A DNA stretch of 64,000 nt from a virus (taxonomy: Duplodnaviria; Caudoviricetes), in IMG/VR virus record IMGVR_UViG_3300040807_001487, positions 285 through 64,284 of that record, one strand, 5' to 3'. The notes under the pieces are model-generated. The model did no database searches, was not told the DNA's origin, and saw nothing but the letters and a program-made list of their open reading frames with translations. Of this stretch, positions 1-64,000 are shown one piece after another (position 1 is the stretch's first letter; every line of letters starts with the position of its first letter). A program made the position numbers and the translations under genes.

Positions 1-279
1 TGGGCGGCTTGCGATAGTCTTCTAGGCGTTGGCCAAAAGGTCAAAGGCACAGAAAAAGTAGCATACAAAGAAAGATGTCAAAAGTTTGCAGATAAATATA
101 TGAATGGCGATCTTAAATTGTTAACATACTGTATGAAAGATGTTTATAATTGGAAAGATTGGTTAGATATGAACCGTGAATATAAAGAAGTAGATTATAC
201 TCAGGTTATCGAAGAAGAAAATAACGTAAAAGCAGAGCAAGAGTGGGCCTGTTCTGGAGGATCTTGCGAAATTCGCTAA
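1..279 (+). CDS. Ribonucleotide reductase catalytic subunit, C-terminal fragment (gene starts before the window)
   Basis: Frame 1 is open from base 1 to TAA at 277-279 and ends ...EQEWACSGGSCEIR*. This is the C-terminal redox cysteine pair typical of RNR large subunits. It sits next to dUTPase. RNR class cannot be determined from this fragment. Confidence 0.75.
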   Translation, partial: WAACDSLLGVGQKVKGTEKVAYKERCQKFADKYMNGDLKLLTYCMKDVYNWKDWLDMNREYKEVDYTQVIEEENNVKAEQEWACSGGSCEIR

Positions 280-306
280 TAAGGAATTAACACTAGGAGA
301 AAATTA

Positions 307-735
307 ATGATGAACTTTGTGGGATTTAAATACTTAACAGAAACTGCTCACGTACCAACTAAATCTAATAAAACAGATGCTGGATTTGATTTATATGCTG
401 ATGAAGACAAATTTATATTTGCTAATAAACGAACAACAATTAAAACCGGAATTAGTCTAGACATGCCAGATAATTTGGCTGGTTTGATTTGGCCTAGATC
501 TGGACTTTCGGTGAAGAAGGGTATAGATGTGTTGGCTGGCGTCATAGACGCTGGCTACAGGGGAGAGATCATGGTTTGTTTATACAATACTTCTGATGAA
601 GATGTAGAAATAAAACGTGGGGATAGAATCGCGCAGATGATATTCCAAGAGGTTCCTGTTATATCTTTACAGTTAAGAGAAGAACTGGGTTCCTCACAAC
701 GAGGGAGTAACGGCTTTGGCAGCACAGGCAAATAA
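307..735 (+). CDS. dut: dUTPase (trimeric type)
   Basis: Motifs AGFDL, PRSGL, GVIDAGYRGE, RIAQ and RGSNGFGSTG; AGGAG SD upstream. Confidence 0.97.
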   Translation: MMNFVGFKYLTETAHVPTKSNKTDAGFDLYADEDKFIFANKRTTIKTGISLDMPDNLAGLIWPRSGLSVKKGIDVLAGVIDAGYRGEIMVCLYNTSDEDVEIKRGDRIAQMIFQEVPVISLQLREELGSSQRGSNGFGSTGK

Positions 736-1396
736 CAACAATCGAAAAAAGCGTCAAGAAAAAAACAAACCCAAAACCAACACGCTGGAGGCTAAAACTG
801 AAAATCAAAAAAACTATATACGCTCTATAATAGAAAATGATGTAGTATTTTGCACAGGGCCATCAGGTAGTGGTAAATCATTTATCGCTGCTGGGTTAGC
901 TTCACAGAAATTGCTTAAAGATGAAATTGATACGATCATTGTTACGCGACCTTTGGTTTGTACTGGGCGAGATCTTGGATCTTTGCCGGGAGAGTTGAAC
1001 GAAAAGATTAAACCATATCTACAACCAATGGAAGAAAATCTAAAGTATTTCCTTGGTAGAGATAAGTTTGGTTATTATTTTAATCAACGTAGAATTCGTT
1101 TCGAACCATTAGAAACTATGCGTGGATCTACATTTCATGAATCCTACATGATTTTAGATGAAGCTCAGAATTGTACACTTGAACAGATTAAAATGTTCAT
1201 AACAAGAATGGGGAATCATTCTAAAGTATTAATTAATGGAGATAATAAACAGACAGATATATTCAAGAACACTGGCTTAGATTACTGTATGGAAAGATTA
1301 TCTAATGTTAATGGTGTCGGAATCTCCAGATTAGAGTATCATGACATACAGAGGAATGGAATTATTGGGGCCGTACTTTACGCACTGGAGAGTTAA
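716..1396 (+). CDS. phoH: PhoH family ATPase
   Basis: Motifs GPSGSGKS, LGSLPG, MRGSTF, ILDEAQN, ITRMG, GDNKQTD and DIQR. Confidence 0.95.
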   Translation: MAAQANNNNRKKRQEKNKPKTNTLEAKTENQKNYIRSIIENDVVFCTGPSGSGKSFIAAGLASQKLLKDEIDTIIVTRPLVCTGRDLGSLPGELNEKIKPYLQPMEENLKYFLGRDKFGYYFNQRRIRFEPLETMRGSTFHESYMILDEAQNCTLEQIKMFITRMGNHSKVLINGDNKQTDIFKNTGLDYCMERLSNVNGVGISRLEYHDIQRNGIIGAVLYALES

Positions 1397-1731
1397 TGTT
1401 ATATGATTATGGATGCCACAGCTGTGGTGAGACTCTTAAGGATGTTAAACAATCTATTCATGACGAAGCACTAATTAAATGCCCATCATGTGGTCAAGAT
1501 TCTCTAGAACGAGTACCATATGGTGGGCTTGGTGCTTTTGTAAAAGACGCAAAGACCATAGGGCAAATTGCAGATAAAAATTGGTCTAACATGGGAAGCT
1601 ATAAAAGATCTGAAATTGAAGCACAAAATAAGCCCAATGCTGATGCCATGAAAAAGAAAGAAGAAAGAAGGGCGATTGGCAAAATGAATGACAAACAAAG
1701 AGAAAGGTATATTATAACGGGCGAAAAATGA
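1396..1731 (+). CDS. FmdB-like zinc-ribbon protein
   Basis: N-terminal MLYDYGCHSCG...CPSCG (two CxxC); TAATG coupling to phoH. Confidence 0.7.
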   Translation: MLYDYGCHSCGETLKDVKQSIHDEALIKCPSCGQDSLERVPYGGLGAFVKDAKTIGQIADKNWSNMGSYKRSEIEAQNKPNADAMKKKEERRAIGKMNDKQRERYIITGEK

Positions 1732-2003
1732 CTGTAAAATACAACAAGGTCGGACAAGAAATACAGGATGGTGACTATGTTTTTGCGGAAGAAATAAATG
1801 GTTCCAAACAAACCATTTATAATATCCTGACATATAACAATTCCATATATGATCCAAGGGGTGCTGATAGCCATAGAGAAAAGACACTCAATCGCACTCT
1901 TAGAAGAACAACAAAGAAAACATTTGAATACTATATACAATATCTTCAGACAAAGAATCCAGTCTTCTTGAGAAGAGCGGAAAGGAGTTTTATCAATGAG
2001 TAA
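1728..2003 (+). CDS. Hypothetical phage protein
   Basis: 91-aa ORF, overlapping both neighbours. Confidence 0.7.
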   Translation: MTVKYNKVGQEIQDGDYVFAEEINGSKQTIYNILTYNNSIYDPRGADSHREKTLNRTLRRTTKKTFEYYIQYLQTKNPVFLRRAERSFINE

Positions 2004-2292
2004 ACGTGGGCCATTAAGCAAAGCAGAGACTTTTTATATTGAGAATCACATGAACGAGCAGGGCGTAGAATCTTTGGCTAAAGAATTAGATAGATCTATT
2101 TCGTCTGTTGAGAAATATATTAAGAAGATATCTAAAGACAAAACAACAACTTTTGGTAAGGTTGGTGGACAGTTCGCAAGATCTCATGGAGCCGTTGTGA
2201 TGACCGAGAACGCATCAAGCATGAGCGACAGCAAGAGAAAGATTGGGACGAAAAATAACACTAACTGCGTGGTAAAAATTAAGCATGATTGA
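1996..2292 (+). CDS. Putative helix-turn-helix protein
   Basis: VESLAKELDRSISSVEKYI resembles an HTH; AAGGAG SD upstream. Confidence 0.55.
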   Translation: MSKRGPLSKAETFYIENHMNEQGVESLAKELDRSISSVEKYIKKISKDKTTTFGKVGGQFARSHGAVVMTENASSMSDSKRKIGTKNNTNCVVKIKHD

Positions 2293-2740
2293 TGGAATTA
2301 TAATTGGTAGAGACAATTGGAAAAAAGTATATCGCTCCAAAGTAAATAATTGTAACAAAAAAGCATGGATAATGTGCTTGCTATCTGATGGCACAGAAAT
2401 ATTTTCTGTTGAAGATAATAAAGTAAACTTATTCAAAGAATATTGCGCAAGGTTTAAGAAAAATATTGACAAAATTGGATTGAAATATAGATCTCACGAA
2501 GTTTGGCTAGAAGAAGAAGTCAAAGATGGGTTCTATATAGTGAAATCAATTAAGGGTTACATGAACGCAAGCCCAAAACACTGTATTGTTCTTGGTGTTA
2601 TCGACGGAGGTATTGTTAGAAAAAAAGCATACATGACTCCAGAGTTGATAGTATCATATGAAGACGATGACGAAGTTGAAAAATGTTTTGCAGAGGCATT
2701 GATATATAATGACAAAGAGAAGACCGCAGTTATTCAATAA
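2285..2740 (+). CDS. Hypothetical protein
   Basis: 151-aa ORF within the coupled operon. Confidence 0.65.
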   Translation: MIDGIIIGRDNWKKVYRSKVNNCNKKAWIMCLLSDGTEIFSVEDNKVNLFKEYCARFKKNIDKIGLKYRSHEVWLEEEVKDGFYIVKSIKGYMNASPKHCIVLGVIDGGIVRKKAYMTPELIVSYEDDDEVEKCFAEALIYNDKEKTAVIQ

Positions 2741-3239
2741 AGAATACCAAAAAGAATGGTCAGAAGAATATAAGTATAAACATATTCATACTGGCGAATA
2801 TTGTAATTTTGAATCATATCTTGCAGAGTATCTAATACTTAGATGGATTGATGCCTTCAACAAGGAAAAGCCATCATATAAGTTTTGGACTGTCGGAGAT
2901 AAGTATCATGATATGTTCATGAGAAATATGAAAGCCGCAAAAGGTCTAAAGAAGAAGTTTGAAGAAAAAACAATACTTGAAGCTATTAAGTCCGACTACT
3001 TTAAAAATGTATACCACGTTGGACTAAAAGCATATGGGCCTAGAGGATGGAAGTATAATCAGGTTGCACTTCAGGCCATAAAAAGCTATCATAGTGAGCA
3101 GAAGGATTTGAAGAAAGCAGCAAAGCAAGCAAAGATAAGTCAAGAAATAGAGGTCAAAGAAGAAAAACCTTTAGTAAGAAGAACAAAGTCTAGTCCAAGC
3201 AACAAACAAAGTATGATAAACAAATTGAGGAATCTATGA
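2709..3239 (+). CDS. Hypothetical basic protein
   Basis: 176-aa ORF with ATGA coupling to recA. Confidence 0.65.
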   Translation: MTKRRPQLFNKEYQKEWSEEYKYKHIHTGEYCNFESYLAEYLILRWIDAFNKEKPSYKFWTVGDKYHDMFMRNMKAAKGLKKKFEEKTILEAIKSDYFKNVYHVGLKAYGPRGWKYNQVALQAIKSYHSEQKDLKKAAKQAKISQEIEVKEEKPLVRRTKSSPSNKQSMINKLRNL

Positions 3240-4345
3240 GTAAAGTAAAAAAGAAAGCAGTTAACAAATTTGAAACTGACATGGTAAGCAACTCTGTTGT
3301 AAGCAAGTACGGCGACGTTGTTCGTAGCGGCACAGAAGTTTTAGAAGCTATAAATAGTCTGCAAGTGATTGGCGTTTCGCCAGCACTAGACATTGCCTTG
3401 GGTGGCGGTTTACGGGAGGGAAGTGTGGTAGTAATGACCGGAGATCCCAAGTCTGGAAAAACTACAACCGCCCTTCATTTTGCTTCTAAGTGCCAAGCTT
3501 TAGGTAAGCGTGTAATCTATGTCAACACAGAAGGTAGATTATCACGCCAGAACTTTGACGGCATTAAGGGGCTAAAATCAGACAATATATTGATTGTAGA
3601 ATCTACTGATGATAAAATTCTATCAGCAGAAGACTTCCTTAATATTATTGAATACTACATCAACAACGATCCGGGTTGTTTAATTATTGCTGACTCATTA
3701 TCCAATATGGTTCCATCCTGTGAACTAGAGGGAGAAGTTAGGACAGGTGTACGTAACGCACTACCAAGGTTACTGTCCATGTTCTTCAAGAGAATTAGTG
3801 GAACATTAATGAAGAATAAGATTATTCTAACATGTATTACTCATAATATTGCTAACACTGGTGGATCACCATACGCTCCATCTAAAATGGCTGACTGTGG
3901 AAACATGTTACAGTACCAAGCTGGAACCAACATGGTGATTACTCATAGAGGTAGATGGCAAGTTCCAAAAGACACTGGGCCACATGTGGGACAGATTGCA
4001 AACTGGTCAATTAAAACTTCGTGTGCTGGTGGAACTCCCAATAGCACAGCTGAAAGCTGGATTAGATATGGAGTTGGAATAGATGAAACTCAAGAAGTAG
4101 TTCAGATTGCATGTGAGTTTAGACTAATTAAAACCGCTGGCGCTTGGTATACAATTCAGTGCGCCTTAGACGATATTCAGAATCCAACTATCCAAAAACT
4201 CCTGAAGGACAATAACGTTGGAGATAAAGAAGAAGATATCGAAAGATTTTTTAAATTCCAAGGTGCTAATAATACCCTTGAGTTTTTAAATGAAAATCCC
4301 GATATGTCATCATTCATTTACGATAAGATTAAGGAATTATTTTAA
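3236..4345 (+). CDS. recA: RecA/UvsX-like recombinase
   Basis: SPALDIALGGG, Walker A GDPKSGKTT, YVNTE, Walker B LIIADS, and C-terminal YGVGID...AGAWY as in RecA. Confidence 0.9.
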   Translation: MSKVKKKAVNKFETDMVSNSVVSKYGDVVRSGTEVLEAINSLQVIGVSPALDIALGGGLREGSVVVMTGDPKSGKTTTALHFASKCQALGKRVIYVNTEGRLSRQNFDGIKGLKSDNILIVESTDDKILSAEDFLNIIEYYINNDPGCLIIADSLSNMVPSCELEGEVRTGVRNALPRLLSMFFKRISGTLMKNKIILTCITHNIANTGGSPYAPSKMADCGNMLQYQAGTNMVITHRGRWQVPKDTGPHVGQIANWSIKTSCAGGTPNSTAESWIRYGVGIDETQEVVQIACEFRLIKTAGAWYTIQCALDDIQNPTIQKLLKDNNVGDKEEDIERFFKFQGANNTLEFLNENPDMSSFIYDKIKELF

Positions 4346-4491
4346 TGGCTCAAGTAGATCTAACCAAGACAGAGGCTTGGAGAATACTGGACGCTCTACA
4401 GGTCTACAAGAAAGATTACGAACTTCCAGAATCTGCAAAGAAAACAATAAGATCTGCCGAAAAGAAATTAAAGAAGGTAGTTAATGAATAA
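4345..4491 (+). CDS. 48-aa small protein (below the ORF-track cut-off)
   Basis: ATG overlaps the recA stop (TAATG). Translates MAQVDLTKTEAWRILDALQVYKKDYELPESAKKTIRSAEKKLKKVVNE*. Confidence 0.65.
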   Translation: MAQVDLTKTEAWRILDALQVYKKDYELPESAKKTIRSAEKKLKKVVNE

Positions 4492-4570
4492 TAATATGTG
4501 GCCAAAGTTTATTGGACTATTGACGGTGTGGATAATTCTCTTTATTTATTTTTATAGACCAGAAAAATGA
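4484..4570 (+). CDS. 28-aa putative single-pass membrane peptide
   Basis: MNNNMWPKFIGLLTVWIILFIYFYRPEK*. Overlaps the previous ORF's end and the next start (ATGA). Confidence 0.45.
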   Translation: MNNNMWPKFIGLLTVWIILFIYFYRPEK

Positions 4571-4764
4571 TTAATATATTTTATATATGCATAGGCATAT
4601 TGCTAGCTAGATTTATAGAATGGATTTTGTATGAAAGTTATAGGCTTAAATGGCAGAGAGTACGTTTGGAACTTAAGCGGATATTCTGTTGCCGCCAACG
4701 ACAAGCGAAAGAGATCAAAGTACCACGTTCGCGCAAGAGAAGTCTTGAAGACTGTCTTCCATAG
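4567..4764 (+). CDS. 65-aa putative membrane-anchored basic peptide overlapping the nuclease gene
   Basis: ATGA coupling; hydrophobic N-terminus; 134-nt out-of-frame overlap with 4631..5053. Confidence 0.3.
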   Translation: MINIFYICIGILLARFIEWILYESYRLKWQRVRLELKRIFCCRQRQAKEIKVPRSRKRSLEDCLP

Positions 4765-5053
4765 CTATAGAATACTTGAAGAAGTTAAACTACCGGGAAG
4801 TACGCCAAGTCACAGAAAGGGAGTTCTGTATTTAGATTTTTATATTCCACAGATAATGCTAGCTATAGAAGTTCATGGGCAACAACATTATGAATTTACT
4901 CCATTCTTTCATAAGACAAAAGCAGATTTTGTGTTGGCAAAAGCCAAGGATGAGGATAAAATAGAATGGTGCAAGTTGAACAAGATTGATTTGATTGAGT
5001 TGAAATATTCAGATACAGATGAACAGTGGAGAGAACAAATTGAAAACAGCTAA
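4631..5053 (+). CDS. Vsr/DUF559-like PD-(D/E)xK endonuclease
   Basis: LYLDFYIP...AIEVHGQQHY...DEDKIEWCKLNKIDLIELKY pattern. Confidence 0.75.
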   Translation: MKVIGLNGREYVWNLSGYSVAANDKRKRSKYHVRAREVLKTVFHSYRILEEVKLPGSTPSHRKGVLYLDFYIPQIMLAIEVHGQQHYEFTPFFHKTKADFVLAKAKDEDKIEWCKLNKIDLIELKYSDTDEQWREQIENS

Positions 5054-5501
5054 AGAAACTATTGAAGATTTTGTTGCAAAGCTGGATGAATTCACGAACG
5101 AAACAAATACTAAGTTTGCTAGTTTTCGTGAAGAGTTTTTGCTTTACGCTAATATGTCTCAAAGCAAGATGAATGAATTAAATCAGCAAGAACTTTTCGA
5201 TGTAGCGTTTTTGCTATACAGCTACGCCTCTTACATTCAAGATCAAATCAACAGGCAAAAGGTTGTATACGACTTATGCAACGATCAGCTTCAAAAAATG
5301 GTGGCAAGAAACAACGAAAGGTTTGGCCCATATACTAAACATGAAGCCAAGATGCAACTTATCGTAGTAGATAATGAATACGCTAACGCTATAGATGGGT
5401 ACAAACAAATAGCCTGTGCTAGAATACAAGAGCTTGATGGAAAAGTTTATGAACTCAAGCGCAAAGCAGACATACTAACAGAAAAAGGAAAGAGACTATG
5501 A
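5040..5501 (+). CDS. Helical/coiled-coil protein, possibly a UvsY-like recombination mediator
   Basis: ORF 5019..5501; probable TTG start at 5040 after GGAG. All-helical composition and position near recA; the function is inferred. Confidence 0.4.
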   Translation: MKTAKETIEDFVAKLDEFTNETNTKFASFREEFLLYANMSQSKMNELNQQELFDVAFLLYSYASYIQDQINRQKVVYDLCNDQLQKMVARNNERFGPYTKHEAKMQLIVVDNEYANAIDGYKQIACARIQELDGKVYELKRKADILTEKGKRL

Positions 5502-5911
5502 ACCTAAAAGCTTTTGTTGAAACACTAAGTGTTGAAGAAAGAGGACAACTTCTAAGTATACTCACAAGTCACCTAGACACTGTTGAGACGCCAACCCCAA
5601 CGCAAAAAGAAGCTGTTAACGAAAAGCCTCAAGCAGCAAAATCAAACATAAACGAAGACTTTACCATGAATACCAGCAACAGCATTAAATCAACTAACAA
5701 GAGAATACCAGTTCAAGCAAGAAAAAACACTTGGTCAGACACTGGTGAAGACAGGCATATAGAAACGCCAAGCGTAACAAGAACACCAAGGAATAGAAAG
5801 CCTCCAGCTAAAAAAGATGTTGTTTGTAGCGCCTGTGGCAAAAAGGATAAAGTTAATTCATCTTTAGTTTATGGTGAATATTACAGGTGCGAGAGATGTG
5901 TAGGTAAATAA
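5498..5911 (+). CDS. Protein with C-terminal zinc ribbon
   Basis: CSACG...CERC at the C-terminus; coupled to dnaB. Confidence 0.65.
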   Translation: MNLKAFVETLSVEERGQLLSILTSHLDTVETPTPTQKEAVNEKPQAAKSNINEDFTMNTSNSIKSTNKRIPVQARKNTWSDTGEDRHIETPSVTRTPRNRKPPAKKDVVCSACGKKDKVNSSLVYGEYYRCERCVGK

Positions 5912-7386
5912 TGAAAGAAAAGCTTGTAGATGTAGGATCTGAAAGAGCCATACTTGCAGCACTATGCCAATACGGCATAGATGCCTACGTTTCTGTGTCT
6001 GATATCATTACAGAAAATTCTTTTGTTAATACCAATAACAAGATTATCTTCAAGTGTATAGATCACGCACTTAAGAATGATCAGTCTCCAGATGTGGCCT
6101 CTCTGTTGGCAGCAGCGGAGCAGCTAGATGTTATAGAAACCATAAACACACCACAAGAACTCAAGTATATCTCTTCTTTATACGAATTTCCAGTTGATGA
6201 AAGTAACACGTTAAAGTTTGCTGCCCAGTTAAAGAAGTTTGAGTTTGCCCGTAATATCAAAAAGTTAACTACCAAAATCCACAAGAAGGTAGACGAAATA
6301 AATGGAACGGAAACAATAGATGAGATTATCAATATATTAGAAAATCCCGTCACAGACTTTCTCAGGGAAGACAGCGGAACAGAACACCCAGAAAAAATTG
6401 GACTTGGAGTAGAAGATCATGTTGAATTCCTCAAGCAGAATAAGTGTGATATCATTGGTATACCCACGGGATTCAAGAGATACGATGAAGCCATTGGTGG
6501 TGGTTTGCGACGTAAATGCGTTGATCTTGTTTCAGCAAGACCAAAAGTTGGCAAGTCAGTATTTGCTGACAACGTTGCCCTTAACGTATCATCAATTGGA
6601 ATTCCCGTATTAGTTCTAGACACCGAGATGTCAAAGGAAGATCATCTCAATAGATTAATAGCTAATATTAGTGGAGTTCCTATCAATGAAGTAGCAACTG
6701 GTAAATTTGCTGACGATTCACAAAAAGATGACAAAGTAACAACGGCAATGAAGCAATTGTCTTCAATCCCGTACAGCTATGCTAGTGTTGCAGGTAAGCC
6801 ATTTGAACAAATATTGAATCTAATCCGACGATGGGTGACTCAAGAAGTCAAGACAGACGAAACAGGTAAAACAAATGAATGTTTGATCATCTACGATTAT
6901 TTAAAGTTGATGTCATCGTCATCTATTACAAACAATATCCAAGAATATCAGGCGTTGGGATTTCAGATTACCTCTCTTCATAATTTATGCGTTAAGCTAG
7001 ACATACCTTGTCTATCCTTCGTGCAATTGAATCGTGATGGAATAACACAAGAAAGCACTGCTTCTGTCAGCGGTTCTGATAGATTAATATGGCTATGTAC
7101 ATCGTTTAGTATATTCAAAGCTAAGTCTCCAGAGGAACTAGCAGAAGACGGGCCAAAGTCTGGAAACAGAAAGTTAGTTCCAATCGTTTCTAGGCATGGC
7201 GCTGGGATGGATGACGGTGACTACATCAATATGCAAATGAATGGATCACACGCAAAATTATTAGAAATAGCAACAAGAAATGAATTAAAGAATAATCCAA
7301 CTGGTGATACTGGTTTAATAGATACTGACGCATTAAGTAAGTTGAGTAAAGATGGACTTGAAGAAATTGAAACAGACTCTGAGTGA
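5911..7386 (+). CDS. dnaB: Replicative DnaB-like helicase
   Basis: ERAILAAL N-domain, GIPTGF, Walker A ARPKVGKS, TEMS, IYDYLKLM and QLNR. Confidence 0.95.
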   Translation: MKEKLVDVGSERAILAALCQYGIDAYVSVSDIITENSFVNTNNKIIFKCIDHALKNDQSPDVASLLAAAEQLDVIETINTPQELKYISSLYEFPVDESNTLKFAAQLKKFEFARNIKKLTTKIHKKVDEINGTETIDEIINILENPVTDFLREDSGTEHPEKIGLGVEDHVEFLKQNKCDIIGIPTGFKRYDEAIGGGLRRKCVDLVSARPKVGKSVFADNVALNVSSIGIPVLVLDTEMSKEDHLNRLIANISGVPINEVATGKFADDSQKDDKVTTAMKQLSSIPYSYASVAGKPFEQILNLIRRWVTQEVKTDETGKTNECLIIYDYLKLMSSSSITNNIQEYQALGFQITSLHNLCVKLDIPCLSFVQLNRDGITQESTASVSGSDRLIWLCTSFSIFKAKSPEELAEDGPKSGNRKLVPIVSRHGAGMDDGDYINMQMNGSHAKLLEIATRNELKNNPTGDTGLIDTDALSKLSKDGLEEIETDSE

Positions 7387-8362
7387 CAACCACTTAGATG
7401 TATTTAAAAAGCTTGGAATGAACTGTGAATGTTTTGGTGATAACATTTACTGCGTCTGTCCCGTGCATGAGGGCAGTGACAACCCAAGAGCATTCTCTTA
7501 TTCTGCCGACAAAAAAATATGGAAATGCTGGACAAAAGAATGTCAGGAACATTACAACAATGACATATTTGGCTTAATTAGGGGCGCACTGTCAAATCAG
7601 CGTGGATCAGAAGTAAACTTTTCAGAAGCCTTGCAGTGGATTACAAGCAACTATAAATGTGATAGATCTTATGTTGCAAAACCTAAAGTAGAGGTTGAGT
7701 GTGAACTATCTAATACTATAGATATGCTTAAGAGGAAGTCATACACAGATAATAGTAAAGAAGTAGATTTAGTATCTTATGACATACCATCACAATATTT
7801 TTTGTCAAGAGGTTTTTTAGACAGCACACTTTTGCACTTTGGGGTTGGAGACTACTATAATAAAGGTACGCTAAACGAAAGATCTATTATTCCTATTTAT
7901 AATGACGATGGATCTAGTATCATTGGAGCAACCGCAAGATCCATAAAATCATATAGAACCCCGAAGTATTTGATATATCCAAAAGGTTTTGATAAAACAT
8001 CTTATTTCTACAATTACCACAGGGCCATACAGAAAGCAAGAGAAACTTCTACACTGTTCATAACAGAGGGTCAGGGCGATGTGTGGAAGATGTATGAATC
8101 TGGAGTAATAAATGCTGTTGGTCTATTTGGTAAAACGCTATCAGAAAAACAAGAATACAAATTAAACAAGATGGGAATAACACACGTTGTGGTATTACTT
8201 GACAACGATCAGGCAGGAAGAGAAGCAAAAGTAAAAATCAAAAGACAGCTTGGTAGAATGTATACAACAATTTTCCCTAAATTAATTAAGAACGATGTGG
8301 GGGATATGACTATCAATCAAATTAAAGAGACTATCTTGAGCAACCTGAGAGGAATGTACTGA
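7352..8362 (+). CDS. dnaG: DNA primase (CHC2 zinc finger + Toprim)
   Basis: CPVH...CWTKEC zinc finger, PKY, ITEGQGDV and LDNDQAG. Confidence 0.9.
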   Translation: MDLKKLKQTLSDNHLDVFKKLGMNCECFGDNIYCVCPVHEGSDNPRAFSYSADKKIWKCWTKECQEHYNNDIFGLIRGALSNQRGSEVNFSEALQWITSNYKCDRSYVAKPKVEVECELSNTIDMLKRKSYTDNSKEVDLVSYDIPSQYFLSRGFLDSTLLHFGVGDYYNKGTLNERSIIPIYNDDGSSIIGATARSIKSYRTPKYLIYPKGFDKTSYFYNYHRAIQKARETSTLFITEGQGDVWKMYESGVINAVGLFGKTLSEKQEYKLNKMGITHVVVLLDNDQAGREAKVKIKRQLGRMYTTIFPKLIKNDVGDMTINQIKETILSNLRGMY

Positions 8363-9063
8363 TGGTAAAAATTATTGGAATATCTGGAAGGAAACAGTCT
8401 GGCAAAAACACAGTCGCTAATTATATTATTGGTGATATATTGAAGTCTCAGGAAATGATACAGGATTTCGTTATCAATAACAATGGCGAGCTAGAAATAA
8501 AAACATCAGATTCTTCTGGTCATGTTGGGTGGGGAGTATTTAACGTACTTAGACATGACGAAGAATTTATTTCATATGCAGAAACTCAGCTTTGGCCCTA
8601 TGTGAAGATATACCATTTTGCAGACTACTTAAAGAAGATATGCGTCGATCTTTTTGACCTAACACCAAAACAAGTATATGGAACAGATGCTGATAAAAAT
8701 GCCGACACAGAATATGATATGACGGCAAGAGAATTTCTACAATATTTTGGCACTGATGTCATGCGTAAAATAAAAGATACAGTTTGGGTTGATTGTACAA
8801 TTAAATCTATTGACAAACAACAGCCAAAAATAGCACTGATACCAGACGTTAGATTTCCAAACGAGGTTGACGCAATACATCGCGCTGGAGGAACTGTCGT
8901 TAGACTAACAAGAGACGTTTACAAGTCAGATCATAATTGTGAAACTTCGCTAGATCAAAATGTGTACAACTGGGATAACTTTGATCACATCATATACAAT
9001 GATTCTTCGGAATTATCTGATATGCTCACAAGTTTAGATTCATTGAAATGGCTATGGAGATAA
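8362..9063 (+). CDS. Deoxynucleoside monophosphate kinase
   Basis: IIGISGRKQSGKN, FADYLK, REFLQYFGTDVMR and DVRFPNE. Confidence 0.9.
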   Translation: MVKIIGISGRKQSGKNTVANYIIGDILKSQEMIQDFVINNNGELEIKTSDSSGHVGWGVFNVLRHDEEFISYAETQLWPYVKIYHFADYLKKICVDLFDLTPKQVYGTDADKNADTEYDMTAREFLQYFGTDVMRKIKDTVWVDCTIKSIDKQQPKIALIPDVRFPNEVDAIHRAGGTVVRLTRDVYKSDHNCETSLDQNVYNWDNFDHIIYNDSSELSDMLTSLDSLKWLWR

Positions 9064-9064
9064 C

Positions 9065-10090
9065 ATGTTAATTACTTATATCAGATCATCGTCTTACAAC
9101 AACTACGCATATTGCCAGATGCAATACTTTATCACTTATGTTCTTGGGCATAGGTCTGTAAGTGGCAAAAAAGCAGAACTTGGGACTATTGTTCATAAAG
9201 TCATGGAATGTTTGGCTGGACTAAAGAAAGCGGACCAAGACGCTAGCGCACGTACCAAAAAGCTAAAAATAAAAGACGATGCCCTAAAAGAAGTATCGTG
9301 TCTTAGAAGTGAACTACATTCTGAAGATCTTGTTTCTAGGCTGCTTGATGAAAGCTTCAAGTTTTACACAAGCACATCGGTTCACTCTTGGGACATGTCA
9401 GATAAACATATGTGTCATAATCTAATATGGAAAACTCTAGAATATAACCAAGGACAATTTGATCCAAGGAAGCGAGACATCCTAGCACCAGAGCCTCATT
9501 TTGATATACCAATTGAAGAAGATTGGGCCAAATTTGAGTATAAGATGCCAGACGGAAAGACTATCAAGGGACAGTTGGCAATTAAGGGAACTATTGACCT
9601 TGTAACAACGATAGATAAAGACACAATAGAAGTAATCGACTGGAAGACAGGGAGAAGATTAGATTGGGCAACTGGCGAAGAAAAGACATACGAAAAGCTA
9701 TGTTCTGATCCACAGCTGTTATTGTACAACTATGCAATTTCCAAGCTTTTTCCAGAATACAAACAGGCAATTATGAGCATCTTCTTCATTAAAGATGGTG
9801 GCCCATTTAGCATGTGTTTTGACAAGTCGGACCAGCGAAAATTCCTTGATATGTTGAAGGACAGGTTTCAAGAAATACAGCAAAATAATGCCCCCAGACC
9901 CATTTCAAGCGACAGAAGTAACTGGAAATGCACAAAATTATGCCATTTTTGCAAAAACAACTGGCCGGGAACAGACGAAAATATGTGTATGTATATAGAG
10001 AAGCACCTTAAAACGAATGGTATGGATGATACAATAAAACATTGCACAAGTAAAGGTTTTGATATAGGATTTTACGAGGCTCCGGGGTAA
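9065..10090 (+). CDS. Cas4/AddB-like PD-(D/E)xK exonuclease with probable Fe-S cysteines
   Basis: N-terminal Cys (YCQMQY), GTIVH, GTIDL...IDWKTG, QLLLY, and C-terminal CTKLCHFC. Confidence 0.85.
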   Translation: MLITYIRSSSYNNYAYCQMQYFITYVLGHRSVSGKKAELGTIVHKVMECLAGLKKADQDASARTKKLKIKDDALKEVSCLRSELHSEDLVSRLLDESFKFYTSTSVHSWDMSDKHMCHNLIWKTLEYNQGQFDPRKRDILAPEPHFDIPIEEDWAKFEYKMPDGKTIKGQLAIKGTIDLVTTIDKDTIEVIDWKTGRRLDWATGEEKTYEKLCSDPQLLLYNYAISKLFPEYKQAIMSIFFIKDGGPFSMCFDKSDQRKFLDMLKDRFQEIQQNNAPRPISSDRSNWKCTKLCHFCKNNWPGTDENMCMYIEKHLKTNGMDDTIKHCTSKGFDIGFYEAPG

Positions 10091-10094
10091 AAAA

Positions 10095-10946
10095 ATGGAA
10101 AAATTATTAACAATAGGAATGGCAACATATGATGATTTCGACGGTGTGTACTTTTCGGTACAAGCGTTGAGGCTATATCATGAAATATGCAAATCTAATG
10201 AAGTGGAAATTGTTGTTGTTGATAACAACCCACAGGGCCAACATGGTAAATCTCTTAATTCTTTTAAAAATTGGGTTCCTAATATAAGGTACGTACCATT
10301 CACCAACAAGAAAAGTACAGCGGTAAGAAATGAAATATTCAAAAATGCAAACGGTAAATATACCATATCAATGGATTGCCATGTTTTATTTCTACCAAAT
10401 GCTATAGATTCTCTGTTAGAATATTATTCAAAGAACCCAGACTGTAAAAATTTAGTTCAAGGACCAATGATTTATGATAATCTCACTGAATACGCAACGC
10501 ATTTTAAGCCAACTTGGGGTGGTGATATGTATGGGCAGTGGGGAACGGACAAGGAAAAGTGTGAAAAGGGAGAACCTTTTGACATACCAATGATGGGACT
10601 TGGAACATTTTCTTGCGAAACCAAAAACTGGCTTGGGTTTAACGAAGCCTTTAAAGGTTTTGGTGGAGAAGAAGGTTATATACATGAAAAATTTAGGATC
10701 AACGGAGGAAGATCTTTGTGTCTACCATCGTTTAAGTGGATACATAGATTTGAAAGACCAAACGGTGTAAAATACCCACTGGCCTTAGAGGATAGAGTGT
10801 GGAATTATTTTGTTGGATGGCTAGAGCTACACAAAGATCCAGAACACGAAATGGTAAAACAAATATATTCGTGGTTCAGCAATAGACTGCCACCAACAGT
10901 AATAGATAAAATTTTCGAAGGTGCTAAACAGCAAACAAACCTATAA
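10095..10946 (+). CDS. GT-A glycosyltransferase resembling the polypeptide GalNAc-transferase catalytic domain
   Basis: VVVDN, DxH motif (MDCHV), and PMMGLGTFS...GFGGEE...GG...HRF. Confidence 0.8.
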   Translation: MEKLLTIGMATYDDFDGVYFSVQALRLYHEICKSNEVEIVVVDNNPQGQHGKSLNSFKNWVPNIRYVPFTNKKSTAVRNEIFKNANGKYTISMDCHVLFLPNAIDSLLEYYSKNPDCKNLVQGPMIYDNLTEYATHFKPTWGGDMYGQWGTDKEKCEKGEPFDIPMMGLGTFSCETKNWLGFNEAFKGFGGEEGYIHEKFRINGGRSLCLPSFKWIHRFERPNGVKYPLALEDRVWNYFVGWLELHKDPEHEMVKQIYSWFSNRLPPTVIDKIFEGAKQQTNL

Positions 10947-10960
10947 CAAAGGAGATACTG

Positions 10961-11812
10961 ATGCCCATTCCATCGCGAAAAGACGGCGAAGATAGAAAAG
11001 CCTTTTTGTCAAGATGTATGTCTGACAACAAAATGCAAGAAGAATACAAAGACAACAAACAAAGAGTTGCTGTTTGCTTAAGTAAAGCAAGCGAGGGGCT
11101 AGACGTAATTGGACAAACTGATTTTAAGTTTTACTTTGAAGAGTATGGATCAGAAGAAGAGTTAAATGAAAACAACTTTTATTGCCCAACAGAAGCAGAA
11201 TATGAAGACTTTGGTGAAGAAACAGAGGAATGGGATATTTCTGTTGCCAAGCCGGGACTTTGGGAAAACATTAGAAAGAAAAAAGAACGAGAAGGTAAAA
11301 ACTATAAGCCAGCAAAGAAGGGCGATCCAGATCGTCCAGACCCAGAAGCTTGGAAAAAGGCACAATCCCTTTGGGAGAAAACGGTATCTGAATATGAAGA
11401 AGGTCAGATGCAGAGAGAACAATTAATGAAGATGAATGAGCAACTTTCTGAAATAGCGAGTATGCTAGAAGGTGTAGAATTTGAAGATTGGACAAAGGAT
11501 ATGATTTCTAAATCAGAGATTTATATTCAGAATATTTATGACTTCGTAGAAGCTCACAAGGGTTATGCAGCAGAATATCAGGGTAGAAAAGTACAGCTTG
11601 GCAAACCATTTAGAACGCCAAAGGGTCCAAAGAAGTTTAGCGTCTACGTTAAGAATGATAAAGGTAACGTAGTAAAGGTAAACTTTGGTGATCCGAATAT
11701 GAAGATCAAGAAAAATATTCCAGAAAGAAGAAAGAGCTTTCGTGCCAGACATAATTGCGATAACCCCGGACCGCGATGGAAAGCAAGGTACTGGTCATGT
11801 CGAGCTTGGTAA
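10961..11812 (+). CDS. Modular protein built from short motifs that recur in large-phage proteins (possible internal head protein)
   Basis: Strong AAGGAG SD. Modules MPIPS..FLSRCM, KPGLWENIRKK, EEGQM..QL..W..ISKS..YI, and GKPFRTP..KKFSVYVK..VNFGD..RRKSFRARHNC..YWSC. Confidence 0.6.
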   Translation: MPIPSRKDGEDRKAFLSRCMSDNKMQEEYKDNKQRVAVCLSKASEGLDVIGQTDFKFYFEEYGSEEELNENNFYCPTEAEYEDFGEETEEWDISVAKPGLWENIRKKKEREGKNYKPAKKGDPDRPDPEAWKKAQSLWEKTVSEYEEGQMQREQLMKMNEQLSEIASMLEGVEFEDWTKDMISKSEIYIQNIYDFVEAHKGYAAEYQGRKVQLGKPFRTPKGPKKFSVYVKNDKGNVVKVNFGDPNMKIKKNIPERRKSFRARHNCDNPGPRWKARYWSCRAW

Positions 11813-12021
11813 AAAAAGGGAAAGAACACTTAACAGAAAATAAGATGACCTACTGTGAACATTGGCGGTTCGCAGTGGGTCATGGGTTGGGGTGCATTAA
11901 AGCCGGTTTATATCTATGTATACATGGATTTTTACCATGCTTCTATCGTCACGCTGGAAGCAAACTTGTTCATAGACTAGAAAAAGATTTTGTAGAGAGA
12001 GAAAATGAGCTTAATAAATAG
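11797..12021 (+). CDS. Small protein, DUF6356-like
   Basis: HLTENKMTYCEHWRFA...IHGFLP pattern; in-frame ATG at 11797. Confidence 0.55.
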   Translation: MSSLVKKGKEHLTENKMTYCEHWRFAVGHGLGCIKAGLYLCIHGFLPCFYRHAGSKLVHRLEKDFVERENELNK

Positions 12022-12694
12022 AGTAGATGCTATTATAGGTAAAAAAGATATTGACAAGGTTTCATACCTTGAAAATAAAGTTTCATACGACGATGAATTA
12101 TCTATCTTGGATATAGATATCAAAACCATTTTACCTGAACCCCCAAAAAATAGCAGTCAGAAAACAAGAAAAGAATTAGAGCTAATCTCTGAAATGACTG
12201 AATCTAGGACGAGAAAAGAATTAGACCTAATCTATATAGTAGATAACGAACCGCTTGAACTATTTGAAAACTTTCTTCAAGCAAAAAATTTGCCATTTCC
12301 ACACATAACTTTTATTGATTACTATAATGTGCTAGAACAATATATCTATGCACTAAAATATTATTTCAATAGAGCTAGACCAGAACAAGTAGCCCCATAT
12401 TACAATCTAGATATAGATATCTTGTACACGGATACTCATCAAACTCCATCTTATCCAAGTGGGCATACTATGTATTCTGAACTTGCCGCGCACATTGCGT
12501 CTGAGAAATATCCAGAATACAAAGAAGACTTTTTTGAGTTGTCAAACTATTGTGGACTTGGTAGAATACTACAGGGTGTACATTATCCATCTGACAACGC
12601 CGCTAGCAGATTAGCTGTAAGTAAATTGTATCCATTGATAAAGGATTATTTAAATGAGCAAAACGGAGCCAATAAAACGCCCACTGACAGATAA
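12005..12694 (+). CDS. PAP2/haloperoxidase-superfamily phosphatase (soluble)
   Basis: All three motifs present: K-x6-RP (KYYFNRARP), PSGH, and R-x5-H-x3-D (RILQGVHYPSD). Confidence 0.9.
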   Translation: MSLINRVDAIIGKKDIDKVSYLENKVSYDDELSILDIDIKTILPEPPKNSSQKTRKELELISEMTESRTRKELDLIYIVDNEPLELFENFLQAKNLPFPHITFIDYYNVLEQYIYALKYYFNRARPEQVAPYYNLDIDILYTDTHQTPSYPSGHTMYSELAAHIASEKYPEYKEDFFELSNYCGLGRILQGVHYPSDNAASRLAVSKLYPLIKDYLNEQNGANKTPTDR

Positions 12695-12737
12695 CCCAAG
12701 ACCAAGCACGAAAGAGCCAAAAAAAAGGCCACTATAA
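12654..12737 (+). CDS. 27-aa Lys/Pro-rich peptide
   Basis: AAGGA SD at 12641. MSKTEPIKRPLTDNPRPSTKEPKKRPL* fills the gap before 12743. Confidence 0.35.
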   Translation: MSKTEPIKRPLTDNPRPSTKEPKKRPL

Positions 12738-12742
12738 ACTAA

Positions 12743-13252
12743 ATGAAAACATTTCTAGTTGTAGGCTTGGAAAGCTCTTGCACAAAATTTGTTTCAAATT
12801 TGCTAGCATTAAATTTGAATATTATTGATAAACCATTAATACGTTGGGACGGAAATGCCCCAATTGAAAATAATCAGTACAAGGTAGTACATAGAAGTTT
12901 GCCACATTGGCAAAGAGAAAATTTTATTTCTTTAGAATATGCATCGTCATTTGATAATATAATAATTTGCACTAGAGATTTTTATTGCTCACTGATAAGT
13001 AAAAATAAGATACACCAGCTAGACAAAGAAAAAGCCAAGTTAGAGCATGAGCGAGGCGTCTTATTGCTAAAAGAAATATTTAATTCACTAGAAGATAGGG
13101 TTACAATATTTTCATATGAGTCATCATTCTTGCTTGGCGACTCCTATGTTAAAAAATTTTTACGCAAATTTCAAATCAATAACTATAACAAAGTGGAAAT
13201 TCTGGACATTAACAGAAAGTATTTAATAAATGAATCACATATTTCAAAATAA
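12743..13252 (+). CDS. Sulfotransferase-like P-loop protein
   Basis: N-terminal FLVVGLESSCTKFVSNLL resembles the PAPS-binding loop; also IIICTRD and SYE. Confidence 0.5.
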   Translation: MKTFLVVGLESSCTKFVSNLLALNLNIIDKPLIRWDGNAPIENNQYKVVHRSLPHWQRENFISLEYASSFDNIIICTRDFYCSLISKNKIHQLDKEKAKLEHERGVLLLKEIFNSLEDRVTIFSYESSFLLGDSYVKKFLRKFQINNYNKVEILDINRKYLINESHISK

Positions 13253-13793
13253 TAACTTTGGTGAAAATTGGTTTAGTTATCCTAAACTATATACTGATTT
13301 TGTTAAAATCGCTGCCGACAACTCAAAAATAGTGGAGGTAGGATGTTGGAAGGGAAAAAGTGCCGCCTACATGGCTGTAGAGATTATTAATTCAAAGAAA
13401 AAAATAGACTTCTATTGCGTTGATACTTGGCTGGGTTCAGATGAACATCAATCTGATAAATATGTAAAAACAAATTCCCTATACAATCTTTTTCTATCTA
13501 ACATTGAACCAGTAAAACATGTTATTCATCCAATTAGAAAAAATTCTATAGAAGCATCAAAAACATTTGAAGACTGTAGTTTAGATATAGTTTTTATAGA
13601 TGCTAACCATTCATACGAAGCCGTAAAAGAAGATATATTACATTGGATGCCAAAAATAAAGAAAAATGGAATAATGGCTGGACACGATTATCATCCAACT
13701 TGGTCTGGTGTAATTCAAGCCGTAAATGAAGTTATAGGTAAAGATAAAATTGAACAAAGAGATGGGTGCTGGGTTTTATGGAAAAAACAATAA
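13230..13793 (+). CDS. Class I SAM-dependent methyltransferase (Methyltransf_24-like, sugar O-methyltransferase type)
   Basis: VEVGCWKGKS, VDTW, IVFIDANHSYEAVKEDI and AGHDY. Confidence 0.85.
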   Translation: MNHIFQNNNFGENWFSYPKLYTDFVKIAADNSKIVEVGCWKGKSAAYMAVEIINSKKKIDFYCVDTWLGSDEHQSDKYVKTNSLYNLFLSNIEPVKHVIHPIRKNSIEASKTFEDCSLDIVFIDANHSYEAVKEDILHWMPKIKKNGIMAGHDYHPTWSGVIQAVNEVIGKDKIEQRDGCWVLWKKQ

Positions 13794-14500
13794 CTATATC
13801 CTTATATAATAGGCCAGATTATACCAGAAGAACACTTGAATATCTTTTCAGCTGCCATGGAGTTGAAGATTATGATGTTTCTATTTTTATCGAACCAGTT
13901 AGACAAGAAGTAATTAATATAGCAGTTGATTATTCAAAAAAATTCAAAAACATAAATGTGTTTGTTAATAAAATAAGATTAGGGTGTAGTCGGAATATAT
14001 TTCAATCATTGAGCTATGCATTTGATAAATTACACAGCAGCTTCAATATACACGTTGAAGACGACGTATTACTAGGAAAAGATGCTCTGAATTATTTTGA
14101 TTGGTGTAACCAAACTTATTACAAAGACGATGATGTATTTACTGTTTCATCTTACGAAAGATCACAAATAGAAGACAAAGATCAAACAAATTTAGTAAAA
14201 AGACATTGCTGGTTTATCCCTTGGGGCTGGGCAACTTGGTCTAACAGGTGGCAGGGTGGTTTTAAGAAAGAATTATTGGATAAAATTTCTCAAAAACAAT
14301 ACGAAAGCTGGGATTGTCACACTAATAAAATTAGAAATGGTAGATATGAGATTAGACCAGTAATTGCAAGATCTCAAAACATAGGAGCAGAGGGTGGAAT
14401 TCATGTTCCAAGCGCTGCATGGCATAAAAAAAATCAGTATAATGACTATTGGATAGAAAGTATTGGTGAATACGTAACACATTTTGAAGAATTAATTTGA
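13778..14500 (+). CDS. GT-A glycosyltransferase, GnT-I (GT13)-like
   Basis: YNRPDY, HVEDDV, FIPWGWATW, WD and EIRPVIARSQNIG; in-frame ATG at 13778. Confidence 0.75.
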   Translation: MEKTITISLYNRPDYTRRTLEYLFSCHGVEDYDVSIFIEPVRQEVINIAVDYSKKFKNINVFVNKIRLGCSRNIFQSLSYAFDKLHSSFNIHVEDDVLLGKDALNYFDWCNQTYYKDDDVFTVSSYERSQIEDKDQTNLVKRHCWFIPWGWATWSNRWQGGFKKELLDKISQKQYESWDCHTNKIRNGRYEIRPVIARSQNIGAEGGIHVPSAAWHKKNQYNDYWIESIGEYVTHFEELI

Positions 14501-14511
14501 AAGGAAATACT

Positions 14512-16071
14512 TTGAACTGGTATCCATTGCATAATTTTACACATTACAGTTTGCTTAAAGGATTCTCAAAACCATCTGAACTTGCTAAGATCTGTGCTGA
14601 TAATGATTATCCAGCATGTGGTATTGCAGATTACAAATCTATCTCTGGTTGCGTATCTTTTTTTCAGGCTTGCAAGAAGGTTGGTGTTAAGCCAATCCTT
14701 GGCTGCTCCTTTGATAACACTACAGTTTTTGCTAGAAATAAAAATGGCTGGTTTGACTTAATAGAAATGGTGTCATCTCTAGATGAAGATGGAAATGTTA
14801 ATACAAAATTCTGTCAAGAGATTATGTCGAGAGATAATCTTACGGCCATAAGTAAAGACGTTAAGCCAAGCTACTATGTTGACTCTAATCAGGCTGGCTT
14901 ACATAGGGTGTTGTTATGTTCAGCATTAAAAACCACGCTGCCCAAAATACAGAAACAGCTTCGCAAGAACGAACTGGACGGGGCCGTTTCGCAATACTTT
15001 ACACATGATGACAAATGCATACAACCTGTCTCAATAACAAAAGAATTGCAACATATCTATGAAGTCTGTGAAGATTATGATATACTTAGTGGCCCAATGC
15101 TGCCAAAGTTTGACTGCCCAAACGGCTTATCAGAAGAAGAATACCTGAAAGTTCTGGCTAGAGAAGGTTGGAAAAAACACCTTATTGATACTGGTAAGGT
15201 GAAAAAGCCAGAAGACAAGCAGAAATATCTAGATAGATTTAATACAGAACTACAAGTCATTAAGGATGCTAATCTATTCGGCTACTTCTTGATTGTTCAA
15301 GATATAATTAGATACGTTAATGAGTCTGGATGGATGAGTGGACCGGGACGAGGATCTGCTGCTGGGTGCTTGATATCATACCTAATTGGCATTACTCAAA
15401 TTGATCCAGTAGAATATGATTTACTATTCGAAAGATTTTATAACGCTGGTAGAAATACTGGTGGTAATATATCGTTGCCAGATATTGACATGGACGTTCC
15501 CGGAAAGAAACGGGATGGTGTTATTGACTATCTAAAAGATAAATACGGCAAAGATCACGTTAGCCAAATGATTACGTTTGGTAGACTTCAAGGTAGAAGC
15601 GCAATAAAAGAAGTTCTTCGGGTAAACGATGCTTGTTCTTTTAGCGAGATGAATGCTATAACAAAGAGTATTCCAAACGAAGCTGACATTTCAGATCAAC
15701 TGGCAGATATGGACGATGAAGATAGGTCTATTATTCGTTGGTCGTTATTGAATCGTGCTGACGAGTTGAGAGATTTTTGTCACATTCTGGAAAATGGAAA
15801 ACTAGAAGGTGATTATGCACAATATTTCCAACAAGCTATAGATATTGAAGGAACTTTTAAAACACAGGGCAAACATGCTGCTGGTGTTGTGATTTCTAAA
15901 GAACCGCTTCACACCGTGTGTCCTATGGTAAAACAGAAAGGATCAACTGAAAAGATCGCTGGATTGGAAATGGCAGATCTAGAAGCGCTAGGTCATGTAA
16001 AATTTGACGTTCTAGGTATTAATCTCCTAGACAAACTTATGAAAATAAAGGAATTAACTAATGGCAAATAG
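14512..16071 (+). CDS. dnaE: DNA polymerase III alpha, N-terminal chain (degenerate PHP + palm/thumb)
   Basis: HYSLLKG, GPGRGSAAG, LLFERF, PDIDMD, HAAGVVI and KFDVLG. Probable TTG start at 14512 behind AAGGA. Confidence 0.93.
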   Translation: MNWYPLHNFTHYSLLKGFSKPSELAKICADNDYPACGIADYKSISGCVSFFQACKKVGVKPILGCSFDNTTVFARNKNGWFDLIEMVSSLDEDGNVNTKFCQEIMSRDNLTAISKDVKPSYYVDSNQAGLHRVLLCSALKTTLPKIQKQLRKNELDGAVSQYFTHDDKCIQPVSITKELQHIYEVCEDYDILSGPMLPKFDCPNGLSEEEYLKVLAREGWKKHLIDTGKVKKPEDKQKYLDRFNTELQVIKDANLFGYFLIVQDIIRYVNESGWMSGPGRGSAAGCLISYLIGITQIDPVEYDLLFERFYNAGRNTGGNISLPDIDMDVPGKKRDGVIDYLKDKYGKDHVSQMITFGRLQGRSAIKEVLRVNDACSFSEMNAITKSIPNEADISDQLADMDDEDRSIIRWSLLNRADELRDFCHILENGKLEGDYAQYFQQAIDIEGTFKTQGKHAAGVVISKEPLHTVCPMVKQKGSTEKIAGLEMADLEALGHVKFDVLGINLLDKLMKIKELTNGK

Positions 16072-16741
16072 AGACTATATTGTATTTGACTTTGAAACTG
16101 GATCTCGTAATCCTCACAAGACTCAGCCAACACAAATTGCTGCTGTTGCTCTGGATGGTAGAAACTTATCGCTAAAAGGAACTTTTAATAGCGAAATAAA
16201 GCCCATACTGGACGACGACGAAGCTATTGCTACTGGGGTAGATCCAATAGAAGAAGGCGCACTGAGGGTCACTGGAAAGACCAGAGAGGCTTTAGCACAA
16301 GCACCGTCACTTAAGTCTGTATGGACTAAGTTTTGTAAATTTGTTGATCAATACAACTGGAAGGGTGAACCTTTCTTTGCACCAATCCCAGTTGGTTATA
16401 ATATCATCGGTTTTGATATGCCAATTATTAACAGGATGTGCGAACAGTTTGGACCGTGGGATAAATCAAGATCACAACAGAAATTGTTTAGTAAGGTATA
16501 TAAAGTAGATTTGATGGACAACATCTTTATGTGGACCGAGGGTGATCCTAGCTTTAAATCTATCAGCATGGATTCATTACGTGAACGTATGGGTCTTAGC
16601 GGAGAAAATGCACACGACGCCTTGCAAGATGTCAAGGACACTGCTAATATCTTCATAAAGATGCTCAAGACTCATCGAGCAGTATATCAGAATATTGAAT
16701 TTGACAAGGCGTTTGCAAACGGAGGATTGTATGTCAAATAA
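16061..16741 (+). CDS. dnaQ: DEDDh 3'-5' exonuclease (DnaQ/epsilon-like)
   Basis: VFDFETG, GYNIIGFD and AHDALQDV. Confidence 0.88.
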   Translation: MANRDYIVFDFETGSRNPHKTQPTQIAAVALDGRNLSLKGTFNSEIKPILDDDEAIATGVDPIEEGALRVTGKTREALAQAPSLKSVWTKFCKFVDQYNWKGEPFFAPIPVGYNIIGFDMPIINRMCEQFGPWDKSRSQQKLFSKVYKVDLMDNIFMWTEGDPSFKSISMDSLRERMGLSGENAHDALQDVKDTANIFIKMLKTHRAVYQNIEFDKAFANGGLYVK

Positions 16742-17165
16742 TCAACTTATGTTTAATCTGTATTGCGAAGACGAAGTAATTTCCGCGATAGAAGAACAAG
16801 AAGAAACCAAGGTATGTAACAAATGTGGACTTGATTTACCAGTTTCTGAATTCAGTTTCCACAGCGCTAGCAATTATCTTAGACCAGAATGTAAGAAATG
16901 TAACAACATTTTAAGCAAAGAACGTAAGCGTCTAAGGGATGAGAATCCACCACCAGACGAAGACCACGTTTGCCCAATATGTCAAAGGTCTGGGAAGGAG
17001 TGCGCTGGCGAAGGAAATAGTAAGAATGGGCCTTGGGCTTTGGATCACTGTCATTCAACAAAAGAATTTAGGGGGTGGCTGTGCCATAAATGTAACAGGG
17101 CAATAGGTTGTTTTAATGATGATAAGGAGTTGCTATTAAGCGCATTGAAGTATTTGGAAGGTTGA
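16731..17165 (+). CDS. Endonuclease VII-family (His-Me finger) endonuclease, probably homing-type
   Basis: GGAGG SD with ATG at 16731. N-terminal CNKC...CKKC, then CPIC...LDHCH...RGWLCHKCNRAIG. Confidence 0.85.
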   Translation: MSNNQLMFNLYCEDEVISAIEEQEETKVCNKCGLDLPVSEFSFHSASNYLRPECKKCNNILSKERKRLRDENPPPDEDHVCPICQRSGKECAGEGNSKNGPWALDHCHSTKEFRGWLCHKCNRAIGCFNDDKELLLSALKYLEG

Positions 17166-17166
17166 A

Positions 17167-18726
17167 ATGAACTACAACGATAAGAAGACTTGGGCATTAT
17201 TTGCAGAAGGTAAAACTAAGGGTATATTTCAGCTAGAAAGTAATCTTGGTAAATCTTGGTCAAAGAAACTTGCGCCAAACAGTATTGAAGAACTGTCTGC
17301 GTTGATTGCCATTATTCGCCCCGGATGCCTAAAGGCATACGTGGATGGTAAATCTATGACTCAGCACTTCATTGACCGCAAACACGGTCGTGAGGACGTT
17401 ACATATTTACACGAATCGCTAGAAGAAATATTAGCACCAACATATGGCGTCCTTGTCTACCAAGAACAATCTATGCGTATTGCCCAAAAGATTGCTGGCT
17501 TTAATCTACAAGAGGCAGACGAGCTTCGTAAAGCCATTGGTAAAAAGAAAGCCGACCTTATGGCCAAGGTTAAAAAGAAATTCATAGCTGGAGCTAAAAA
17601 AGCTAAACTTGTTACAAAAGAAGAAGCAGAAGAAATCTTTGGGTGGATTCAAGCTTCGTCTAGATATGCATTTAACAAATCTCACAGTATTTCATACGCA
17701 GTATGCTCTTATTGGAGTGCGTATCAAAAGGCTCACAATCCAGAAGAATTCTTTTTGTCATATCTTTATTACGCCAACGAAAAACAAGATCCTCATCAAG
17801 AAGTGTACGAATTAATTTCAGAAGCAAAACTGTTTGACATTAAGGCAAGAACACCAAGTTTAGCAAACTATAGCGAAAAGTTTATTGCCAGAGGTGACAA
17901 GATTTACTTTGGAATCAAGGACATTAAATCACTTACTGGTAAAACTGGAAATAAAGTTACAGATGCAGTAAAAGAAGTTGAAGAAGAATTAAACAAGAAA
18001 ATGACAGAGTTTACTTGGTTAGAAATACTTCTGTTCTTTGCTCCGAAAATTAACTCAGTTGCATTTAAAGCTTTATCTTCCATTGGATTCTTTAGAGATT
18101 TTAAGGGGTCTGTTTCAAGAAACAAGGCTCTTTATGATTACGATATATACAGAACTTTGACAAGCGCAGAGCAGAAGTGGCTTATCAATCATTACGAAAC
18201 AAAGAAGTGGGAAGATCTTGTGTCCGCACTTCAAGATTTAGCTCCAACAAAAAAGGAGGGCGGTGGAACAACTAAGCAAGAAAGAAAACAGATAATAGAA
18301 AATGAAATCCAACTGTTAATTGAGCCTCCATACGACCTTGAAGATGAAGCTAGCTGGATTATTGATCAAGAAACCAAGTTCTTGGGATGCCCAATAACCA
18401 TTTCCAAAATAGAAACAGCAGACACTTCTTCAGCAAACACTACTTGCAAAGAGATAATTAACGGTAAACACGGTAACGACATTTGCGTTGTTGCAAATAT
18501 ACAAAGAATATCTGATTACAAGATTAAAAAGGGCGACTCTAAAGGCAAGATGATGTCATTCTTAACAATAGAAGATGACACATGTATACTTGATAGTGTT
18601 ATTATTTTCCCAAGCGTAAAGGAGAAATACAAGTATATATTGTACGAGGGAAATAATCTGATATTTTGCGGAAAAGTAGAGAAAAAGGACACATCCTTAA
18701 TTGTTGAAAAAATTCACGAAATTTAA
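17167..18726 (+). CDS. dnaE: DNA polymerase III alpha, C-terminal chain (fingers, HhH, OB)
   Basis: GIFQLES, IIRPG, TYGVLVYQEQ, ADELRKAIGKK, YAFNKSHS, IYFGIKDIK, and OB-fold MSFLTIED. Confidence 0.93.
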   Translation: MNYNDKKTWALFAEGKTKGIFQLESNLGKSWSKKLAPNSIEELSALIAIIRPGCLKAYVDGKSMTQHFIDRKHGREDVTYLHESLEEILAPTYGVLVYQEQSMRIAQKIAGFNLQEADELRKAIGKKKADLMAKVKKKFIAGAKKAKLVTKEEAEEIFGWIQASSRYAFNKSHSISYAVCSYWSAYQKAHNPEEFFLSYLYYANEKQDPHQEVYELISEAKLFDIKARTPSLANYSEKFIARGDKIYFGIKDIKSLTGKTGNKVTDAVKEVEEELNKKMTEFTWLEILLFFAPKINSVAFKALSSIGFFRDFKGSVSRNKALYDYDIYRTLTSAEQKWLINHYETKKWEDLVSALQDLAPTKKEGGGTTKQERKQIIENEIQLLIEPPYDLEDEASWIIDQETKFLGCPITISKIETADTSSANTTCKEIINGKHGNDICVVANIQRISDYKIKKGDSKGKMMSFLTIEDDTCILDSVIIFPSVKEKYKYILYEGNNLIFCGKVEKKDTSLIVEKIHEI

Positions 18727-18727
18727 G

Positions 18728-18756
18728 TTGTCTTGTGCGACTGTACAAGCTAATAT
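18728..18756 (+). promoter_or_regulatory. Possible sigma70-type promoter upstream of ssb
   Basis: TTGTCT-N17-TAATAT in one of the few intergenic gaps, followed by an AGGAG SD. The spacer contains the imperfect inverted repeat CTTGTGC-GACT-GTACAAG. Confidence 0.35.
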
Positions 18757-18774
18757 ACTAAGATAGGAGATGAT

Positions 18775-19089
18775 ATGAATAATTGTTGTTTTAATGGATA
18801 TCTTGTTGAAAACCCCGTAGTAGAGTTAGTCAACGGCGTTGCTGTTGCTAACTTAATAGTCGTGGTATATAATTACAGAAAGACAAAAAGTACTGGAGAA
18901 AAGAGTAGAATACCAACATATTTGCAATGCGAAGCTTGGCATACTGGTGCTGAAATACTTGAAAGATTTGCAACAAAGGGTACAAAGATTACATTTAACG
19001 CCACAGCAAAAAATGTTTCTAAAGATGATGATCAAATTGTCTTCAGGATAAATGAATTTGATCTATGTCATCCAGAATTTGAGGACTAA
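18775..19089 (+). CDS. ssb: Short single-stranded DNA-binding protein (OB fold)
   Basis: MN...GYLVENP...CEAW..AE.L...TKG pattern; no long acidic DIPF tail. Confidence 0.75.
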   Translation: MNNCCFNGYLVENPVVELVNGVAVANLIVVVYNYRKTKSTGEKSRIPTYLQCEAWHTGAEILERFATKGTKITFNATAKNVSKDDDQIVFRINEFDLCHPEFED

Positions 19090-19090
19090 A

Positions 19091-20749
19091 ATGAGAAAGA
19101 AAAGAATACTATTTTGCAGTGAGTCTACTTTTCTTAACACTGGCTATGCTACATATACCAGAGAAATATTAAATTATTTACATGGCACTGGCAAGTATGA
19201 AATAGCAGAACTTGGTAGTTATGGACATTCTGGTGACGAGAGGGCTGCAAATATACCTTGGAAATATTACGGCGTAATGCCGCATCCGTCGTCTCCACAA
19301 GATGTTCACAATAGATATAACTCAACTCCAACGAATCAGTTTGGTGAATTTGCTTTCGATGAAGTTTGTTTAGATTTTAAGCCAGATATTGTGTGTGATA
19401 TTAGAGACTTTTGGATGATGGAGCATCAGGAAAGATCTGTGTTTAGAGATTTTTTCAAATGGTGTATCATGCCAACTGTAGATGCATATCCACAAGCTAG
19501 GCAATGGATGTCAACTTACCAATCAGCAGATGCGTGTTTGAGTTATTCTGATTGGGCTGGAGAAGTCTTGAAAAAACAAAGCGGTGGTAGTATTAATTAT
19601 TTAGGTTCTTCTCCACCTTCAGCGCACGAAGCATATCAAATATTACCAAATAAAGATGAAATAAAAAAAGCATACGGCGTTCCAACTGGCAAAAAGATAA
19701 TTGGAACAGTTATGAGAAACCAAAGAAGAAAATTATACCCAGACTTGTTCAAAACATTCAGGCAATTTCTAGATTCCGTAGAAGACCCTAACAATTATTT
19801 ATTGTATTGCCACACAAGCTATCCAGATATGGGCTGGGACATACCAGAACTAATGAATCAGCACGGTATTTCTGCGCACGTTATGTTTACATATATGTGT
19901 CCTCATACACAGAAAGCTTTTTCATCTCTATTCAGGGGTGCAGTAACTCAATCGCCATTTACTGGTCAGTTTGGAGCTATGGTTTCTAACGTCAAGCTTG
20001 GAGCTTCATACGAACAGCTTTCAGAAATTATCAATATGTTTGATATATATATTCAGTACGCAAATTCTGAAGGGTTTGGCTTGCCACAGGTAGAAGCCGC
20101 CGCATGTGGAGTTCCAGTTATGTCAACAGACTATTCAGCTATGGAGTCTGTGATTCGACAACTCGGGGGAATCCCACTAAAACCAAAGGCTATGTATAAA
20201 GAATTAGAAACTGGTTGCTACAGGGCTGTTCCAGATAATGATCTAACAACTGAAGAGCTAATAGAATTCTTTAGTAAACCAGAACCAATAAGAAAAAAAC
20301 TTGGTTTTGAAATGAGGAAAAATTTTGAGAAGCACTTTCAGTGGAGTCAAAGCGGAAAAGTTTGGGAGGATTACTTTGACTCAGCAGAGGTATTGGACGA
20401 AAATATAACTTGGTATTCTCCACCTAGATATAGAAAACCAAAACCAAAAGAAAGCATAGATCCAAACCAAATGCCTCAAGAAAGTTTAGCAAGATGGTTA
20501 ATATTGGAAGTTTTATGTGATCCGTCTAAAGTTAATAGTTTTATGGAAGCTCGTTTAACAAGAGACTTAATGTATCAAACCACAACGTCTGCCACTGGTG
20601 GTATGTATTTCAATGAAAGCTCTGCCGCTTTTGATGGTAAAAATTCAAGAACACCATTTGATTTTGACAAAGCTTATGATCATTTTGTCAACCTTTGTAA
20701 TCGACACAACGCTTGGGAGCAAAGAAGAATTGAGGTGTGTAAAAAATGA
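19091..20749 (+). CDS. GT-B (GT4-like) glycosyltransferase
   Basis: TGYA N-terminal motif, RNQRRK and EGFGLPQVEAAACGVPV; ATG at 19091 behind GAGG. Confidence 0.88.
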   Translation: MRKKRILFCSESTFLNTGYATYTREILNYLHGTGKYEIAELGSYGHSGDERAANIPWKYYGVMPHPSSPQDVHNRYNSTPTNQFGEFAFDEVCLDFKPDIVCDIRDFWMMEHQERSVFRDFFKWCIMPTVDAYPQARQWMSTYQSADACLSYSDWAGEVLKKQSGGSINYLGSSPPSAHEAYQILPNKDEIKKAYGVPTGKKIIGTVMRNQRRKLYPDLFKTFRQFLDSVEDPNNYLLYCHTSYPDMGWDIPELMNQHGISAHVMFTYMCPHTQKAFSSLFRGAVTQSPFTGQFGAMVSNVKLGASYEQLSEIINMFDIYIQYANSEGFGLPQVEAAACGVPVMSTDYSAMESVIRQLGGIPLKPKAMYKELETGCYRAVPDNDLTTEELIEFFSKPEPIRKKLGFEMRKNFEKHFQWSQSGKVWEDYFDSAEVLDENITWYSPPRYRKPKPKESIDPNQMPQESLARWLILEVLCDPSKVNSFMEARLTRDLMYQTTTSATGGMYFNESSAAFDGKNSRTPFDFDKAYDHFVNLCNRHNAWEQRRIEVCKK

Positions 20750-21858
20750 ATATACTTTACATAGGTCATTTTAAAGAAGGAAGCGGCTGGTCACATGCAG
20801 CAATTAATAATGTTTTAGCACTAAATACAGTTGGGCAAAATGTTATCTGTAGAAATATTCAACTGACCAACTCCAATAAATTAACAAACGAGAAGGTCAT
20901 TGAATGTCTTAGCAAACCAATAAAAGATATAGATGTGTGTGTACAGCATGTTTTGCCACATCACTTTGTTGGTACTAGTATGTTCAAGAATATTGCTTAC
21001 TATGACGGCGAAATAAGCACCATCAAGCATTTACCTTGGTTCTATTCTTTGAGTTTGGCAGATAGTGTTTGGGTTGCATGTCAAACAAATAAAACCAATC
21101 TTGACAAAGATGGCCTAAAGAATGTCAAAGTAATACCGCACTGTTTTGATGTAAAAAAATATAACACGGAAAAAACAGTAGAAATGAACAATGGCACTAA
21201 GGGCCACTTTAAATTTTACACTATTTCTGACCTAAACGACAGAAAGAATTTAGAATCTATCATTAAATGTTTTCATAGCGAATTCAAATCTTATGAGCCA
21301 GTAGAGCTAGTATTAAAACTTAATCAGATAAACGTTCCGGCGAACGTAACAAGAAACGTCATAGCAGAAAAAATTAACAACATAAAACAGCGGCTTAGAA
21401 TATATCCAGACATGAACTCTTACAAAAATGAAATTGTAATGTGCGATTATTTGAGCAATGAAGACATGATTAATCTTCATAAGTCGTGCGATTGTTTTAT
21501 TCTACCTTCTCACGGGGAAGGATTTTCAATGCCATCTTTTGAAGCTATGTGTTACGGAAACACTCCGATATGTAGCAACGATGGTGGCCCTAAAGATTTT
21601 ATAGACCAACACAACAAAGACACTGGGTATCTTGTTGACGGAGTGTACGATGTGTGCGATAGTTCAAACGCAGCGTTTAAAGACATAAATACCGGACTTG
21701 AGGAATGGTTTCACCCAAGCGAATCTGATATTAAAAATGCTATGAGATTCTATTACGAGAATAGAACAAAAATTAACAGAGAGTCTGGCAAAATTGCAGC
21801 AGAAAAATTCAGTCTTGAAAATATTGGAAATCTAATGTTGGAGAAAATTAATGAGTAA
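20746..21858 (+). CDS. GT-B (GT4-like) glycosyltransferase
   Basis: SGWS, RKNL and LPSHGEGFSMPSFEAMCYG. Confidence 0.88.
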   Translation: MNILYIGHFKEGSGWSHAAINNVLALNTVGQNVICRNIQLTNSNKLTNEKVIECLSKPIKDIDVCVQHVLPHHFVGTSMFKNIAYYDGEISTIKHLPWFYSLSLADSVWVACQTNKTNLDKDGLKNVKVIPHCFDVKKYNTEKTVEMNNGTKGHFKFYTISDLNDRKNLESIIKCFHSEFKSYEPVELVLKLNQINVPANVTRNVIAEKINNIKQRLRIYPDMNSYKNEIVMCDYLSNEDMINLHKSCDCFILPSHGEGFSMPSFEAMCYGNTPICSNDGGPKDFIDQHNKDTGYLVDGVYDVCDSSNAAFKDINTGLEEWFHPSESDIKNAMRFYYENRTKINRESGKIAAEKFSLENIGNLMLEKINE

Positions 21859-22291
21859 CACGCAAACAAAGAATATATTCTCACTGTATGCAGATACAAA
21901 GATACCAATCTTAATAATGCCTCATGGGGAAGATTTTGATTTAGCTCTATGTGACCTTGGGTATGAAGTTTATAGAGTTAATATTGGAGAAGAATGGAAT
22001 CAAGAAATAAATAGACCAGAGAATCATTACATACTACCAATTGGTGAAATAAAAAAATGTATAAACTATGCAGCTTTCATAGTGCCTTGTCACAAATATG
22101 AACCAAAAATAGTACAAAGCATTTCAGATGGTCTTAATATACCAACAATACAGGTAGACGACATAGGGGCGATAAAAGATGGAGATCCAGTTCCATTCGG
22201 TTGGGCCAAAAACATAGAACCAAGCAATCCAGAATTTAAAAAATATTGGTCAGAGCTTTTAGAACAACATATATACGCGAGGTTTAAATGA
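21851..22291 (+). CDS. Hypothetical protein (glycan cluster)
   Basis: 146-aa coupled ORF. Confidence 0.6.
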   Translation: MSNTQTKNIFSLYADTKIPILIMPHGEDFDLALCDLGYEVYRVNIGEEWNQEINRPENHYILPIGEIKKCINYAAFIVPCHKYEPKIVQSISDGLNIPTIQVDDIGAIKDGDPVPFGWAKNIEPSNPEFKKYWSELLEQHIYARFK

Positions 22292-22701
22292 AAATTTTAA
22301 TTACAGAAAAGTTAGATAAAACTATAGACGGCTTCAAGGTTCTGCCAATTGTGCAATCTTGTGTCCAGCTTATAAATATTCCAAGAAATGCTTGTGAGTA
22401 TTTTGTGATAGACGAATGTATCGATCAAATAAAAGATAAAGATATACTGAAAGAAATCTATACAAAGATAAGAAAAGACGGAGTTATATCAGTAATTGGA
22501 AAAGATATTAATCTATTATGTCAAGCACTGACAACAAGAACGATAAATGAAGAACAATTTTCTGAATATGCTACGAACCAAAAACAATTGTGGTCATTAG
22601 ACAGAATTATTAATGAACTAAAGTTGTGTGGATTAACAATAATAAACTCAAGCATACAGGGTCTAAATTATGAAGTATCAGCAACACGGCAAAAAAATTA
22701 A
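22288..22701 (+). CDS. Hypothetical protein, possibly a truncated methyltransferase-fold protein
   Basis: LKEIYTKIRKDGVISV resembles the post-motif-IV segment of class I methyltransferases; no SAM loop visible. Confidence 0.35.
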   Translation: MKILITEKLDKTIDGFKVLPIVQSCVQLINIPRNACEYFVIDECIDQIKDKDILKEIYTKIRKDGVISVIGKDINLLCQALTTRTINEEQFSEYATNQKQLWSLDRIINELKLCGLTIINSSIQGLNYEVSATRQKN

Positions 22702-23383
22702 TACAAGTTGCCAAGATTGTGTCTTTGCTCTGTACGAAGAGAATACGCAAACTGGATGCGAATTTGACAAACTTAAAGAATATGATTTAATAGAAGCTTA
22801 TAACGAAAATGGAAATTTTTATGTTCTTGATGGTCTGTGTAATTTATTAAGACACAAAGAGTGGAATGGTGGACAAAAAGATATATCTAAATTAATGTCT
22901 GAGATATCTTTTGACTTCTTCGTAATTATTGATGGCTTTGCTCTTGATAGTATATCTCTAAAAAGAATAAATATAGAGTATAGATATAAAGACAAGTTTT
23001 CGTTCCACATAATTGGCCCACCGTCAAAGCAGAAGGATTTGCTAAAATTAAGAAAGAGGCTTGGGTGCGAAGCAACGATCAGTCCTTATAGCTCATATGT
23101 AAAACACAAGGTATTGTCAAACAAAAAATATTCTTACTTTACTCTCATTGATAATCCTAAAGCTGTTAATCTTAATCTTGGAGATTTCAATGACGAATAC
23201 TGCAAGGTTAAAACAAAACCAACTCATTTAGAATTTAAAGGGCTTGAGTATACATCTTGTTTGCTATATCATTTGGTTTCATACAATAATGGTGAGATGT
23301 TATTTGACAAAAATATGGATGAAATAAAAAAATATGCCAAATCCAGCGACCAAGAAAAAGAAACAGAAAATAAGAACAACTGA
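22670..23383 (+). CDS. Hypothetical protein with an N-terminal Cys cluster
   Basis: SCQDCVF...GC...LCN. Confidence 0.55.
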   Translation: MKYQQHGKKINTSCQDCVFALYEENTQTGCEFDKLKEYDLIEAYNENGNFYVLDGLCNLLRHKEWNGGQKDISKLMSEISFDFFVIIDGFALDSISLKRINIEYRYKDKFSFHIIGPPSKQKDLLKLRKRLGCEATISPYSSYVKHKVLSNKKYSYFTLIDNPKAVNLNLGDFNDEYCKVKTKPTHLEFKGLEYTSCLLYHLVSYNNGEMLFDKNMDEIKKYAKSSDQEKETENKNN

Positions 23384-24080
23384 AATAAAGAATAGAAGAA
23401 AAGCTATTAATGAAGAATTTACAACCTTCATTATCATTGCTGACTCTCCTATTTACAGAATGAAGTCTTACGGACCAGTTCCGTTAATAGAAATAAAAAA
23501 TAAGAAACTTATTGATTATCAGATAGAGGCGATCACCAAAACATACAAAAACTACGAGATTATTCTGTGTGTTGGATTTGAGTCAAACAAGGTTACTAAG
23601 TACATAAAATCAAAATATAGTAAGCACAACATAAGAATAATAGAAAATACAAACTATCAGGATACTAGCTCCTGTGAATCTTTAAGACTATCTCTAAACA
23701 ACACAACGAATGGCAAGGTGTTCATTATTGATGGTAATCTTTTTTTTAACTACAAGATATTAAAGCTTAAGAACAAAGAGGACAATATAGCATATGTTAC
23801 AGAAGGTCAGTCAAAAGACTTTGACATAGGAATAAATATTAATGAACATAAGTGTGCAGAATTCTTTTGCTTTGGGGCCAAACATAGCTGGTCAGAAATA
23901 TCATACTTGGGAGATATGCAAGCTGTTAGCAGCTTGAATAAAATATTATACAACGACACCTTCAAGCGAAAGTTTATATTTGAAGCTTTAAACGCGATTA
24001 TAGGTATGAATAAAATCAAGTTCACGGTTGTCAATCATAGCAATGAGATATGGAAAATCAACAAGCCAAGAGGAACATAG
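23334..24080 (+). CDS. Nucleotidyltransferase-like (LicC/MobA fold) protein with degenerate motifs
   Basis: IIIADSPIYRMKSYGPVPLI..LIDYQI, IILCVGF, IIENTNY and IIDGN align with the sugar/choline-phosphate nucleotidyltransferase pattern. Confidence 0.65.
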   Translation: MPNPATKKKKQKIRTTEIKNRRKAINEEFTTFIIIADSPIYRMKSYGPVPLIEIKNKKLIDYQIEAITKTYKNYEIILCVGFESNKVTKYIKSKYSKHNIRIIENTNYQDTSSCESLRLSLNNTTNGKVFIIDGNLFFNYKILKLKNKEDNIAYVTEGQSKDFDIGININEHKCAEFFCFGAKHSWSEISYLGDMQAVSSLNKILYNDTFKRKFIFEALNAIIGMNKIKFTVVNHSNEIWKINKPRGT

Positions 24081-24081
24081 A

Positions 24082-24912
24082 ATGAATATTTTAATAGATA
24101 ATTTTGTAACAAAAGAAGATACTCAGTGTCTATATCTCTATCATGAGCTAAAGAAGATGCAAGACGCGAATGTGTATTATTGGCCGAATAAAAATATTAG
24201 CACATATGATATTTTTGATGACACAAATCCTGATATATTTATATCTCATGTTGGCGCTATTAATTTTGAACTAGCCTCTTACCTTGATGATAATAAACAA
24301 AAAGACAAGTTGATAATTGTTTTGTCAACATATGGGGTAACTCCCGAATCTATAATCCAACTAGAACACCATGTAGAAAAAGAGCAAAAACTATTTCTTA
24401 TGCATGAAGGAAAATTAAACAGCAGAAAACTAAAGACCATCAAGGTTAATCAATGTGTAGACCCTAACTTGAAACAATTAAAATTTGAATACAGCAACAT
24501 TGATACTGGTTACTTTGTGAAGAGTAATTCAGACATAAAAGAAAAAAACGGATGCTATCATCATATATCTAACATAGCTGATAATGCAGACATTTGCTTA
24601 GAAGAGAAAAGTATGGGAAGTATGTATAATAATTACAAACGCATAATTTTTAAAAATCTAAGTCAGTTTAATCAGTCGTTCTTCGATGCTATATATTACG
24701 GCGGTGAGGTTTATTACACATCTGATGATAAATCTATTGATGACATAAGCGAAAAAATGTTTGGACAAGTATTAAACATAAATAATAAAAGCGTAGATTT
24801 TGATAGAGTAAAAAACATCGTCAAAGAAAAACATATGCCAAAGAACAGACTTAAAACTATAATGTCACAGTTACCAATAAATCAAAACTTATTCAACAAG
24901 GTGGATCAATGA
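24082..24912 (+). CDS. Hypothetical protein, possibly a degenerate GT-B fold
   Basis: ATG at 24082 behind GAGGA; PDIFI and FFDAIYYG segments, and a C-terminal HMPKNRLKTI as in some GT-B enzymes. Confidence 0.4.
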   Translation: MNILIDNFVTKEDTQCLYLYHELKKMQDANVYYWPNKNISTYDIFDDTNPDIFISHVGAINFELASYLDDNKQKDKLIIVLSTYGVTPESIIQLEHHVEKEQKLFLMHEGKLNSRKLKTIKVNQCVDPNLKQLKFEYSNIDTGYFVKSNSDIKEKNGCYHHISNIADNADICLEEKSMGSMYNNYKRIIFKNLSQFNQSFFDAIYYGGEVYYTSDDKSIDDISEKMFGQVLNINNKSVDFDRVKNIVKEKHMPKNRLKTIMSQLPINQNLFNKVDQ

Positions 24913-25337
24913 ACGTAGGATTTTATTTAAATCATTTGTCTGACGACGAAGTTGTTAAGGGGTTGTGCGAAGAAATTTACGCTGGACTTCAATCTGAGGC
25001 AATAAAAGATGCGGCGGTATTTTTTGACAATGCTGCACCCTGTAGATTCAATATACCGTGTGCAACATATAACTCTTGTGATATGTGGTCTTTTGAAGGG
25101 AGTTTAGTTGTGTCAAGTCAAGCCGCTTGCGCAAAAGCTTCTAGTATAGTAAACAATACAAATATATATTACTACTACGGATTAGAAAAGATACAGCCAA
25201 TACATCTACTTACAATGAAAAAAGTAAATGTTATATGTAACAACGACGAGTCTTACAGAGAATTTAAAAGATTAACAAATTCTGAACCAAAGGGAATTTC
25301 ATATAACTATAAAGGTATCATAAAGGTGCTGCAATGA
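24909..25337 (+). CDS. Hypothetical protein (glycan cluster)
   Basis: 142-aa ORF, ATGA-coupled on both sides. Confidence 0.6.
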   Translation: MNVGFYLNHLSDDEVVKGLCEEIYAGLQSEAIKDAAVFFDNAAPCRFNIPCATYNSCDMWSFEGSLVVSSQAACAKASSIVNNTNIYYYYGLEKIQPIHLLTMKKVNVICNNDESYREFKRLTNSEPKGISYNYKGIIKVLQ

Positions 25338-26101
25338 ATGAAACAGAAGTAGTCAAGCTGTATACAAAACAAAATAAAAGCACATACGAAATAGCCGAAC
25401 TGTTTAAGACTTATCCAAATAAAATTAGGAGAGTCTTGATTAAACATGGGGTTTCACTGAAGGACAAAAGCCAAGCGCAGAAAAACGCACTAAAGTCTGG
25501 AGCAGCAAAAATTCCAACAGAGGGTAAGAAAAGAAGCAAAGAAGAAAAACTAAAAATAAGTTCTAGCCTAAAAAAGAGATGGGATAATCTAGACGAAAAT
25601 ACATATCAGAAATATGTCAATATGGCTAGACAGCGTTGGAACAATATGTCAATAGAAGACAAAGAAGCAATGAAACATAGTGGAATGAAGGCAATCAGAG
25701 ATGCTAGTAAAAATGGATCGAAACTAGAAAGATATATAGAATATGAGCTATCTGCATCTGGCTATACCGTTTTGATTCATCAAAAAAACATCCTCCCAAA
25801 CCGTTACCTTGAGGTAGATTTGTATTTACCCAACCTGAAGACTATAATAGAAGTAGACGGGCCATCTCATTTTCTGCCAATTTGGGGCGAAGAAAGACTG
25901 CACAAACAAATTAAAGCGGATCAGGACAAAACGGGCTTGATTTTGAGCAAGGGTTTCGTTATATTGAGAGTCAAGCATGTCAAGGACTCTCTAGCCTTGG
26001 CTACTAAAGAAGATCTTAAGAATAAGATTTTAGGAATATTGCGTGATATTGAGTCAAAATTCCCAGAAGAGTCCAAGAGGTACATTGAAATTGAAGTATG
26101 A
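25334..26101 (+). CDS. HTH + NUMOD3-like + Vsr/DUF559-like endonuclease
   Basis: STYEIAELF HTH; GKKRSKEEKLKISSSLK NUMOD3-like repeat; SKLE...VDLY...IEVDGPSH nuclease motifs. Confidence 0.75.
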   Translation: MNETEVVKLYTKQNKSTYEIAELFKTYPNKIRRVLIKHGVSLKDKSQAQKNALKSGAAKIPTEGKKRSKEEKLKISSSLKKRWDNLDENTYQKYVNMARQRWNNMSIEDKEAMKHSGMKAIRDASKNGSKLERYIEYELSASGYTVLIHQKNILPNRYLEVDLYLPNLKTIIEVDGPSHFLPIWGEERLHKQIKADQDKTGLILSKGFVILRVKHVKDSLALATKEDLKNKILGILRDIESKFPEESKRYIEIEV

Positions 26102-26112
26102 AAGGAACTATT

Positions 26113-26883
26113 ATGTTTGTAGAGTCAGATGAACAAGACCTTTTCCAAGGAGTTGAAGAATTGAGTACACCATCAAATACAGATACGTCGGTTAAAAATG
26201 TAATTCTAGATGATGCCCCCTCCATGTTGTCTCCAGAGTGGCACGATTACGCTATGACGCTGTTTGCGGAGGATGAGCTAATGAATGGCCACCCTTTAGT
26301 AAACGGGCTTAGGAGAGTCGCAGAGCTTGTTCTAGGGCCAATCGCCTTTAGTGGTCCAACTTGGGTCAAACCAACAGAACGAGACGATCATCACGGTCGC
26401 GCAACTGTCATATTTACAGTAGAATTTGCAAACGGAATTAAGTGTGCAGAAGTGGCAGACTCTTGGGAAGGTAATACAGATGACACATTTTGCGCATTTG
26501 CTGTCGCCATCGCTAGCACTAGGGCAGAAGCTAGAGCGTTGCGAAAAGTGCTAAAGATTAAGGGTGTCGCAGCAGAAGAACTAACTAAAAAAGACACAGC
26601 AAAGATTGTTCGTGATATTTCCAAGCAGAAAGAAAGCACATCTGGGGATTATGACGATCAGGGTAGGATGAGCGATGCACAATATAACTTTATTGATATT
26701 AAGTGCAAGCAGCTAAATATTGACGGAGGAAAGCTATTTAAGGAAGTGTTTGATGTCGATCAAAACCGCAAGGTTTCTAAGAAGGTCGCCAGCGATATCA
26801 TTGATCGTCTTAATGAATATCAACGCGACAAGGGTTCAATCCCAGAAAGTATTATTGGCTATAACGAAGAGTGGAGATCATAA
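26113..26883 (+). CDS. Rad52/Sak-like single-strand annealing protein
   Basis: GLRRVA, ATVIFTV and AIASTRAEARALRKVL..VAAEEL; C-terminal MSDAQ...SKKVASDIIDRL module; ATG at 26113 behind AAGGA. Confidence 0.6.
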   Translation: MFVESDEQDLFQGVEELSTPSNTDTSVKNVILDDAPSMLSPEWHDYAMTLFAEDELMNGHPLVNGLRRVAELVLGPIAFSGPTWVKPTERDDHHGRATVIFTVEFANGIKCAEVADSWEGNTDDTFCAFAVAIASTRAEARALRKVLKIKGVAAEELTKKDTAKIVRDISKQKESTSGDYDDQGRMSDAQYNFIDIKCKQLNIDGGKLFKEVFDVDQNRKVSKKVASDIIDRLNEYQRDKGSIPESIIGYNEEWRS

Positions 26884-27215
26884 TGAAGCTTTTATATACA
26901 AGTAAGAATGGCAGACTACAGGTAGAACTAGAAGGTGAATCACAAAGAGATCTATTTTCAGAACTAAATAGATTTCAAGAAGTCTTTGAGGAAACTACCT
27001 GCGGAAAGTGTCAGGCTGATGATCCAAGGTGGGTTGTCCGCACAGTAGACGACAACCAATACCATGAAGTTAAGTGTGGTTCCTGTGGGGCAAAGCTTGC
27101 CTTTGGTTCACACAAAAAGGGTGGTGGGCTATTTCCCAAGCGTAAGGATGGTGACACTTGGCTACCAGATGGTGGCTGGCAAAAGTGGAACTCAAAGACG
27201 AAGAGTATGGAATAA
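26883..27215 (+). CDS. Zinc-finger protein
   Basis: TAATG coupling; CGKC...CGSC. Confidence 0.65.
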   Translation: MKLLYTSKNGRLQVELEGESQRDLFSELNRFQEVFEETTCGKCQADDPRWVVRTVDDNQYHEVKCGSCGAKLAFGSHKKGGGLFPKRKDGDTWLPDGGWQKWNSKTKSME

Positions 27216-27250
27216 AAAAGACAGGGGGCAGAAATGCCCCCTTTTTCTTT
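27216..27250. terminator. Bidirectional intrinsic terminator between the convergent arms
   Basis: Perfect 8-bp stem AGGGGGCA-GAAA-TGCCCCCT (27223-27242), with a T-tract after it and an A-tract before it. Confidence 0.9.
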
Positions 27251-27260
27251 CAATTTACTA

Positions 27261-27995
27261 CTATTCTAAATATTCCATTGTTACGTATAAGCCGTACTCT
27301 GTTTTGCTACCAATAGTAACGGGTTCAGAGCTTAAAGCTAAATACCAATCATGTGTTTGAGATTGATGAGAAGCGCCATCATAAGAACTAGCACCAAATG
27401 ATGACTCAGCTTCTGATAAACTGTTTGTGCCACCATCGCCGGGGGAAGGTGTTAATTCCATGTCTTCCATAGCGTTGGATGGGTCAAATTCAAACCATTT
27501 ATTGTCATCTGGATACGCTCTGTGTGCTAGCTGTGAAATAGTCTGATTATTGTTTGGATGTCTAGCTTCGTAAACACTTGTCACAACATCTACGGCGTGT
27601 TCGTCTATGTTCTGGCGATTAAAAATACGAAGTTTGCAGTTTTGAACTCTAACAGCAGTGGTTTCATGCTCAAATCTGATGTTTAGTGGGCATGACATAT
27701 TTGGTAAACTGCTTAGATTAGTCGGTGTTCCACCGTTGATTGCCACAGTACCCTCAGTTTCAGCATCTCCAAGAATGCTAACAGCGGTGTTATTAAGCTG
27801 TACACCCTGAGCAGTACCAACATCATTGGTTACATATGTCTGATTTTGCTGAGATCCAACAGGAACAGAAACTCTAAAACCGTTCCCGTAAAAACCAATG
27901 CCAGATCCAGCAGCGTGATCTATAAGGTTTGATGTGTCACTAACATCGCCACTCTGTGGCTTCACGTTAGCATAAAATTTAATTGAAGGCATCAT
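27261..27995 (-). CDS. Putative virion structural protein
   Basis: 244 aa, beta-rich and acidic; AAGGAG SD; preceded by the candidate late-promoter motif. Confidence 0.6.
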   Translation of the reverse strand: MMPSIKFYANVKPQSGDVSDTSNLIDHAAGSGIGFYGNGFRVSVPVGSQQNQTYVTNDVGTAQGVQLNNTAVSILGDAETEGTVAINGGTPTNLSSLPNMSCPLNIRFEHETTAVRVQNCKLRIFNRQNIDEHAVDVVTSVYEARHPNNNQTISQLAHRAYPDDNKWFEFDPSNAMEDMELTPSPGDGGTNSLSEAESSFGASSYDGASHQSQTHDWYLALSSEPVTIGSKTEYGLYVTMEYLE

Positions 27996-28019
27996 ATTCT
28001 CCTTGTAAATTGAAAGAGT

Positions 28020-28036
28020 TCTAGTAATATATACAC
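28020..28036 (-). promoter_or_regulatory. Candidate late promoter, GTGTATA-N6-TAG copy 1
   Basis: Minus strand reads GTGTATATATTACTAGA; intergenic, just upstream of an SD and start codon. Confidence 0.65.
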
Positions 28037-28040
28037 GAAA

Positions 28041-31000
28041 TTAGCCAGCACCTATGTCTAAATCTACGTATTGTGTGTATCCAGCTGTTTGTGACAGCGG
28101 GACCAAATCTACGTGTCCAACGTCATTGGCGTAAAATAGGAATAAATCATATAAATTGCTGGCATTTGGATTGGTGATTCCTATGGTTGTAGACTTGCTG
28201 CCATACAAAACGCCGTCTTCACCATTTGATTTTGGTAAACAGTTTACTTCGCCATGCTTTTTTGGATAATTTGTCTCATACAGTTTGTCATACACAATCC
28301 CAGTATGGAATAATATAACTGCATCATTTATCCTAATTGGAGCGCCATACAGCGTATTTTCTGGATTTTGTGGATCAGCAAAAGAAATCGAGAAATCTGA
28401 CGGTAAATATCCTTCGCCCTGCTCTATTACCTCAAATGATTTAATAGATCCAGCCTCTGCTTCTGTAATTTTTATTTTTACAGAGTTTGCTTTGCCAAGA
28501 TTTTTAAATTCTGCTTCGCTGACAAAATTTGTACCACCCTCAATAATTGTATAATTAGACGAATTGATACCAATAACACGACGCAAGTGCCTAAAGCCAA
28601 AGTTTTCATTAACCATCATGCCTCTGCACACCGTATTAACCCTCCATTCCTCATATGGCCTTAAGATTGCCAAGGTTTCCTCATCGCTTGGCCCACTAGC
28701 AACACCTCTGCTATTTATAAGTTGACCAACTGAAACTATCTGATTGTCTAAATCTGGCTCAAGAGGATTTCCAAAAGTGGGAACTCTAAAATCTACATCA
28801 TAACTTATTGTATCTACTGTCCTTTCATATTTTATTGCAACAAGACTAGACGTTGATTGGCTAGAAGGTATCCAATCATCTATGTCGGCTTTCACCCCTT
28901 CGTCTATTAATGAAGATTCCGCAAAAGTTGCTAGCTTACCAGATGTAAAATGTAAAGGCTGGAAATATCTAACATCATAAATAGTGTCTTCGTCTGGCCA
29001 GTGGTCATATATCTTGGCGCGAAGCGTACTACCACCCCAAACATCTGGTAAAATGGTGCTTTGGCTTCCCCACTGTGGAAAACCATATGTACGTATCGCG
29101 TTACTGCCTCCACCAAAAGCAAAACCTCCACCAATTGGCAATATACTAATTGGACTAACTTGGCCTCCAGTAACGCTAGTAAATTTAGGTAAGCCGAGAT
29201 TGTAATTAGCATCAAACTGGACAGATGCACCACCGCCAACCTTGATAGTATTTTTACCAGCTGTAATTCCTAGTAAATTAGAGCCTTCATACGCTTCGCC
29301 TCTAGGATCTTCGTCTATGTCAAACGGAGATCCAACAGGTACGCCAAGCGGCATTGATCTTGGTTTTTGTTGAACTTGCTGGTCCCAAGGTATTGGAGAT
29401 GTGTATCCATCTGGAACGATTAGCCCCTCTCTGTCTTTCATTGCGCCAAATATTTGATCGTATTTATTTATGCCACTATCTAAAACAGAAAATGCATCAC
29501 CGCTATTTTCAACCATAGCCCAAGAAAGTGGAATGATTTGTAATTTATTTTTTGTTACCGGCTCAAGATCGTAAAACGAAGAGCCGTCTCCAGCTACACT
29601 AATCCAAGAATATCTCTCATTAGAATATCTATATTGGTTATACGCAATTGCGAAATTGTCGGTCGTGGATTCAATATCAGATAAAATCCTAAGACTTTCT
29701 ATTGGTGAACCATTAACGCCGAATGGAGATGCGTTTAAGGCTATATCTGCTGGAAGTTGATAAAAATTAAAATCAAAATCATCATCAAACATACCCCCAG
29801 TAGTACTTTGATCATAATCTGAGCTTGTAATATTTAAACTGGGATCACTACCGAAAAAGCTTGTGAGTCCATTGTATTGCACATCTATGTTTTTGTCATT
29901 AATCGCCAAAGTTCTACTTGAGGCAAAACCCTCTGGAAATAATGGCCCCCACCAAAGACCTATTTCCGACATAACTTCTGCGACAGATGGAGCTTCTGAA
30001 CCGTTTGGTATAACTCTATTGTTTCTGCCTATAATATTTCCAAGCTGATTTGTTCCACCCATATGAGATCCAACCATGTCAAAGCTGGTGGTCTCCATAT
30101 ATTTTGTACTTGGAGTAAATTGTATATCATCTATATTTTCTGGAAAATCTGCTTCTGCTATATTAACATTTTCAAGTGAGACAGACGGTGAAGCATTAAG
30201 CTTTGCTAATAAGTTAATATCATTGATTCCGTCCATAGATAGCGCTTCATCTGCAAACAAGTTGTTGAGATCTCTATAAAACATAACTTTCATTCTTGAA
30301 GCGTAAGCATCTCCAAAAACAAGGATTTCATAACCGCCGCCATCTCCAGTTTTGTAATAATTATCATCTAATAAGAATGAATCAGAATTTACCATCATCT
30401 TTTTGAATGACCATTTGCCAAACTTAAGTCCCGGAGGTTCTAACGTTTGTTCTCCGAAGTCTATTAGTATCCACTCGTTGTCTATTAACATACAAAGAAC
30501 AACGTCGTTTTGTTTAAAAGATTTAGCCGCCCTATTTACAACCCTGATTTTTTCTTTTTTGAAAGAAGTCTTATCTATGATATTTGGACCAAAAGTATGC
30601 GGATTGCCATTATGAACTGTCATCGGTATTGCAAAACCCGTTGTAAAAGCAGATGTATAATATAACGAATCGGGATTATACAGATCAGAAGAAGAAAGAT
30701 TGTCAATATTATTCATATCGATCTGTGGTATCGGAGCGGGGTCAATGTCTTGTATCAACCTTGCTAATATTACTTGTGTTCCAGACTCGAAATACCCAAG
30801 ACCTTCATTGTATGATAATCTCAATTTGGCAGCAACTTTTGCCGATTGGTCATCTTGATCAATACTAAATTTGCTTTTATTCTGAACTTTGTAAAAACCT
30901 ATATTGTCTTTGTCTTTTTGTTCTTCTGTAAGTCCGAAGTGGTATTTTCTTCCAGTTGGTATTCTTGGTATGGCAGAGATTTTAGGATCTCCATTAATTG

Positions 31001-31502
31001 CCAAATCTCTTGAATTATTTCTCTTTTGCCTATTCTGAAAGTGCAGCTTGTAAAGTGGGCCGCTGTTACCAAAAGGATAAAAATGAATACAGCCGTGTAA
31101 ACTTTTTTGGACATCTTTAATGATATTTAACTTATCTTGATTTGCGGCGTTGATAGTATCTGCTATCTGAGACGCATCGTGAGCATCAACAAGTTCAGTC
31201 AAATTTTTGTTATAATCTTTTTTCTCATAACTTCCTGTTTCTTGATTAAACAAAAAATAGTAAGAAATTGTTTCACTTTCATTTCCGGTGATTTTATTTT
31301 GTATATCTCTTATGTCTTGAGCGTCAAACGAATGTGTGCATTTAAAGGACTGTTTAGCTAAATTGTATACCGACTCATCAGACAAAAATTCATTGACAGC
31401 ATCTTTTGAAAATGAAACAATGCCTAAATTATTGCAAGCCAGATCGTCTGTGCTGTAAGAATGAAATCCAGCATTTGTATTATTTAGTAATCCTTTAAAC
31501 AT
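28041..31502 (-). CDS. Large putative tail/baseplate protein
   Basis: 1153-aa ORF in the tail module downstream of the tape measure. Confidence 0.55.
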   Translation of the reverse strand: MFKGLLNNTNAGFHSYSTDDLACNNLGIVSFSKDAVNEFLSDESVYNLAKQSFKCTHSFDAQDIRDIQNKITGNESETISYYFLFNQETGSYEKKDYNKNLTELVDAHDASQIADTINAANQDKLNIIKDVQKSLHGCIHFYPFGNSGPLYKLHFQNRQKRNNSRDLAINGDPKISAIPRIPTGRKYHFGLTEEQKDKDNIGFYKVQNKSKFSIDQDDQSAKVAAKLRLSYNEGLGYFESGTQVILARLIQDIDPAPIPQIDMNNIDNLSSSDLYNPDSLYYTSAFTTGFAIPMTVHNGNPHTFGPNIIDKTSFKKEKIRVVNRAAKSFKQNDVVLCMLIDNEWILIDFGEQTLEPPGLKFGKWSFKKMMVNSDSFLLDDNYYKTGDGGGYEILVFGDAYASRMKVMFYRDLNNLFADEALSMDGINDINLLAKLNASPSVSLENVNIAEADFPENIDDIQFTPSTKYMETTSFDMVGSHMGGTNQLGNIIGRNNRVIPNGSEAPSVAEVMSEIGLWWGPLFPEGFASSRTLAINDKNIDVQYNGLTSFFGSDPSLNITSSDYDQSTTGGMFDDDFDFNFYQLPADIALNASPFGVNGSPIESLRILSDIESTTDNFAIAYNQYRYSNERYSWISVAGDGSSFYDLEPVTKNKLQIIPLSWAMVENSGDAFSVLDSGINKYDQIFGAMKDREGLIVPDGYTSPIPWDQQVQQKPRSMPLGVPVGSPFDIDEDPRGEAYEGSNLLGITAGKNTIKVGGGASVQFDANYNLGLPKFTSVTGGQVSPISILPIGGGFAFGGGSNAIRTYGFPQWGSQSTILPDVWGGSTLRAKIYDHWPDEDTIYDVRYFQPLHFTSGKLATFAESSLIDEGVKADIDDWIPSSQSTSSLVAIKYERTVDTISYDVDFRVPTFGNPLEPDLDNQIVSVGQLINSRGVASGPSDEETLAILRPYEEWRVNTVCRGMMVNENFGFRHLRRVIGINSSNYTIIEGGTNFVSEAEFKNLGKANSVKIKITEAEAGSIKSFEVIEQGEGYLPSDFSISFADPQNPENTLYGAPIRINDAVILFHTGIVYDKLYETNYPKKHGEVNCLPKSNGEDGVLYGSKSTTIGITNPNASNLYDLFLFYANDVGHVDLVPLSQTAGYTQYVDLDIGAG

Positions 31503-31503
31503 A

Positions 31504-34500
31504 TTATTCCTCGTAGGTTGTTAAATCGTCTTCTGTCGTGTTTGCAATATTAACTTCGGGGTAAAAGTCTTTTCTTGTTTCATGGAAAGAATCTTTTTTA
31601 TAGCTCATATTAATATAATTTGGATCGTTTGAAATAGGTGCATACATATCTTTCCAAGATCCACCAGCGGAATTAGAGAAAGAAACACTGGCAGTTTCAA
31701 TAGAGTTAAAATTTTCTGATATCAAGCCCGTATCGTTTAGAGACTGAGCAGACATTTCTATGCCCTGTCTAAAGATATCTGTTGACTCTTTGGTGTCATA
31801 GTTGTGACCTTTTGTTTTATTTTTTACCACAGAGGCAACTATGCTGGTTGGATGGCTACCATTATTTTTACTAAGTAAATATTTATTTGCTTGTTCTGCA
31901 TTCTTGACATCTTCTTCTATTTTATTGTAAAGTGTTTGATAGTCTTGATTCTTTTGGTTTTTAGCCATACCCTTTCTAATTAGCGCATTTTTCTCATCCC
32001 TCAACTTTAACTTTTCTCTTGCCGTCTGTTGTAATTTATGCTGCCTGTATTTGTGAAGTTTACCAAAACTGACAGTATAAAGATCTAGTTGAACCGTAGT
32101 GTTAATGCCAGCGTCAGAAATACTAACATTTATATTAGTTACAAGTGGTCCTTTGGACTTTAATTCTTCTGCTAAATAAACATTTTTTGGAGCGTCTGCA
32201 TAACTAAATCCACCCCTTTCGGACAATAGAAGTAAATTGTTTGCAAACTCAGCTTGAAGTTTTCCAGCCTCGTTTAACCCCTTGTATCCAGCATAATTCC
32301 AAGGAGAAAAATTCTCATCCTTAATAAACTCTACTGGTCCACCAAGCTCTATAAATCTTTCCGGTAATGGAGCGCCTTTATTTTGTTCGTCTTCTGTTCG
32401 TGTGTCGATCCACTGAGAACCCCAAGGACCATAACACCTTTCTGTAGACCTTAAAGGTAAAGCCACTAAATCTGGAACAACGGGAGAAGGCACAGTAAAA
32501 TCTATCTGTTGCGGGAATGCATATTGTAACTTTTCTAAAATTTTAATAGAATTTTTTGTCACTTCTGCATTGCTTTTCTCTCCTTCTTCGCAAGATATCG
32601 GTTGATCTAACGAAGCTGGCTTGATACAATAAGCCAATGTTTCAAATGGGCTAAAATTCTTAACAACGTCCATTGTAAGAAAGTGTTTTACTGATTCTGG
32701 TTTTAATGACTGATACGGGCCGTCTCTAAAACGAGAATCTTTAGTTGGCTCTACTCTGGAAGGAAGTGTTATTAGAACATATACAGAATCTAAATCTCTG
32801 TCATATGAATCTGTGTTTATATATGTTCTTTCGCTTCCTGCTATTGTTTGAGTTTTTGTGGAAAACTCATAAATATCTTGCCCCTTACTAACTTTGTTTG
32901 GATTATCAAGGCTTGGGGCAAAGTGAGTTCTTGCATAGGTAGAAACTACATTATAAGCATCCGAATCTTTAATATATATTTCTTTTGGTTGACTTATCTC
33001 AGGAGTTCCATCAGAAACTGTGTTGTACACATTGCCTTCGTATAGCACAAGATCTGGAAGATAATAAAATTCTGAATCGATACTACATTTAAGAAACGCT
33101 ACGCTTTTCTGAGATTCGTCTTGTTTGTTTGCGTCGTAGAAAGTATGAAAATTACCAGCCTCAGAGTCTATGTTATCTAATTCATAAGCGATGTCTGGAA
33201 CTCTACCGCCAGCTACTATTTTTTCTTGAGTGAAATCATTTTTATCCATAGATCCGAAGAACAAGTTTTCGCTATGATCAAATCTAACATATGCAGAAAT
33301 TCTATTGTTTGTATTAATAAATTTTGGTAAATCTAAAGGAACTAGTTGATTCTCTAGTCCTGAAAAACCCAAAGCGTCACTTCCTCCAGTTCTTATGGAA
33401 ATAGATTGATCTGAAGACAATAATTCTTTATATATGTCTTCTGCAAAAAATCCACCTTCTGTATCTGGATAATAATTGAATTCATATTTGTCACTAAATG
33501 GATTGTAATTAGAACCAAGCGCTCCTAAAAAGTTTGTTTGATCGGAAGAAACTCCAGATGATAAGTAAGAAGTGATTGGATAAGTTGAAGAATCACATTG
33601 TAGTTTATACGATGTTTTAAAATCTTTATCGTGTTTATTTATCGCTTCGCTCGTTTTTGGATACGGCCTGAAGCCAAACGGCCCATTCTTGTATATTTGG
33701 TCAGTCTCTCCGTATGATATCTCTTTATCAAAACAAAAATTGACATTTCTTGGTATCTTAACTAAGTATTTTTTACCTAAACATTCACTAGCAATGTTCT
33801 TTAGAAATTCATGAACAACCTTAGCGTTCTTTGTTCCCTTTTTGAAGAATTTGCTAAAAGAAGCGGATGTTTTGATGGAGTTCTCGATTCTTTCTTCCAC
33901 TAAGAATACATTTGCTCCGTTTTTTATTTTTTCCAATATAGAGCCAGCGAGTTCGCTAAGTAACTCTCTTCCTTCTCCTGCATAAATCTTATTTTTAATA
34001 CTATCCCAAGTTTGATTCACAATGGCTATATATTTTTCTTCGGTTTGGTCTTCTCCAGCAGGAAGAGAGTCTTTAAGTTTTTGTAAATCTGGAGCTATTT
34101 GAGTATTCCAATAATATTGTATATTTACTAATCCAGCTTGAGGAATTCCTAAGTTTAATGCTCTCTTATAATAAAGAGGCCAGCCAAACGGAGGGTTGCA
34201 AGTTTTGGTTCCTTGCTCGTCACTATTGCCATAGTGCTTATAAACAGACCTTGGAACAGTAACTCCATAGACTTTATCTTGCTCTTGTGGTATTGGATTG
34301 TCATCTGTCCCAAGATTAATATCTGTGGGCGATTTGCCACCTCCAGACAGTTGATCGCCATCCATCGGCTCTAAATACACATTATTATATTGCATTAAGA
34401 ATTCTACCCACTTATCATAACCAGCAAGTGCGCATCTTAATTCAAGCTCGGTAGCAACATAATAATTACCAACACCGTCAGCATCCACTCCAGTGGAATC

Positions 34501-36087
34501 TAAAAGAATTTGTTGATAAGCACCCCAGCCTCTGGGTGGCGCAACGTGATTGTTACCAAGCGTTCCGTAAAATGGTATTACCTGTTGCGTGATAGCATTG
34601 GATAAACGCCATTGATCACCAAGAGATGTCGCTGACTCAGTGTTACCAGACTCTCTTTTTTTAGCCATGTTGATATTGTCTTTGTCGCAATTAGTTGTAA
34701 AAAAGTGCATTGTAGTTTCTTGTGCGCCAACGACGAATTTATCAGTAGTAATATTAGATAATTCAAAACCAACATCGCTATTCTTTACATATATCTCTTG
34801 GTTCTTTAAGTCTTTAAGATATTCCTGTATGGCCCCTATGGATCTTTGTTCTTTTCTTTCTATTACACCAACGTGTATAATGCCAGTGATTAAATCTTCC
34901 TCTTTTGCGGTTTTATTTTTTTCGTATAAAGCGGACCATTTTCCATAATTTATAACTGGTAATAATGTGACATATAGATCAGTATTAGTAATGTCACACA
35001 TTTCTAGACATAAATCTAAAAGAGTCATGCTGTCAAAATCCAAAGAATAAAAATCTGGTACTGCTGGAAGACCAGACAAATCTACTAGATATTTCAATCC
35101 TCTGAAATTGATCTTGTCGCCAAATGACATATCTTTGTATTCTTGTGGTAAATACTCAGCATTTACGCCCATTAACGCATTAACAGATTGAGCAACTCTA
35201 TAAAACGGGATACCTCTATCTGACCTTCTGGAAAAACCAGTTCCAGTAATTGGAAATCCAGAATAAGATACATCGCTTGATAAATATGAATCTGTTCCAC
35301 CATACGACACTTTGCCGTCAGCAGCAACGGTTCTTGTTAATACATTTTTGGCATCTTCTCCACCAAGCTCTTCCACGGTGTTTTCACTAGCATTATGCTC
35401 TAAAAATCCATATAGATTATAAAGATTGTCTGTCTTGTTTATGGAGCCGGTAAAATTATTTAAGATGAGATTTACACTGTTAAGTATTTCTCTTGGGTCT
35501 GAAACTTTTACCGAATAAACAGAGTTTCCCTGCGGGGATCTTGTTTCAACAAATGATTGCAAAATGCCACCAAATGTAATATGGCCTCTTCCGATGTTTT
35601 TGTCTTGCTGTACTATAACTGTTCCACTTTTTTCAAAATCATAATATTCATTGTCTTGTAACTGATCTCTAACAACTCCAGAAATAGCACCCTGATAATC
35701 TCCATCTTTAATCGTCACTCCAGAAGCCGTAGTTCCACTACCATAAATGTAATCATAAACTCCCAAATACGCTTCTTCTACATTTGCATAATCTTTGCCA
35801 AAAGTAAAAAACACTGGGGAACCAACAAAAGGAGGGACAAATTCATCATGCTTACCATTATGATACACATCAACTCCAGAACCTTGACCTGTTCCATCGG
35901 ATGTATTGTACTCGTCTTCAACTAAATCTATGGAAAGGGTAGAGCTTTCATCGCCAAACCCAGCACTCATCGTAAAATTACGTATAGAAGCACCCAAGAA
36001 CGTTTGTTGCTTATACCCACGGTCTTGAAAAGTCAAGCCGCCAGTTGAAAAATCATACGGTATATTTGTTTGAACGCCGTCATCCAT
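31504..36087 (-). CDS. Large putative tail hub/baseplate protein
   Basis: 1527 aa. N-terminal FLGASIRNF..STLSIDLVED..FGGILQS and C-terminal VTNINVSISDAGINTTVQL strands are typical of tail hub proteins. Confidence 0.55.
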   Translation of the reverse strand: MDDGVQTNIPYDFSTGGLTFQDRGYKQQTFLGASIRNFTMSAGFGDESSTLSIDLVEDEYNTSDGTGQGSGVDVYHNGKHDEFVPPFVGSPVFFTFGKDYANVEEAYLGVYDYIYGSGTTASGVTIKDGDYQGAISGVVRDQLQDNEYYDFEKSGTVIVQQDKNIGRGHITFGGILQSFVETRSPQGNSVYSVKVSDPREILNSVNLILNNFTGSINKTDNLYNLYGFLEHNASENTVEELGGEDAKNVLTRTVAADGKVSYGGTDSYLSSDVSYSGFPITGTGFSRRSDRGIPFYRVAQSVNALMGVNAEYLPQEYKDMSFGDKINFRGLKYLVDLSGLPAVPDFYSLDFDSMTLLDLCLEMCDITNTDLYVTLLPVINYGKWSALYEKNKTAKEEDLITGIIHVGVIERKEQRSIGAIQEYLKDLKNQEIYVKNSDVGFELSNITTDKFVVGAQETTMHFFTTNCDKDNINMAKKRESGNTESATSLGDQWRLSNAITQQVIPFYGTLGNNHVAPPRGWGAYQQILLDSTGVDADGVGNYYVATELELRCALAGYDKWVEFLMQYNNVYLEPMDGDQLSGGGKSPTDINLGTDDNPIPQEQDKVYGVTVPRSVYKHYGNSDEQGTKTCNPPFGWPLYYKRALNLGIPQAGLVNIQYYWNTQIAPDLQKLKDSLPAGEDQTEEKYIAIVNQTWDSIKNKIYAGEGRELLSELAGSILEKIKNGANVFLVEERIENSIKTSASFSKFFKKGTKNAKVVHEFLKNIASECLGKKYLVKIPRNVNFCFDKEISYGETDQIYKNGPFGFRPYPKTSEAINKHDKDFKTSYKLQCDSSTYPITSYLSSGVSSDQTNFLGALGSNYNPFSDKYEFNYYPDTEGGFFAEDIYKELLSSDQSISIRTGGSDALGFSGLENQLVPLDLPKFINTNNRISAYVRFDHSENLFFGSMDKNDFTQEKIVAGGRVPDIAYELDNIDSEAGNFHTFYDANKQDESQKSVAFLKCSIDSEFYYLPDLVLYEGNVYNTVSDGTPEISQPKEIYIKDSDAYNVVSTYARTHFAPSLDNPNKVSKGQDIYEFSTKTQTIAGSERTYINTDSYDRDLDSVYVLITLPSRVEPTKDSRFRDGPYQSLKPESVKHFLTMDVVKNFSPFETLAYCIKPASLDQPISCEEGEKSNAEVTKNSIKILEKLQYAFPQQIDFTVPSPVVPDLVALPLRSTERCYGPWGSQWIDTRTEDEQNKGAPLPERFIELGGPVEFIKDENFSPWNYAGYKGLNEAGKLQAEFANNLLLLSERGGFSYADAPKNVYLAEELKSKGPLVTNINVSISDAGINTTVQLDLYTVSFGKLHKYRQHKLQQTAREKLKLRDEKNALIRKGMAKNQKNQDYQTLYNKIEEDVKNAEQANKYLLSKNNGSHPTSIVASVVKNKTKGHNYDTKESTDIFRQGIEMSAQSLNDTGLISENFNSIETASVSFSNSAGGSWKDMYAPISNDPNYINMSYKKDSFHETRKDFYPEVNIANTTEDDLTTYEE

Positions 36088-36089
36088 AA

Positions 36090-36749
36090 TTAAAATCCTC
36101 CACCGCCGCCACTGCTGCCGTTTTCATCAGATGGGGCTTCGTCAATATCTGTATTTGGATCTTGAGTAAATGCGCCGCTTGAAATACTTGTTTGAAATAC
36201 ATAATAATCAGAGTATGGATCTAAGTACTTTGTAGCTACTTTAAAGTTTTCTGCATAGTCTACTTTAATAACGCCAAAGCTTCCGGGAGCATAATGTATA
36301 TAAGGATTAAAAGCTGGGGTGTCGTAAAGACCCTTCGTGATAGCATTTTTTCTTGTTTCATTTGCATTTGATAAAGCGTCATTACTGTAAGGAAAAGAAA
36401 ATTCCTTTGGCTCTAAAAAAGAATTACTTTCTATATACTCAGAAAATGAATCACCAGAAGGAGAAATAATAGCGTCATTATTTAAGAGGCTATATTTATC
36501 TGTATCATGCTTCCAAGTTGATGCGTCTATGTGTACAGCTGGATCTGATGTTTTGTTTGTAAATTCTTGAAAATGTGATTCCCCAGAAGGATACAATACT
36601 GCGCTTACATACTCTTCTTGGTTTAGCGTTTCAGTAAAGTCATGCTTGTTGATAACTCTAGGGCCAGTATAGCCAGTACTAGTCCTATCAATGTCTTCAT
36701 ATTTGTTGAATTTATTTAACGAGTTTGGATCTGGAGGATTTCTTGCCAT
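36090..36749 (-). CDS. Hypothetical tail-module protein
   Basis: 219 aa; ends ...NGSSGGGGGF. Confidence 0.55.
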   Translation of the reverse strand: MARNPPDPNSLNKFNKYEDIDRTSTGYTGPRVINKHDFTETLNQEEYVSAVLYPSGESHFQEFTNKTSDPAVHIDASTWKHDTDKYSLLNNDAIISPSGDSFSEYIESNSFLEPKEFSFPYSNDALSNANETRKNAITKGLYDTPAFNPYIHYAPGSFGVIKVDYAENFKVATKYLDPYSDYYVFQTSISSGAFTQDPNTDIDEAPSDENGSSGGGGGF

Positions 36750-38506
36750 TATGTTTGTCCTGTAATTGGCTCAGGGGTAGTCGAGCTAGAAGGCGTAGGA
36801 TTGCGAGAATCTTCTAATTCATAAACCCAAGATAAATTCAAGCTATATCTACCTTCTTTCGGGGTCCAATTTTCTGTCGGTGGATTAAGAAAACACTTTC
36901 TTAGTGCTGGTTCAGACATGGGGCTTAATTCCTTAACTAGACCATTAATTTGACTTCTGGTTGGTTCGTTCAAAGACGGCTTAGAAAGAATAAGCTTTTT
37001 CCTGATGTTAGCGCCGGTGTTATTTCCATAGTCTATATCCGTGTAATCAAAAACTAATTCTATTGATATATCTCTACGATATTCTGTTCTGCCACCAATG
37101 TATTGTAGAACTGGCCCAGTTGGTCTTCCTATTACTGGTATCAATGCGTATAAATCTCCCGGATATGTATCATTAACACTGATAACTTCAGATATTGCTT
37201 CAGTCACCACGTTTTGAGGTCTGTTATCAAATTGAATATTGTAAGTGATTTCACCGGCAAATTTATCTTCTGACAAACCAATTGAAAGAGGTTGTGGATT
37301 TAATCCCGGCTGAACTATACTATTAGCTCGTCTGTAAAGGTGAGAATTTATTCCAAATACGCCTGTATTAGAAACTTCGTGATATTTCTTGAGTGCGTTT
37401 TCGTAAGGTCTTGCTAAATTTCTGTCGTCATCACCTCCGTAAAAAGTTCCACTGGGGCTAATTGATGAGACACCCTTGATAGTTCCATTTAATGTAACTC
37501 CAACGTATGGACTGTCATTAGAGCTAGATATTGAAGCAGAATAATTTTCAAAAGCTGTCCCGCTACACATCAACCAAGTGTCGGTAATGTTAACAACGCC
37601 AGCTGTTTTGTCTATGTTCTCTACTCTGAAATGGTTGTATCCACCAAAACTATCAGAAAGACCTATAACGTCTGGTGCAAAAGAGGAATATTTTACCATT
37701 CCCGGATAATCTTCAACAGCATTTGTTAGTATACTTTTTCTTGCAAAGTTTTTTGCTTCACTCCACGCTTCGTATTTTACAAATCCTTCATCACCATCTT
37801 CGTAATACGATCTACCAGTAATGCTAACATCTCTAGTTATCCTATAAGATTTAGGTGTGACAATTTCATCATAATTAGTACCAGTAACTCCTAGTGATTC
37901 GTCTACTTCAATAGACCAAGATTCCGACATGTCAGAAATAATGCCACCAAAACCTTCTCTAATTGTACTTATACTTGAACTAATATTTGAACCAGTAAAA
38001 GATTTATTATCATCAGTAGTCTCTATCAAAGCGGCCATAACGTCGCCATCGTGTACCCCATCGCCGTCATCCATCATGAAGTCTGCTTCAAAAGTAGCAG
38101 TGTAACGACACGTATTGACGAAGACGCCATCTTCAAAATTTAAAGACTGTAACTTGGCGTAAAATCTAGTGTCTGGAACTTGACTACCATCTGTATTATT
38201 AATTTCAAATCTTAATACTGGCGCTGAAAATAAACCTCTTAACTCCTGTTGTTTAGAAATAATTGTATAAGCTGCGTCTTTGTCTTCTACAGAGCTTGAA
38301 GTTCCAGCGTTTGAATTAGTGCCGCCATAAGTACCACCATTGTCAATTATTGTTCCAGTTAGGGTGATCGTGTACCGACCACCAAAAGTTCCCATAGAGT
38401 TACGAAGAGACTCTCTCTGGATACCAATAAGTGGGGTTGGTCTAATATAACAAGGGTTGGTTGAAGCGGATTCTTTGAATATCTGTAATATTTTATTATC
38501 GGCCAT
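36749..38506 (-). CDS. Putative tail protein (distal-tail-like repeated beta modules)
   Basis: 585 aa with repeated YTITLTGTI / VTLNGTIKG-type strands; Ser/Thr/Pro-rich C-terminus. Confidence 0.5.
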   Translation of the reverse strand: MADNKILQIFKESASTNPCYIRPTPLIGIQRESLRNSMGTFGGRYTITLTGTIIDNGGTYGGTNSNAGTSSSVEDKDAAYTIISKQQELRGLFSAPVLRFEINNTDGSQVPDTRFYAKLQSLNFEDGVFVNTCRYTATFEADFMMDDGDGVHDGDVMAALIETTDDNKSFTGSNISSSISTIREGFGGIISDMSESWSIEVDESLGVTGTNYDEIVTPKSYRITRDVSITGRSYYEDGDEGFVKYEAWSEAKNFARKSILTNAVEDYPGMVKYSSFAPDVIGLSDSFGGYNHFRVENIDKTAGVVNITDTWLMCSGTAFENYSASISSSNDSPYVGVTLNGTIKGVSSISPSGTFYGGDDDRNLARPYENALKKYHEVSNTGVFGINSHLYRRANSIVQPGLNPQPLSIGLSEDKFAGEITYNIQFDNRPQNVVTEAISEVISVNDTYPGDLYALIPVIGRPTGPVLQYIGGRTEYRRDISIELVFDYTDIDYGNNTGANIRKKLILSKPSLNEPTRSQINGLVKELSPMSEPALRKCFLNPPTENWTPKEGRYSLNLSWVYELEDSRNPTPSSSTTPEPITGQT

Positions 38507-38507
38507 A

Positions 38508-41500
38508 TTAATATCCTCTTGTACGTAGATTCATTTCGCCAACATTTTGACCAACACCGCTAGCGAATAGCCACAATTGGCCGCTACTTTCAATTGGTGC
38601 AGATTCTAATTCAAGTACCAAATTCAAGCCAGATTCTTGCACAATTCCATCCACTCCAAAATTGTATAGTCCTAACTTATTATACACATTTGCCGAATCT
38701 GCGGCGTTTGAATAGAGATTCATTATTCCAGAGGCTTCATCTGGCCTACCCTCAACTGCAAGCCTGAGAGCGTTAGTATGTATTTTACCAGCCAATATAA
38801 CACCGTCTACCGACTTGATAAACGGTCTGTGTTGTATGAATCCATATTCTGAGGGGTCTTGACCAGAAACTTCTATAAATATTTCACCTCTTGGATTAGT
38901 AAATATTATACCGCTGGCAGTATTGGCCTGTGCGTCGTCTTCAGTATTTGAAATATTAAACAGTATTTCATTTTCTTGAACGCCGCTGTGGCCAAACAGC
39001 CTTCCTGAAATATAAGCTTCGCTAGAACGAGTTGCTGGCTGTGGTCTTCTGAGCATTAAGTCATACGTATAACCAGCGCCATGATCTGGCTTGTAAACAT
39101 CTTCGTCGGTGAATGGGTGATTTTTGCTACCAATAGCAACTGTATAATCTGCGTCAGTTCTTCTTCGCCTTGCAACAGATACAGATTCTCCAAAATGAGA
39201 ATTTTCAGATCCAGATATGCTAATCAATTCCAGATCAACATAATCATATGTTTTTTGTTTATGAGAATTATAGCCTTGTGGAGAAATCTTCTCTAGCTTA
39301 TGCCAGTATTTCTCTCTTTGTATAAAGTCATAATCTTCTGAGTATAGATAAACAGCGCCATTGTTTAATATTCCGAGTCCGCTATTTGGAAGTTCTGATC
39401 TTACACCAGAAGTTCCTAGATCGTAAACAGTTCTTGTTCTGTAATCAAATGCGTTGCCAAACGCTTTGTTCATGAACAATCCAACCCGTGGATCTTCTTC
39501 AACAAAGTTCTGGAAATCATGACCGGGAGCGCCAATAGCTAATATGCCACCGTTTACATCTATATCATAACCAAACCTATCTGTAAATCTACTTTCTGGA
39601 AGATCATTAAACAGATCGTATTCATTTATTCCGAGTTCTTCTGGTCTATTGCACACATTTACGTCTGTGTAATCCTGACCAACATTAATACTGTCTGGTC
39701 TGAACTTCCTGATGTACTGCCAAGCAGTGGCCTGTTCTCTAATTGGGCTAACACCATTATTATTGTTTTCAAATAGATAGACAGCACCCGCTCCACCAAA
39801 CGCACTTAGTGTAACCCCGGAAGGAGTTTCATACTGCACTGTATTAGAAATTTGATCCCATTTTACAATTCCGCTTTCTTGGTGATAAGCACTAAATGGA
39901 GCGCCAACAAACAATCTATTACCTTGTAGTTTAACGCTATAGCCAAATAGATCGCCGGGATATCCTTCTGGGAATTGTTCAAAATCTAAGAAGTCGTATC
40001 CCTTTGCTTTATAAAGCGAAAGATTATCGCCATACGGAATACCATCAATAATTCCACTAAATTGACTTGAGAAATTTTCATGTAAACCGCTAGCAAAAAT
40101 GTTTATCATTTGCTGCTTTACTTTTTCTGTGTCTTCAATTGGTGGGGCGTCTTCACACTCCCAGACATACTTTGGTCTATGTACATATTCTGGATCATAT
40201 TCAGATTCATTTCCAACAAAGTCACTCATTGGCAATCTAGTAACATTGTTATTATTTGGATTGAACCTAGAAATCAAACCAGCATGACCAGCAGCACTAT
40301 ACCACTTATATGGACTTCCTCTTTCTGGAGAAATAATCTTATTTCTTATTGAGTAAACCTTGCCATTATTAAGCACAGAGCTAAAGTCTGTAGTCGGGTA
40401 TAGTGATGACACAAACTCAGATAGTCTAGGACTATATACTCCATTTTCATCAAGTATTCCGCTACCTTGTAACATGCTGGCGTCACTGATAACAGTAATT
40501 CTAGACCTGTTAAAACCAGCCAAGAACGGTGAGAAAATTTCTATTTCTTGAGCTACAACCACTGGGCCATCTATAGTCTTAATTTCATTGCCAGATAAAT
40601 ACTGAGCTTGCCATCCACTCTGTGGCTTACCACCTCTATAATTTAGAGCAACATCGAAATCGTCTAAGCAGCCATCGGCAGTTTGATCTGGACAATACTT
40701 GTAATGATTAGACCCAAGTTCTCGTAGGGGTGGTTGAATTATAATTTCTTGCTCTGGAGTTCCGGGTATAACAACCTGCACGTCTTCAAACACATCCTTA
40801 AAGCCCTTAACTTCTATAATTGGAACAGCATAGCCAGAAGCAAAAGCCATCTTTGCAGTATATGGTAATGAGTCTGATTCATTTAGTGGTAAAAGTTTGG
40901 TATCATTTGATGTAATGTAAATATCAACTTGATTTGACCAAGGATAAAAAGGACCAAGATTAATTTCGGCATAGGATGTTGTAAGTTTTTTCTTAACTAT
41001 CTCTCCGATCTCTTCTGTAAATATTTCTGTATATTCAGAGTTAATATCACTCTGCCCATATGCAGTAATTTTATTTGGCTCAATGAGTTCACCAGTTACG
41101 GGATCTTTTTGTCCACGATAAATTTTATTTAGATTCTTAGCGTAAATTGATATAGTAGAGTCAGACTCGATTGGGCTTTGTACATACCATCCAGTTTTAA
41201 TAAAGTATCCAGAATCTTGTGTTGGTAGCTCAAAGGAGACTTTAGCAAACCCAGAATTATTATAATGGTAATTTATATTTGTTCTGTTTATATCTCTTAC
41301 ACTATTGTCGCCATAGGCTGTAAAGAACTCTCCAATGATCGAGGCAACCCTAGTTGCTCCGTTTAGCTCAATTGGTATGATGAGAGTTTCTTTAAAGGTT
41401 GAAAAATCTGGTCTTTGAAACACTTTTGGTTTTTCAGAATAAAACTTAAAGTTTTGTAATTTCTCTGAATTAGTAATAAACGAATGGTATGTATTCTGGT

Positions 41501-44500
41501 TAAAATCTGGTGGAAAAATAGTATTTCTATTTACGCCGTCTGGAGTATAACTATCACGACCAAGCTCTGCATATTTTCCAGCACCATTTAAATATAGAGG
41601 CTTCATAGACAATCCTAGCTTTTCACAAAGCTTAGATGTTTGATCAGCAACTATTTGAGATGGAATTTTTTCATTAATATTACTTAGTTCTGAATCGTGT
41701 GCGTAAGTAATAATAAGTTTCTTGTTGCCCTTTCTTAGCCATGTCTTTAATTGCTCTAGTTCTGTGTCACTTGGTAGATGCTTAGTGTTTGCAATCCAGC
41801 AGACATCGTAATTTGAATATGACTTTCCTGCACGACCATTTAATAATTCATCTGAAGTGATATCTAAGTCTATGTTCTGAATGTGATAGAACAAGCTATT
41901 TGTAGCTATTAAGCCATCTTCAGAACCAGCAGAATTTTTCTTGTAGATAAAGCTGTCGTGATAACCGTCAACAAAAGAAGATCTATTTGTCCAGCCTCCA
42001 AGCTGTGCTACGTTGATATCATCTGCCGCAAAGTCAATAGTATCAGAATCAAATTCTTGACTATTCTTTGTTAGCAAATTGCGGTAGAATAAAATAGCAT
42101 CATCATCGCCTGTAAACAACACTTCTTGAGACTCAGAGGTTACACAGGAAATAAGTACAATTGATGAAGTGTTCTCTTCTGAGAATTTCTCTTCGGCAAC
42201 AACATTTGTAAACTCAGAAGCTAAAACATTCTCGATAACATCGTCAACAAACTTTGAGTTCTTGCCTTGTAAAATAAATGCCCTGTCTGTATCTTCTGGT
42301 TTGAAGAATTCTCCACCATCCGTCCACAATTCGTCTCCGTAATTAAGCGTTGGCTCTCCTATATAATTACCGCTATATTCAGTTGAGCCAGCTACTGCAT
42401 CCCAATTAAAAACACTGTTTGAATAGTTAGTGCTAAGTCTTAATGTGTTTTGTGTTGGATCTGGCTCTTGTCCCACAACTTGTTTAATAATAGAGATTTG
42501 ATCTTCTGTCGCTGGTATGATAGCAGTAAACGACGGTGACTGTTCACCAACTGATAGCAATGGAACTGGTGGAACGTCTTGATTTTTGGCAGACCAGTGG
42601 CATGTCTTTGGATCTTTATAACAAGGTTGGCCCTTATCGCAAAGGGGTTCTGTTAAACCGGGCAATAGTCCATAAGCAACTGGTATATTTCTTGGAACCC
42701 TGTGGAACTGTTGAAGTAAGTCTTGACACCATTCATACCACTGGGCGCGTAAATCGCCTTGGTGTTTAATGGGCTGTTCACATCCAACATTAGCTGTATC
42801 ATAAGAGTATTCTAAATTGTCCAGTGGGCTTATAAAGCCCCCACATGCGTGATGATACTGAGCCATAGAAGGATCATAGAACCTGATGTCACCAACACCA
42901 GAAGCAAAAAGATAAGGGGTTTTTACATTAGTTTTGATACTTCCCTCTGGGATTCTTGCTGGAACAACGTTTGTGTCTAAAGTTGGGTTTATTTGTGCAT
43001 AGAGATCATTTTTGGCTGGATATATTCTAACTCTAGATCCTAGAGCGTTGAGTATTTTATTAACAACACGGTTTGTTTCTTCATATAAACCGTCAGACTC
43101 AAAGAGAGGATCATCACCAACTAATACTAAATTTCTGTCACCATAAGATAACCACTTCTTAAGATTGTCTAACACCTCGTTGCTTAAAGAGTCTTGAGAA
43201 GGTGACAAGATAAATAGTAGACCAGCATCGTCTGGAATTTCTGGATCTACGAAACTCGTCTTGACGAATGGAATATTATTGTTGTTTTCAAATATGCCAG
43301 AAACAACATTGAATTCTGATGTTCTTATATCATTCGCCACGGCTTCTGGAGCATGATATAGTTCGTGAGCATTTCCAAAAATTCCATATTCAACTACCTT
43401 GTTATGTGGATAATATTTTCTGCCACTAAACACTTGAACAGCTCCAGCGTTTACATAAGAAGACCAAGTTCCTTCATGATCTGCCGACTCTATAGTGTTA
43501 GTTTGTAGATGAGACTCTGAATCATAAGGAGATTGATATCCACCAAGAGTAAACTGACCAAGAGCATTCTTTTCTTCGTCGCACTCTCTGCTGTTTCTAT
43601 ACCAAACATTTGTGTCATCCCACTGGTTCATGCTATCAGTTGGACAACCAATAGCTAATATTGTTCCATCTTCATTTAGATCTATCGAATAACCAACTCT
43701 TGGGTGGCCAGCAAAATTACTTGGATAGAAATCATATGTTCCGTAGCGATTATAGTCGTTGTGGTAGCTGAAGGTTTCTTTGTACTTGTCATTTAGAGAC
43801 GACTTACGAGAGACATAATTCAAAAATTCAAATCTATACTTTGCGGTCAATAGATCGTAAACTTTGCTAGCAGCACCAGCATCATTAAATCCTTCTTCTT
43901 TAAATTCTTGTAATTGTCTATACAGTAAAGTATAAGTAGATATCGCGTTTCCTTCTAGTAACAATTCTTCTTCTGCCTTGTGTATTAACCAACTTTCCAT
44001 GTTACTGGATATCATTGGCAAATCATTTGTTCTAGAAAGTTCATAAACTGTTGCTCCACGGAAATCGCTATATGGAGAACCTATAGCAATATTTTCCATG
44101 TTATCACTTATGGCAACGCTAAAGCCAAAACCTTCATTGGGAGAATATTCGTTATAATTATTTAAATCTAACCCAAACTGTTGTGTTATGTACCATTCAG
44201 ACCCGTCGTTGTCGTACAGTAAGCCAGAGCTATATGGTTGTTTTTCAAATAAATACGCTCTACCACCGCTTGGTGGCAATGAATTAAATCGGTAGTCTTC
44301 TTCACCGTAGAATAATCCAAAGCCAGAAGCAAACAGATCTAGATTAGTATCAATGTTTTCGTCCGAAAGTGTATACTCTATATTTTGTTGCGCGATTGAT
44401 ATCCAGTCTTCTTGAGAAGAACGATCAAACTCTACATCTAAAACAACGCCACTGTATGGAACATTGTCCCAAGATAGTAACCCGTTGTTATAAGAATACG

Positions 44501-47500
44501 ATGGGTATGAACCAAGGAAATCATCAAGGCCGGGAACAATTCTACGCCCACAGCTTGCGCTTTCGTCAACCATGATACCAATAAAGGCTGGGAGATTATT
44601 ATTTCTAATAGCAGAATTCAGTGGATATATCTGATTAAATATATTTGTGACTTCTTGCTCTATTCTGCTACTTGCTACCGCAACATCCTCATCTCTTAAC
44701 AGTCTAGTTATTTCATAGCGATGAATAAAATCAGAATCATTTTCATATTCTTGGAATTCGTGGAATGGAACATTTTTGTTTGGCTCAAGAACGATTACAT
44801 CTACGTCAACTTGGAATGCTGGCTCGGAGAATAGGGCAAAGTAATCATTACGGTCTTTAATCAATGAACCCAAGATCTTTTTAGCAGAAACTATTTTATT
44901 GTTCACTATCTTGGTAAAACCAGAAAACTCGTCTGTAACAATAATCACTGCTACCTTAATTGGAGATGTTACTATTTGGTCGAACGTTCTGTCAAATGTA
45001 CCCCGTGGCGCACCAACAAGTACCATTTCTTTGCCAGAGGTTTCATCTACAGCAATATCTACTGCGTGTCCAAACTTTCGTCCGTAGTTACCAATATCCC
45101 ACTCTTTAACTGGCGAATTAACGCCTTGAATGTTCTTGTATGTTAGATTAAAGTAATCTCTATGGAAGCCAGATGGCAAAGTTAATATTTCTTCTAGGCT
45201 CCATCCAGATTTATCATCTTGATCAGACCAATCATACCCACTTGGTGCTGGCAATCTTCTGTATAAGAAAACTGCTCCAGATTTATCTAGCTGTTTTGTG
45301 TCTTCGTACAACGTGTATTCTGGCGCACCAATTGCTAGTAGATCACCACGCGTAACGATATCTTTACCATACTTTGCATGTAGCGCAAATGGGTCTTCAC
45401 TAAATAGTTTAATGCCGCTAAAGTTTACTTCTGAATTACTACCATATTCTACTGTGTCAATAACTCTTGGTAATTCAACTTCTTGGTTTGATCCAGCATA
45501 TCCCAACATATTAACAATATATGGATATGATGGAATAAGTCCACCGTACTTTCTTGCTCCATAATAATTCTTGTCGTAGCCAACATCAATATTTGTGTAC
45601 GTATCTTTAGCTCTGATTACGCCACCAGTATGGCAGTCATCTGAAGTCCAGTTTATCTCATGCGTGTTTATGTCTGGGTTGGTGCATAATCCAGTAACAT
45701 CACAGTCGCCATAACAAATCGTTACAACGCCTCGTATTTCATCATCAGAACTAACTGATAAATATTTATCATCTGTAACAACAACGGCAGAACCAATGTT
45801 TTCTCCGTTCCACTGAATAATTTGTTGCTGAGTATAACTTATATCAAATGCTGGATAATTAATTGTATAAAGATTGAGCGAAGCCTGTTCTGAGTTTGGT
45901 GGGATGGGTTCATAGAAATTTGTTAGATTAAACGTCTTAGCAGTTGCCGAAAATACGTCCCTCTTATATAGCATCAAATTCATAGCAGAAGAAGAAAGTC
46001 TACCGGAGTCAATAAAGTTCGCAACGTCTACTCTGAAATTAATAGAGTTGTCTATATTCTTCTTATTCCTAGTGCTACTAAACGATGTTAGCTTTAATGT
46101 ATCCTCATAAGATGGAACAACTTCGTCATTGTAAAGATTTAAGTTAAATAACTCTACTTCTCCACCGCCGATGGTACTTAAGAAGAATCCAAAGTCTCCA
46201 TCTGCTCCAAACAAAGTCTCGTTTTGGTATTGTCCAAAATTGCCAAAATTATCAACAGATTGATGACCAAGTGAATACAAGTTCATTTCTGCTTCTGGCC
46301 ACAGCCCACCAGAAGCAATAAGGTTCATGTCGCCTGACGCAACTTCTGGAAAATACCCATCAACAAAAAGTACTAAGCCTGAAGGGACTCCAACGCTAAC
46401 ATCCTGATGACCTAAAACATTTAGATTAAGATCACCAAGTACTGTATAATCTCCGCTTGTTGACAATAAAAGTTCTTGATTGGTAGACGGTAGATGTCTT
46501 AAGCAATCTTTAAGTCTAATTTCTGCTGCATGTATTCTGATCGTAGAATCAAACGCAGAACCAGATGGGTAAACCACATCATACTGCAAGAACATGTCAT
46601 TAATGTCTGAAGAATAATACTTATGATCAAACTCTTTGATGATATGCTCTTTGCTTGTGTTGAAAACTGACCAAGGTTCAGATTCATCAAGCAAACTATC
46701 TTTATTGAACAAGCTTGAGATTTTTGTAATACATCCACTTGGGGCTAAGTAGTGAATATCTCTGTTGATTAAGCCAAGAGACTTATCAGCGCCGTCATAT
46801 GACGGAACTAATGATTGAGCATATAGACTAACAATAAGTTTTGGTCCAACTTTGCCATCGTCCCAAACAATCCGATCATCTGTAATGTGTTCAATAACAC
46901 TATCAACACTAACAGCTTTTTCTGTAAAATTATAGCCTCTTGGTAAATTCTTCCTAATCCTTGGGGCGGCTGCGTAGAACTTGCCGGAAGTTTCTGGAAC
47001 ATCTTCTATATTAAATCTTAAGAAGTCATTTTCTATTTGCGTGTGATAAGCAAGACCGCTTGCGTTAAGCGTTGCTGGCATATCAATATCTGTTCTGGAG
47101 CTATATGGCAAACCATCATGTATTAGATGGTGTTCAATGAAGTCTTTATCGTTCCTGTAAGACAATCTATCAAAGTCATCATTGAAGTGACAATTCTTGA
47201 AAGCTCCAAGCTTCCAGTTATTAGAAATATCACTATCGATGTAATCCCAAAACTTATCTTTACTAGATCTACTATCGATCATTCTCATGCTAGAAAATAA
47301 ATCTTCAACTCCACCATATTCTTTTTTGTCAACAATTATATTACTTGACGTTATTGCTCTATCTGAAAATCCTAACTCAGTAATAAAGCCAGCAAATCCA
47401 ACGCCAGACCCAGAAGAGTATCCAACAGTAACATTTTGATCTGTAGTAATTTTTGTGAATGGCTCTGAAACGCCACGCAAAGTATTGGTATCAAAATTTG

Positions 47501-50459
47501 AAGGAAGTTGACGTTCGTTGTCTGCGTATAGCCTCAGTCTGTTGTCTGAAGAATCGTATGTTAACAAAACAGAAAGCGGGAATGACCAAAATACTGGACT
47601 TAAAATACCTGAGTCAATAACTTTAATAATATTACCAAGATCATCAGAAGCATATCCACATAACAGTCCGTCGCTATAGCCAATTGCGAATTCTAAATCT
47701 TCACCAGAGTTGTACTTAGAAACAATAACACTGTCTGTGAAAACATTATTGTTTGAGTCAAGAATTTCATCTGGAGAAAATCTAACGAATGCAGAAAAGT
47801 CACCAGAAGGTGCAGAGTTTGTATTATCAAAACTTAAGTGTTTGGCGACACCAGAAACTCTTACAGCAGCATCAAAGGCGTCTCTAATCTTGTAATACGA
47901 AGGATGAAAGCTAAAGTTGTGCCAGTTGATAGATCGATAGCCCAGTGATTGATTGTCATATATTGTATTGCTATTAAATCTCCATCCTAGATTTCTGTAT
48001 ATGTCATTCTGTGAAATTCCAACAAAAACGCCAGATAAGTTTTCTCTACGAGAATCAAATACAGCATCATTGTTATAATTTAAGAAGTTATAGTGGCCGC
48101 TTGGGAAGGGTGTTTCGTTATAATCTTTAAAGAATGAAAAGTCAAACTCAAGATTAAAGTCATGGCCAAAAGTATTGCCAGAAATGCCCCTCCATCTTCT
48201 TGATAGATTTTCTGGAATTAGGAAGTTATAGCCGTCGAGCAAATTGTAAGCGTGTGGTATTTCTGAATTATCTATGTTGTGATTAAAGGCAACGTCTGTA
48301 TTTTCTTCGTGAGGTATAATCCTCAGTGGCATGTTTGAATAGACAAGTTCTTGGTCTTGCGGAGCGCCAAATGTGTGTAGGTGTATTGCGTTCTGGGGAG
48401 CGTAATGAACTTCTAGTCTAATGTCAGAAATTTCTGCTCCAGAAGGAATTGGATAAATATCTAGATATAAGTGTTCAAAATACGGGCTTGAATTAAACTT
48501 CTTGTTTGGCCCAAGCTCTGGCTCAAGTTCATAGATCTTTAGTGGTATTCTGTATTCTTGGAATAGTGTAGAATTAATTACTGGCGTCTGCGTCAAAATG
48601 TAGTGGTCGCCACCGCTGTTTGCTATGCTGTAACTATACTCTACCGTGTCTGATTTGTCCGATAAGGCTTCAGATGATATACCAAGCTCATCTGTAGGAA
48701 TAATACTTGAAGATATAACATTTTGATTAACTAAAAGGCCACCTTCGACGTTCTGTAAAAACCCTCCTTCGTGATCTGTTACGAATAATATCTTGTCGTC
48801 GCTATACCCAACAACATCTAGTGCATAGTCTCTAGACGATGGAGCTTTTCTAGCCTTAACAATAAGATCAACTTTTACAATGTCTGCATAATATGCGTCA
48901 TCTATGTTTGTTGATATATAACGAGATCTGTCAAAGCTAACATTAAAAGGACCACCAGCAAAATCTCTACCTTGATAGAAGCTAGTAGTGGTTTGTCTCT
49001 TGTCTTCAAATTTAACTATTAACTTTCCAGAATCAACAATTGTTGAATCGTGTAAATTAATCCATGTTGAAAGTGATCTATCTGAAATTTGTTTGCCAAG
49101 ATAAAGTCCGCTAGCAATATTCTGTGTTAAGTTTGATATAATAAGACTGTCGGGGTACGATGAGTCAGATTGCCAAGTTGTGTCAACGCTTGGATATATA
49201 TCCGTGTCGAAGTTGTATGGCATAACCCTTGTTGGGAAAATATGCTTAACAATCTTCTGGCCTTCAGTTTGCACCTCTGTTGCAAAAGGCATATAATGTT
49301 CTACGAACGGAGCAAAATCCAGCGGCTGTCTTGGGTAGCCACTGTTGCATATTTCAATAGCAGAAATTCTAAGATTATAAGTTGGACTAAAAGCGGATTG
49401 GGTTTGGGTAGAAAGCGGGGTTCCGTCTAAGGCTAGATAATCATTAGGACCATCCGTTACTGGAACTAAATGATCAGTACTACAAACAAACTCTTCGTAG
49501 CCAACATTAAAACCTTTATCAAAAGGATCATCTAAACATAATACTTCAACATCAAAACTTAACTTATAACCATTTCCATCTTCGTAAACTGGAAATCCGT
49601 TTTCCCATTCGTACAAAGCTCCATTATTAATTTCAGGCTCAGTGATATAAGTTGTATAATTTTTATCTATTATTGCAGATTCATAATCGGCATCACCACG
49701 GAATGAAAGATCTTTATACTGAACCATCAAATCGCCAGAAGGATCTTCTAGCTTAATATTAGTAATGTTAACTTCTGGAGAAGTGTTAGATCCATAATTG
49801 CGAAGCGGAACAGCGGCCCTCATGAAAAGGAAGCTATTCTTAGTCTTAATAAGTGCTGGATTTACTGCGCACTCGTAAAAGAAAGAACCTTCAGTTGCAA
49901 TAGAAGATGGCTGTATGTATGTTGAGTTTATGTCATCTATTCTTTGGCTTACGCTACCGTGCTGCGTATAGTTACCAGTGAATACGCCCTCGTCTATGCT
50001 GGAGAATATGTTTGAACTCTGAATGTTTTCATTGACAAAGCCAACATTAGATATATCACCAGAAGGATATAATTTTTGCTGTGCAACAAAGTTCTTGATT
50101 TTTCTTAAAGAGGCAAACTGTCCAGCGAACTTATCGACATAAGAATTCTTGAATTTAGAATTAGACTTCAACCTTGATCTAATATGAAGTTCTGGTATTT
50201 GCGTTGTGGCTTTTATTTTACCAGCTTTTTCACATGGGAATTTACTGGGAACCATTTCAGAGTTTGCAAAAGCTCTAATCTTAGAAGATGAGCATATGCG
50301 GGTTTTTGCGCCCAGCATGATACCATTGGCTGGACGCAATGAACCTTCACCGCACACTCTAGGAGTAAGGGAGCGAACACCTGCGACGGTCGCCCGTATA
50401 TTACTAGTTCCACATATTCTTATTTTGTGATATTTGTCACATAGACATTTGATTGACAT
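38508..50459 (-). CDS. Giant virion/adhesin protein with a LamG-like domain and seven FG-GAP repeats
   Basis: 3983 aa, directly downstream of the tape measure. LamG-like segment at about 47350-47880 (FSAFVRF..VLLTYD..LRLYAD..FAGFITELGFSDRAIT). FG..V...IGAP...GAVYLY repeats between about 39050 and 45380. Confidence 0.75.
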   Translation of the reverse strand: MSIKCLCDKYHKIRICGTSNIRATVAGVRSLTPRVCGEGSLRPANGIMLGAKTRICSSSKIRAFANSEMVPSKFPCEKAGKIKATTQIPELHIRSRLKSNSKFKNSYVDKFAGQFASLRKIKNFVAQQKLYPSGDISNVGFVNENIQSSNIFSSIDEGVFTGNYTQHGSVSQRIDDINSTYIQPSSIATEGSFFYECAVNPALIKTKNSFLFMRAAVPLRNYGSNTSPEVNITNIKLEDPSGDLMVQYKDLSFRGDADYESAIIDKNYTTYITEPEINNGALYEWENGFPVYEDGNGYKLSFDVEVLCLDDPFDKGFNVGYEEFVCSTDHLVPVTDGPNDYLALDGTPLSTQTQSAFSPTYNLRISAIEICNSGYPRQPLDFAPFVEHYMPFATEVQTEGQKIVKHIFPTRVMPYNFDTDIYPSVDTTWQSDSSYPDSLIISNLTQNIASGLYLGKQISDRSLSTWINLHDSTIVDSGKLIVKFEDKRQTTTSFYQGRDFAGGPFNVSFDRSRYISTNIDDAYYADIVKVDLIVKARKAPSSRDYALDVVGYSDDKILFVTDHEGGFLQNVEGGLLVNQNVISSSIIPTDELGISSEALSDKSDTVEYSYSIANSGGDHYILTQTPVINSTLFQEYRIPLKIYELEPELGPNKKFNSSPYFEHLYLDIYPIPSGAEISDIRLEVHYAPQNAIHLHTFGAPQDQELVYSNMPLRIIPHEENTDVAFNHNIDNSEIPHAYNLLDGYNFLIPENLSRRWRGISGNTFGHDFNLEFDFSFFKDYNETPFPSGHYNFLNYNNDAVFDSRRENLSGVFVGISQNDIYRNLGWRFNSNTIYDNQSLGYRSINWHNFSFHPSYYKIRDAFDAAVRVSGVAKHLSFDNTNSAPSGDFSAFVRFSPDEILDSNNNVFTDSVIVSKYNSGEDLEFAIGYSDGLLCGYASDDLGNIIKVIDSGILSPVFWSFPLSVLLTYDSSDNRLRLYADNERQLPSNFDTNTLRGVSEPFTKITTDQNVTVGYSSGSGVGFAGFITELGFSDRAITSSNIIVDKKEYGGVEDLFSSMRMIDSRSSKDKFWDYIDSDISNNWKLGAFKNCHFNDDFDRLSYRNDKDFIEHHLIHDGLPYSSRTDIDMPATLNASGLAYHTQIENDFLRFNIEDVPETSGKFYAAAPRIRKNLPRGYNFTEKAVSVDSVIEHITDDRIVWDDGKVGPKLIVSLYAQSLVPSYDGADKSLGLINRDIHYLAPSGCITKISSLFNKDSLLDESEPWSVFNTSKEHIIKEFDHKYYSSDINDMFLQYDVVYPSGSAFDSTIRIHAAEIRLKDCLRHLPSTNQELLLSTSGDYTVLGDLNLNVLGHQDVSVGVPSGLVLFVDGYFPEVASGDMNLIASGGLWPEAEMNLYSLGHQSVDNFGNFGQYQNETLFGADGDFGFFLSTIGGGEVELFNLNLYNDEVVPSYEDTLKLTSFSSTRNKKNIDNSINFRVDVANFIDSGRLSSSAMNLMLYKRDVFSATAKTFNLTNFYEPIPPNSEQASLNLYTINYPAFDISYTQQQIIQWNGENIGSAVVVTDDKYLSVSSDDEIRGVVTICYGDCDVTGLCTNPDINTHEINWTSDDCHTGGVIRAKDTYTNIDVGYDKNYYGARKYGGLIPSYPYIVNMLGYAGSNQEVELPRVIDTVEYGSNSEVNFSGIKLFSEDPFALHAKYGKDIVTRGDLLAIGAPEYTLYEDTKQLDKSGAVFLYRRLPAPSGYDWSDQDDKSGWSLEEILTLPSGFHRDYFNLTYKNIQGVNSPVKEWDIGNYGRKFGHAVDIAVDETSGKEMVLVGAPRGTFDRTFDQIVTSPIKVAVIIVTDEFSGFTKIVNNKIVSAKKILGSLIKDRNDYFALFSEPAFQVDVDVIVLEPNKNVPFHEFQEYENDSDFIHRYEITRLLRDEDVAVASSRIEQEVTNIFNQIYPLNSAIRNNNLPAFIGIMVDESASCGRRIVPGLDDFLGSYPSYSYNNGLLSWDNVPYSGVVLDVEFDRSSQEDWISIAQQNIEYTLSDENIDTNLDLFASGFGLFYGEEDYRFNSLPPSGGRAYLFEKQPYSSGLLYDNDGSEWYITQQFGLDLNNYNEYSPNEGFGFSVAISDNMENIAIGSPYSDFRGATVYELSRTNDLPMISSNMESWLIHKAEEELLLEGNAISTYTLLYRQLQEFKEEGFNDAGAASKVYDLLTAKYRFEFLNYVSRKSSLNDKYKETFSYHNDYNRYGTYDFYPSNFAGHPRVGYSIDLNEDGTILAIGCPTDSMNQWDDTNVWYRNSRECDEEKNALGQFTLGGYQSPYDSESHLQTNTIESADHEGTWSSYVNAGAVQVFSGRKYYPHNKVVEYGIFGNAHELYHAPEAVANDIRTSEFNVVSGIFENNNNIPFVKTSFVDPEIPDDAGLLFILSPSQDSLSNEVLDNLKKWLSYGDRNLVLVGDDPLFESDGLYEETNRVVNKILNALGSRVRIYPAKNDLYAQINPTLDTNVVPARIPEGSIKTNVKTPYLFASGVGDIRFYDPSMAQYHHACGGFISPLDNLEYSYDTANVGCEQPIKHQGDLRAQWYEWCQDLLQQFHRVPRNIPVAYGLLPGLTEPLCDKGQPCYKDPKTCHWSAKNQDVPPVPLLSVGEQSPSFTAIIPATEDQISIIKQVVGQEPDPTQNTLRLSTNYSNSVFNWDAVAGSTEYSGNYIGEPTLNYGDELWTDGGEFFKPEDTDRAFILQGKNSKFVDDVIENVLASEFTNVVAEEKFSEENTSSIVLISCVTSESQEVLFTGDDDAILFYRNLLTKNSQEFDSDTIDFAADDINVAQLGGWTNRSSFVDGYHDSFIYKKNSAGSEDGLIATNSLFYHIQNIDLDITSDELLNGRAGKSYSNYDVCWIANTKHLPSDTELEQLKTWLRKGNKKLIITYAHDSELSNINEKIPSQIVADQTSKLCEKLGLSMKPLYLNGAGKYAELGRDSYTPDGVNRNTIFPPDFNQNTYHSFITNSEKLQNFKFYSEKPKVFQRPDFSTFKETLIIPIELNGATRVASIIGEFFTAYGDNSVRDINRTNINYHYNNSGFAKVSFELPTQDSGYFIKTGWYVQSPIESDSTISIYAKNLNKIYRGQKDPVTGELIEPNKITAYGQSDINSEYTEIFTEEIGEIVKKKLTTSYAEINLGPFYPWSNQVDIYITSNDTKLLPLNESDSLPYTAKMAFASGYAVPIIEVKGFKDVFEDVQVVIPGTPEQEIIIQPPLRELGSNHYKYCPDQTADGCLDDFDVALNYRGGKPQSGWQAQYLSGNEIKTIDGPVVVAQEIEIFSPFLAGFNRSRITVISDASMLQGSGILDENGVYSPRLSEFVSSLYPTTDFSSVLNNGKVYSIRNKIISPERGSPYKWYSAAGHAGLISRFNPNNNNVTRLPMSDFVGNESEYDPEYVHRPKYVWECEDAPPIEDTEKVKQQMINIFASGLHENFSSQFSGIIDGIPYGDNLSLYKAKGYDFLDFEQFPEGYPGDLFGYSVKLQGNRLFVGAPFSAYHQESGIVKWDQISNTVQYETPSGVTLSAFGGAGAVYLFENNNNGVSPIREQATAWQYIRKFRPDSINVGQDYTDVNVCNRPEELGINEYDLFNDLPESRFTDRFGYDIDVNGGILAIGAPGHDFQNFVEEDPRVGLFMNKAFGNAFDYRTRTVYDLGTSGVRSELPNSGLGILNNGAVYLYSEDYDFIQREKYWHKLEKISPQGYNSHKQKTYDYVDLELISISGSENSHFGESVSVARRRRTDADYTVAIGSKNHPFTDEDVYKPDHGAGYTYDLMLRRPQPATRSSEAYISGRLFGHSGVQENEILFNISNTEDDAQANTASGIIFTNPRGEIFIEVSGQDPSEYGFIQHRPFIKSVDGVILAGKIHTNALRLAVEGRPDEASGIMNLYSNAADSANVYNKLGLYNFGVDGIVQESGLNLVLELESAPIESSGQLWLFASGVGQNVGEMNLRTRGY
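38671..38687 (-). promoter_or_regulatory. Candidate late promoter, GTGTATA-N6-TAG copy 2
   Basis: Minus strand reads GTGTATAATAAGTTAGG, about 165 nt upstream of the 38506 start. Confidence 0.5.
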
Positions 50460-50470
50460 ACATAGTCCTG

Positions 50471-53400
50471 TTAACTAAGTGTTGATCCTGTCCCCGGTTT
50501 TAATTTTCCATTTGGTCCAACTGTAGCATTTTCTATGGCTTCGTGAATTAACGGTTTAACATTGTCTAATATAAACTGGGGCATATTTTGTAATAGTTGG
50601 TTAGCATTTAAAGTAACGACCATGTTAGTTGTATCAAGCTTAAGCGTTGGGTTGAAGTTGACAAACTTTTCTACACTCTGACTAAATGTATTCATAGAAT
50701 TATTTACAGCGCTAAGATCTGTAGCATCAAAACGAAAGTCATATCTTGGTGCTGGTTGGTCAGTTCTTTTTGGATATGTAACTTTGTGCCTTAAAGGGGT
50801 TTCTTTTTGTAGCCTGTCACGTTGTTCCATCTTGCGCATTTCATTATAATTTTCTAATGCTTTTCTGTTTTTTTGTTCTTCTGTTTGAAGAGATCTGTCA
50901 ATATTTTGATCTACTGCATTCTTCGCATTGATGTAAACATCCTGAGCTTCAATTACTTGATTTTGAGCTAATCTCTGCTGTAACGTTCCAGCGTCTATTA
51001 GTATTTGAGCGGCTTGGCGAATATTGGAAGCTGCGGCATTAAGCTCTGGCGTAGTTTCGGAGCCAAGCTGCGCACCTCGTACAGCTAAGTTTGAATCTAC
51101 ACCTCTAGCTGTAAGAGCGGCAATTCTTGTTCTTTCTTCTAGTCCTCCCGGTCCAGATATTTTCTGACCTTGGAATTCGTCAATACCAGCATCACGTAAC
51201 CCCTTAAGGAAGGAAACGCCTTCAGCTAATGCGCCTCCACCAAACTGAGTTGCTAAATCGCCACGACCAAGAGCGACTGCTCCAACGGCTCCCTCTGCGG
51301 CCTGTTTCTTGAAGAACGATTCAACGTCTCCGCTTATCAAACTATCTAATGAATCTTTCTCTAGTTGGCTCTTTCTCTTTATTATTTCATACTCTTGTTT
51401 TCTGATGTCAATTAAAGCCCTTGCTTGAGCAACGGTTTCATTTGTAATTTCAGCCAGTCTTTTTTGTGCATCTCTTGACTGTAATTCACCTTCTCCAGCA
51501 GCTTCTTGTTCTGAAAGTATAGCCGATGTAGCTTCAATATTTTTGATTCTGTTTGCAAAACCGTCTAAACTCGCATTAACTTTTGGCAAACTAGCAACTA
51601 ATCCAACATTCATTTTTGCGGTAAGGTTTGCTAACTTATCAGCGGACGTAACAAATTTGCCACCGTACTGTGATTGTATCTGAGCGGCCTCCATCTCAAT
51701 AGAAAGGGCTTGAGTTTGTGCTGCGTATAATTTATTTTCAGCATCTATTCTTTTTTGCAAAGCTTTATTGAGATCTTTTTCGCTTTCAACAACTTGCTTA
51801 ATAGATGGTGCTAATTGGTTTATAAACTCAGAACTAATTTCACCAAGAGCATTCTGAAAACCGCTAATGTCGCCTTGCTCAAATGCTTTCGTTAAAGCTT
51901 CCGATGGGGGATTGTCTCTAAAACTGCTAACAATCTGACTAGCAACTGTTTTGTCAACATCCATACCGCCAAGTTTGTCTGATAATGTCTTTGCTATTTT
52001 TTCTTGAGCGGCTTGTAATGATCCAGTTGATTTAAGATCTTCGAAATTTGTGGGTTCCAATTCAGATATATAGTCAGCTAATATGTTCTGAGTAGCTCTC
52101 CCGGCTTGTAATTTTTTCTGAGTTTCAGATATGGTTTTCTGTGTTGCTCCATACTCTTTGAGAGTTTTACTTACACTTTCAAGAGAACTCTCAAAATCAG
52201 AGTCACTAATATTTGAGCCAGTAGAAGACAGAGCTGCACTTAGTGTATTGAACGATCTTTCTAGCTGTGTACTAGATCCGTCTACTGCTGATAGATAGTT
52301 TTTTAAGGCAACGTTGGAAGCTACGACGTTAGCATTGAACGGGCTAAGTCCGAGATTTATTAATTCAAATCTTTTCTTTAATCTTTCTATTTCAGACCCA
52401 ATATTCGTCAAACCCCTAGCTAGTTCTAATGCTTGTTCCGTTGGTAGGGATGTGATCAACTTCTTGAGAGATGGCGATAATTGATCAGACGATTGTACTA
52501 CACTGTTTAAATTATTTACTAACGCTGTAGTGCTATTTTTGACTGTGTTTTCTAGGCTTGTTCTAGTTTCACTTAATAATCTTTCTCTGTCTTGTTCTTG
52601 GGTTTGTTCTAAAATTCTACCAAGACCCAAATCTTCTTGTTGTAAATTTCTTTGGGCAATATCTCTTGATTTAAGTAAAGTTTGACTAAACCCAGAAGAG
52701 AACTGCCCTCCAATAGCAGCAGATCTAAAGCTTTGGTTTATAAATTGCGTTGAAGCCTTAATAGCCTTGGCTTGACTTTGATATAAATCAACAAGCTCAG
52801 ATATTGGATCTTTTAAACTAACTAAAAAACTACTGACTTCACCAGCTTTAAGTCCAGCGCTTTCTAGCTCTTTCTTAAGAAGAGAGTTAGCCTTTTCAAC
52901 TGATGAAAAATTAGATGCATCTTCGAAAAAATCTGAACTAGCAACATCCCCTTTTCTAAGTCGGTCTATCTGACTCCCAACATTTTCTAAAGTAAAGAAG
53001 CTTGGCCCTACAGTTTTTTGATTTTCTTTAATAACAGTATTAACAGTTTTAATTTGCTCTGAAATACTTTTTACCAAAGGTTCAAAAGCTCTTTCTCCAG
53101 CACCACTAAAATCGCCAGAAACTTTCGCCTCTTGAAAAGCACTATCCGCCCTCTCTGAAGCTTCTTGTAAAGCTTTTGTAAAATTCTGAGTTGCTATTCT
53201 GGAAGCTGTTTGAGCTTTTACTTGATCTGCTGTTGCGTAACCAAAATTAGAAAGAAAATTTTGAAAAGTATCAGCACCAGCCTCTAAGCCAACAGTCAAT
53301 GCTGTTGCGGCGACGGCAGCTGCTCCAATACCGGCAATCGCAGCGGTTACTGGGTTTGTAAAAGCCAGCGCAAAACCACCGCCAGCGGCAAGACCTAAAC

Positions 53401-56302
53401 CAGTAGCAACTGTTGATCTAGCACCGGCAGTGCTTGCTCTTGTTGATAATCTTTCTGCCTCTGCTACATTGCCTTCTTTAAGAGCCTTATTGTATTGATT
53501 GGCAGAATCATATAAAGCTTCCAAAGCAGATGATGTAAGCATCGCGGAAGCGCCAGCTGCAACTAGCGGACCAGTAAACTTGCCCTTGATAAGATTACCG
53601 ATCTGAAACTTTTCACCAAGATTTGAAAGAGCATATCCAAGAGTACCAAAGGAGCCAACAGTAGTCATAACAGAATCTGACAAAGCCCTAGTCAAACGTA
53701 AAGATGCTCCCTCGTTTTCTTGAACGGCTGGAAGCATTGAATTAAGTGCAGTTGTTACAGCAAACGCAGCAGCGCCAGCCCCAGCAAAATACCTTGATGC
53801 TTTATCAATACTTTTTTGAGCAAGAGTTGTATCAATTTGTTGCTGAGTCTGTGTCGGCATAGAGCCGGGATAGCCCAAGCCGCCCCTTACTCCACCGCCG
53901 TCTTCAAATCTTTGAACAACCCCACCCTTTGCATACTTGCCAATCTTGTTCATTCTGTTTAATGAACCATAGCCAATCGCTTGGGCAGACTTCTTATTAA
54001 CAACAAACTCGCCGGGAGTCAAAAGGGCTGGAACAGTATCTGTGCCAACTGCTCCACCAGTAGCAAGCTTTTGCGGTGCTTGTATTAATCCCTGTTTAAG
54101 CATATATCTTTCAACTTGTGCAGCAAATTTTCTTCGACTTTTGCCCTTGGAGCCAGACGTTCGCGTGGCGTCTGTGGGAATATCTGAAGGCAAGTTGAAT
54201 TTACTAGAAACCTCACCCAAGCCTTGAGCAAAGTCAATAGAGTCATTAATCTGTGACTTTCCTTCATACGGAGCGCCAGTTAGGGCAAGCGCCGTTTCAA
54301 AAAATGCACCAACAGCATTTGCAAAACCAGCCTTATCTATGAGATCATTTAAAGCTTTTCCTTTGATTGGCGTTCCATCTTTAATATCTCCAGCTAGCTC
54401 TTTGGCAAACTTTCCTGAAACATTCTTTACAGACTGCCTTATTTGTACTTCATATTTATCAGAAATCTTTTTATCCAAAATACCATACTGAGTATTAACG
54501 ACTTCCTTAGTTATTGGCAGTTCTGTTCTTGTCGGGGCGGTATTTCCACGGGGTCCATATAAAGATGCTAAACCAAATGTATATGGTTTATTGTTTTCGT
54601 CAACAAGAGGTTCTTTGCCTTTAACTCCCTGTGACGCAGCAGCAATTGGCTTACTAGCTATTAAGGCTCTCTGGCTATTAACAAATTTAACTTGTTGTCT
54701 TGTCAGTCTGGAAAATCTTTTATCTCCAATTAAACTTTTTTCTGGAGGCTCATTTATTAATTCATCAACTAATGAGTCAGGGCCATAAGCATGTCTTTGT
54801 GATGATACTAATCCACCGCTAGCATAGCGGTTTGCATTCATAGCAGCGAGATTTCCAGCGCCCAGTTGTGCAACGCTACTCTTTCTAATTACAAATTCAC
54901 CGGGAGTAAGCATCGCCGGAACAGTATCCCTATTACCAGTTCCGGGAACTAAACCTCCACTGTTAAAACCTTGTATGTTACGAGCAACGTTGCCAGTAAA
55001 ACCAGCCAAACCTTTAGTTAGCTTAAATGCGGCAAGCGCACCAAGTAATGGTATAATAGGCCGTATTGCTTCGCCAACTTTTATTAGACCTTCCGCTAGC
55101 GCAAGAGCAGTATTAGCCATTATCTGAAAAGACCTAGTTTCAGATATACTTCTGATTAACGCAGTAAATTCTTCACGAACTTTATCGATTCGTACAGCTA
55201 GTGTTTGTTGTGCAGCCGCTGCGTCTAGCGCTAGTGACCCAGAACCTTCCTGAGCAACATTAAGAGCTTCTTGAGCAACACTAAATTGTTGCAGCAAAGG
55301 AATAACTTTACCAATCTGTCTAAAACCACCAAGTTCTTCAGCAATCTTGATGAATGTAATATCGCCCTGTTCTAGTCCAGCCAATGCTTGGCTCAACCTT
55401 CTGGTAGCCTCAAACGGCCCAATGAACTTCCCTTCCAAATCCACTAACTCAACGCCAAATTGTTTTAGATATTCAATTGTTCTAGGGCGTTGAATACGAG
55501 TAAAGATGGTCCTAAGACCAGTAGCAATACTTTCGGCAGATTCTCTCGTTGTAGCTCTAACGCTAGTAAAGAGAGCAATTAGTTCATTTAGATCACCACC
55601 AGAAGCTTGAAACACACCACCAGTTCTACGTAGAACTGAAATCAAGTCACCGGCTTCAACAGCGAACTTTCCAGCCACCGCATTGATAGCACCAAGCTGT
55701 GCCTCTAATGCTTCAGCGCCTTTTCTAAACTGGTTAAAAATAGCAACAGCGCCTTCAGCCGTTTGCGTAATATTATCAAACGTAGGAGCTAGCTCTGTCT
55801 TTGCCAGAGTAGACAGGGCGATTTCGGTTTGCTTGGCATCAAAACCCGCCTGTGATAAAATGCGGGAGACACCTAATAATGAAGAGGATGAAACACCAAA
55901 ACTAGTAGAAAGATTAGTAATAGTGTCAGTCAAGCCACGTAGGTCTGACATAGTTTTCCCAGTTACCTGAGAAATCTTCAACAATTCTCTTTCAAATGCA
56001 ACTGCTTCTTTTACAGAATTCGTTAATGAATTAGTAAATAGAGTAATAGTCCTCGTAGCAAGAGCTAATGCAGTAAACCTACGAAAAGATACTTCAAACG
56101 CACTACCCATCCTTTTTGCAGATGTGGCTGCGTTATCTGTATCTTGCGTAAGTTTCTGTATCTCTCGCTGAGTTTTGACCGCACCTTTAGCCTCAACGTT
56201 GACGGTAACGCCACGCAGTTGCTGCTGAATTTTATTTACAACGGAAGCTACATTATTAGGAGCTTGTAATTGTAACTGTGCTGTGAGGACAAATTTAGCC
56301 AC
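50471..56302 (-). CDS. Tail tape measure protein
   Basis: 1943 aa, GTG start behind GGAGG. TP901-type TMP region (FERELLKISQVTG...IATGLRTIFTRIQ), Ala/Gly-rich hydrophobic segments and long coiled coils. Confidence 0.9.
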   Translation of the reverse strand: MAKFVLTAQLQLQAPNNVASVVNKIQQQLRGVTVNVEAKGAVKTQREIQKLTQDTDNAATSAKRMGSAFEVSFRRFTALALATRTITLFTNSLTNSVKEAVAFERELLKISQVTGKTMSDLRGLTDTITNLSTSFGVSSSSLLGVSRILSQAGFDAKQTEIALSTLAKTELAPTFDNITQTAEGAVAIFNQFRKGAEALEAQLGAINAVAGKFAVEAGDLISVLRRTGGVFQASGGDLNELIALFTSVRATTRESAESIATGLRTIFTRIQRPRTIEYLKQFGVELVDLEGKFIGPFEATRRLSQALAGLEQGDITFIKIAEELGGFRQIGKVIPLLQQFSVAQEALNVAQEGSGSLALDAAAAQQTLAVRIDKVREEFTALIRSISETRSFQIMANTALALAEGLIKVGEAIRPIIPLLGALAAFKLTKGLAGFTGNVARNIQGFNSGGLVPGTGNRDTVPAMLTPGEFVIRKSSVAQLGAGNLAAMNANRYASGGLVSSQRHAYGPDSLVDELINEPPEKSLIGDKRFSRLTRQQVKFVNSQRALIASKPIAAASQGVKGKEPLVDENNKPYTFGLASLYGPRGNTAPTRTELPITKEVVNTQYGILDKKISDKYEVQIRQSVKNVSGKFAKELAGDIKDGTPIKGKALNDLIDKAGFANAVGAFFETALALTGAPYEGKSQINDSIDFAQGLGEVSSKFNLPSDIPTDATRTSGSKGKSRRKFAAQVERYMLKQGLIQAPQKLATGGAVGTDTVPALLTPGEFVVNKKSAQAIGYGSLNRMNKIGKYAKGGVVQRFEDGGGVRGGLGYPGSMPTQTQQQIDTTLAQKSIDKASRYFAGAGAAAFAVTTALNSMLPAVQENEGASLRLTRALSDSVMTTVGSFGTLGYALSNLGEKFQIGNLIKGKFTGPLVAAGASAMLTSSALEALYDSANQYNKALKEGNVAEAERLSTRASTAGARSTVATGLGLAAGGGFALAFTNPVTAAIAGIGAAAVAATALTVGLEAGADTFQNFLSNFGYATADQVKAQTASRIATQNFTKALQEASERADSAFQEAKVSGDFSGAGERAFEPLVKSISEQIKTVNTVIKENQKTVGPSFFTLENVGSQIDRLRKGDVASSDFFEDASNFSSVEKANSLLKKELESAGLKAGEVSSFLVSLKDPISELVDLYQSQAKAIKASTQFINQSFRSAAIGGQFSSGFSQTLLKSRDIAQRNLQQEDLGLGRILEQTQEQDRERLLSETRTSLENTVKNSTTALVNNLNSVVQSSDQLSPSLKKLITSLPTEQALELARGLTNIGSEIERLKKRFELINLGLSPFNANVVASNVALKNYLSAVDGSSTQLERSFNTLSAALSSTGSNISDSDFESSLESVSKTLKEYGATQKTISETQKKLQAGRATQNILADYISELEPTNFEDLKSTGSLQAAQEKIAKTLSDKLGGMDVDKTVASQIVSSFRDNPPSEALTKAFEQGDISGFQNALGEISSEFINQLAPSIKQVVESEKDLNKALQKRIDAENKLYAAQTQALSIEMEAAQIQSQYGGKFVTSADKLANLTAKMNVGLVASLPKVNASLDGFANRIKNIEATSAILSEQEAAGEGELQSRDAQKRLAEITNETVAQARALIDIRKQEYEIIKRKSQLEKDSLDSLISGDVESFFKKQAAEGAVGAVALGRGDLATQFGGGALAEGVSFLKGLRDAGIDEFQGQKISGPGGLEERTRIAALTARGVDSNLAVRGAQLGSETTPELNAAASNIRQAAQILIDAGTLQQRLAQNQVIEAQDVYINAKNAVDQNIDRSLQTEEQKNRKALENYNEMRKMEQRDRLQKETPLRHKVTYPKRTDQPAPRYDFRFDATDLSAVNNSMNTFSQSVEKFVNFNPTLKLDTTNMVVTLNANQLLQNMPQFILDNVKPLIHEAIENATVGPNGKLKPGTGSTLS

Positions 56303-56322
56303 TCATATTACCTCCGAGTTGA

Positions 56323-57177
56323 CTAAACACTATCTTCTTCTTTTTTCTTTCCGTTCGATTTACTACTTTGCTTTTTGGGAGTATCTTCAGTGTATTCAGT
56401 AAACATGACAAAGTTTCCTCTGTCGTCAACCAAATTACCTTCTGAGTCTACCTTCTCTCCCTTTGTGTTGACATAGTAACCAAGTTCATCAATCATTTTG
56501 CCGTCTAAGCTGACCGTATGACCTTGATCATCAAGAAGATTAAAGTTGTTATCTACATAATCAAACTTTTGGAGAAACTGATTTTCTGGTAATTCAGCTT
56601 CAAAGTTAGGATCTAGAGAGTACATCATCTGTGCCAATGTGGCGGCGGCGATAAATGCAATCTCATCATCTGCCCTATCACTATAATCTTCTAGATCTTT
56701 ATACACTTTTTTTCCATTGGCATCATATGTGCATTCTGATACTAAAAAGTCAAACTTCATATTATCAGCTAGAGATTCGGCTGTGTTTTGCTCTAGAGAG
56801 ATTTTTTCAGCAATTAACTGCTGTAATTCAGATCTTTTTTTCTTGATCTCTACAGCAATCTTTTTACCTTCCGAAGCTTTTCTGCGACCACGAACCCCCT
56901 GAAATAAATCCTTGGTAAGTCCACGAATTTCTTCAGCCAAAGTCTTTTCTTTCTGTTTTTGTTCAGATGACCAAATGCCGCGCTCTTCCATAAACTTATC
57001 TAACTCTATCTTTGTCATAATGCCATCACGCATATAGCTGTGTAACCACTGATTATAAATAGCATTTGCTCTGTTACTAACAATAGATCCGGGGCGCTTT
57101 ACTGTGATCTTAACTTTTTTAGCCTTGTCGCCTTCGCCCAAAGTAACCTCTACGGTTTTTTCCTTTTCCCTAGCCAT
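56323..57177 (-). CDS. Putative tail assembly chaperone
   Basis: Immediately upstream of the TMP; charged and helical; GGAGG SD. Confidence 0.5.
   Translation of the reverse strand: MAREKEKTVEVTLGEGDKAKKVKITVKRPGSIVSNRANAIYNQWLHSYMRDGIMTKIELDKFMEERGIWSSEQKQKEKTLAEEIRGLTKDLFQGVRGRRKASEGKKIAVEIKKKRSELQQLIAEKISLEQNTAESLADNMKFDFLVSECTYDANGKKVYKDLEDYSDRADDEIAFIAAATLAQMMYSLDPNFEAELPENQFLQKFDYVDNNFNLLDDQGHTVSLDGKMIDELGYYVNTKGEKVDSEGNLVDDRGNFVMFTEYTEDTPKKQSSKSNGKKKEEDSV
56690..56706 (-). promoter_or_regulatory. Candidate late promoter, GTGTATA-N6-TAG copy 3
   Basis: Minus strand reads GTGTATAAAGATCTAGA, about 390 nt upstream of the TMP start. Confidence 0.45.
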
Positions 57178-57178
57178 T

Positions 57179-57505
57179 CTATTCCTCCGATTTCTTAGGT
57201 ATAACTGGTATGTTAACTTGATATCTTAACCAATTTACGTCATACTGAGCCAACTCAGCATCAATATTACGCGCTTGATTGTTTCCCTTATCCAAAATTT
57301 CAGAGCGTACTTTATTGTACAGCTCTTGCATTTCTTTGCTTTGATTGCCGTCACCTTCCCACAAAAAGCCAAAATGCTCCTCAACACTACTAAGTGCGCC
57401 AATCATAGTAGTTTGTATTTTCTTCTTAAGAATCTTTGATAGCCTGTCTTTTGAATCTAGGCGATATTTATCATCGCGTATATTCTTGTAAGGTTTATTG
57501 TCCAT
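57179..57505 (-). CDS. Hypothetical tail-module protein
   Basis: 108 aa; AGGAG SD. Confidence 0.6.
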   Translation of the reverse strand: MDNKPYKNIRDDKYRLDSKDRLSKILKKKIQTTMIGALSSVEEHFGFLWEGDGNQSKEMQELYNKVRSEILDKGNNQARNIDAELAQYDVNWLRYQVNIPVIPKKSEE

Positions 57506-57513
57506 TTTTACTC

Positions 57514-58560
57514 CTACTTACGAAATTTGTCCTTGTACATTTGCATTTGACGGTTTGATTGATCAATACGCTCATCAAAAAATTCATGTTGTTGAACGCT
57601 TCCTTTTTTCTTGATAAGATCTGATCTTTGCTTTTTAATTGCTCTGCCTTGTGCGTCATTCATCGAGTTAATGTTTTCAATTTCTTGTTTATCCTTAGCC
57701 ATTACAAACACTTCAGAAGAGTTCTTTATCCTGTCGCTTTTTGTAGTAGTTTCCAAGTCTCTTTCTGCCTGTTCTTTTTTACGCTTTTGTGACTGATAAA
57801 TAAACCAGCCATCTAACATGTCATGATCTTTTATTACTTCGTCTGAGGGCGGCTCCATAGATTCGCCAATATTGTCGTAAATTTGTGACCACACAATCAT
57901 GTGTTTTTGATTGTACGTTAACTCATACTCCTCTAAATTTTTGAATAACTGTAGTTTTGCATTATCGCGTATATTCCACAAAGATCTCCAAGGCTCATTG
58001 ATAACTAAATCTCTTATTTGGTGTTCTGAGAGAATTGATTTATAGTACTGAGAAGTAATATATTCTGGGGAATGTTCTTCAAAGTCATACAAAACGTCAT
58101 TTTGATAAGTAGTATTGTTTATCACCCAGCTTACACGGGCGGCTTCTCCTACGCCCTCACAGGTAGTGTGGAAGTACTGATTTTTCAAATTTAGTTTCTC
58201 AGACAATTCCTCCTTAGCTTTCTTTAATTCATGCTTTAATAAGGCAACAGATCTTTTATCTTTCCTAGAATTGTATATGTTTAACTTATGAGAATCTATG
58301 TCTTTTTCAAGCGTTTTTACTCTGGCCTCATCATTCTCGTCCCATAGCTTATTTTCGTACATCCAACCTTGTATTTCGTCAGATGTCATTATATCTAAGG
58401 ACAGTGATTCTTCGTATGAGTCTTGATATATTTTGTTACTTTCGAGTTCCTGTTCCAAAGTCAAGGGTCTTACTTCTATGTTATTTGGTAACTTAAGTTT
58501 TCCCAACCTGATCTGACAAACAAAAAACTCCCGCTCATGTTGCTCCATTACAGACCTCAT
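57514..58560 (-). CDS. Putative tail assembly chaperone-like protein
   Basis: 348 aa, charged and helical; lies between the tail tube and the TMP. Confidence 0.5.
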   Translation of the reverse strand: MRSVMEQHEREFFVCQIRLGKLKLPNNIEVRPLTLEQELESNKIYQDSYEESLSLDIMTSDEIQGWMYENKLWDENDEARVKTLEKDIDSHKLNIYNSRKDKRSVALLKHELKKAKEELSEKLNLKNQYFHTTCEGVGEAARVSWVINNTTYQNDVLYDFEEHSPEYITSQYYKSILSEHQIRDLVINEPWRSLWNIRDNAKLQLFKNLEEYELTYNQKHMIVWSQIYDNIGESMEPPSDEVIKDHDMLDGWFIYQSQKRKKEQAERDLETTTKSDRIKNSSEVFVMAKDKQEIENINSMNDAQGRAIKKQRSDLIKKKGSVQQHEFFDERIDQSNRQMQMYKDKFRK

Positions 58561-58614
58561 GCGCGAGAGTTTTTCATTTTGTATCCTTGTGAATCCTAAT
58601 TATTTTTTTACTTA

Positions 58615-58941
58615 TCAGCCAGACTTAACATCTAGATTGTTTAGATCAGCAGAAGCAAAATCTAGATTTAAAGTAAACGTATAAACTTTCTTGAGCGTGT
58701 TACCACCAACTAAAGATGTCGCAACCGATGAAGTGCAGTTAGTTAAACCGCCATCAGTAACAGCTTGGTGCATTGTTTCGCACATGCCAAAAACAAATTC
58801 AGAAGCTGCTGGGCTTGTGTTACTAACTGGAACATAGCTAACAATACTACCAGAAGGGATGGTAATATCACCATTGCTGATTGTTGGGGTCTGACCAACC
58901 CCGTCGATTGTAAAAATTCCACTAAGTGCAGTAAGGGCCAT
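58615..58941 (-). CDS. Small putative virion protein
   Basis: 108 aa, Ser/Thr/Gly-rich, AAGGAG SD; follows the tail tube; ends ...VKSG. Confidence 0.6.
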   Translation of the reverse strand: MALTALSGIFTIDGVGQTPTISNGDITIPSGSIVSYVPVSNTSPAASEFVFGMCETMHQAVTDGGLTNCTSSVATSLVGGNTLKKVYTFTLNLDFASADLNNLDVKSG

Positions 58942-58966
58942 ATCATTTTCTCCTTTGTGTGTTGTA

Positions 58967-60028
58967 TTAGTCTATTATAAGATCGTTAAAGTTTGTGTAA
59001 CTGTATGTCACAGTGGCATTACCACCCCCGGCATCGCCTCCACCATATGTTACAGAAGATAATCTATTCTTAGTACCTAAATCAAAACTTGTGCCATCTT
59101 CTAAAAGTATCTGAATAGCTTCTTCTTGTGTATTATTTCCTGCGTTTGGTTCGCCATTAAATTGTGGATCACCTTCTTCATATGCTTGAATTTGATCTGT
59201 AGCAAGAGCAATCATCTCAATGTCACAAGTAACTTCAATCGGGAAATTTGGAGCGCGATAATAAGGAGCTTTACGACCAAGTTCTAAAACATCTTCACGG
59301 CTGAAGTCTGTTGAAATACTAATATTTTGAACATGCGCACTTGGGTTGCCATTACCATCAACAAAGGTTCCGTCACTAGCTACCCCCGGCAAAGCTGTAG
59401 GCAAAATGCTAGAGCCAACGTCTACATTCTCTCTTCTTTGGACGCCACCATAAAGGTTTTCTAGATTTGGTGGAGCGTCTGTGCCAACACCATCATTGTC
59501 TTCTGTAAAAGCGTTACCAGCGCCGGTCATGAATGTTGCAGTATTTGAAAAAACCTTACTGTTTCCAACGAGCGTGATACTTTCTGTAACATTTCCATCA
59601 ACTGGAATATTATAAGATAAGCTACTGAGATACATGCCTGTCATTTTAATTTCTTGAACAAATGCTACATCGTCAACAGAGTCACCCGTTTCGTCATAAA
59701 CAGCTAAACCAACAACGCATCTTTCTTTTGATCTACCAACTAAGCTAGTAGCCCCCTCAGCCGTAGCTTGTGGTGTAGCAAGAGCGATCAAAGTTGAATA
59801 TCCATCAAAAACCTTTTCTATGGTTACTTCTACGTCGGGTACACCTTCGATGTTTTCGTAGATTTGAATCTGGCCAAGTTCAAAAACCTGCTCTAGATTG
59901 AAGTTGGTAGTTACACCAACGCTTTGTACGCCATGCGCAAACGTAACAGCCCCTTCGGCTAGCGTTTCGTCGTTATATGATGCAAAACCAACCGCTTGGC
60001 AAGCATAAAATACTCTTTTATTAGGCAT
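58967..60028 (-). CDS. Probable major tail tube protein
   Basis: 353 aa, acidic. Two related halves (GVQSVGVTTNFNLEQVFELGQ / HVQNISISTDFSREDVLELGR). Strong AGGAG SD and its own promoter motif; lies upstream of the chaperones and TMP. Confidence 0.7.
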   Translation of the reverse strand: MPNKRVFYACQAVGFASYNDETLAEGAVTFAHGVQSVGVTTNFNLEQVFELGQIQIYENIEGVPDVEVTIEKVFDGYSTLIALATPQATAEGATSLVGRSKERCVVGLAVYDETGDSVDDVAFVQEIKMTGMYLSSLSYNIPVDGNVTESITLVGNSKVFSNTATFMTGAGNAFTEDNDGVGTDAPPNLENLYGGVQRRENVDVGSSILPTALPGVASDGTFVDGNGNPSAHVQNISISTDFSREDVLELGRKAPYYRAPNFPIEVTCDIEMIALATDQIQAYEEGDPQFNGEPNAGNNTQEEAIQILLEDGTSFDLGTKNRLSSVTYGGGDAGGGNATVTYSYTNFNDLIID

Positions 60029-60057
60029 TTGTTCTCTCCTGTGAATTGTAGGGAAGG

Positions 60058-60074
60058 TCTACAGTTATATACAC
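60058..60074 (-). promoter_or_regulatory. Candidate late promoter, GTGTATA-N6-TAG copy 4
   Basis: Minus strand reads GTGTATATAACTGTAGA; intergenic, upstream of the tail tube SD; shares 13 of 17 nt with copy 1. Confidence 0.65.
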
Positions 60075-60077
60075 CAA

Positions 60078-61034
60078 TTAAATGTTATTTTTGATTATTT
60101 CCGTCGTTGTTCTGACAATTCCGGCGTAAAAATTAGTATTAATCGTGTCCATGCTCTGCACGACCATGTTTAAGAAAGTTAGTCTAAATTCTGGATAATT
60201 TGAAACCATATCTGGATATCTAAGAGCATTTGAGTTAAGGTATCCATATGGATTTCTAGGTAATTTATCGTCCACCACTATGGAGTTACTGTCAAAAGTA
60301 ATTATCGTCTTTTCGTTTTGCATAGATACTAAATCTACCAGTTTATTTCGTGTGTAAGCGTCTTCAGCAATACAGTGGAAAATAACGTCAGTATATACCC
60401 ACTGGCCACCACCCAACTGATAGCCCTTCATGGTTCTTCTGGGGATAACTTCTATTGCTATTGCTGGAAGCTGAACGCGCATTTCTGCTGGCAAAACAAC
60501 TGTAGATGGATTTGTCTGATCTAGCGTGTTTCTTTGTAATTCTCTTATAAATGGAACATTGTCGGCATATATTACATTGACATATTTGTAGCTAAAATTG
60601 GCTTGTACTTTACTGCCAGTTGGAATTGGAGTATCAAAAACAACTCTTCCATTATAATGATCAATGTTGTGGGCGAATTGCCCAGTGGTATCATTTGCGT
60701 GGAAAACATCATCCACGTAAACCCCGCTAACGCCGGGATGGTCTGGATCTGTACTAACTAGCGGCGGCGGCGTGAAAGATACTCCGCTCTGCCAAACCCA
60801 GTTTTTCCTGAATCCTTCCCAAGCCTTTCCAGCTGGATAATTACTATTAGTAGATATTTTTAATTGGCTATAGTCTTGATTTCTTGGAGATACCTGATCT
60901 TTTGTTATGTTAAAGAAGTTGCCCTTTTGTAGTAACCCCCAATCAAAAAACTCAACAAGATTATCCTGCAACTCATTATTAAGAGTTGAGTCAAATATAG
61001 TATTGAAGCCTTTTAGGTTTAGATAATCTGCCAT
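60078..61034 (-). CDS. Putative tail terminator/neck protein
   Basis: LPAIAIEV..GYQLGGG..DVIFHCIAEDAYTRNKLVDLV pattern; upstream of the tail tube. Confidence 0.55.
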   Translation of the reverse strand: MADYLNLKGFNTIFDSTLNNELQDNLVEFFDWGLLQKGNFFNITKDQVSPRNQDYSQLKISTNSNYPAGKAWEGFRKNWVWQSGVSFTPPPLVSTDPDHPGVSGVYVDDVFHANDTTGQFAHNIDHYNGRVVFDTPIPTGSKVQANFSYKYVNVIYADNVPFIRELQRNTLDQTNPSTVVLPAEMRVQLPAIAIEVIPRRTMKGYQLGGGQWVYTDVIFHCIAEDAYTRNKLVDLVSMQNEKTIITFDSNSIVVDDKLPRNPYGYLNSNALRYPDMVSNYPEFRLTFLNMVVQSMDTINTNFYAGIVRTTTEIIKNNI

Positions 61035-61660
61035 TATGATAACGCTTTCTTGAATACGTTAAATATGTCTGACTCTTGGCCCTTGCCAATTAACGCCCTA
61101 GTTATGAAGTTATTCTGTACTGTTCCAGAAAATTCTGGAGGTACTCGGAATGTGCCAGTTTTAGTCATATGCCCAAGTCTTGATCTTCCAAGTCCAAGTC
61201 CGGGTTCGTAACTATAGTTAACAACAATAATCCTGTCGCCTTCGGTTAATAACCAATCTAGCCAATGTAAATCGCCCTTAGCGTAATATACGTGGCCAGA
61301 TGTAAGTCCTAATAGGTTAATAAATGTTGATGGCTGAAAATATACTAATATGCCGCCATTTAACTTATTGTCTATTCTAGATACACTTGCCGATATTGAA
61401 TCTTCTACAGCATTTATGATATCCTTAACTGCCATTTCGTCAGCGCCCGGAATCAAGCCAAACTGTCCAGATAATGAGTCGGGTGTGCTAGATCTAAGCG
61501 ACTGAATTTCTGGCTGGGCTAAAATCCAAGATGATACTAATTTCTTACATTCTCGCTCAATTGAAGGCTTTTTCTTCATTAATAGAACGTTCATTTCCTC
61601 TGCTATAGCTTTATTGACTTTTCTTTCTATTGACTGTATGCTGTCTGTAAGCTCTATCAC
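61034..61660 (-). CDS. Putative neck/tail completion protein
   Basis: 208 aa; position in the head-tail junction block. Confidence 0.5.
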   Translation of the reverse strand: MIELTDSIQSIERKVNKAIAEEMNVLLMKKKPSIERECKKLVSSWILAQPEIQSLRSSTPDSLSGQFGLIPGADEMAVKDIINAVEDSISASVSRIDNKLNGGILVYFQPSTFINLLGLTSGHVYYAKGDLHWLDWLLTEGDRIIVVNYSYEPGLGLGRSRLGHMTKTGTFRVPPEFSGTVQNNFITRALIGKGQESDIFNVFKKALS

Positions 61661-62139
61661 GAAGTTCGCTCCCAGAAACAGGCAAAATACCTCTCCTGCT
61701 TAAGACCCATTGGTATGTGTTCGCCAAAGCGGGTAAATCTCATTTCCTTAATATCCTTAATGCCCTTGTGGACAATTAATTGTTTGGCGCTAAGAACTGC
61801 TTGCAAGTCTGACATAAAACCTATAGTCTGAATAGAGCCGTTCGGAATATTGAGATTATTATCACCTACGCCTATCCACTCTTTAGCGTCCCAATATACT
61901 TTAAGTTTAATATCAGTTAGTGTTTCCACTTCTCTAATAGTCTTAGTCCCAATGTTGTAATCACCCTCTATGATTGTATTGTTAATAGAGTTGATAACTG
62001 GTAGATTATTATCGGGATATATAATTTCTTCAATTAGCTCAATTGAAACTAATTGACATATTACTCCAAATATATCAAATGTAGAGTCTATAACATCAAA
62101 ATATTTATCGAAAACAGATTGTGGAACACTAATAGGCAT
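61657..62139 (-). CDS. Putative head-closure/stopper protein
   Basis: 160 aa, beta-rich; position in the head-tail junction block. Confidence 0.45.
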   Translation of the reverse strand: MPISVPQSVFDKYFDVIDSTFDIFGVICQLVSIELIEEIIYPDNNLPVINSINNTIIEGDYNIGTKTIREVETLTDIKLKVYWDAKEWIGVGDNNLNIPNGSIQTIGFMSDLQAVLSAKQLIVHKGIKDIKEMRFTRFGEHIPMGLKQERYFACFWERTS

Positions 62140-62141
62140 TA

Positions 62142-64000
62142 TTAACTCCCATCAACAATGTTGATATTTTTGTTTTGAAGCGCAAAAAATGCGGTTAAAT
62201 ATTCTGGAGTTGGAGAAGTAACTGATGCTGGGCCAAAATTAACATCAGTACCTGCTAACATAAATGAAGCTGTTGAACTCCAATCTACACATGTTGCAAT
62301 AATATTTGTTTCATTAACACTTGTGTTTTTGCAAAAATTTCTCATCTTTTCACTAAGCGTAGGTGGTAAAATCCATCCTGCAAAATTCTGATTGAAAGAG
62401 GTAGCGTTATTAAACATTTCAGAACAATCATTTAAACTTCTAACGTTCCAAGAAGAAACTGAGTGATTAAATACTGAATTATTTTCAAACATGGATGCCA
62501 TATTCGTACAAGAAGCTGTATTCCAAGAACTTATATCTTGATTGAATACTGAATCTTTAAACATTCCAAGCATAGTTCTGGGAATTGCCGTATTCCAAGA
62601 ACTTATATCTTGATTGAAAAATTGATTTGAATCAAACATGTAATTTAAGTCTACAGCTGATGACATATCCCAGCTAGAAAGTGGCTGACTAAAAGCACAA
62701 TTACGGAATGTAGAATCAAAATTCCAACAACTAGAAACATCCCAAGAGCTTAAATCTTGATTATAGTTTGAATCACAGAAAGTATAAGCAAGTTCTTGTA
62801 TATTGCTAGTATCCCAAGTTGATAAGTCTTGAGTAAAAATTTGATTGCCACAGAACAAGAAACTTAAATCTGTAAACCAAGATGGAATTGTTGATGGGAC
62901 TGATTCTAAATATTTTAATTGATGATCATCATTTAAATATATATTTCTAATAGTAAGATCGTCTTCTGCAAGATCTACAAAAGAAGGAGTATTAATAGCG
63001 TAGCCCCAACTTATTATATTTTGATAATACAATGATTGATTTGGATAATTATGAGCTGATGATGTAATAGAACTTGTTAAATCTGTAACAAGATTAGATA
63101 AAGTAATATAGTTATTTGAAGATATATTAACTGTTATAAGTTCTTGAGCTACATTAAGTAAAGAGGCAGATATCCTGTTATTAATAAAATCAATAGTACC
63201 TTGTCTCGCGTTTGAAGTATCAAAGTCTTTACGCATGTATACAAATCCACCATTTTTCGTAATAGAACTACTAGCAGTTGAAAGATATCCACCATTTGGA
63301 TCTTGGAAAGAAACTGGTAAAGTTAAAAGTGGCTCCCAAGATAGATTGGCGGCTATAGTTTGATTTTTGCTTTGTGTATTGCCAGCTGAATCAGAACAAG
63401 TAATAAATACATTAGTGATATTAGAATCTTTGTAAGGGCCGTTATTTCTAAGATAAAGATTCATTTGGATAAGTGGCTTGTATACTTTATATACGTTGTA
63501 TGTAAGTCCTAAACTGCTAGCTGTAGCTTCATCAATTTCTTCAACATATTCTAATGCAGTAACAACTTTTTTAATATCATTATTAAATGAAAATGATGTT
63601 ACCTTAAATGAACCATCTGGCTCTGGATATAAATCTGGAGCTGGAGTTGTAGTGGTGGTTGTTTGTGAGGCAAAATTCGGTAATAATCCATTGTCAGAAG
63701 TTTGAAGGCTAAATGTTAGTATATTACCGTTTCCGGCAGAAGATTCTGTAAAAACTGTTATTCTATTGTCACTTTCTAAATATGAATAGGTTGGCCTTGT
63801 TGAATTACTATATAAAATTTCATCAAACGCGATACTAGTAATTGTAGGGATGACATTTTGAGTACTGCCTAAGACTTCGCTTAAAGGACCAAATTCGGAA
63901 GTGTCAAATCCATAAAATCTTGAATCACTTCGATTAAATAGAATAACATTTGATCCATCGTCTGAAACTCCAACCATATCCATGTTTCCGTTTAGTCTTA
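62142..64000 (-). CDS. BspA/DUF285-repeat surface protein (probably 5'-truncated by the window)
   Basis: Tandem FNQDISSWNT/MF repeats of about 24-25 aa and a TTTTTTPAP linker. The frame stays open from ATG 63983 to the window edge. Confidence 0.8.
   Translation of the reverse strand, partial: RLNGNMDMVGVSDDGSNVILFNRSDSRFYGFDTSEFGPLSEVLGSTQNVIPTITSIAFDEILYSNSTRPTYSYLESDNRITVFTESSAGNGNILTFSLQTSDNGLLPNFASQTTTTTTPAPDLYPEPDGSFKVTSFSFNNDIKKVVTALEYVEEIDEATASSLGLTYNVYKVYKPLIQMNLYLRNNGPYKDSNITNVFITCSDSAGNTQSKNQTIAANLSWEPLLTLPVSFQDPNGGYLSTASSSITKNGGFVYMRKDFDTSNARQGTIDFINNRISASLLNVAQELITVNISSNNYITLSNLVTDLTSSITSSAHNYPNQSLYYQNIISWGYAINTPSFVDLAEDDLTIRNIYLNDDHQLKYLESVPSTIPSWFTDLSFLFCGNQIFTQDLSTWDTSNIQELAYTFCDSNYNQDLSSWDVSSCWNFDSTFRNCAFSQPLSSWDMSSAVDLNYMFDSNQFFNQDISSWNTAIPRTMLGMFKDSVFNQDISSWNTASCTNMASMFENNSVFNHSVSSWNVRSLNDCSEMFNNATSFNQNFAGWILPPTLSEKMRNFCKNTSVNETNIIATCVDWSSTASFMLAGTDVNFGPASVTSPTPEYLTAFFALQNKNINIVDGS
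62518..62618. repeat. Exact 29-nt direct repeat within the DUF285 array
   Basis: GTATTCCAAGAACTTATATCTTGATTGAA at 62518-62546 and 62590-62618 (72-nt period). Confidence 0.9.

Follow-up and report, generated by a model that had tools for sequence, protein, structure and literature searches.

This phage may well encode a cytoplasmic mucin-type O-glycosylation pathway that acts on its own virion fibres. Proteins of the virion arm are the best-supported target because the fold of the putative initiating enzyme is closest to GT27, because its family is linked to poly-Thr genes in both phages and bacteria, because structural-arm ORFs of relatives hold mucin-like tracts, and because neither DNA-base-hydroxylation nor lipid-carrier machinery was found in the relatives searched. 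The first-pass annotation had proposed a Golgi-like system of this kind. Every enzyme and motif that it listed is present (Pfam, PDB, motif counts) and its enzyme family assignments hold, the predicted sulfotransferase being only a lead. The label “Golgi-like” is fair: GT27-like and GT13-like enzymes occur here, and relatives add GT29, GT90, GT32-like and GT8 families.

The glycosyltransferase set and its genomic setting

The window, i.e. the whole 64,000-nt stretch analysed, covers only part of a genome (64 kb, CheckV 40%); it comes from a lineage of uncultured aquatic siphoviruses whose genomes measure ~150–166 kb. The lineage is an abundant uncultured water phage. Around the GT genes are genes with replication and nucleotide functions, among them those for a T4-gp1-like dNMP kinase and a dUTPase; the structural genes occupy the other arm. 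For comparison we fetched six relatives (G001–G005 and G015), which represent four independent groups (G001 and G004 being nearly identical, and G002 and G003 close to each other). The GT repertoire is hypervariable between relatives, and G002 and G130 carry at least seven GTs plus sulfo- and methyltransferases. Lineage-conserved in the replication arm are the GT at 10095, two GT4s and a nucleotidyltransferase, while PAP2, sulfotransferase-like, methyltransferase and GnT-I-like genes make up a strain-specific islet. None of the enzymes of the set has a TM segment. The features are:

10095–10946, + strand: GT27-like (ppGalNAc-T-like) soluble GT-A glycosyltransferase, 283 aa (Pfam Glycos_transf_2, 46 bits)
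12005–12694, + strand: soluble PAP2/class A acid-phosphatase-like protein (Pfam PAP2, 46.9 bits)
12743–13252, + strand: sulfotransferase-like small protein (structural neighbours only)
13230–13793, + strand: class I SAM methyltransferase (Methyltransf_24; Pfam 79.5 bits)
13766–14500, + strand: GnT-I/GT13-like GT-A glycosyltransferase, ATG at 13778 (Pfam GNT-I, 30.3 bits, cut-off 25.4)
19052–20749, + strand: GT4 glycosyltransferase, 552–565 aa, lineage-conserved (Pfam Glycos_transf_1)
20746–21858, + strand: GT4 glycosyltransferase, 370 aa, lineage-conserved (Pfam Glycos_transf_1, phrog_2170)
21851–23383, + strand: three small conserved ORFs of 146, 137 and 237 aa (block homologues in G002 and G130)
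23334–24080, + strand: sugar/alcohol-phosphate nucleotidylyltransferase-like protein, lineage-conserved (weak NCBIfam; PDB LicC/IspD)
24028–24912, + strand: conserved 294-aa ORF of the glycan block (homologues at 26–28% identity in G002, G130 and G135)

The 10095 product is the proposed initiating enzyme. Its top match among solved sequences is ppGalNAc-T10 (2d7i, E 6e-4). The check by AF2 and Foldseek that had been suggested for it returned ppGalNAc-Ts as the closest fold: with the AF2 model (pLDDT 96), all 32 PDB matches listed, to rank 49, were ppGalNAc-Ts (E ~1e-15). A VIA structure search, independent of Foldseek, gave GalNAc-T1 at Z 22.7 (262 aa, rmsd 3.2) and TgGalNAc-T3 at Z 21.9, the next family being RmlT at 18.2; neighbours at Z 16–18 include RmlT, TarS and TarP. 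Residues D94xH96, H217 and E192-E193 are invariant across 44 sequences, and these DxH and GGEE...H residues correspond in the alignment to the T10 motifs DSH and WGGE...GH. The enzyme shares with GT27 (GalNAc-T1, T2, T10, Toxoplasma GalNAc-T3) the GT-A catalytic domain, with GT27 as its closest solved fold, and the “Gal/GalNAc-T” motif DxH + WGGE...H, invariant in its family, and like GT27 the family is tied, here genomically, to Thr-rich substrates. The 10095 product differs in its length of only 283 aa, in lacking the ricin-type lectin domain, membrane anchor and stem (no TM segment is seen), and in being cytoplasmic. Sequence identity is 13–20%. Run against PDB sequences, the family profile picked up TarP, which is a wall-teichoic-acid GT (E 1.6e-6), together with chondroitin synthase, but at E <= 0.01 nothing from GT27. 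NCBIfam gave only polysaccharide GTs, far below cut-off. Of 69 lineage loci sampled via the neighbouring nuclease, 63 have a family member and 6 lack one, and no homologue occurs in 50,697 deposited phage records. In the distant relative G015 the GT domain is embedded in a 599-aa protein of the structural arm, and 3 of 26 multidomain relatives of the enzyme carry a PqqD peptide-recognition domain.

In the conserved glycan block, the GT4 at 19052 has as its likely start the MRKK... methionine at 19091, where the homologues' starts align. At E <= 1e-5 this GT4 has 3322 homologues, of which the 120 listed share 65–96% identity, and it is kept in G130 and G131, both of which are without the GT27-like gene. 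Remote homologues in phages S-CBS4 and TJE1 adjoin head and packaging genes; in cultured phages, remote GT4 and GnT-I-like homologues adjoin portal, capsid or terminase genes, at loci that also hold methyltransferase and sugar-nucleotide genes. The second GT4 has homologues in G001–G005, G015, G130 and G135. Among the small ORFs, the 146-aa one corresponds to a full GT4 in G002 and the 137-aa one to a G002 product with a weak Methyltransf_11 match; ESM Atlas returned nothing for the ORF at 22670. The 23334 product showed weak, below-cut-off NCBIfam matches to sugar-1-P nucleotidylyltransferases and PDB matches to LicC (E 2e-5) and IspD (E 1.5e-4), and its homologues (31–44% identity) are present in every fetched relative covering the block. 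The 294-aa ORF gave no family match in Pfam, PHROG or NCBIfam searches.

The islet holds the genes that had been thought to extend, methylate and sulfate the glycan. They are present and strain-specific: of 80 GT-centred loci, 0 had the sulfotransferase-like gene, 2 the methyltransferase gene and 0 the GnT-I-like gene, and for 80 nuclease-centred loci the corresponding counts are 0, 1 and 0. The GnT-I-like product contains an EDD triplet and is best matched in the PDB by POMGnT1 (E 3.7e-6) and GnT-I (6e-4); the gene is absent from 20 + 5 relatives' records, and only 15 homologue clusters were found. Pfam, NCBIfam and PDB sequence searches gave no match for the 12743 product, whose ESM Atlas model has sulfotransferase neighbours (TM 0.69–0.78) and, among its feature matches, a Sulfotransfer_3 cluster with score 0.94; the predicted sulfotransferase function is a lead only. 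The PAP2 protein has no TM segment, and its best PDB matches are soluble class A acid phosphatases (E 2.6e-10). PAP2 was included in the earlier proposal and is indeed there, being the commonest islet gene in relatives, but its link to the glycan is doubtful because in the relatives' islet it stands alone, without the other islet enzymes.

Candidate acceptors and their linkage to the glycosyltransferase family

Virion-arm proteins are the best-supported target; the acceptors named by the first-pass annotation are not supported. Three window proteins bear on this:

36749–38506, - strand: tail-region protein; its C-terminal extension (…PTPSSSTTPEPITGQT) is P/S/T-rich and window-specific, C-terminus PTPSSSTTPEP
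38508–50459, - strand: 3983-aa distal tail protein with a conserved SG motif (FG-GAP repeats)
62142–63983, - strand: DUF285/BspA-like protein with a TTTTTTPAP linker at aa 108 (Pfam DUF285; contig end)

Ser-Gly is the most enriched dipeptide of the 3983-aa protein: it occurs 61 times, where shuffled sequences predict 27.7 (z 7.0), and GS just 22 times. The enrichment recurs in all 7 homologous ORFs (z 3.3–10.1). The Ser of SG is conserved at 59–61%, versus 29–30% for other Ser, and lies in the hydrophobic context PHI-x-[P/A]-S-G-PHI. Context and positional conservation together indicate a structural motif, so that the SG dipeptides are, judging from the sequence, probably not acceptors. Nothing was found behind SSGGGGGF and KSG, the C-termini of the 36090–36749 and 58615–58941 proteins. 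Six homologues of the 36749 protein (from G001–G005 and G135–G137) share a …W(T/A)Y… end and stop there; its P/S/T tail is therefore an add-on and a possible acceptor. The TTTTTTPAP linker is a possible minor one.

Thr-rich structural-arm ORFs are found in relatives, while the window has no long tract (no S/T tract of >=30 aa with >=50% S+T). In each of the 6 fetched relatives (four independent groups), large ORFs of the structural arm contain (TS)n, (TTTTVAP)n or poly-T. In an independent sample, tract ORFs lie upstream of the 62139 homologue in 8 of 19 structural-arm loci, the other 11 having no tract within 10 kb, and 72 replication-arm loci covering 1.0 Mb yielded none. The region upstream of the 61657–62139 homologue is hypervariable in relatives and is the site of the mucin-like ORFs. 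Some of these carry RCC1-propeller or FGE/C-lectin-like domains, and their neighbours match tail-fibre and head PHROGs. In G002, a complete relative, the GT genes are ~55–60 kb from the S/T tracts. Since the window contig stops just short of the relatives' tract region, the acceptors are deduced from relatives (30–78% protein identity), and the strongest candidates lie outside the window.

The GT family is also linked to poly-Thr genes elsewhere. On four other viral contigs (L035, G054, G056 and G071) a poly-Thr ORF is directly followed by the GT on the same strand. When viral records were chosen solely by a (Thr)15 tract, the GT was found in 4 of 57, of which 3 were strong and all <=2.5 kb from the tract, compared to 0 of 47 control records chosen by acidic tracts (one-sided Fisher ~0.09, not significant alone). 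Bacterial GT loci have a Thr tract in 29 of 80 cases; of the 65 with >=3 kb of DNA upstream of the GT, 20 have a same-strand tract no more than 3 kb upstream, the distances peaking at about -1.0 to -1.2 kb. At 9 of 10 bacterial loci, the tract ORFs listed encode small peptides that begin with a twin-arginine-like leader and contain an AHA site.

Alternative targets

The enzymes could instead alter a glycan of the host envelope (LPS, capsule or a teichoic-acid-like polymer) or build a polysaccharide via host lipid-carrier machinery, the Thr-rich virion proteins being unrelated. GT2 and GT4 enzymes are characteristic of the synthesis of envelope polysaccharides, TarP, chondroitin synthase, RmlT and TarS appear among the profile matches and structural neighbours described above, JGI names the homologues “glycosyltransferase involved in cell wall biosynthesis”, the window has a PAP2 gene, and the hypervariable GT repertoire resembles O-antigen or capsule loci. 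We nevertheless consider this rather unlikely: searches of 5 relatives for an initiating phosphoglycosyl transferase came back empty with both PF02397 and PF00953 (0 of 5 each, controls responsive), all enzymes are soluble, including a PAP2 of the soluble acid-phosphatase type, and >=3 TM-like segments occur solely in the tape measure and an 86-aa ORF, so that no flippase, polymerase or ligase is encoded. Envelope synthesis would also leave the linkage to poly-Thr genes unexplained, and the phage looks lytic and large, with no integrase seen in a Pfam scan of the window. Quite unlikely, in our view, is modification of Thr/Ser-rich targets other than the virion, i.e. host proteins, secreted proteins or small peptides like those of the bacterial Tat-leader poly-Thr systems. 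The bacterial partners are small exported peptides rather than structural proteins, the PqqD domains of some relatives are typical of peptide-modifying enzymes, and the GT gene lies in the replication (early or middle) arm; yet neither the window nor the 72 replication-arm loci yielded a small leader-plus-poly-Thr ORF or an S/T tract, and the lineage's only long tracts are in large structural-arm ORFs.

Sugar hypermodification of phage DNA, which would allow escape from restriction, appears highly improbable. It would fit the position of the GT genes amid DNA replication and nucleotide genes, and envelope-enzyme-related GT-A and GT-B phage GTs do glycosylate 5hmC, as far as the account in bioRxiv 10.1101/2023.12.21.572611 goes. 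The routes to DNA glycans described so far require a pyrimidine hydroxylated via a ThyA homologue, or a methyltransferase with a TET-like dioxygenase. PF00303 (controls responsive) and PF00145 were each found in 0 of 5 relatives; PF12851 likewise gave 0 of 5, but with a silent control, which makes that result uninformative. All three are absent from the Pfam results for the window. Moreover, the at least seven GTs plus sulfo- and methyltransferases of G002 and G130 surpass any described DNA glycan.

Known systems and the proposed pathway

Giant viruses such as chlorovirus and mimivirus have autonomous, host-independent glycosylation machinery. The present set resembles theirs in being virus-encoded, host-independent and cytoplasmic, with many soluble GTs, sugar-nucleotide enzymes and methyl- and sulfotransferases, and in varying between relatives; it differs in belonging to a tailed bacteriophage and in the proposed O-linkage to Thr/Ser tracts. 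In bacteria, the GT4 enzymes GtfA/GtfB carry out cytoplasmic O-glycosylation of serine-rich-repeat adhesins. Here, too, soluble GT4s would modify long Ser/Thr-rich repeats prior to export or assembly, while the accessory Sec system is absent; 4pqg (Gtf1) is among the weak PDB matches of the 19052 GT4 (E 0.013), limited to the generic GT4 nucleotide-binding stretch. Virion O-glycosylation is described for mycobacteriophages, Che8 among them (Freeman et al. 2023, Cell Host Microbe, as cited in PMC12619734). In both cases the proposal is that phage-encoded GTs modify virion proteins of the same phage inside the cytoplasm, and the P/S/T-rich add-on of one tail protein here resembles the mycobacteriophage C-terminal tags. 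Those tags are reportedly short and sit on capsid or tail tube, whereas the acceptors suggested here are long mucin-like tracts within large fibre/adhesin ORFs, the GT set is a conserved lineage trait in the replication arm, and its families include GT27-, GT13-, GT29- and GT90-like enzymes.

For virion O-glycosylation we infer the role of the tracts as acceptors, their location on the virion, the sugar used and the order of steps; the tracts could also be bare spacers. The soluble GT27-like enzyme would transfer the first sugar from a nucleotide sugar to Thr/Ser of extended mucin-like tracts, on fibre/adhesin proteins whose genes would lie in the structural arm, in its head-proximal part. The LicC/IspD-like nucleotidyltransferase may supply the activated donor, and the two conserved GT4s would extend the glycan. 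In this strain, the GnT-I-like GT would add further sugars, and the methyltransferase and the sulfotransferase-like protein may decorate the product.

The GT27-like enzyme and its companion genes

By Pfam, 10095-10946 encodes a GT2-type GT-A glycosyltransferase (GT) of 283 aa with a single GT2 domain, and its sole match below E 0.01 among solved sequences is ppGalNAc-T10. An AlphaFold2 model built from a 44-sequence alignment (mean pLDDT 96.2) was compared with known structures in two independent ways. In the Foldseek search of the PDB, 32 of 32 rows among those listed (to rank 49) are polypeptide GalNAc-transferases, with E-values of 9e-16 to 5e-12 and TMq of 0.63-0.75. The second search (VIA-wide Z; 48,161 representatives) placed GalNAc-T1 (Z 22.7, 262 aa, rmsd 3.2) and Toxoplasma GalNAc-T3 (Z 21.9) at the top, followed by RmlT (18.2), TarS (16.9), TarP (16.1), GnT-I (13.0) and SunS (12.9). 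GT27 enzymes are defined by a DxH metal motif and a third His in the Gal/GalNAc-T (WGGE...) motif. Five residues are invariant across the 44 sequences (D94, H96, E192, E193 and H217); MDCHV aligns with LDSHC of T10, and FGGEEGY...WIHRF with WGGEQYE...VGHIY. Among solved folds the model is closest to GT27, and the aligned sequence carries both the DxH and the third-His motif. The proposal of the first-pass annotation that this protein is ppGalNAc-T-like is borne out by both structure searches and by these motifs.

Not every result agrees with a plain GT27 assignment. GT27 enzymes have a C-terminal ricin-type lectin domain and a type II membrane anchor; Pfam and a scan for TM-like segments found neither in the 10095 protein, and by sequence a profile of its family retrieves TarP and chondroitin synthase, not GT27. 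The family is large: 1933 homologous clusters were found (the 120 listed being 61-93% identical), on contigs of up to ~166 kb plus one of 323 kb, and an exhaustive profile-free search gave 1780 representative clusters, mostly multidomain. Among 26 scanned members the fusion partners are other GT2 or GT25 domains, methyltransferases, Sulfotransfer_2 and TPR, and the PqqD peptide-recognition domain in 3 of the 26. BFVD holds one viral protein only that is a close structural match to the model, and a cluster look-up of eight homologues returned no informative names. Against 50,697 deposited phage records, neither megablast with 10000-24100 nor tblastn with the 10095 protein gave a match, and we therefore take the lineage to be without a cultured member in that collection. 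The best identity of DnaE and RecA in deposited phages is at most ~35%.

Every other enzyme gene named in the first-pass annotation also lies where it had been placed. The GnT-I-like call holds for 13766-14500, which scores 30.3 bits with Pfam GNT-I (PF03071; gathering score 25.4), over profile positions 182-310 of 434 only; its best solved matches are POMGnT1 (E 3.7e-6, residues 10-226) and GnT-I. GT13/GNT-I enzymes carry an EDD motif, found here as HVEDDVLL. Both GT4 assignments (19052-20749 and 20746-21858) stand, with 49.3 and 56.1 bits for Glycos_transf_1 (PF00534) over a cut-off of 26.4; the conserved 19052 GT4 is 552-565 aa long, includes an extra 150-200 residues and has 3322 homologous protein clusters. 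A Methyltransf_24 enzyme is encoded at 13230-13793, and a PAP2 protein matching soluble class A acid phosphatases at 12005-12694. The product of 12743-13252 gave no Pfam, NCBIfam or PDB sequence match; the structural neighbours of the Atlas model of this exact protein are sulfotransferases (TM 0.69-0.78), a lead that makes it a candidate sulfotransferase. For 23334-24080 the resemblance to LicC/IspD/GlmU-N nucleotidyltransferases is weak only, and an Atlas search with 22670-23383 returned no match. No TM-like segment was found in any listed enzyme.

A conserved and a strain-specific layer

The window spans bases 285-64284 of a 64,284-base IMG/VR virus record (CheckV completeness 40%). Its GC content is 34-41%, a tRNA scan found none, and the capsid genes lie outside it. 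Its genes fall into two arms of opposite strand.

Main features of the window (coordinates, strand, feature)
1-27215, +, nucleotide and replication genes (dUTPase, PhoH, RecA, DnaB, primase, dNMP kinase, PD-(D/E)XK nuclease, SSB)
14497-16071 and 17167-18726, +, DnaE (Pol III alpha), split in two ORFs
16061-16741, +, DnaQ-like exonuclease between the DnaE halves, kept in relatives
16695-17165, +, endonuclease VII between the DnaE halves, in only 8 of 80 related loci
27261-63983, -, tail genes, among them those for a tape measure of 1943 aa and a protein of 3983 aa

We fetched 80 viral loci around homologues of the 10095 gene and compared all window proteins with them by tblastn. RecA, DnaB, primase, nuclease, the 10961 protein, DnaE, SSB and the two GT4s are syntenic in these loci, and a complete relative of 166,604 bases with direct terminal repeats (G002) is collinear with the window. 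The lineage was also sampled via the neighbouring nuclease in place of the GT, counting the 69 loci that have 1 kb or more of DNA downstream. The GT27-like gene is present in 63 of these and missing from 6; in 5 of the 6 GT-less records no GT27-like copy was found elsewhere in the sequence examined.

The islet between the 10961 gene and DnaE (11812-14497, +) is a hypervariable hot spot. It holds 0-3 genes in 35 relatives' loci, PAP2 being the commonest, next to ferritin-like, GIY-YIG, methyltransferase, cupin, DUF6356 and unknown genes; the four genes of the window are the largest load seen. Genes for the sulfotransferase-like protein, the methyltransferase and the GnT-I-like enzyme occur in 0, 2 and 0 of the 80 GT-centred loci and in 0, 1 and 0 of 80 nuclease-centred loci. 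Twenty further records lack the GNT-I family, five closer ones gave no match when searched with the GnT-I-like protein of the window, and this enzyme has only 15 homologue clusters. From the lineage-wide synteny of the GT27-like and GT4 genes and the near-absence of these three islet enzymes in relatives, it follows that the system is two-layered: the GT27-like enzyme, two GT4s, the nucleotidyltransferase and several uncharacterised ORFs are conserved, and a second layer is strain-specific.

The second layer of G002 consists of two extra GT4s, a GT2, a GT32-like enzyme, an FkbM methyltransferase and Sulfotransfer_3, and its sugar-nucleotide genes include UDP-GlcNAc 2-epimerase and GDP-mannose 4,6-dehydratase. 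Another relative, G130, has no GT27-like gene; two DUF1501 (sulfatase-like) genes stand in its place, with two more nearby. Its GT repertoire comprises two GT29-like (sialyltransferase-family) enzymes, GT8, GT90, GT25, GT2, GT4 and a CAP59-like protein, accompanied by a eukaryotic-type phosphomannomutase, a CMP-sugar-synthetase-like gene and a sulfotransferase (loci L455-L457; example regions L456:5908-8489, L456:13274-14961 and L455:2516-8796).

Three further ideas about this region were discarded. PAP2 stands alone in relatives, which speaks against a role as PAP-clearing partner of the sulfotransferase; the 10961 protein persists without the GT in G130 and in the relative G131, and was dropped as its partner; and the islet was dropped as a dedicated glycan island, since ferritin-like, GIY-YIG, cupin and unknown genes occupy it in relatives. 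The 10961 protein itself (10961-11812, +; phrog_7595) is a conserved 283-aa product that follows the GT in most relatives, whose N-terminal half is acidic and whose C-terminal domain is basic and contains Cys.

Candidate acceptors in virion proteins and beyond

The four short acceptor-like motifs singled out by the first-pass annotation are present in the window, and its count of about 60 Ser-Gly dipeptides in the 3983-aa protein (38508-50459, -) agrees with the 61 that we find. SG is the most enriched dipeptide of that protein, at 2.2 times the expected 27.7 (z 7; GS 22), and is enriched in 7 of 7 homologous ORFs examined (z 3.3-10.1). In homologues ~32% identical, the Ser of SG is conserved at 59-61% of positions against 29-30% for other Ser, and in this protein and its homologues the dipeptide sits in the context PHI-x-[P/A]-S-G-PHI. 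The motif is probably a structural turn within folded beta-rich domains, not an exposed acceptor; because of the hydrophobic context and positional conservation we do not count SG as a glycosylation site, and we reject both the acceptor role proposed for these dipeptides and a xylosylation-like variant of it. The PTPSSSTTPEP tail is unique to the window protein among the homologues compared: six homologues (records G001-G005 and G135-G137) that share its W(T/A)Y end terminate there, without a P/S/T-rich tail. No long S/T-rich tract was found in the window; all it has of this kind is a linker of 6 Thr and a single C-terminal P/S/T tail.

Such tracts occur in the structural arm of relatives. All six relatives fetched carry (TS)n, (TTTTVAP)n or poly-T tracts in structural-strand ORFs that range from 322 to 3690 aa; since G001 and G004 differ very little and G002 and G003 are closely related, the six amount to about four independent groups. 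The tracts lie between tail-proximal and head genes in G001-G005 and among tail genes in G015, a distant relative in which the GT domain sits in the structural arm. In G002 one ORF, of 322 aa, holds a (TS)n/(TG) tract of 126 residues, and another, of 1039 aa, holds three tracts of this type; genes nearby have matches to families of tail fibres, tail spikes or virion proteins, head and cement. Domains typical of adhesins (RCC1-propeller or FGE/C-lectin-like) are present in some tract ORFs. An independent sample was drawn via homologues of 61657-62139 (27 loci, 19 with at least 5 kb upstream). Same-strand tract ORFs lie upstream of the homologue in 8 of these 19 loci, and among the tail genes downstream in 0 of 19; the eight include the closest relative (78% identity), with a (PTTTSG)n ORF. 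This upstream region is not conserved. The window's contig stops 1.8 kb into the tract-bearing region, so that such ORFs, if this phage has them, would not be visible. No tract ORF was found in 72 replication-arm loci (1.0 Mb). The tract ORFs of relatives are put forward as candidate acceptors.

Three side observations concern the same ORFs. Cys-rich segments lie between the tracts at L087:9820-14407 of G002 and in its G001 and G003 counterparts. Tract length is not the same in G002 and its close relative G003, a sign that the repeats may expand and contract. An Mtd_N domain (major tropism determinant, N-terminal) is present in the proteins of L083:12227-13414 (G002) and L454:11023-12042 (G135); together with the FGE/C-lectin-like tract ORF these proteins hint at diversity-generating or tropism-switching receptor-binding proteins.

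We also looked at the linkage between the GT family and threonine tracts. A tract of at least 60% S/T lies within 10 kb in 6 of 80 GT-centred viral loci (L035, L039, L074, L075, L080 and L081, the last four being two near-identical pairs). Viral records were then picked solely for a run of 15 Thr codons and 57 of them searched for the GT; it was found at E <= 1e-5 in four, strongly in three (1.8e-90, 1.3e-58 and 8.7e-35), against 0 of 47 control records picked for 15 acidic codons, a difference that is not significant alone (one-sided Fisher ~0.09). In all three strong cases the GT lies at most 2.5 kb from the Thr tract. One or more poly-Thr ORFs stand directly upstream of the GT, on the same strand, in L035, G054, G056 and G071.

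The linkage extends to bacteria. From 404 confirmed bacterial GT loci we kept 80 (~50% identity), mostly from Alphaproteobacteria, Desulfobulbales, Arenicellales and Acidobacteriota. A tract of at least 50% Thr is present in 29 of the 80, and among the 65 with at least 3 kb upstream, 20 have a same-strand Thr tract within 3 kb upstream of the GT; tract positions peak at -1.0 to -1.2 kb, with a single same-strand tract downstream. In 9 of 10 loci listed the tract ORFs are peptides of 70-136 aa, sometimes in tandem, with a twin-arginine-like leader (RRxFLK), an AHA site and a poly-Thr tail, and the next gene encodes a protein of 600-870 aa in which the GT27-like domain makes up the C-terminal half. 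Loci of this kind include L500, L501, L518, L527, L541, L553 and L561. The arrangement looks like a system for Tat-exported glycopeptides. Because of the viral and bacterial linkage taken together, a Thr-rich polypeptide would be the most likely acceptor class for the 10095 family.

Possible targets of the system and its meaning

One rival reading is that the GTs act on phage DNA, as in sugar hypermodification. The known DNA-sugar pathways need a hydroxylated pyrimidine, made by a ThyA homologue or by a C5-methyltransferase plus TET/5mYOX. ThyA, C5-methyltransferase and TET families are all absent from the window, and PF00303 (ThyA) and PF00145 (C5-methyltransferase) from five near-complete or partial relatives (three of them at least 94% complete) in searches whose controls responded; PF12851 (Tet_JBP) was found in 0/5, but its control was silent as well, which makes that count uninformative. 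We regard a DNA target as highly improbable. As for an envelope glycan, wall-polymer enzymes have the GT2 and GT4 folds too, and the phage could still use host machinery; but the initiating phosphoglycosyl transferase was not found (PF02397 and PF00953 each 0/5 relatives), and at least three TM-like segments occur only in the tape measure and one 86-aa ORF, with no polytopic flippase, polymerase or ligase. Modification of the envelope is, in our judgement, unlikely. The bacterial peptide systems of the same GT family lend some weight to non-virion proteins or peptides as targets; set against the tract ORFs of the relatives' structural arm, we think this quite unlikely too. Cytoplasmic mucin-type O-glycosylation of the phage's own virion fibres is the reading that we hold to be about evenly balanced between right and wrong.

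Remote homologues in cultured phages point the same way as virion glycosylation, to judge by their gene neighbourhoods. Synechococcus phage S-CBS4 has a remote GT4 homologue between its portal and capsid genes, with a methyltransferase nearby; in Tetrasphaera phage TJE1 a run of nucleotidyltransferase, epimerase, methyltransferase and GT lies ~2 kb upstream of the terminase genes; and in Microbacterium phage Magritte a GnT-I-like homologue shares the stretch immediately upstream of the terminase and portal genes with a second GT and UDP-glucose dehydrogenase. To our knowledge, phage virion glycosylation has been shown experimentally in a few mycobacteriophages only. Their virion O-glycosylation is the closest system in kind, as GT27 is the closest enzyme family. 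S/T-rich candidate acceptor stretches in genomes with phage GTs, as in the mycobacteriophage pattern, are seen in the relatives, the window having the 6-Thr linker and P/S/T tail only. This case departs from the mycobacteriophages in four respects: it has other enzyme families, its GT set is conserved across the lineage and encoded far from the presumed substrates, a second layer of Golgi-like families is hypervariable, and long mucin-like tracts of fibre-like ORFs serve as the candidate acceptors. Full-text literature searches found no paper joining phages to ppGalNAc-T-like enzymes, and none joining threonine-rich phage proteins to GTs. Passages of PMC12801897 and bioRxiv 10.64898/2026.10.24.761521 have nothing bearing on the target, and the 'moraphage' described in PMC12619734 belongs to another lineage, one that has a contractile tail but lacks a tape measure.

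A wider joint reading is possible, and we offer it as a doubtful but real prospect: abundant uncultured aquatic siphoviruses may run an autonomous, cytoplasmic, eukaryote-like mucin-type O-glycosylation, with the bacterial family behaving alike. The glycan would be initiated by the GT27-like enzyme, extended by interchangeable GT13-, GT29-, GT90-, GT32-, GT8- and GT4-type enzymes, and further sulfated and methylated, giving a strain-variable glycan coat on mucin-like virion fibres; in many bacteria the same GT27-like family would glycosylate Tat-exported poly-Thr peptides. If this is true, the animal mucin-initiating enzymes have a large sister group in prokaryotes and viruses, which would bear on their origin. 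Virion glycosylation would then extend to a very abundant environmental lineage (1933 and 3322 clusters of the two conserved GTs) with a much richer, Golgi-resembling enzyme set, and the soluble GT of 283 aa would form a testable enzyme-substrate pair with (TS)n or poly-Thr peptides. Such a system could explain how these phages tune adsorption, stability or stickiness in water, why the fibre region and the GT repertoire are each hypervariable, and how common GT27-like chemistry is beyond eukaryotes.
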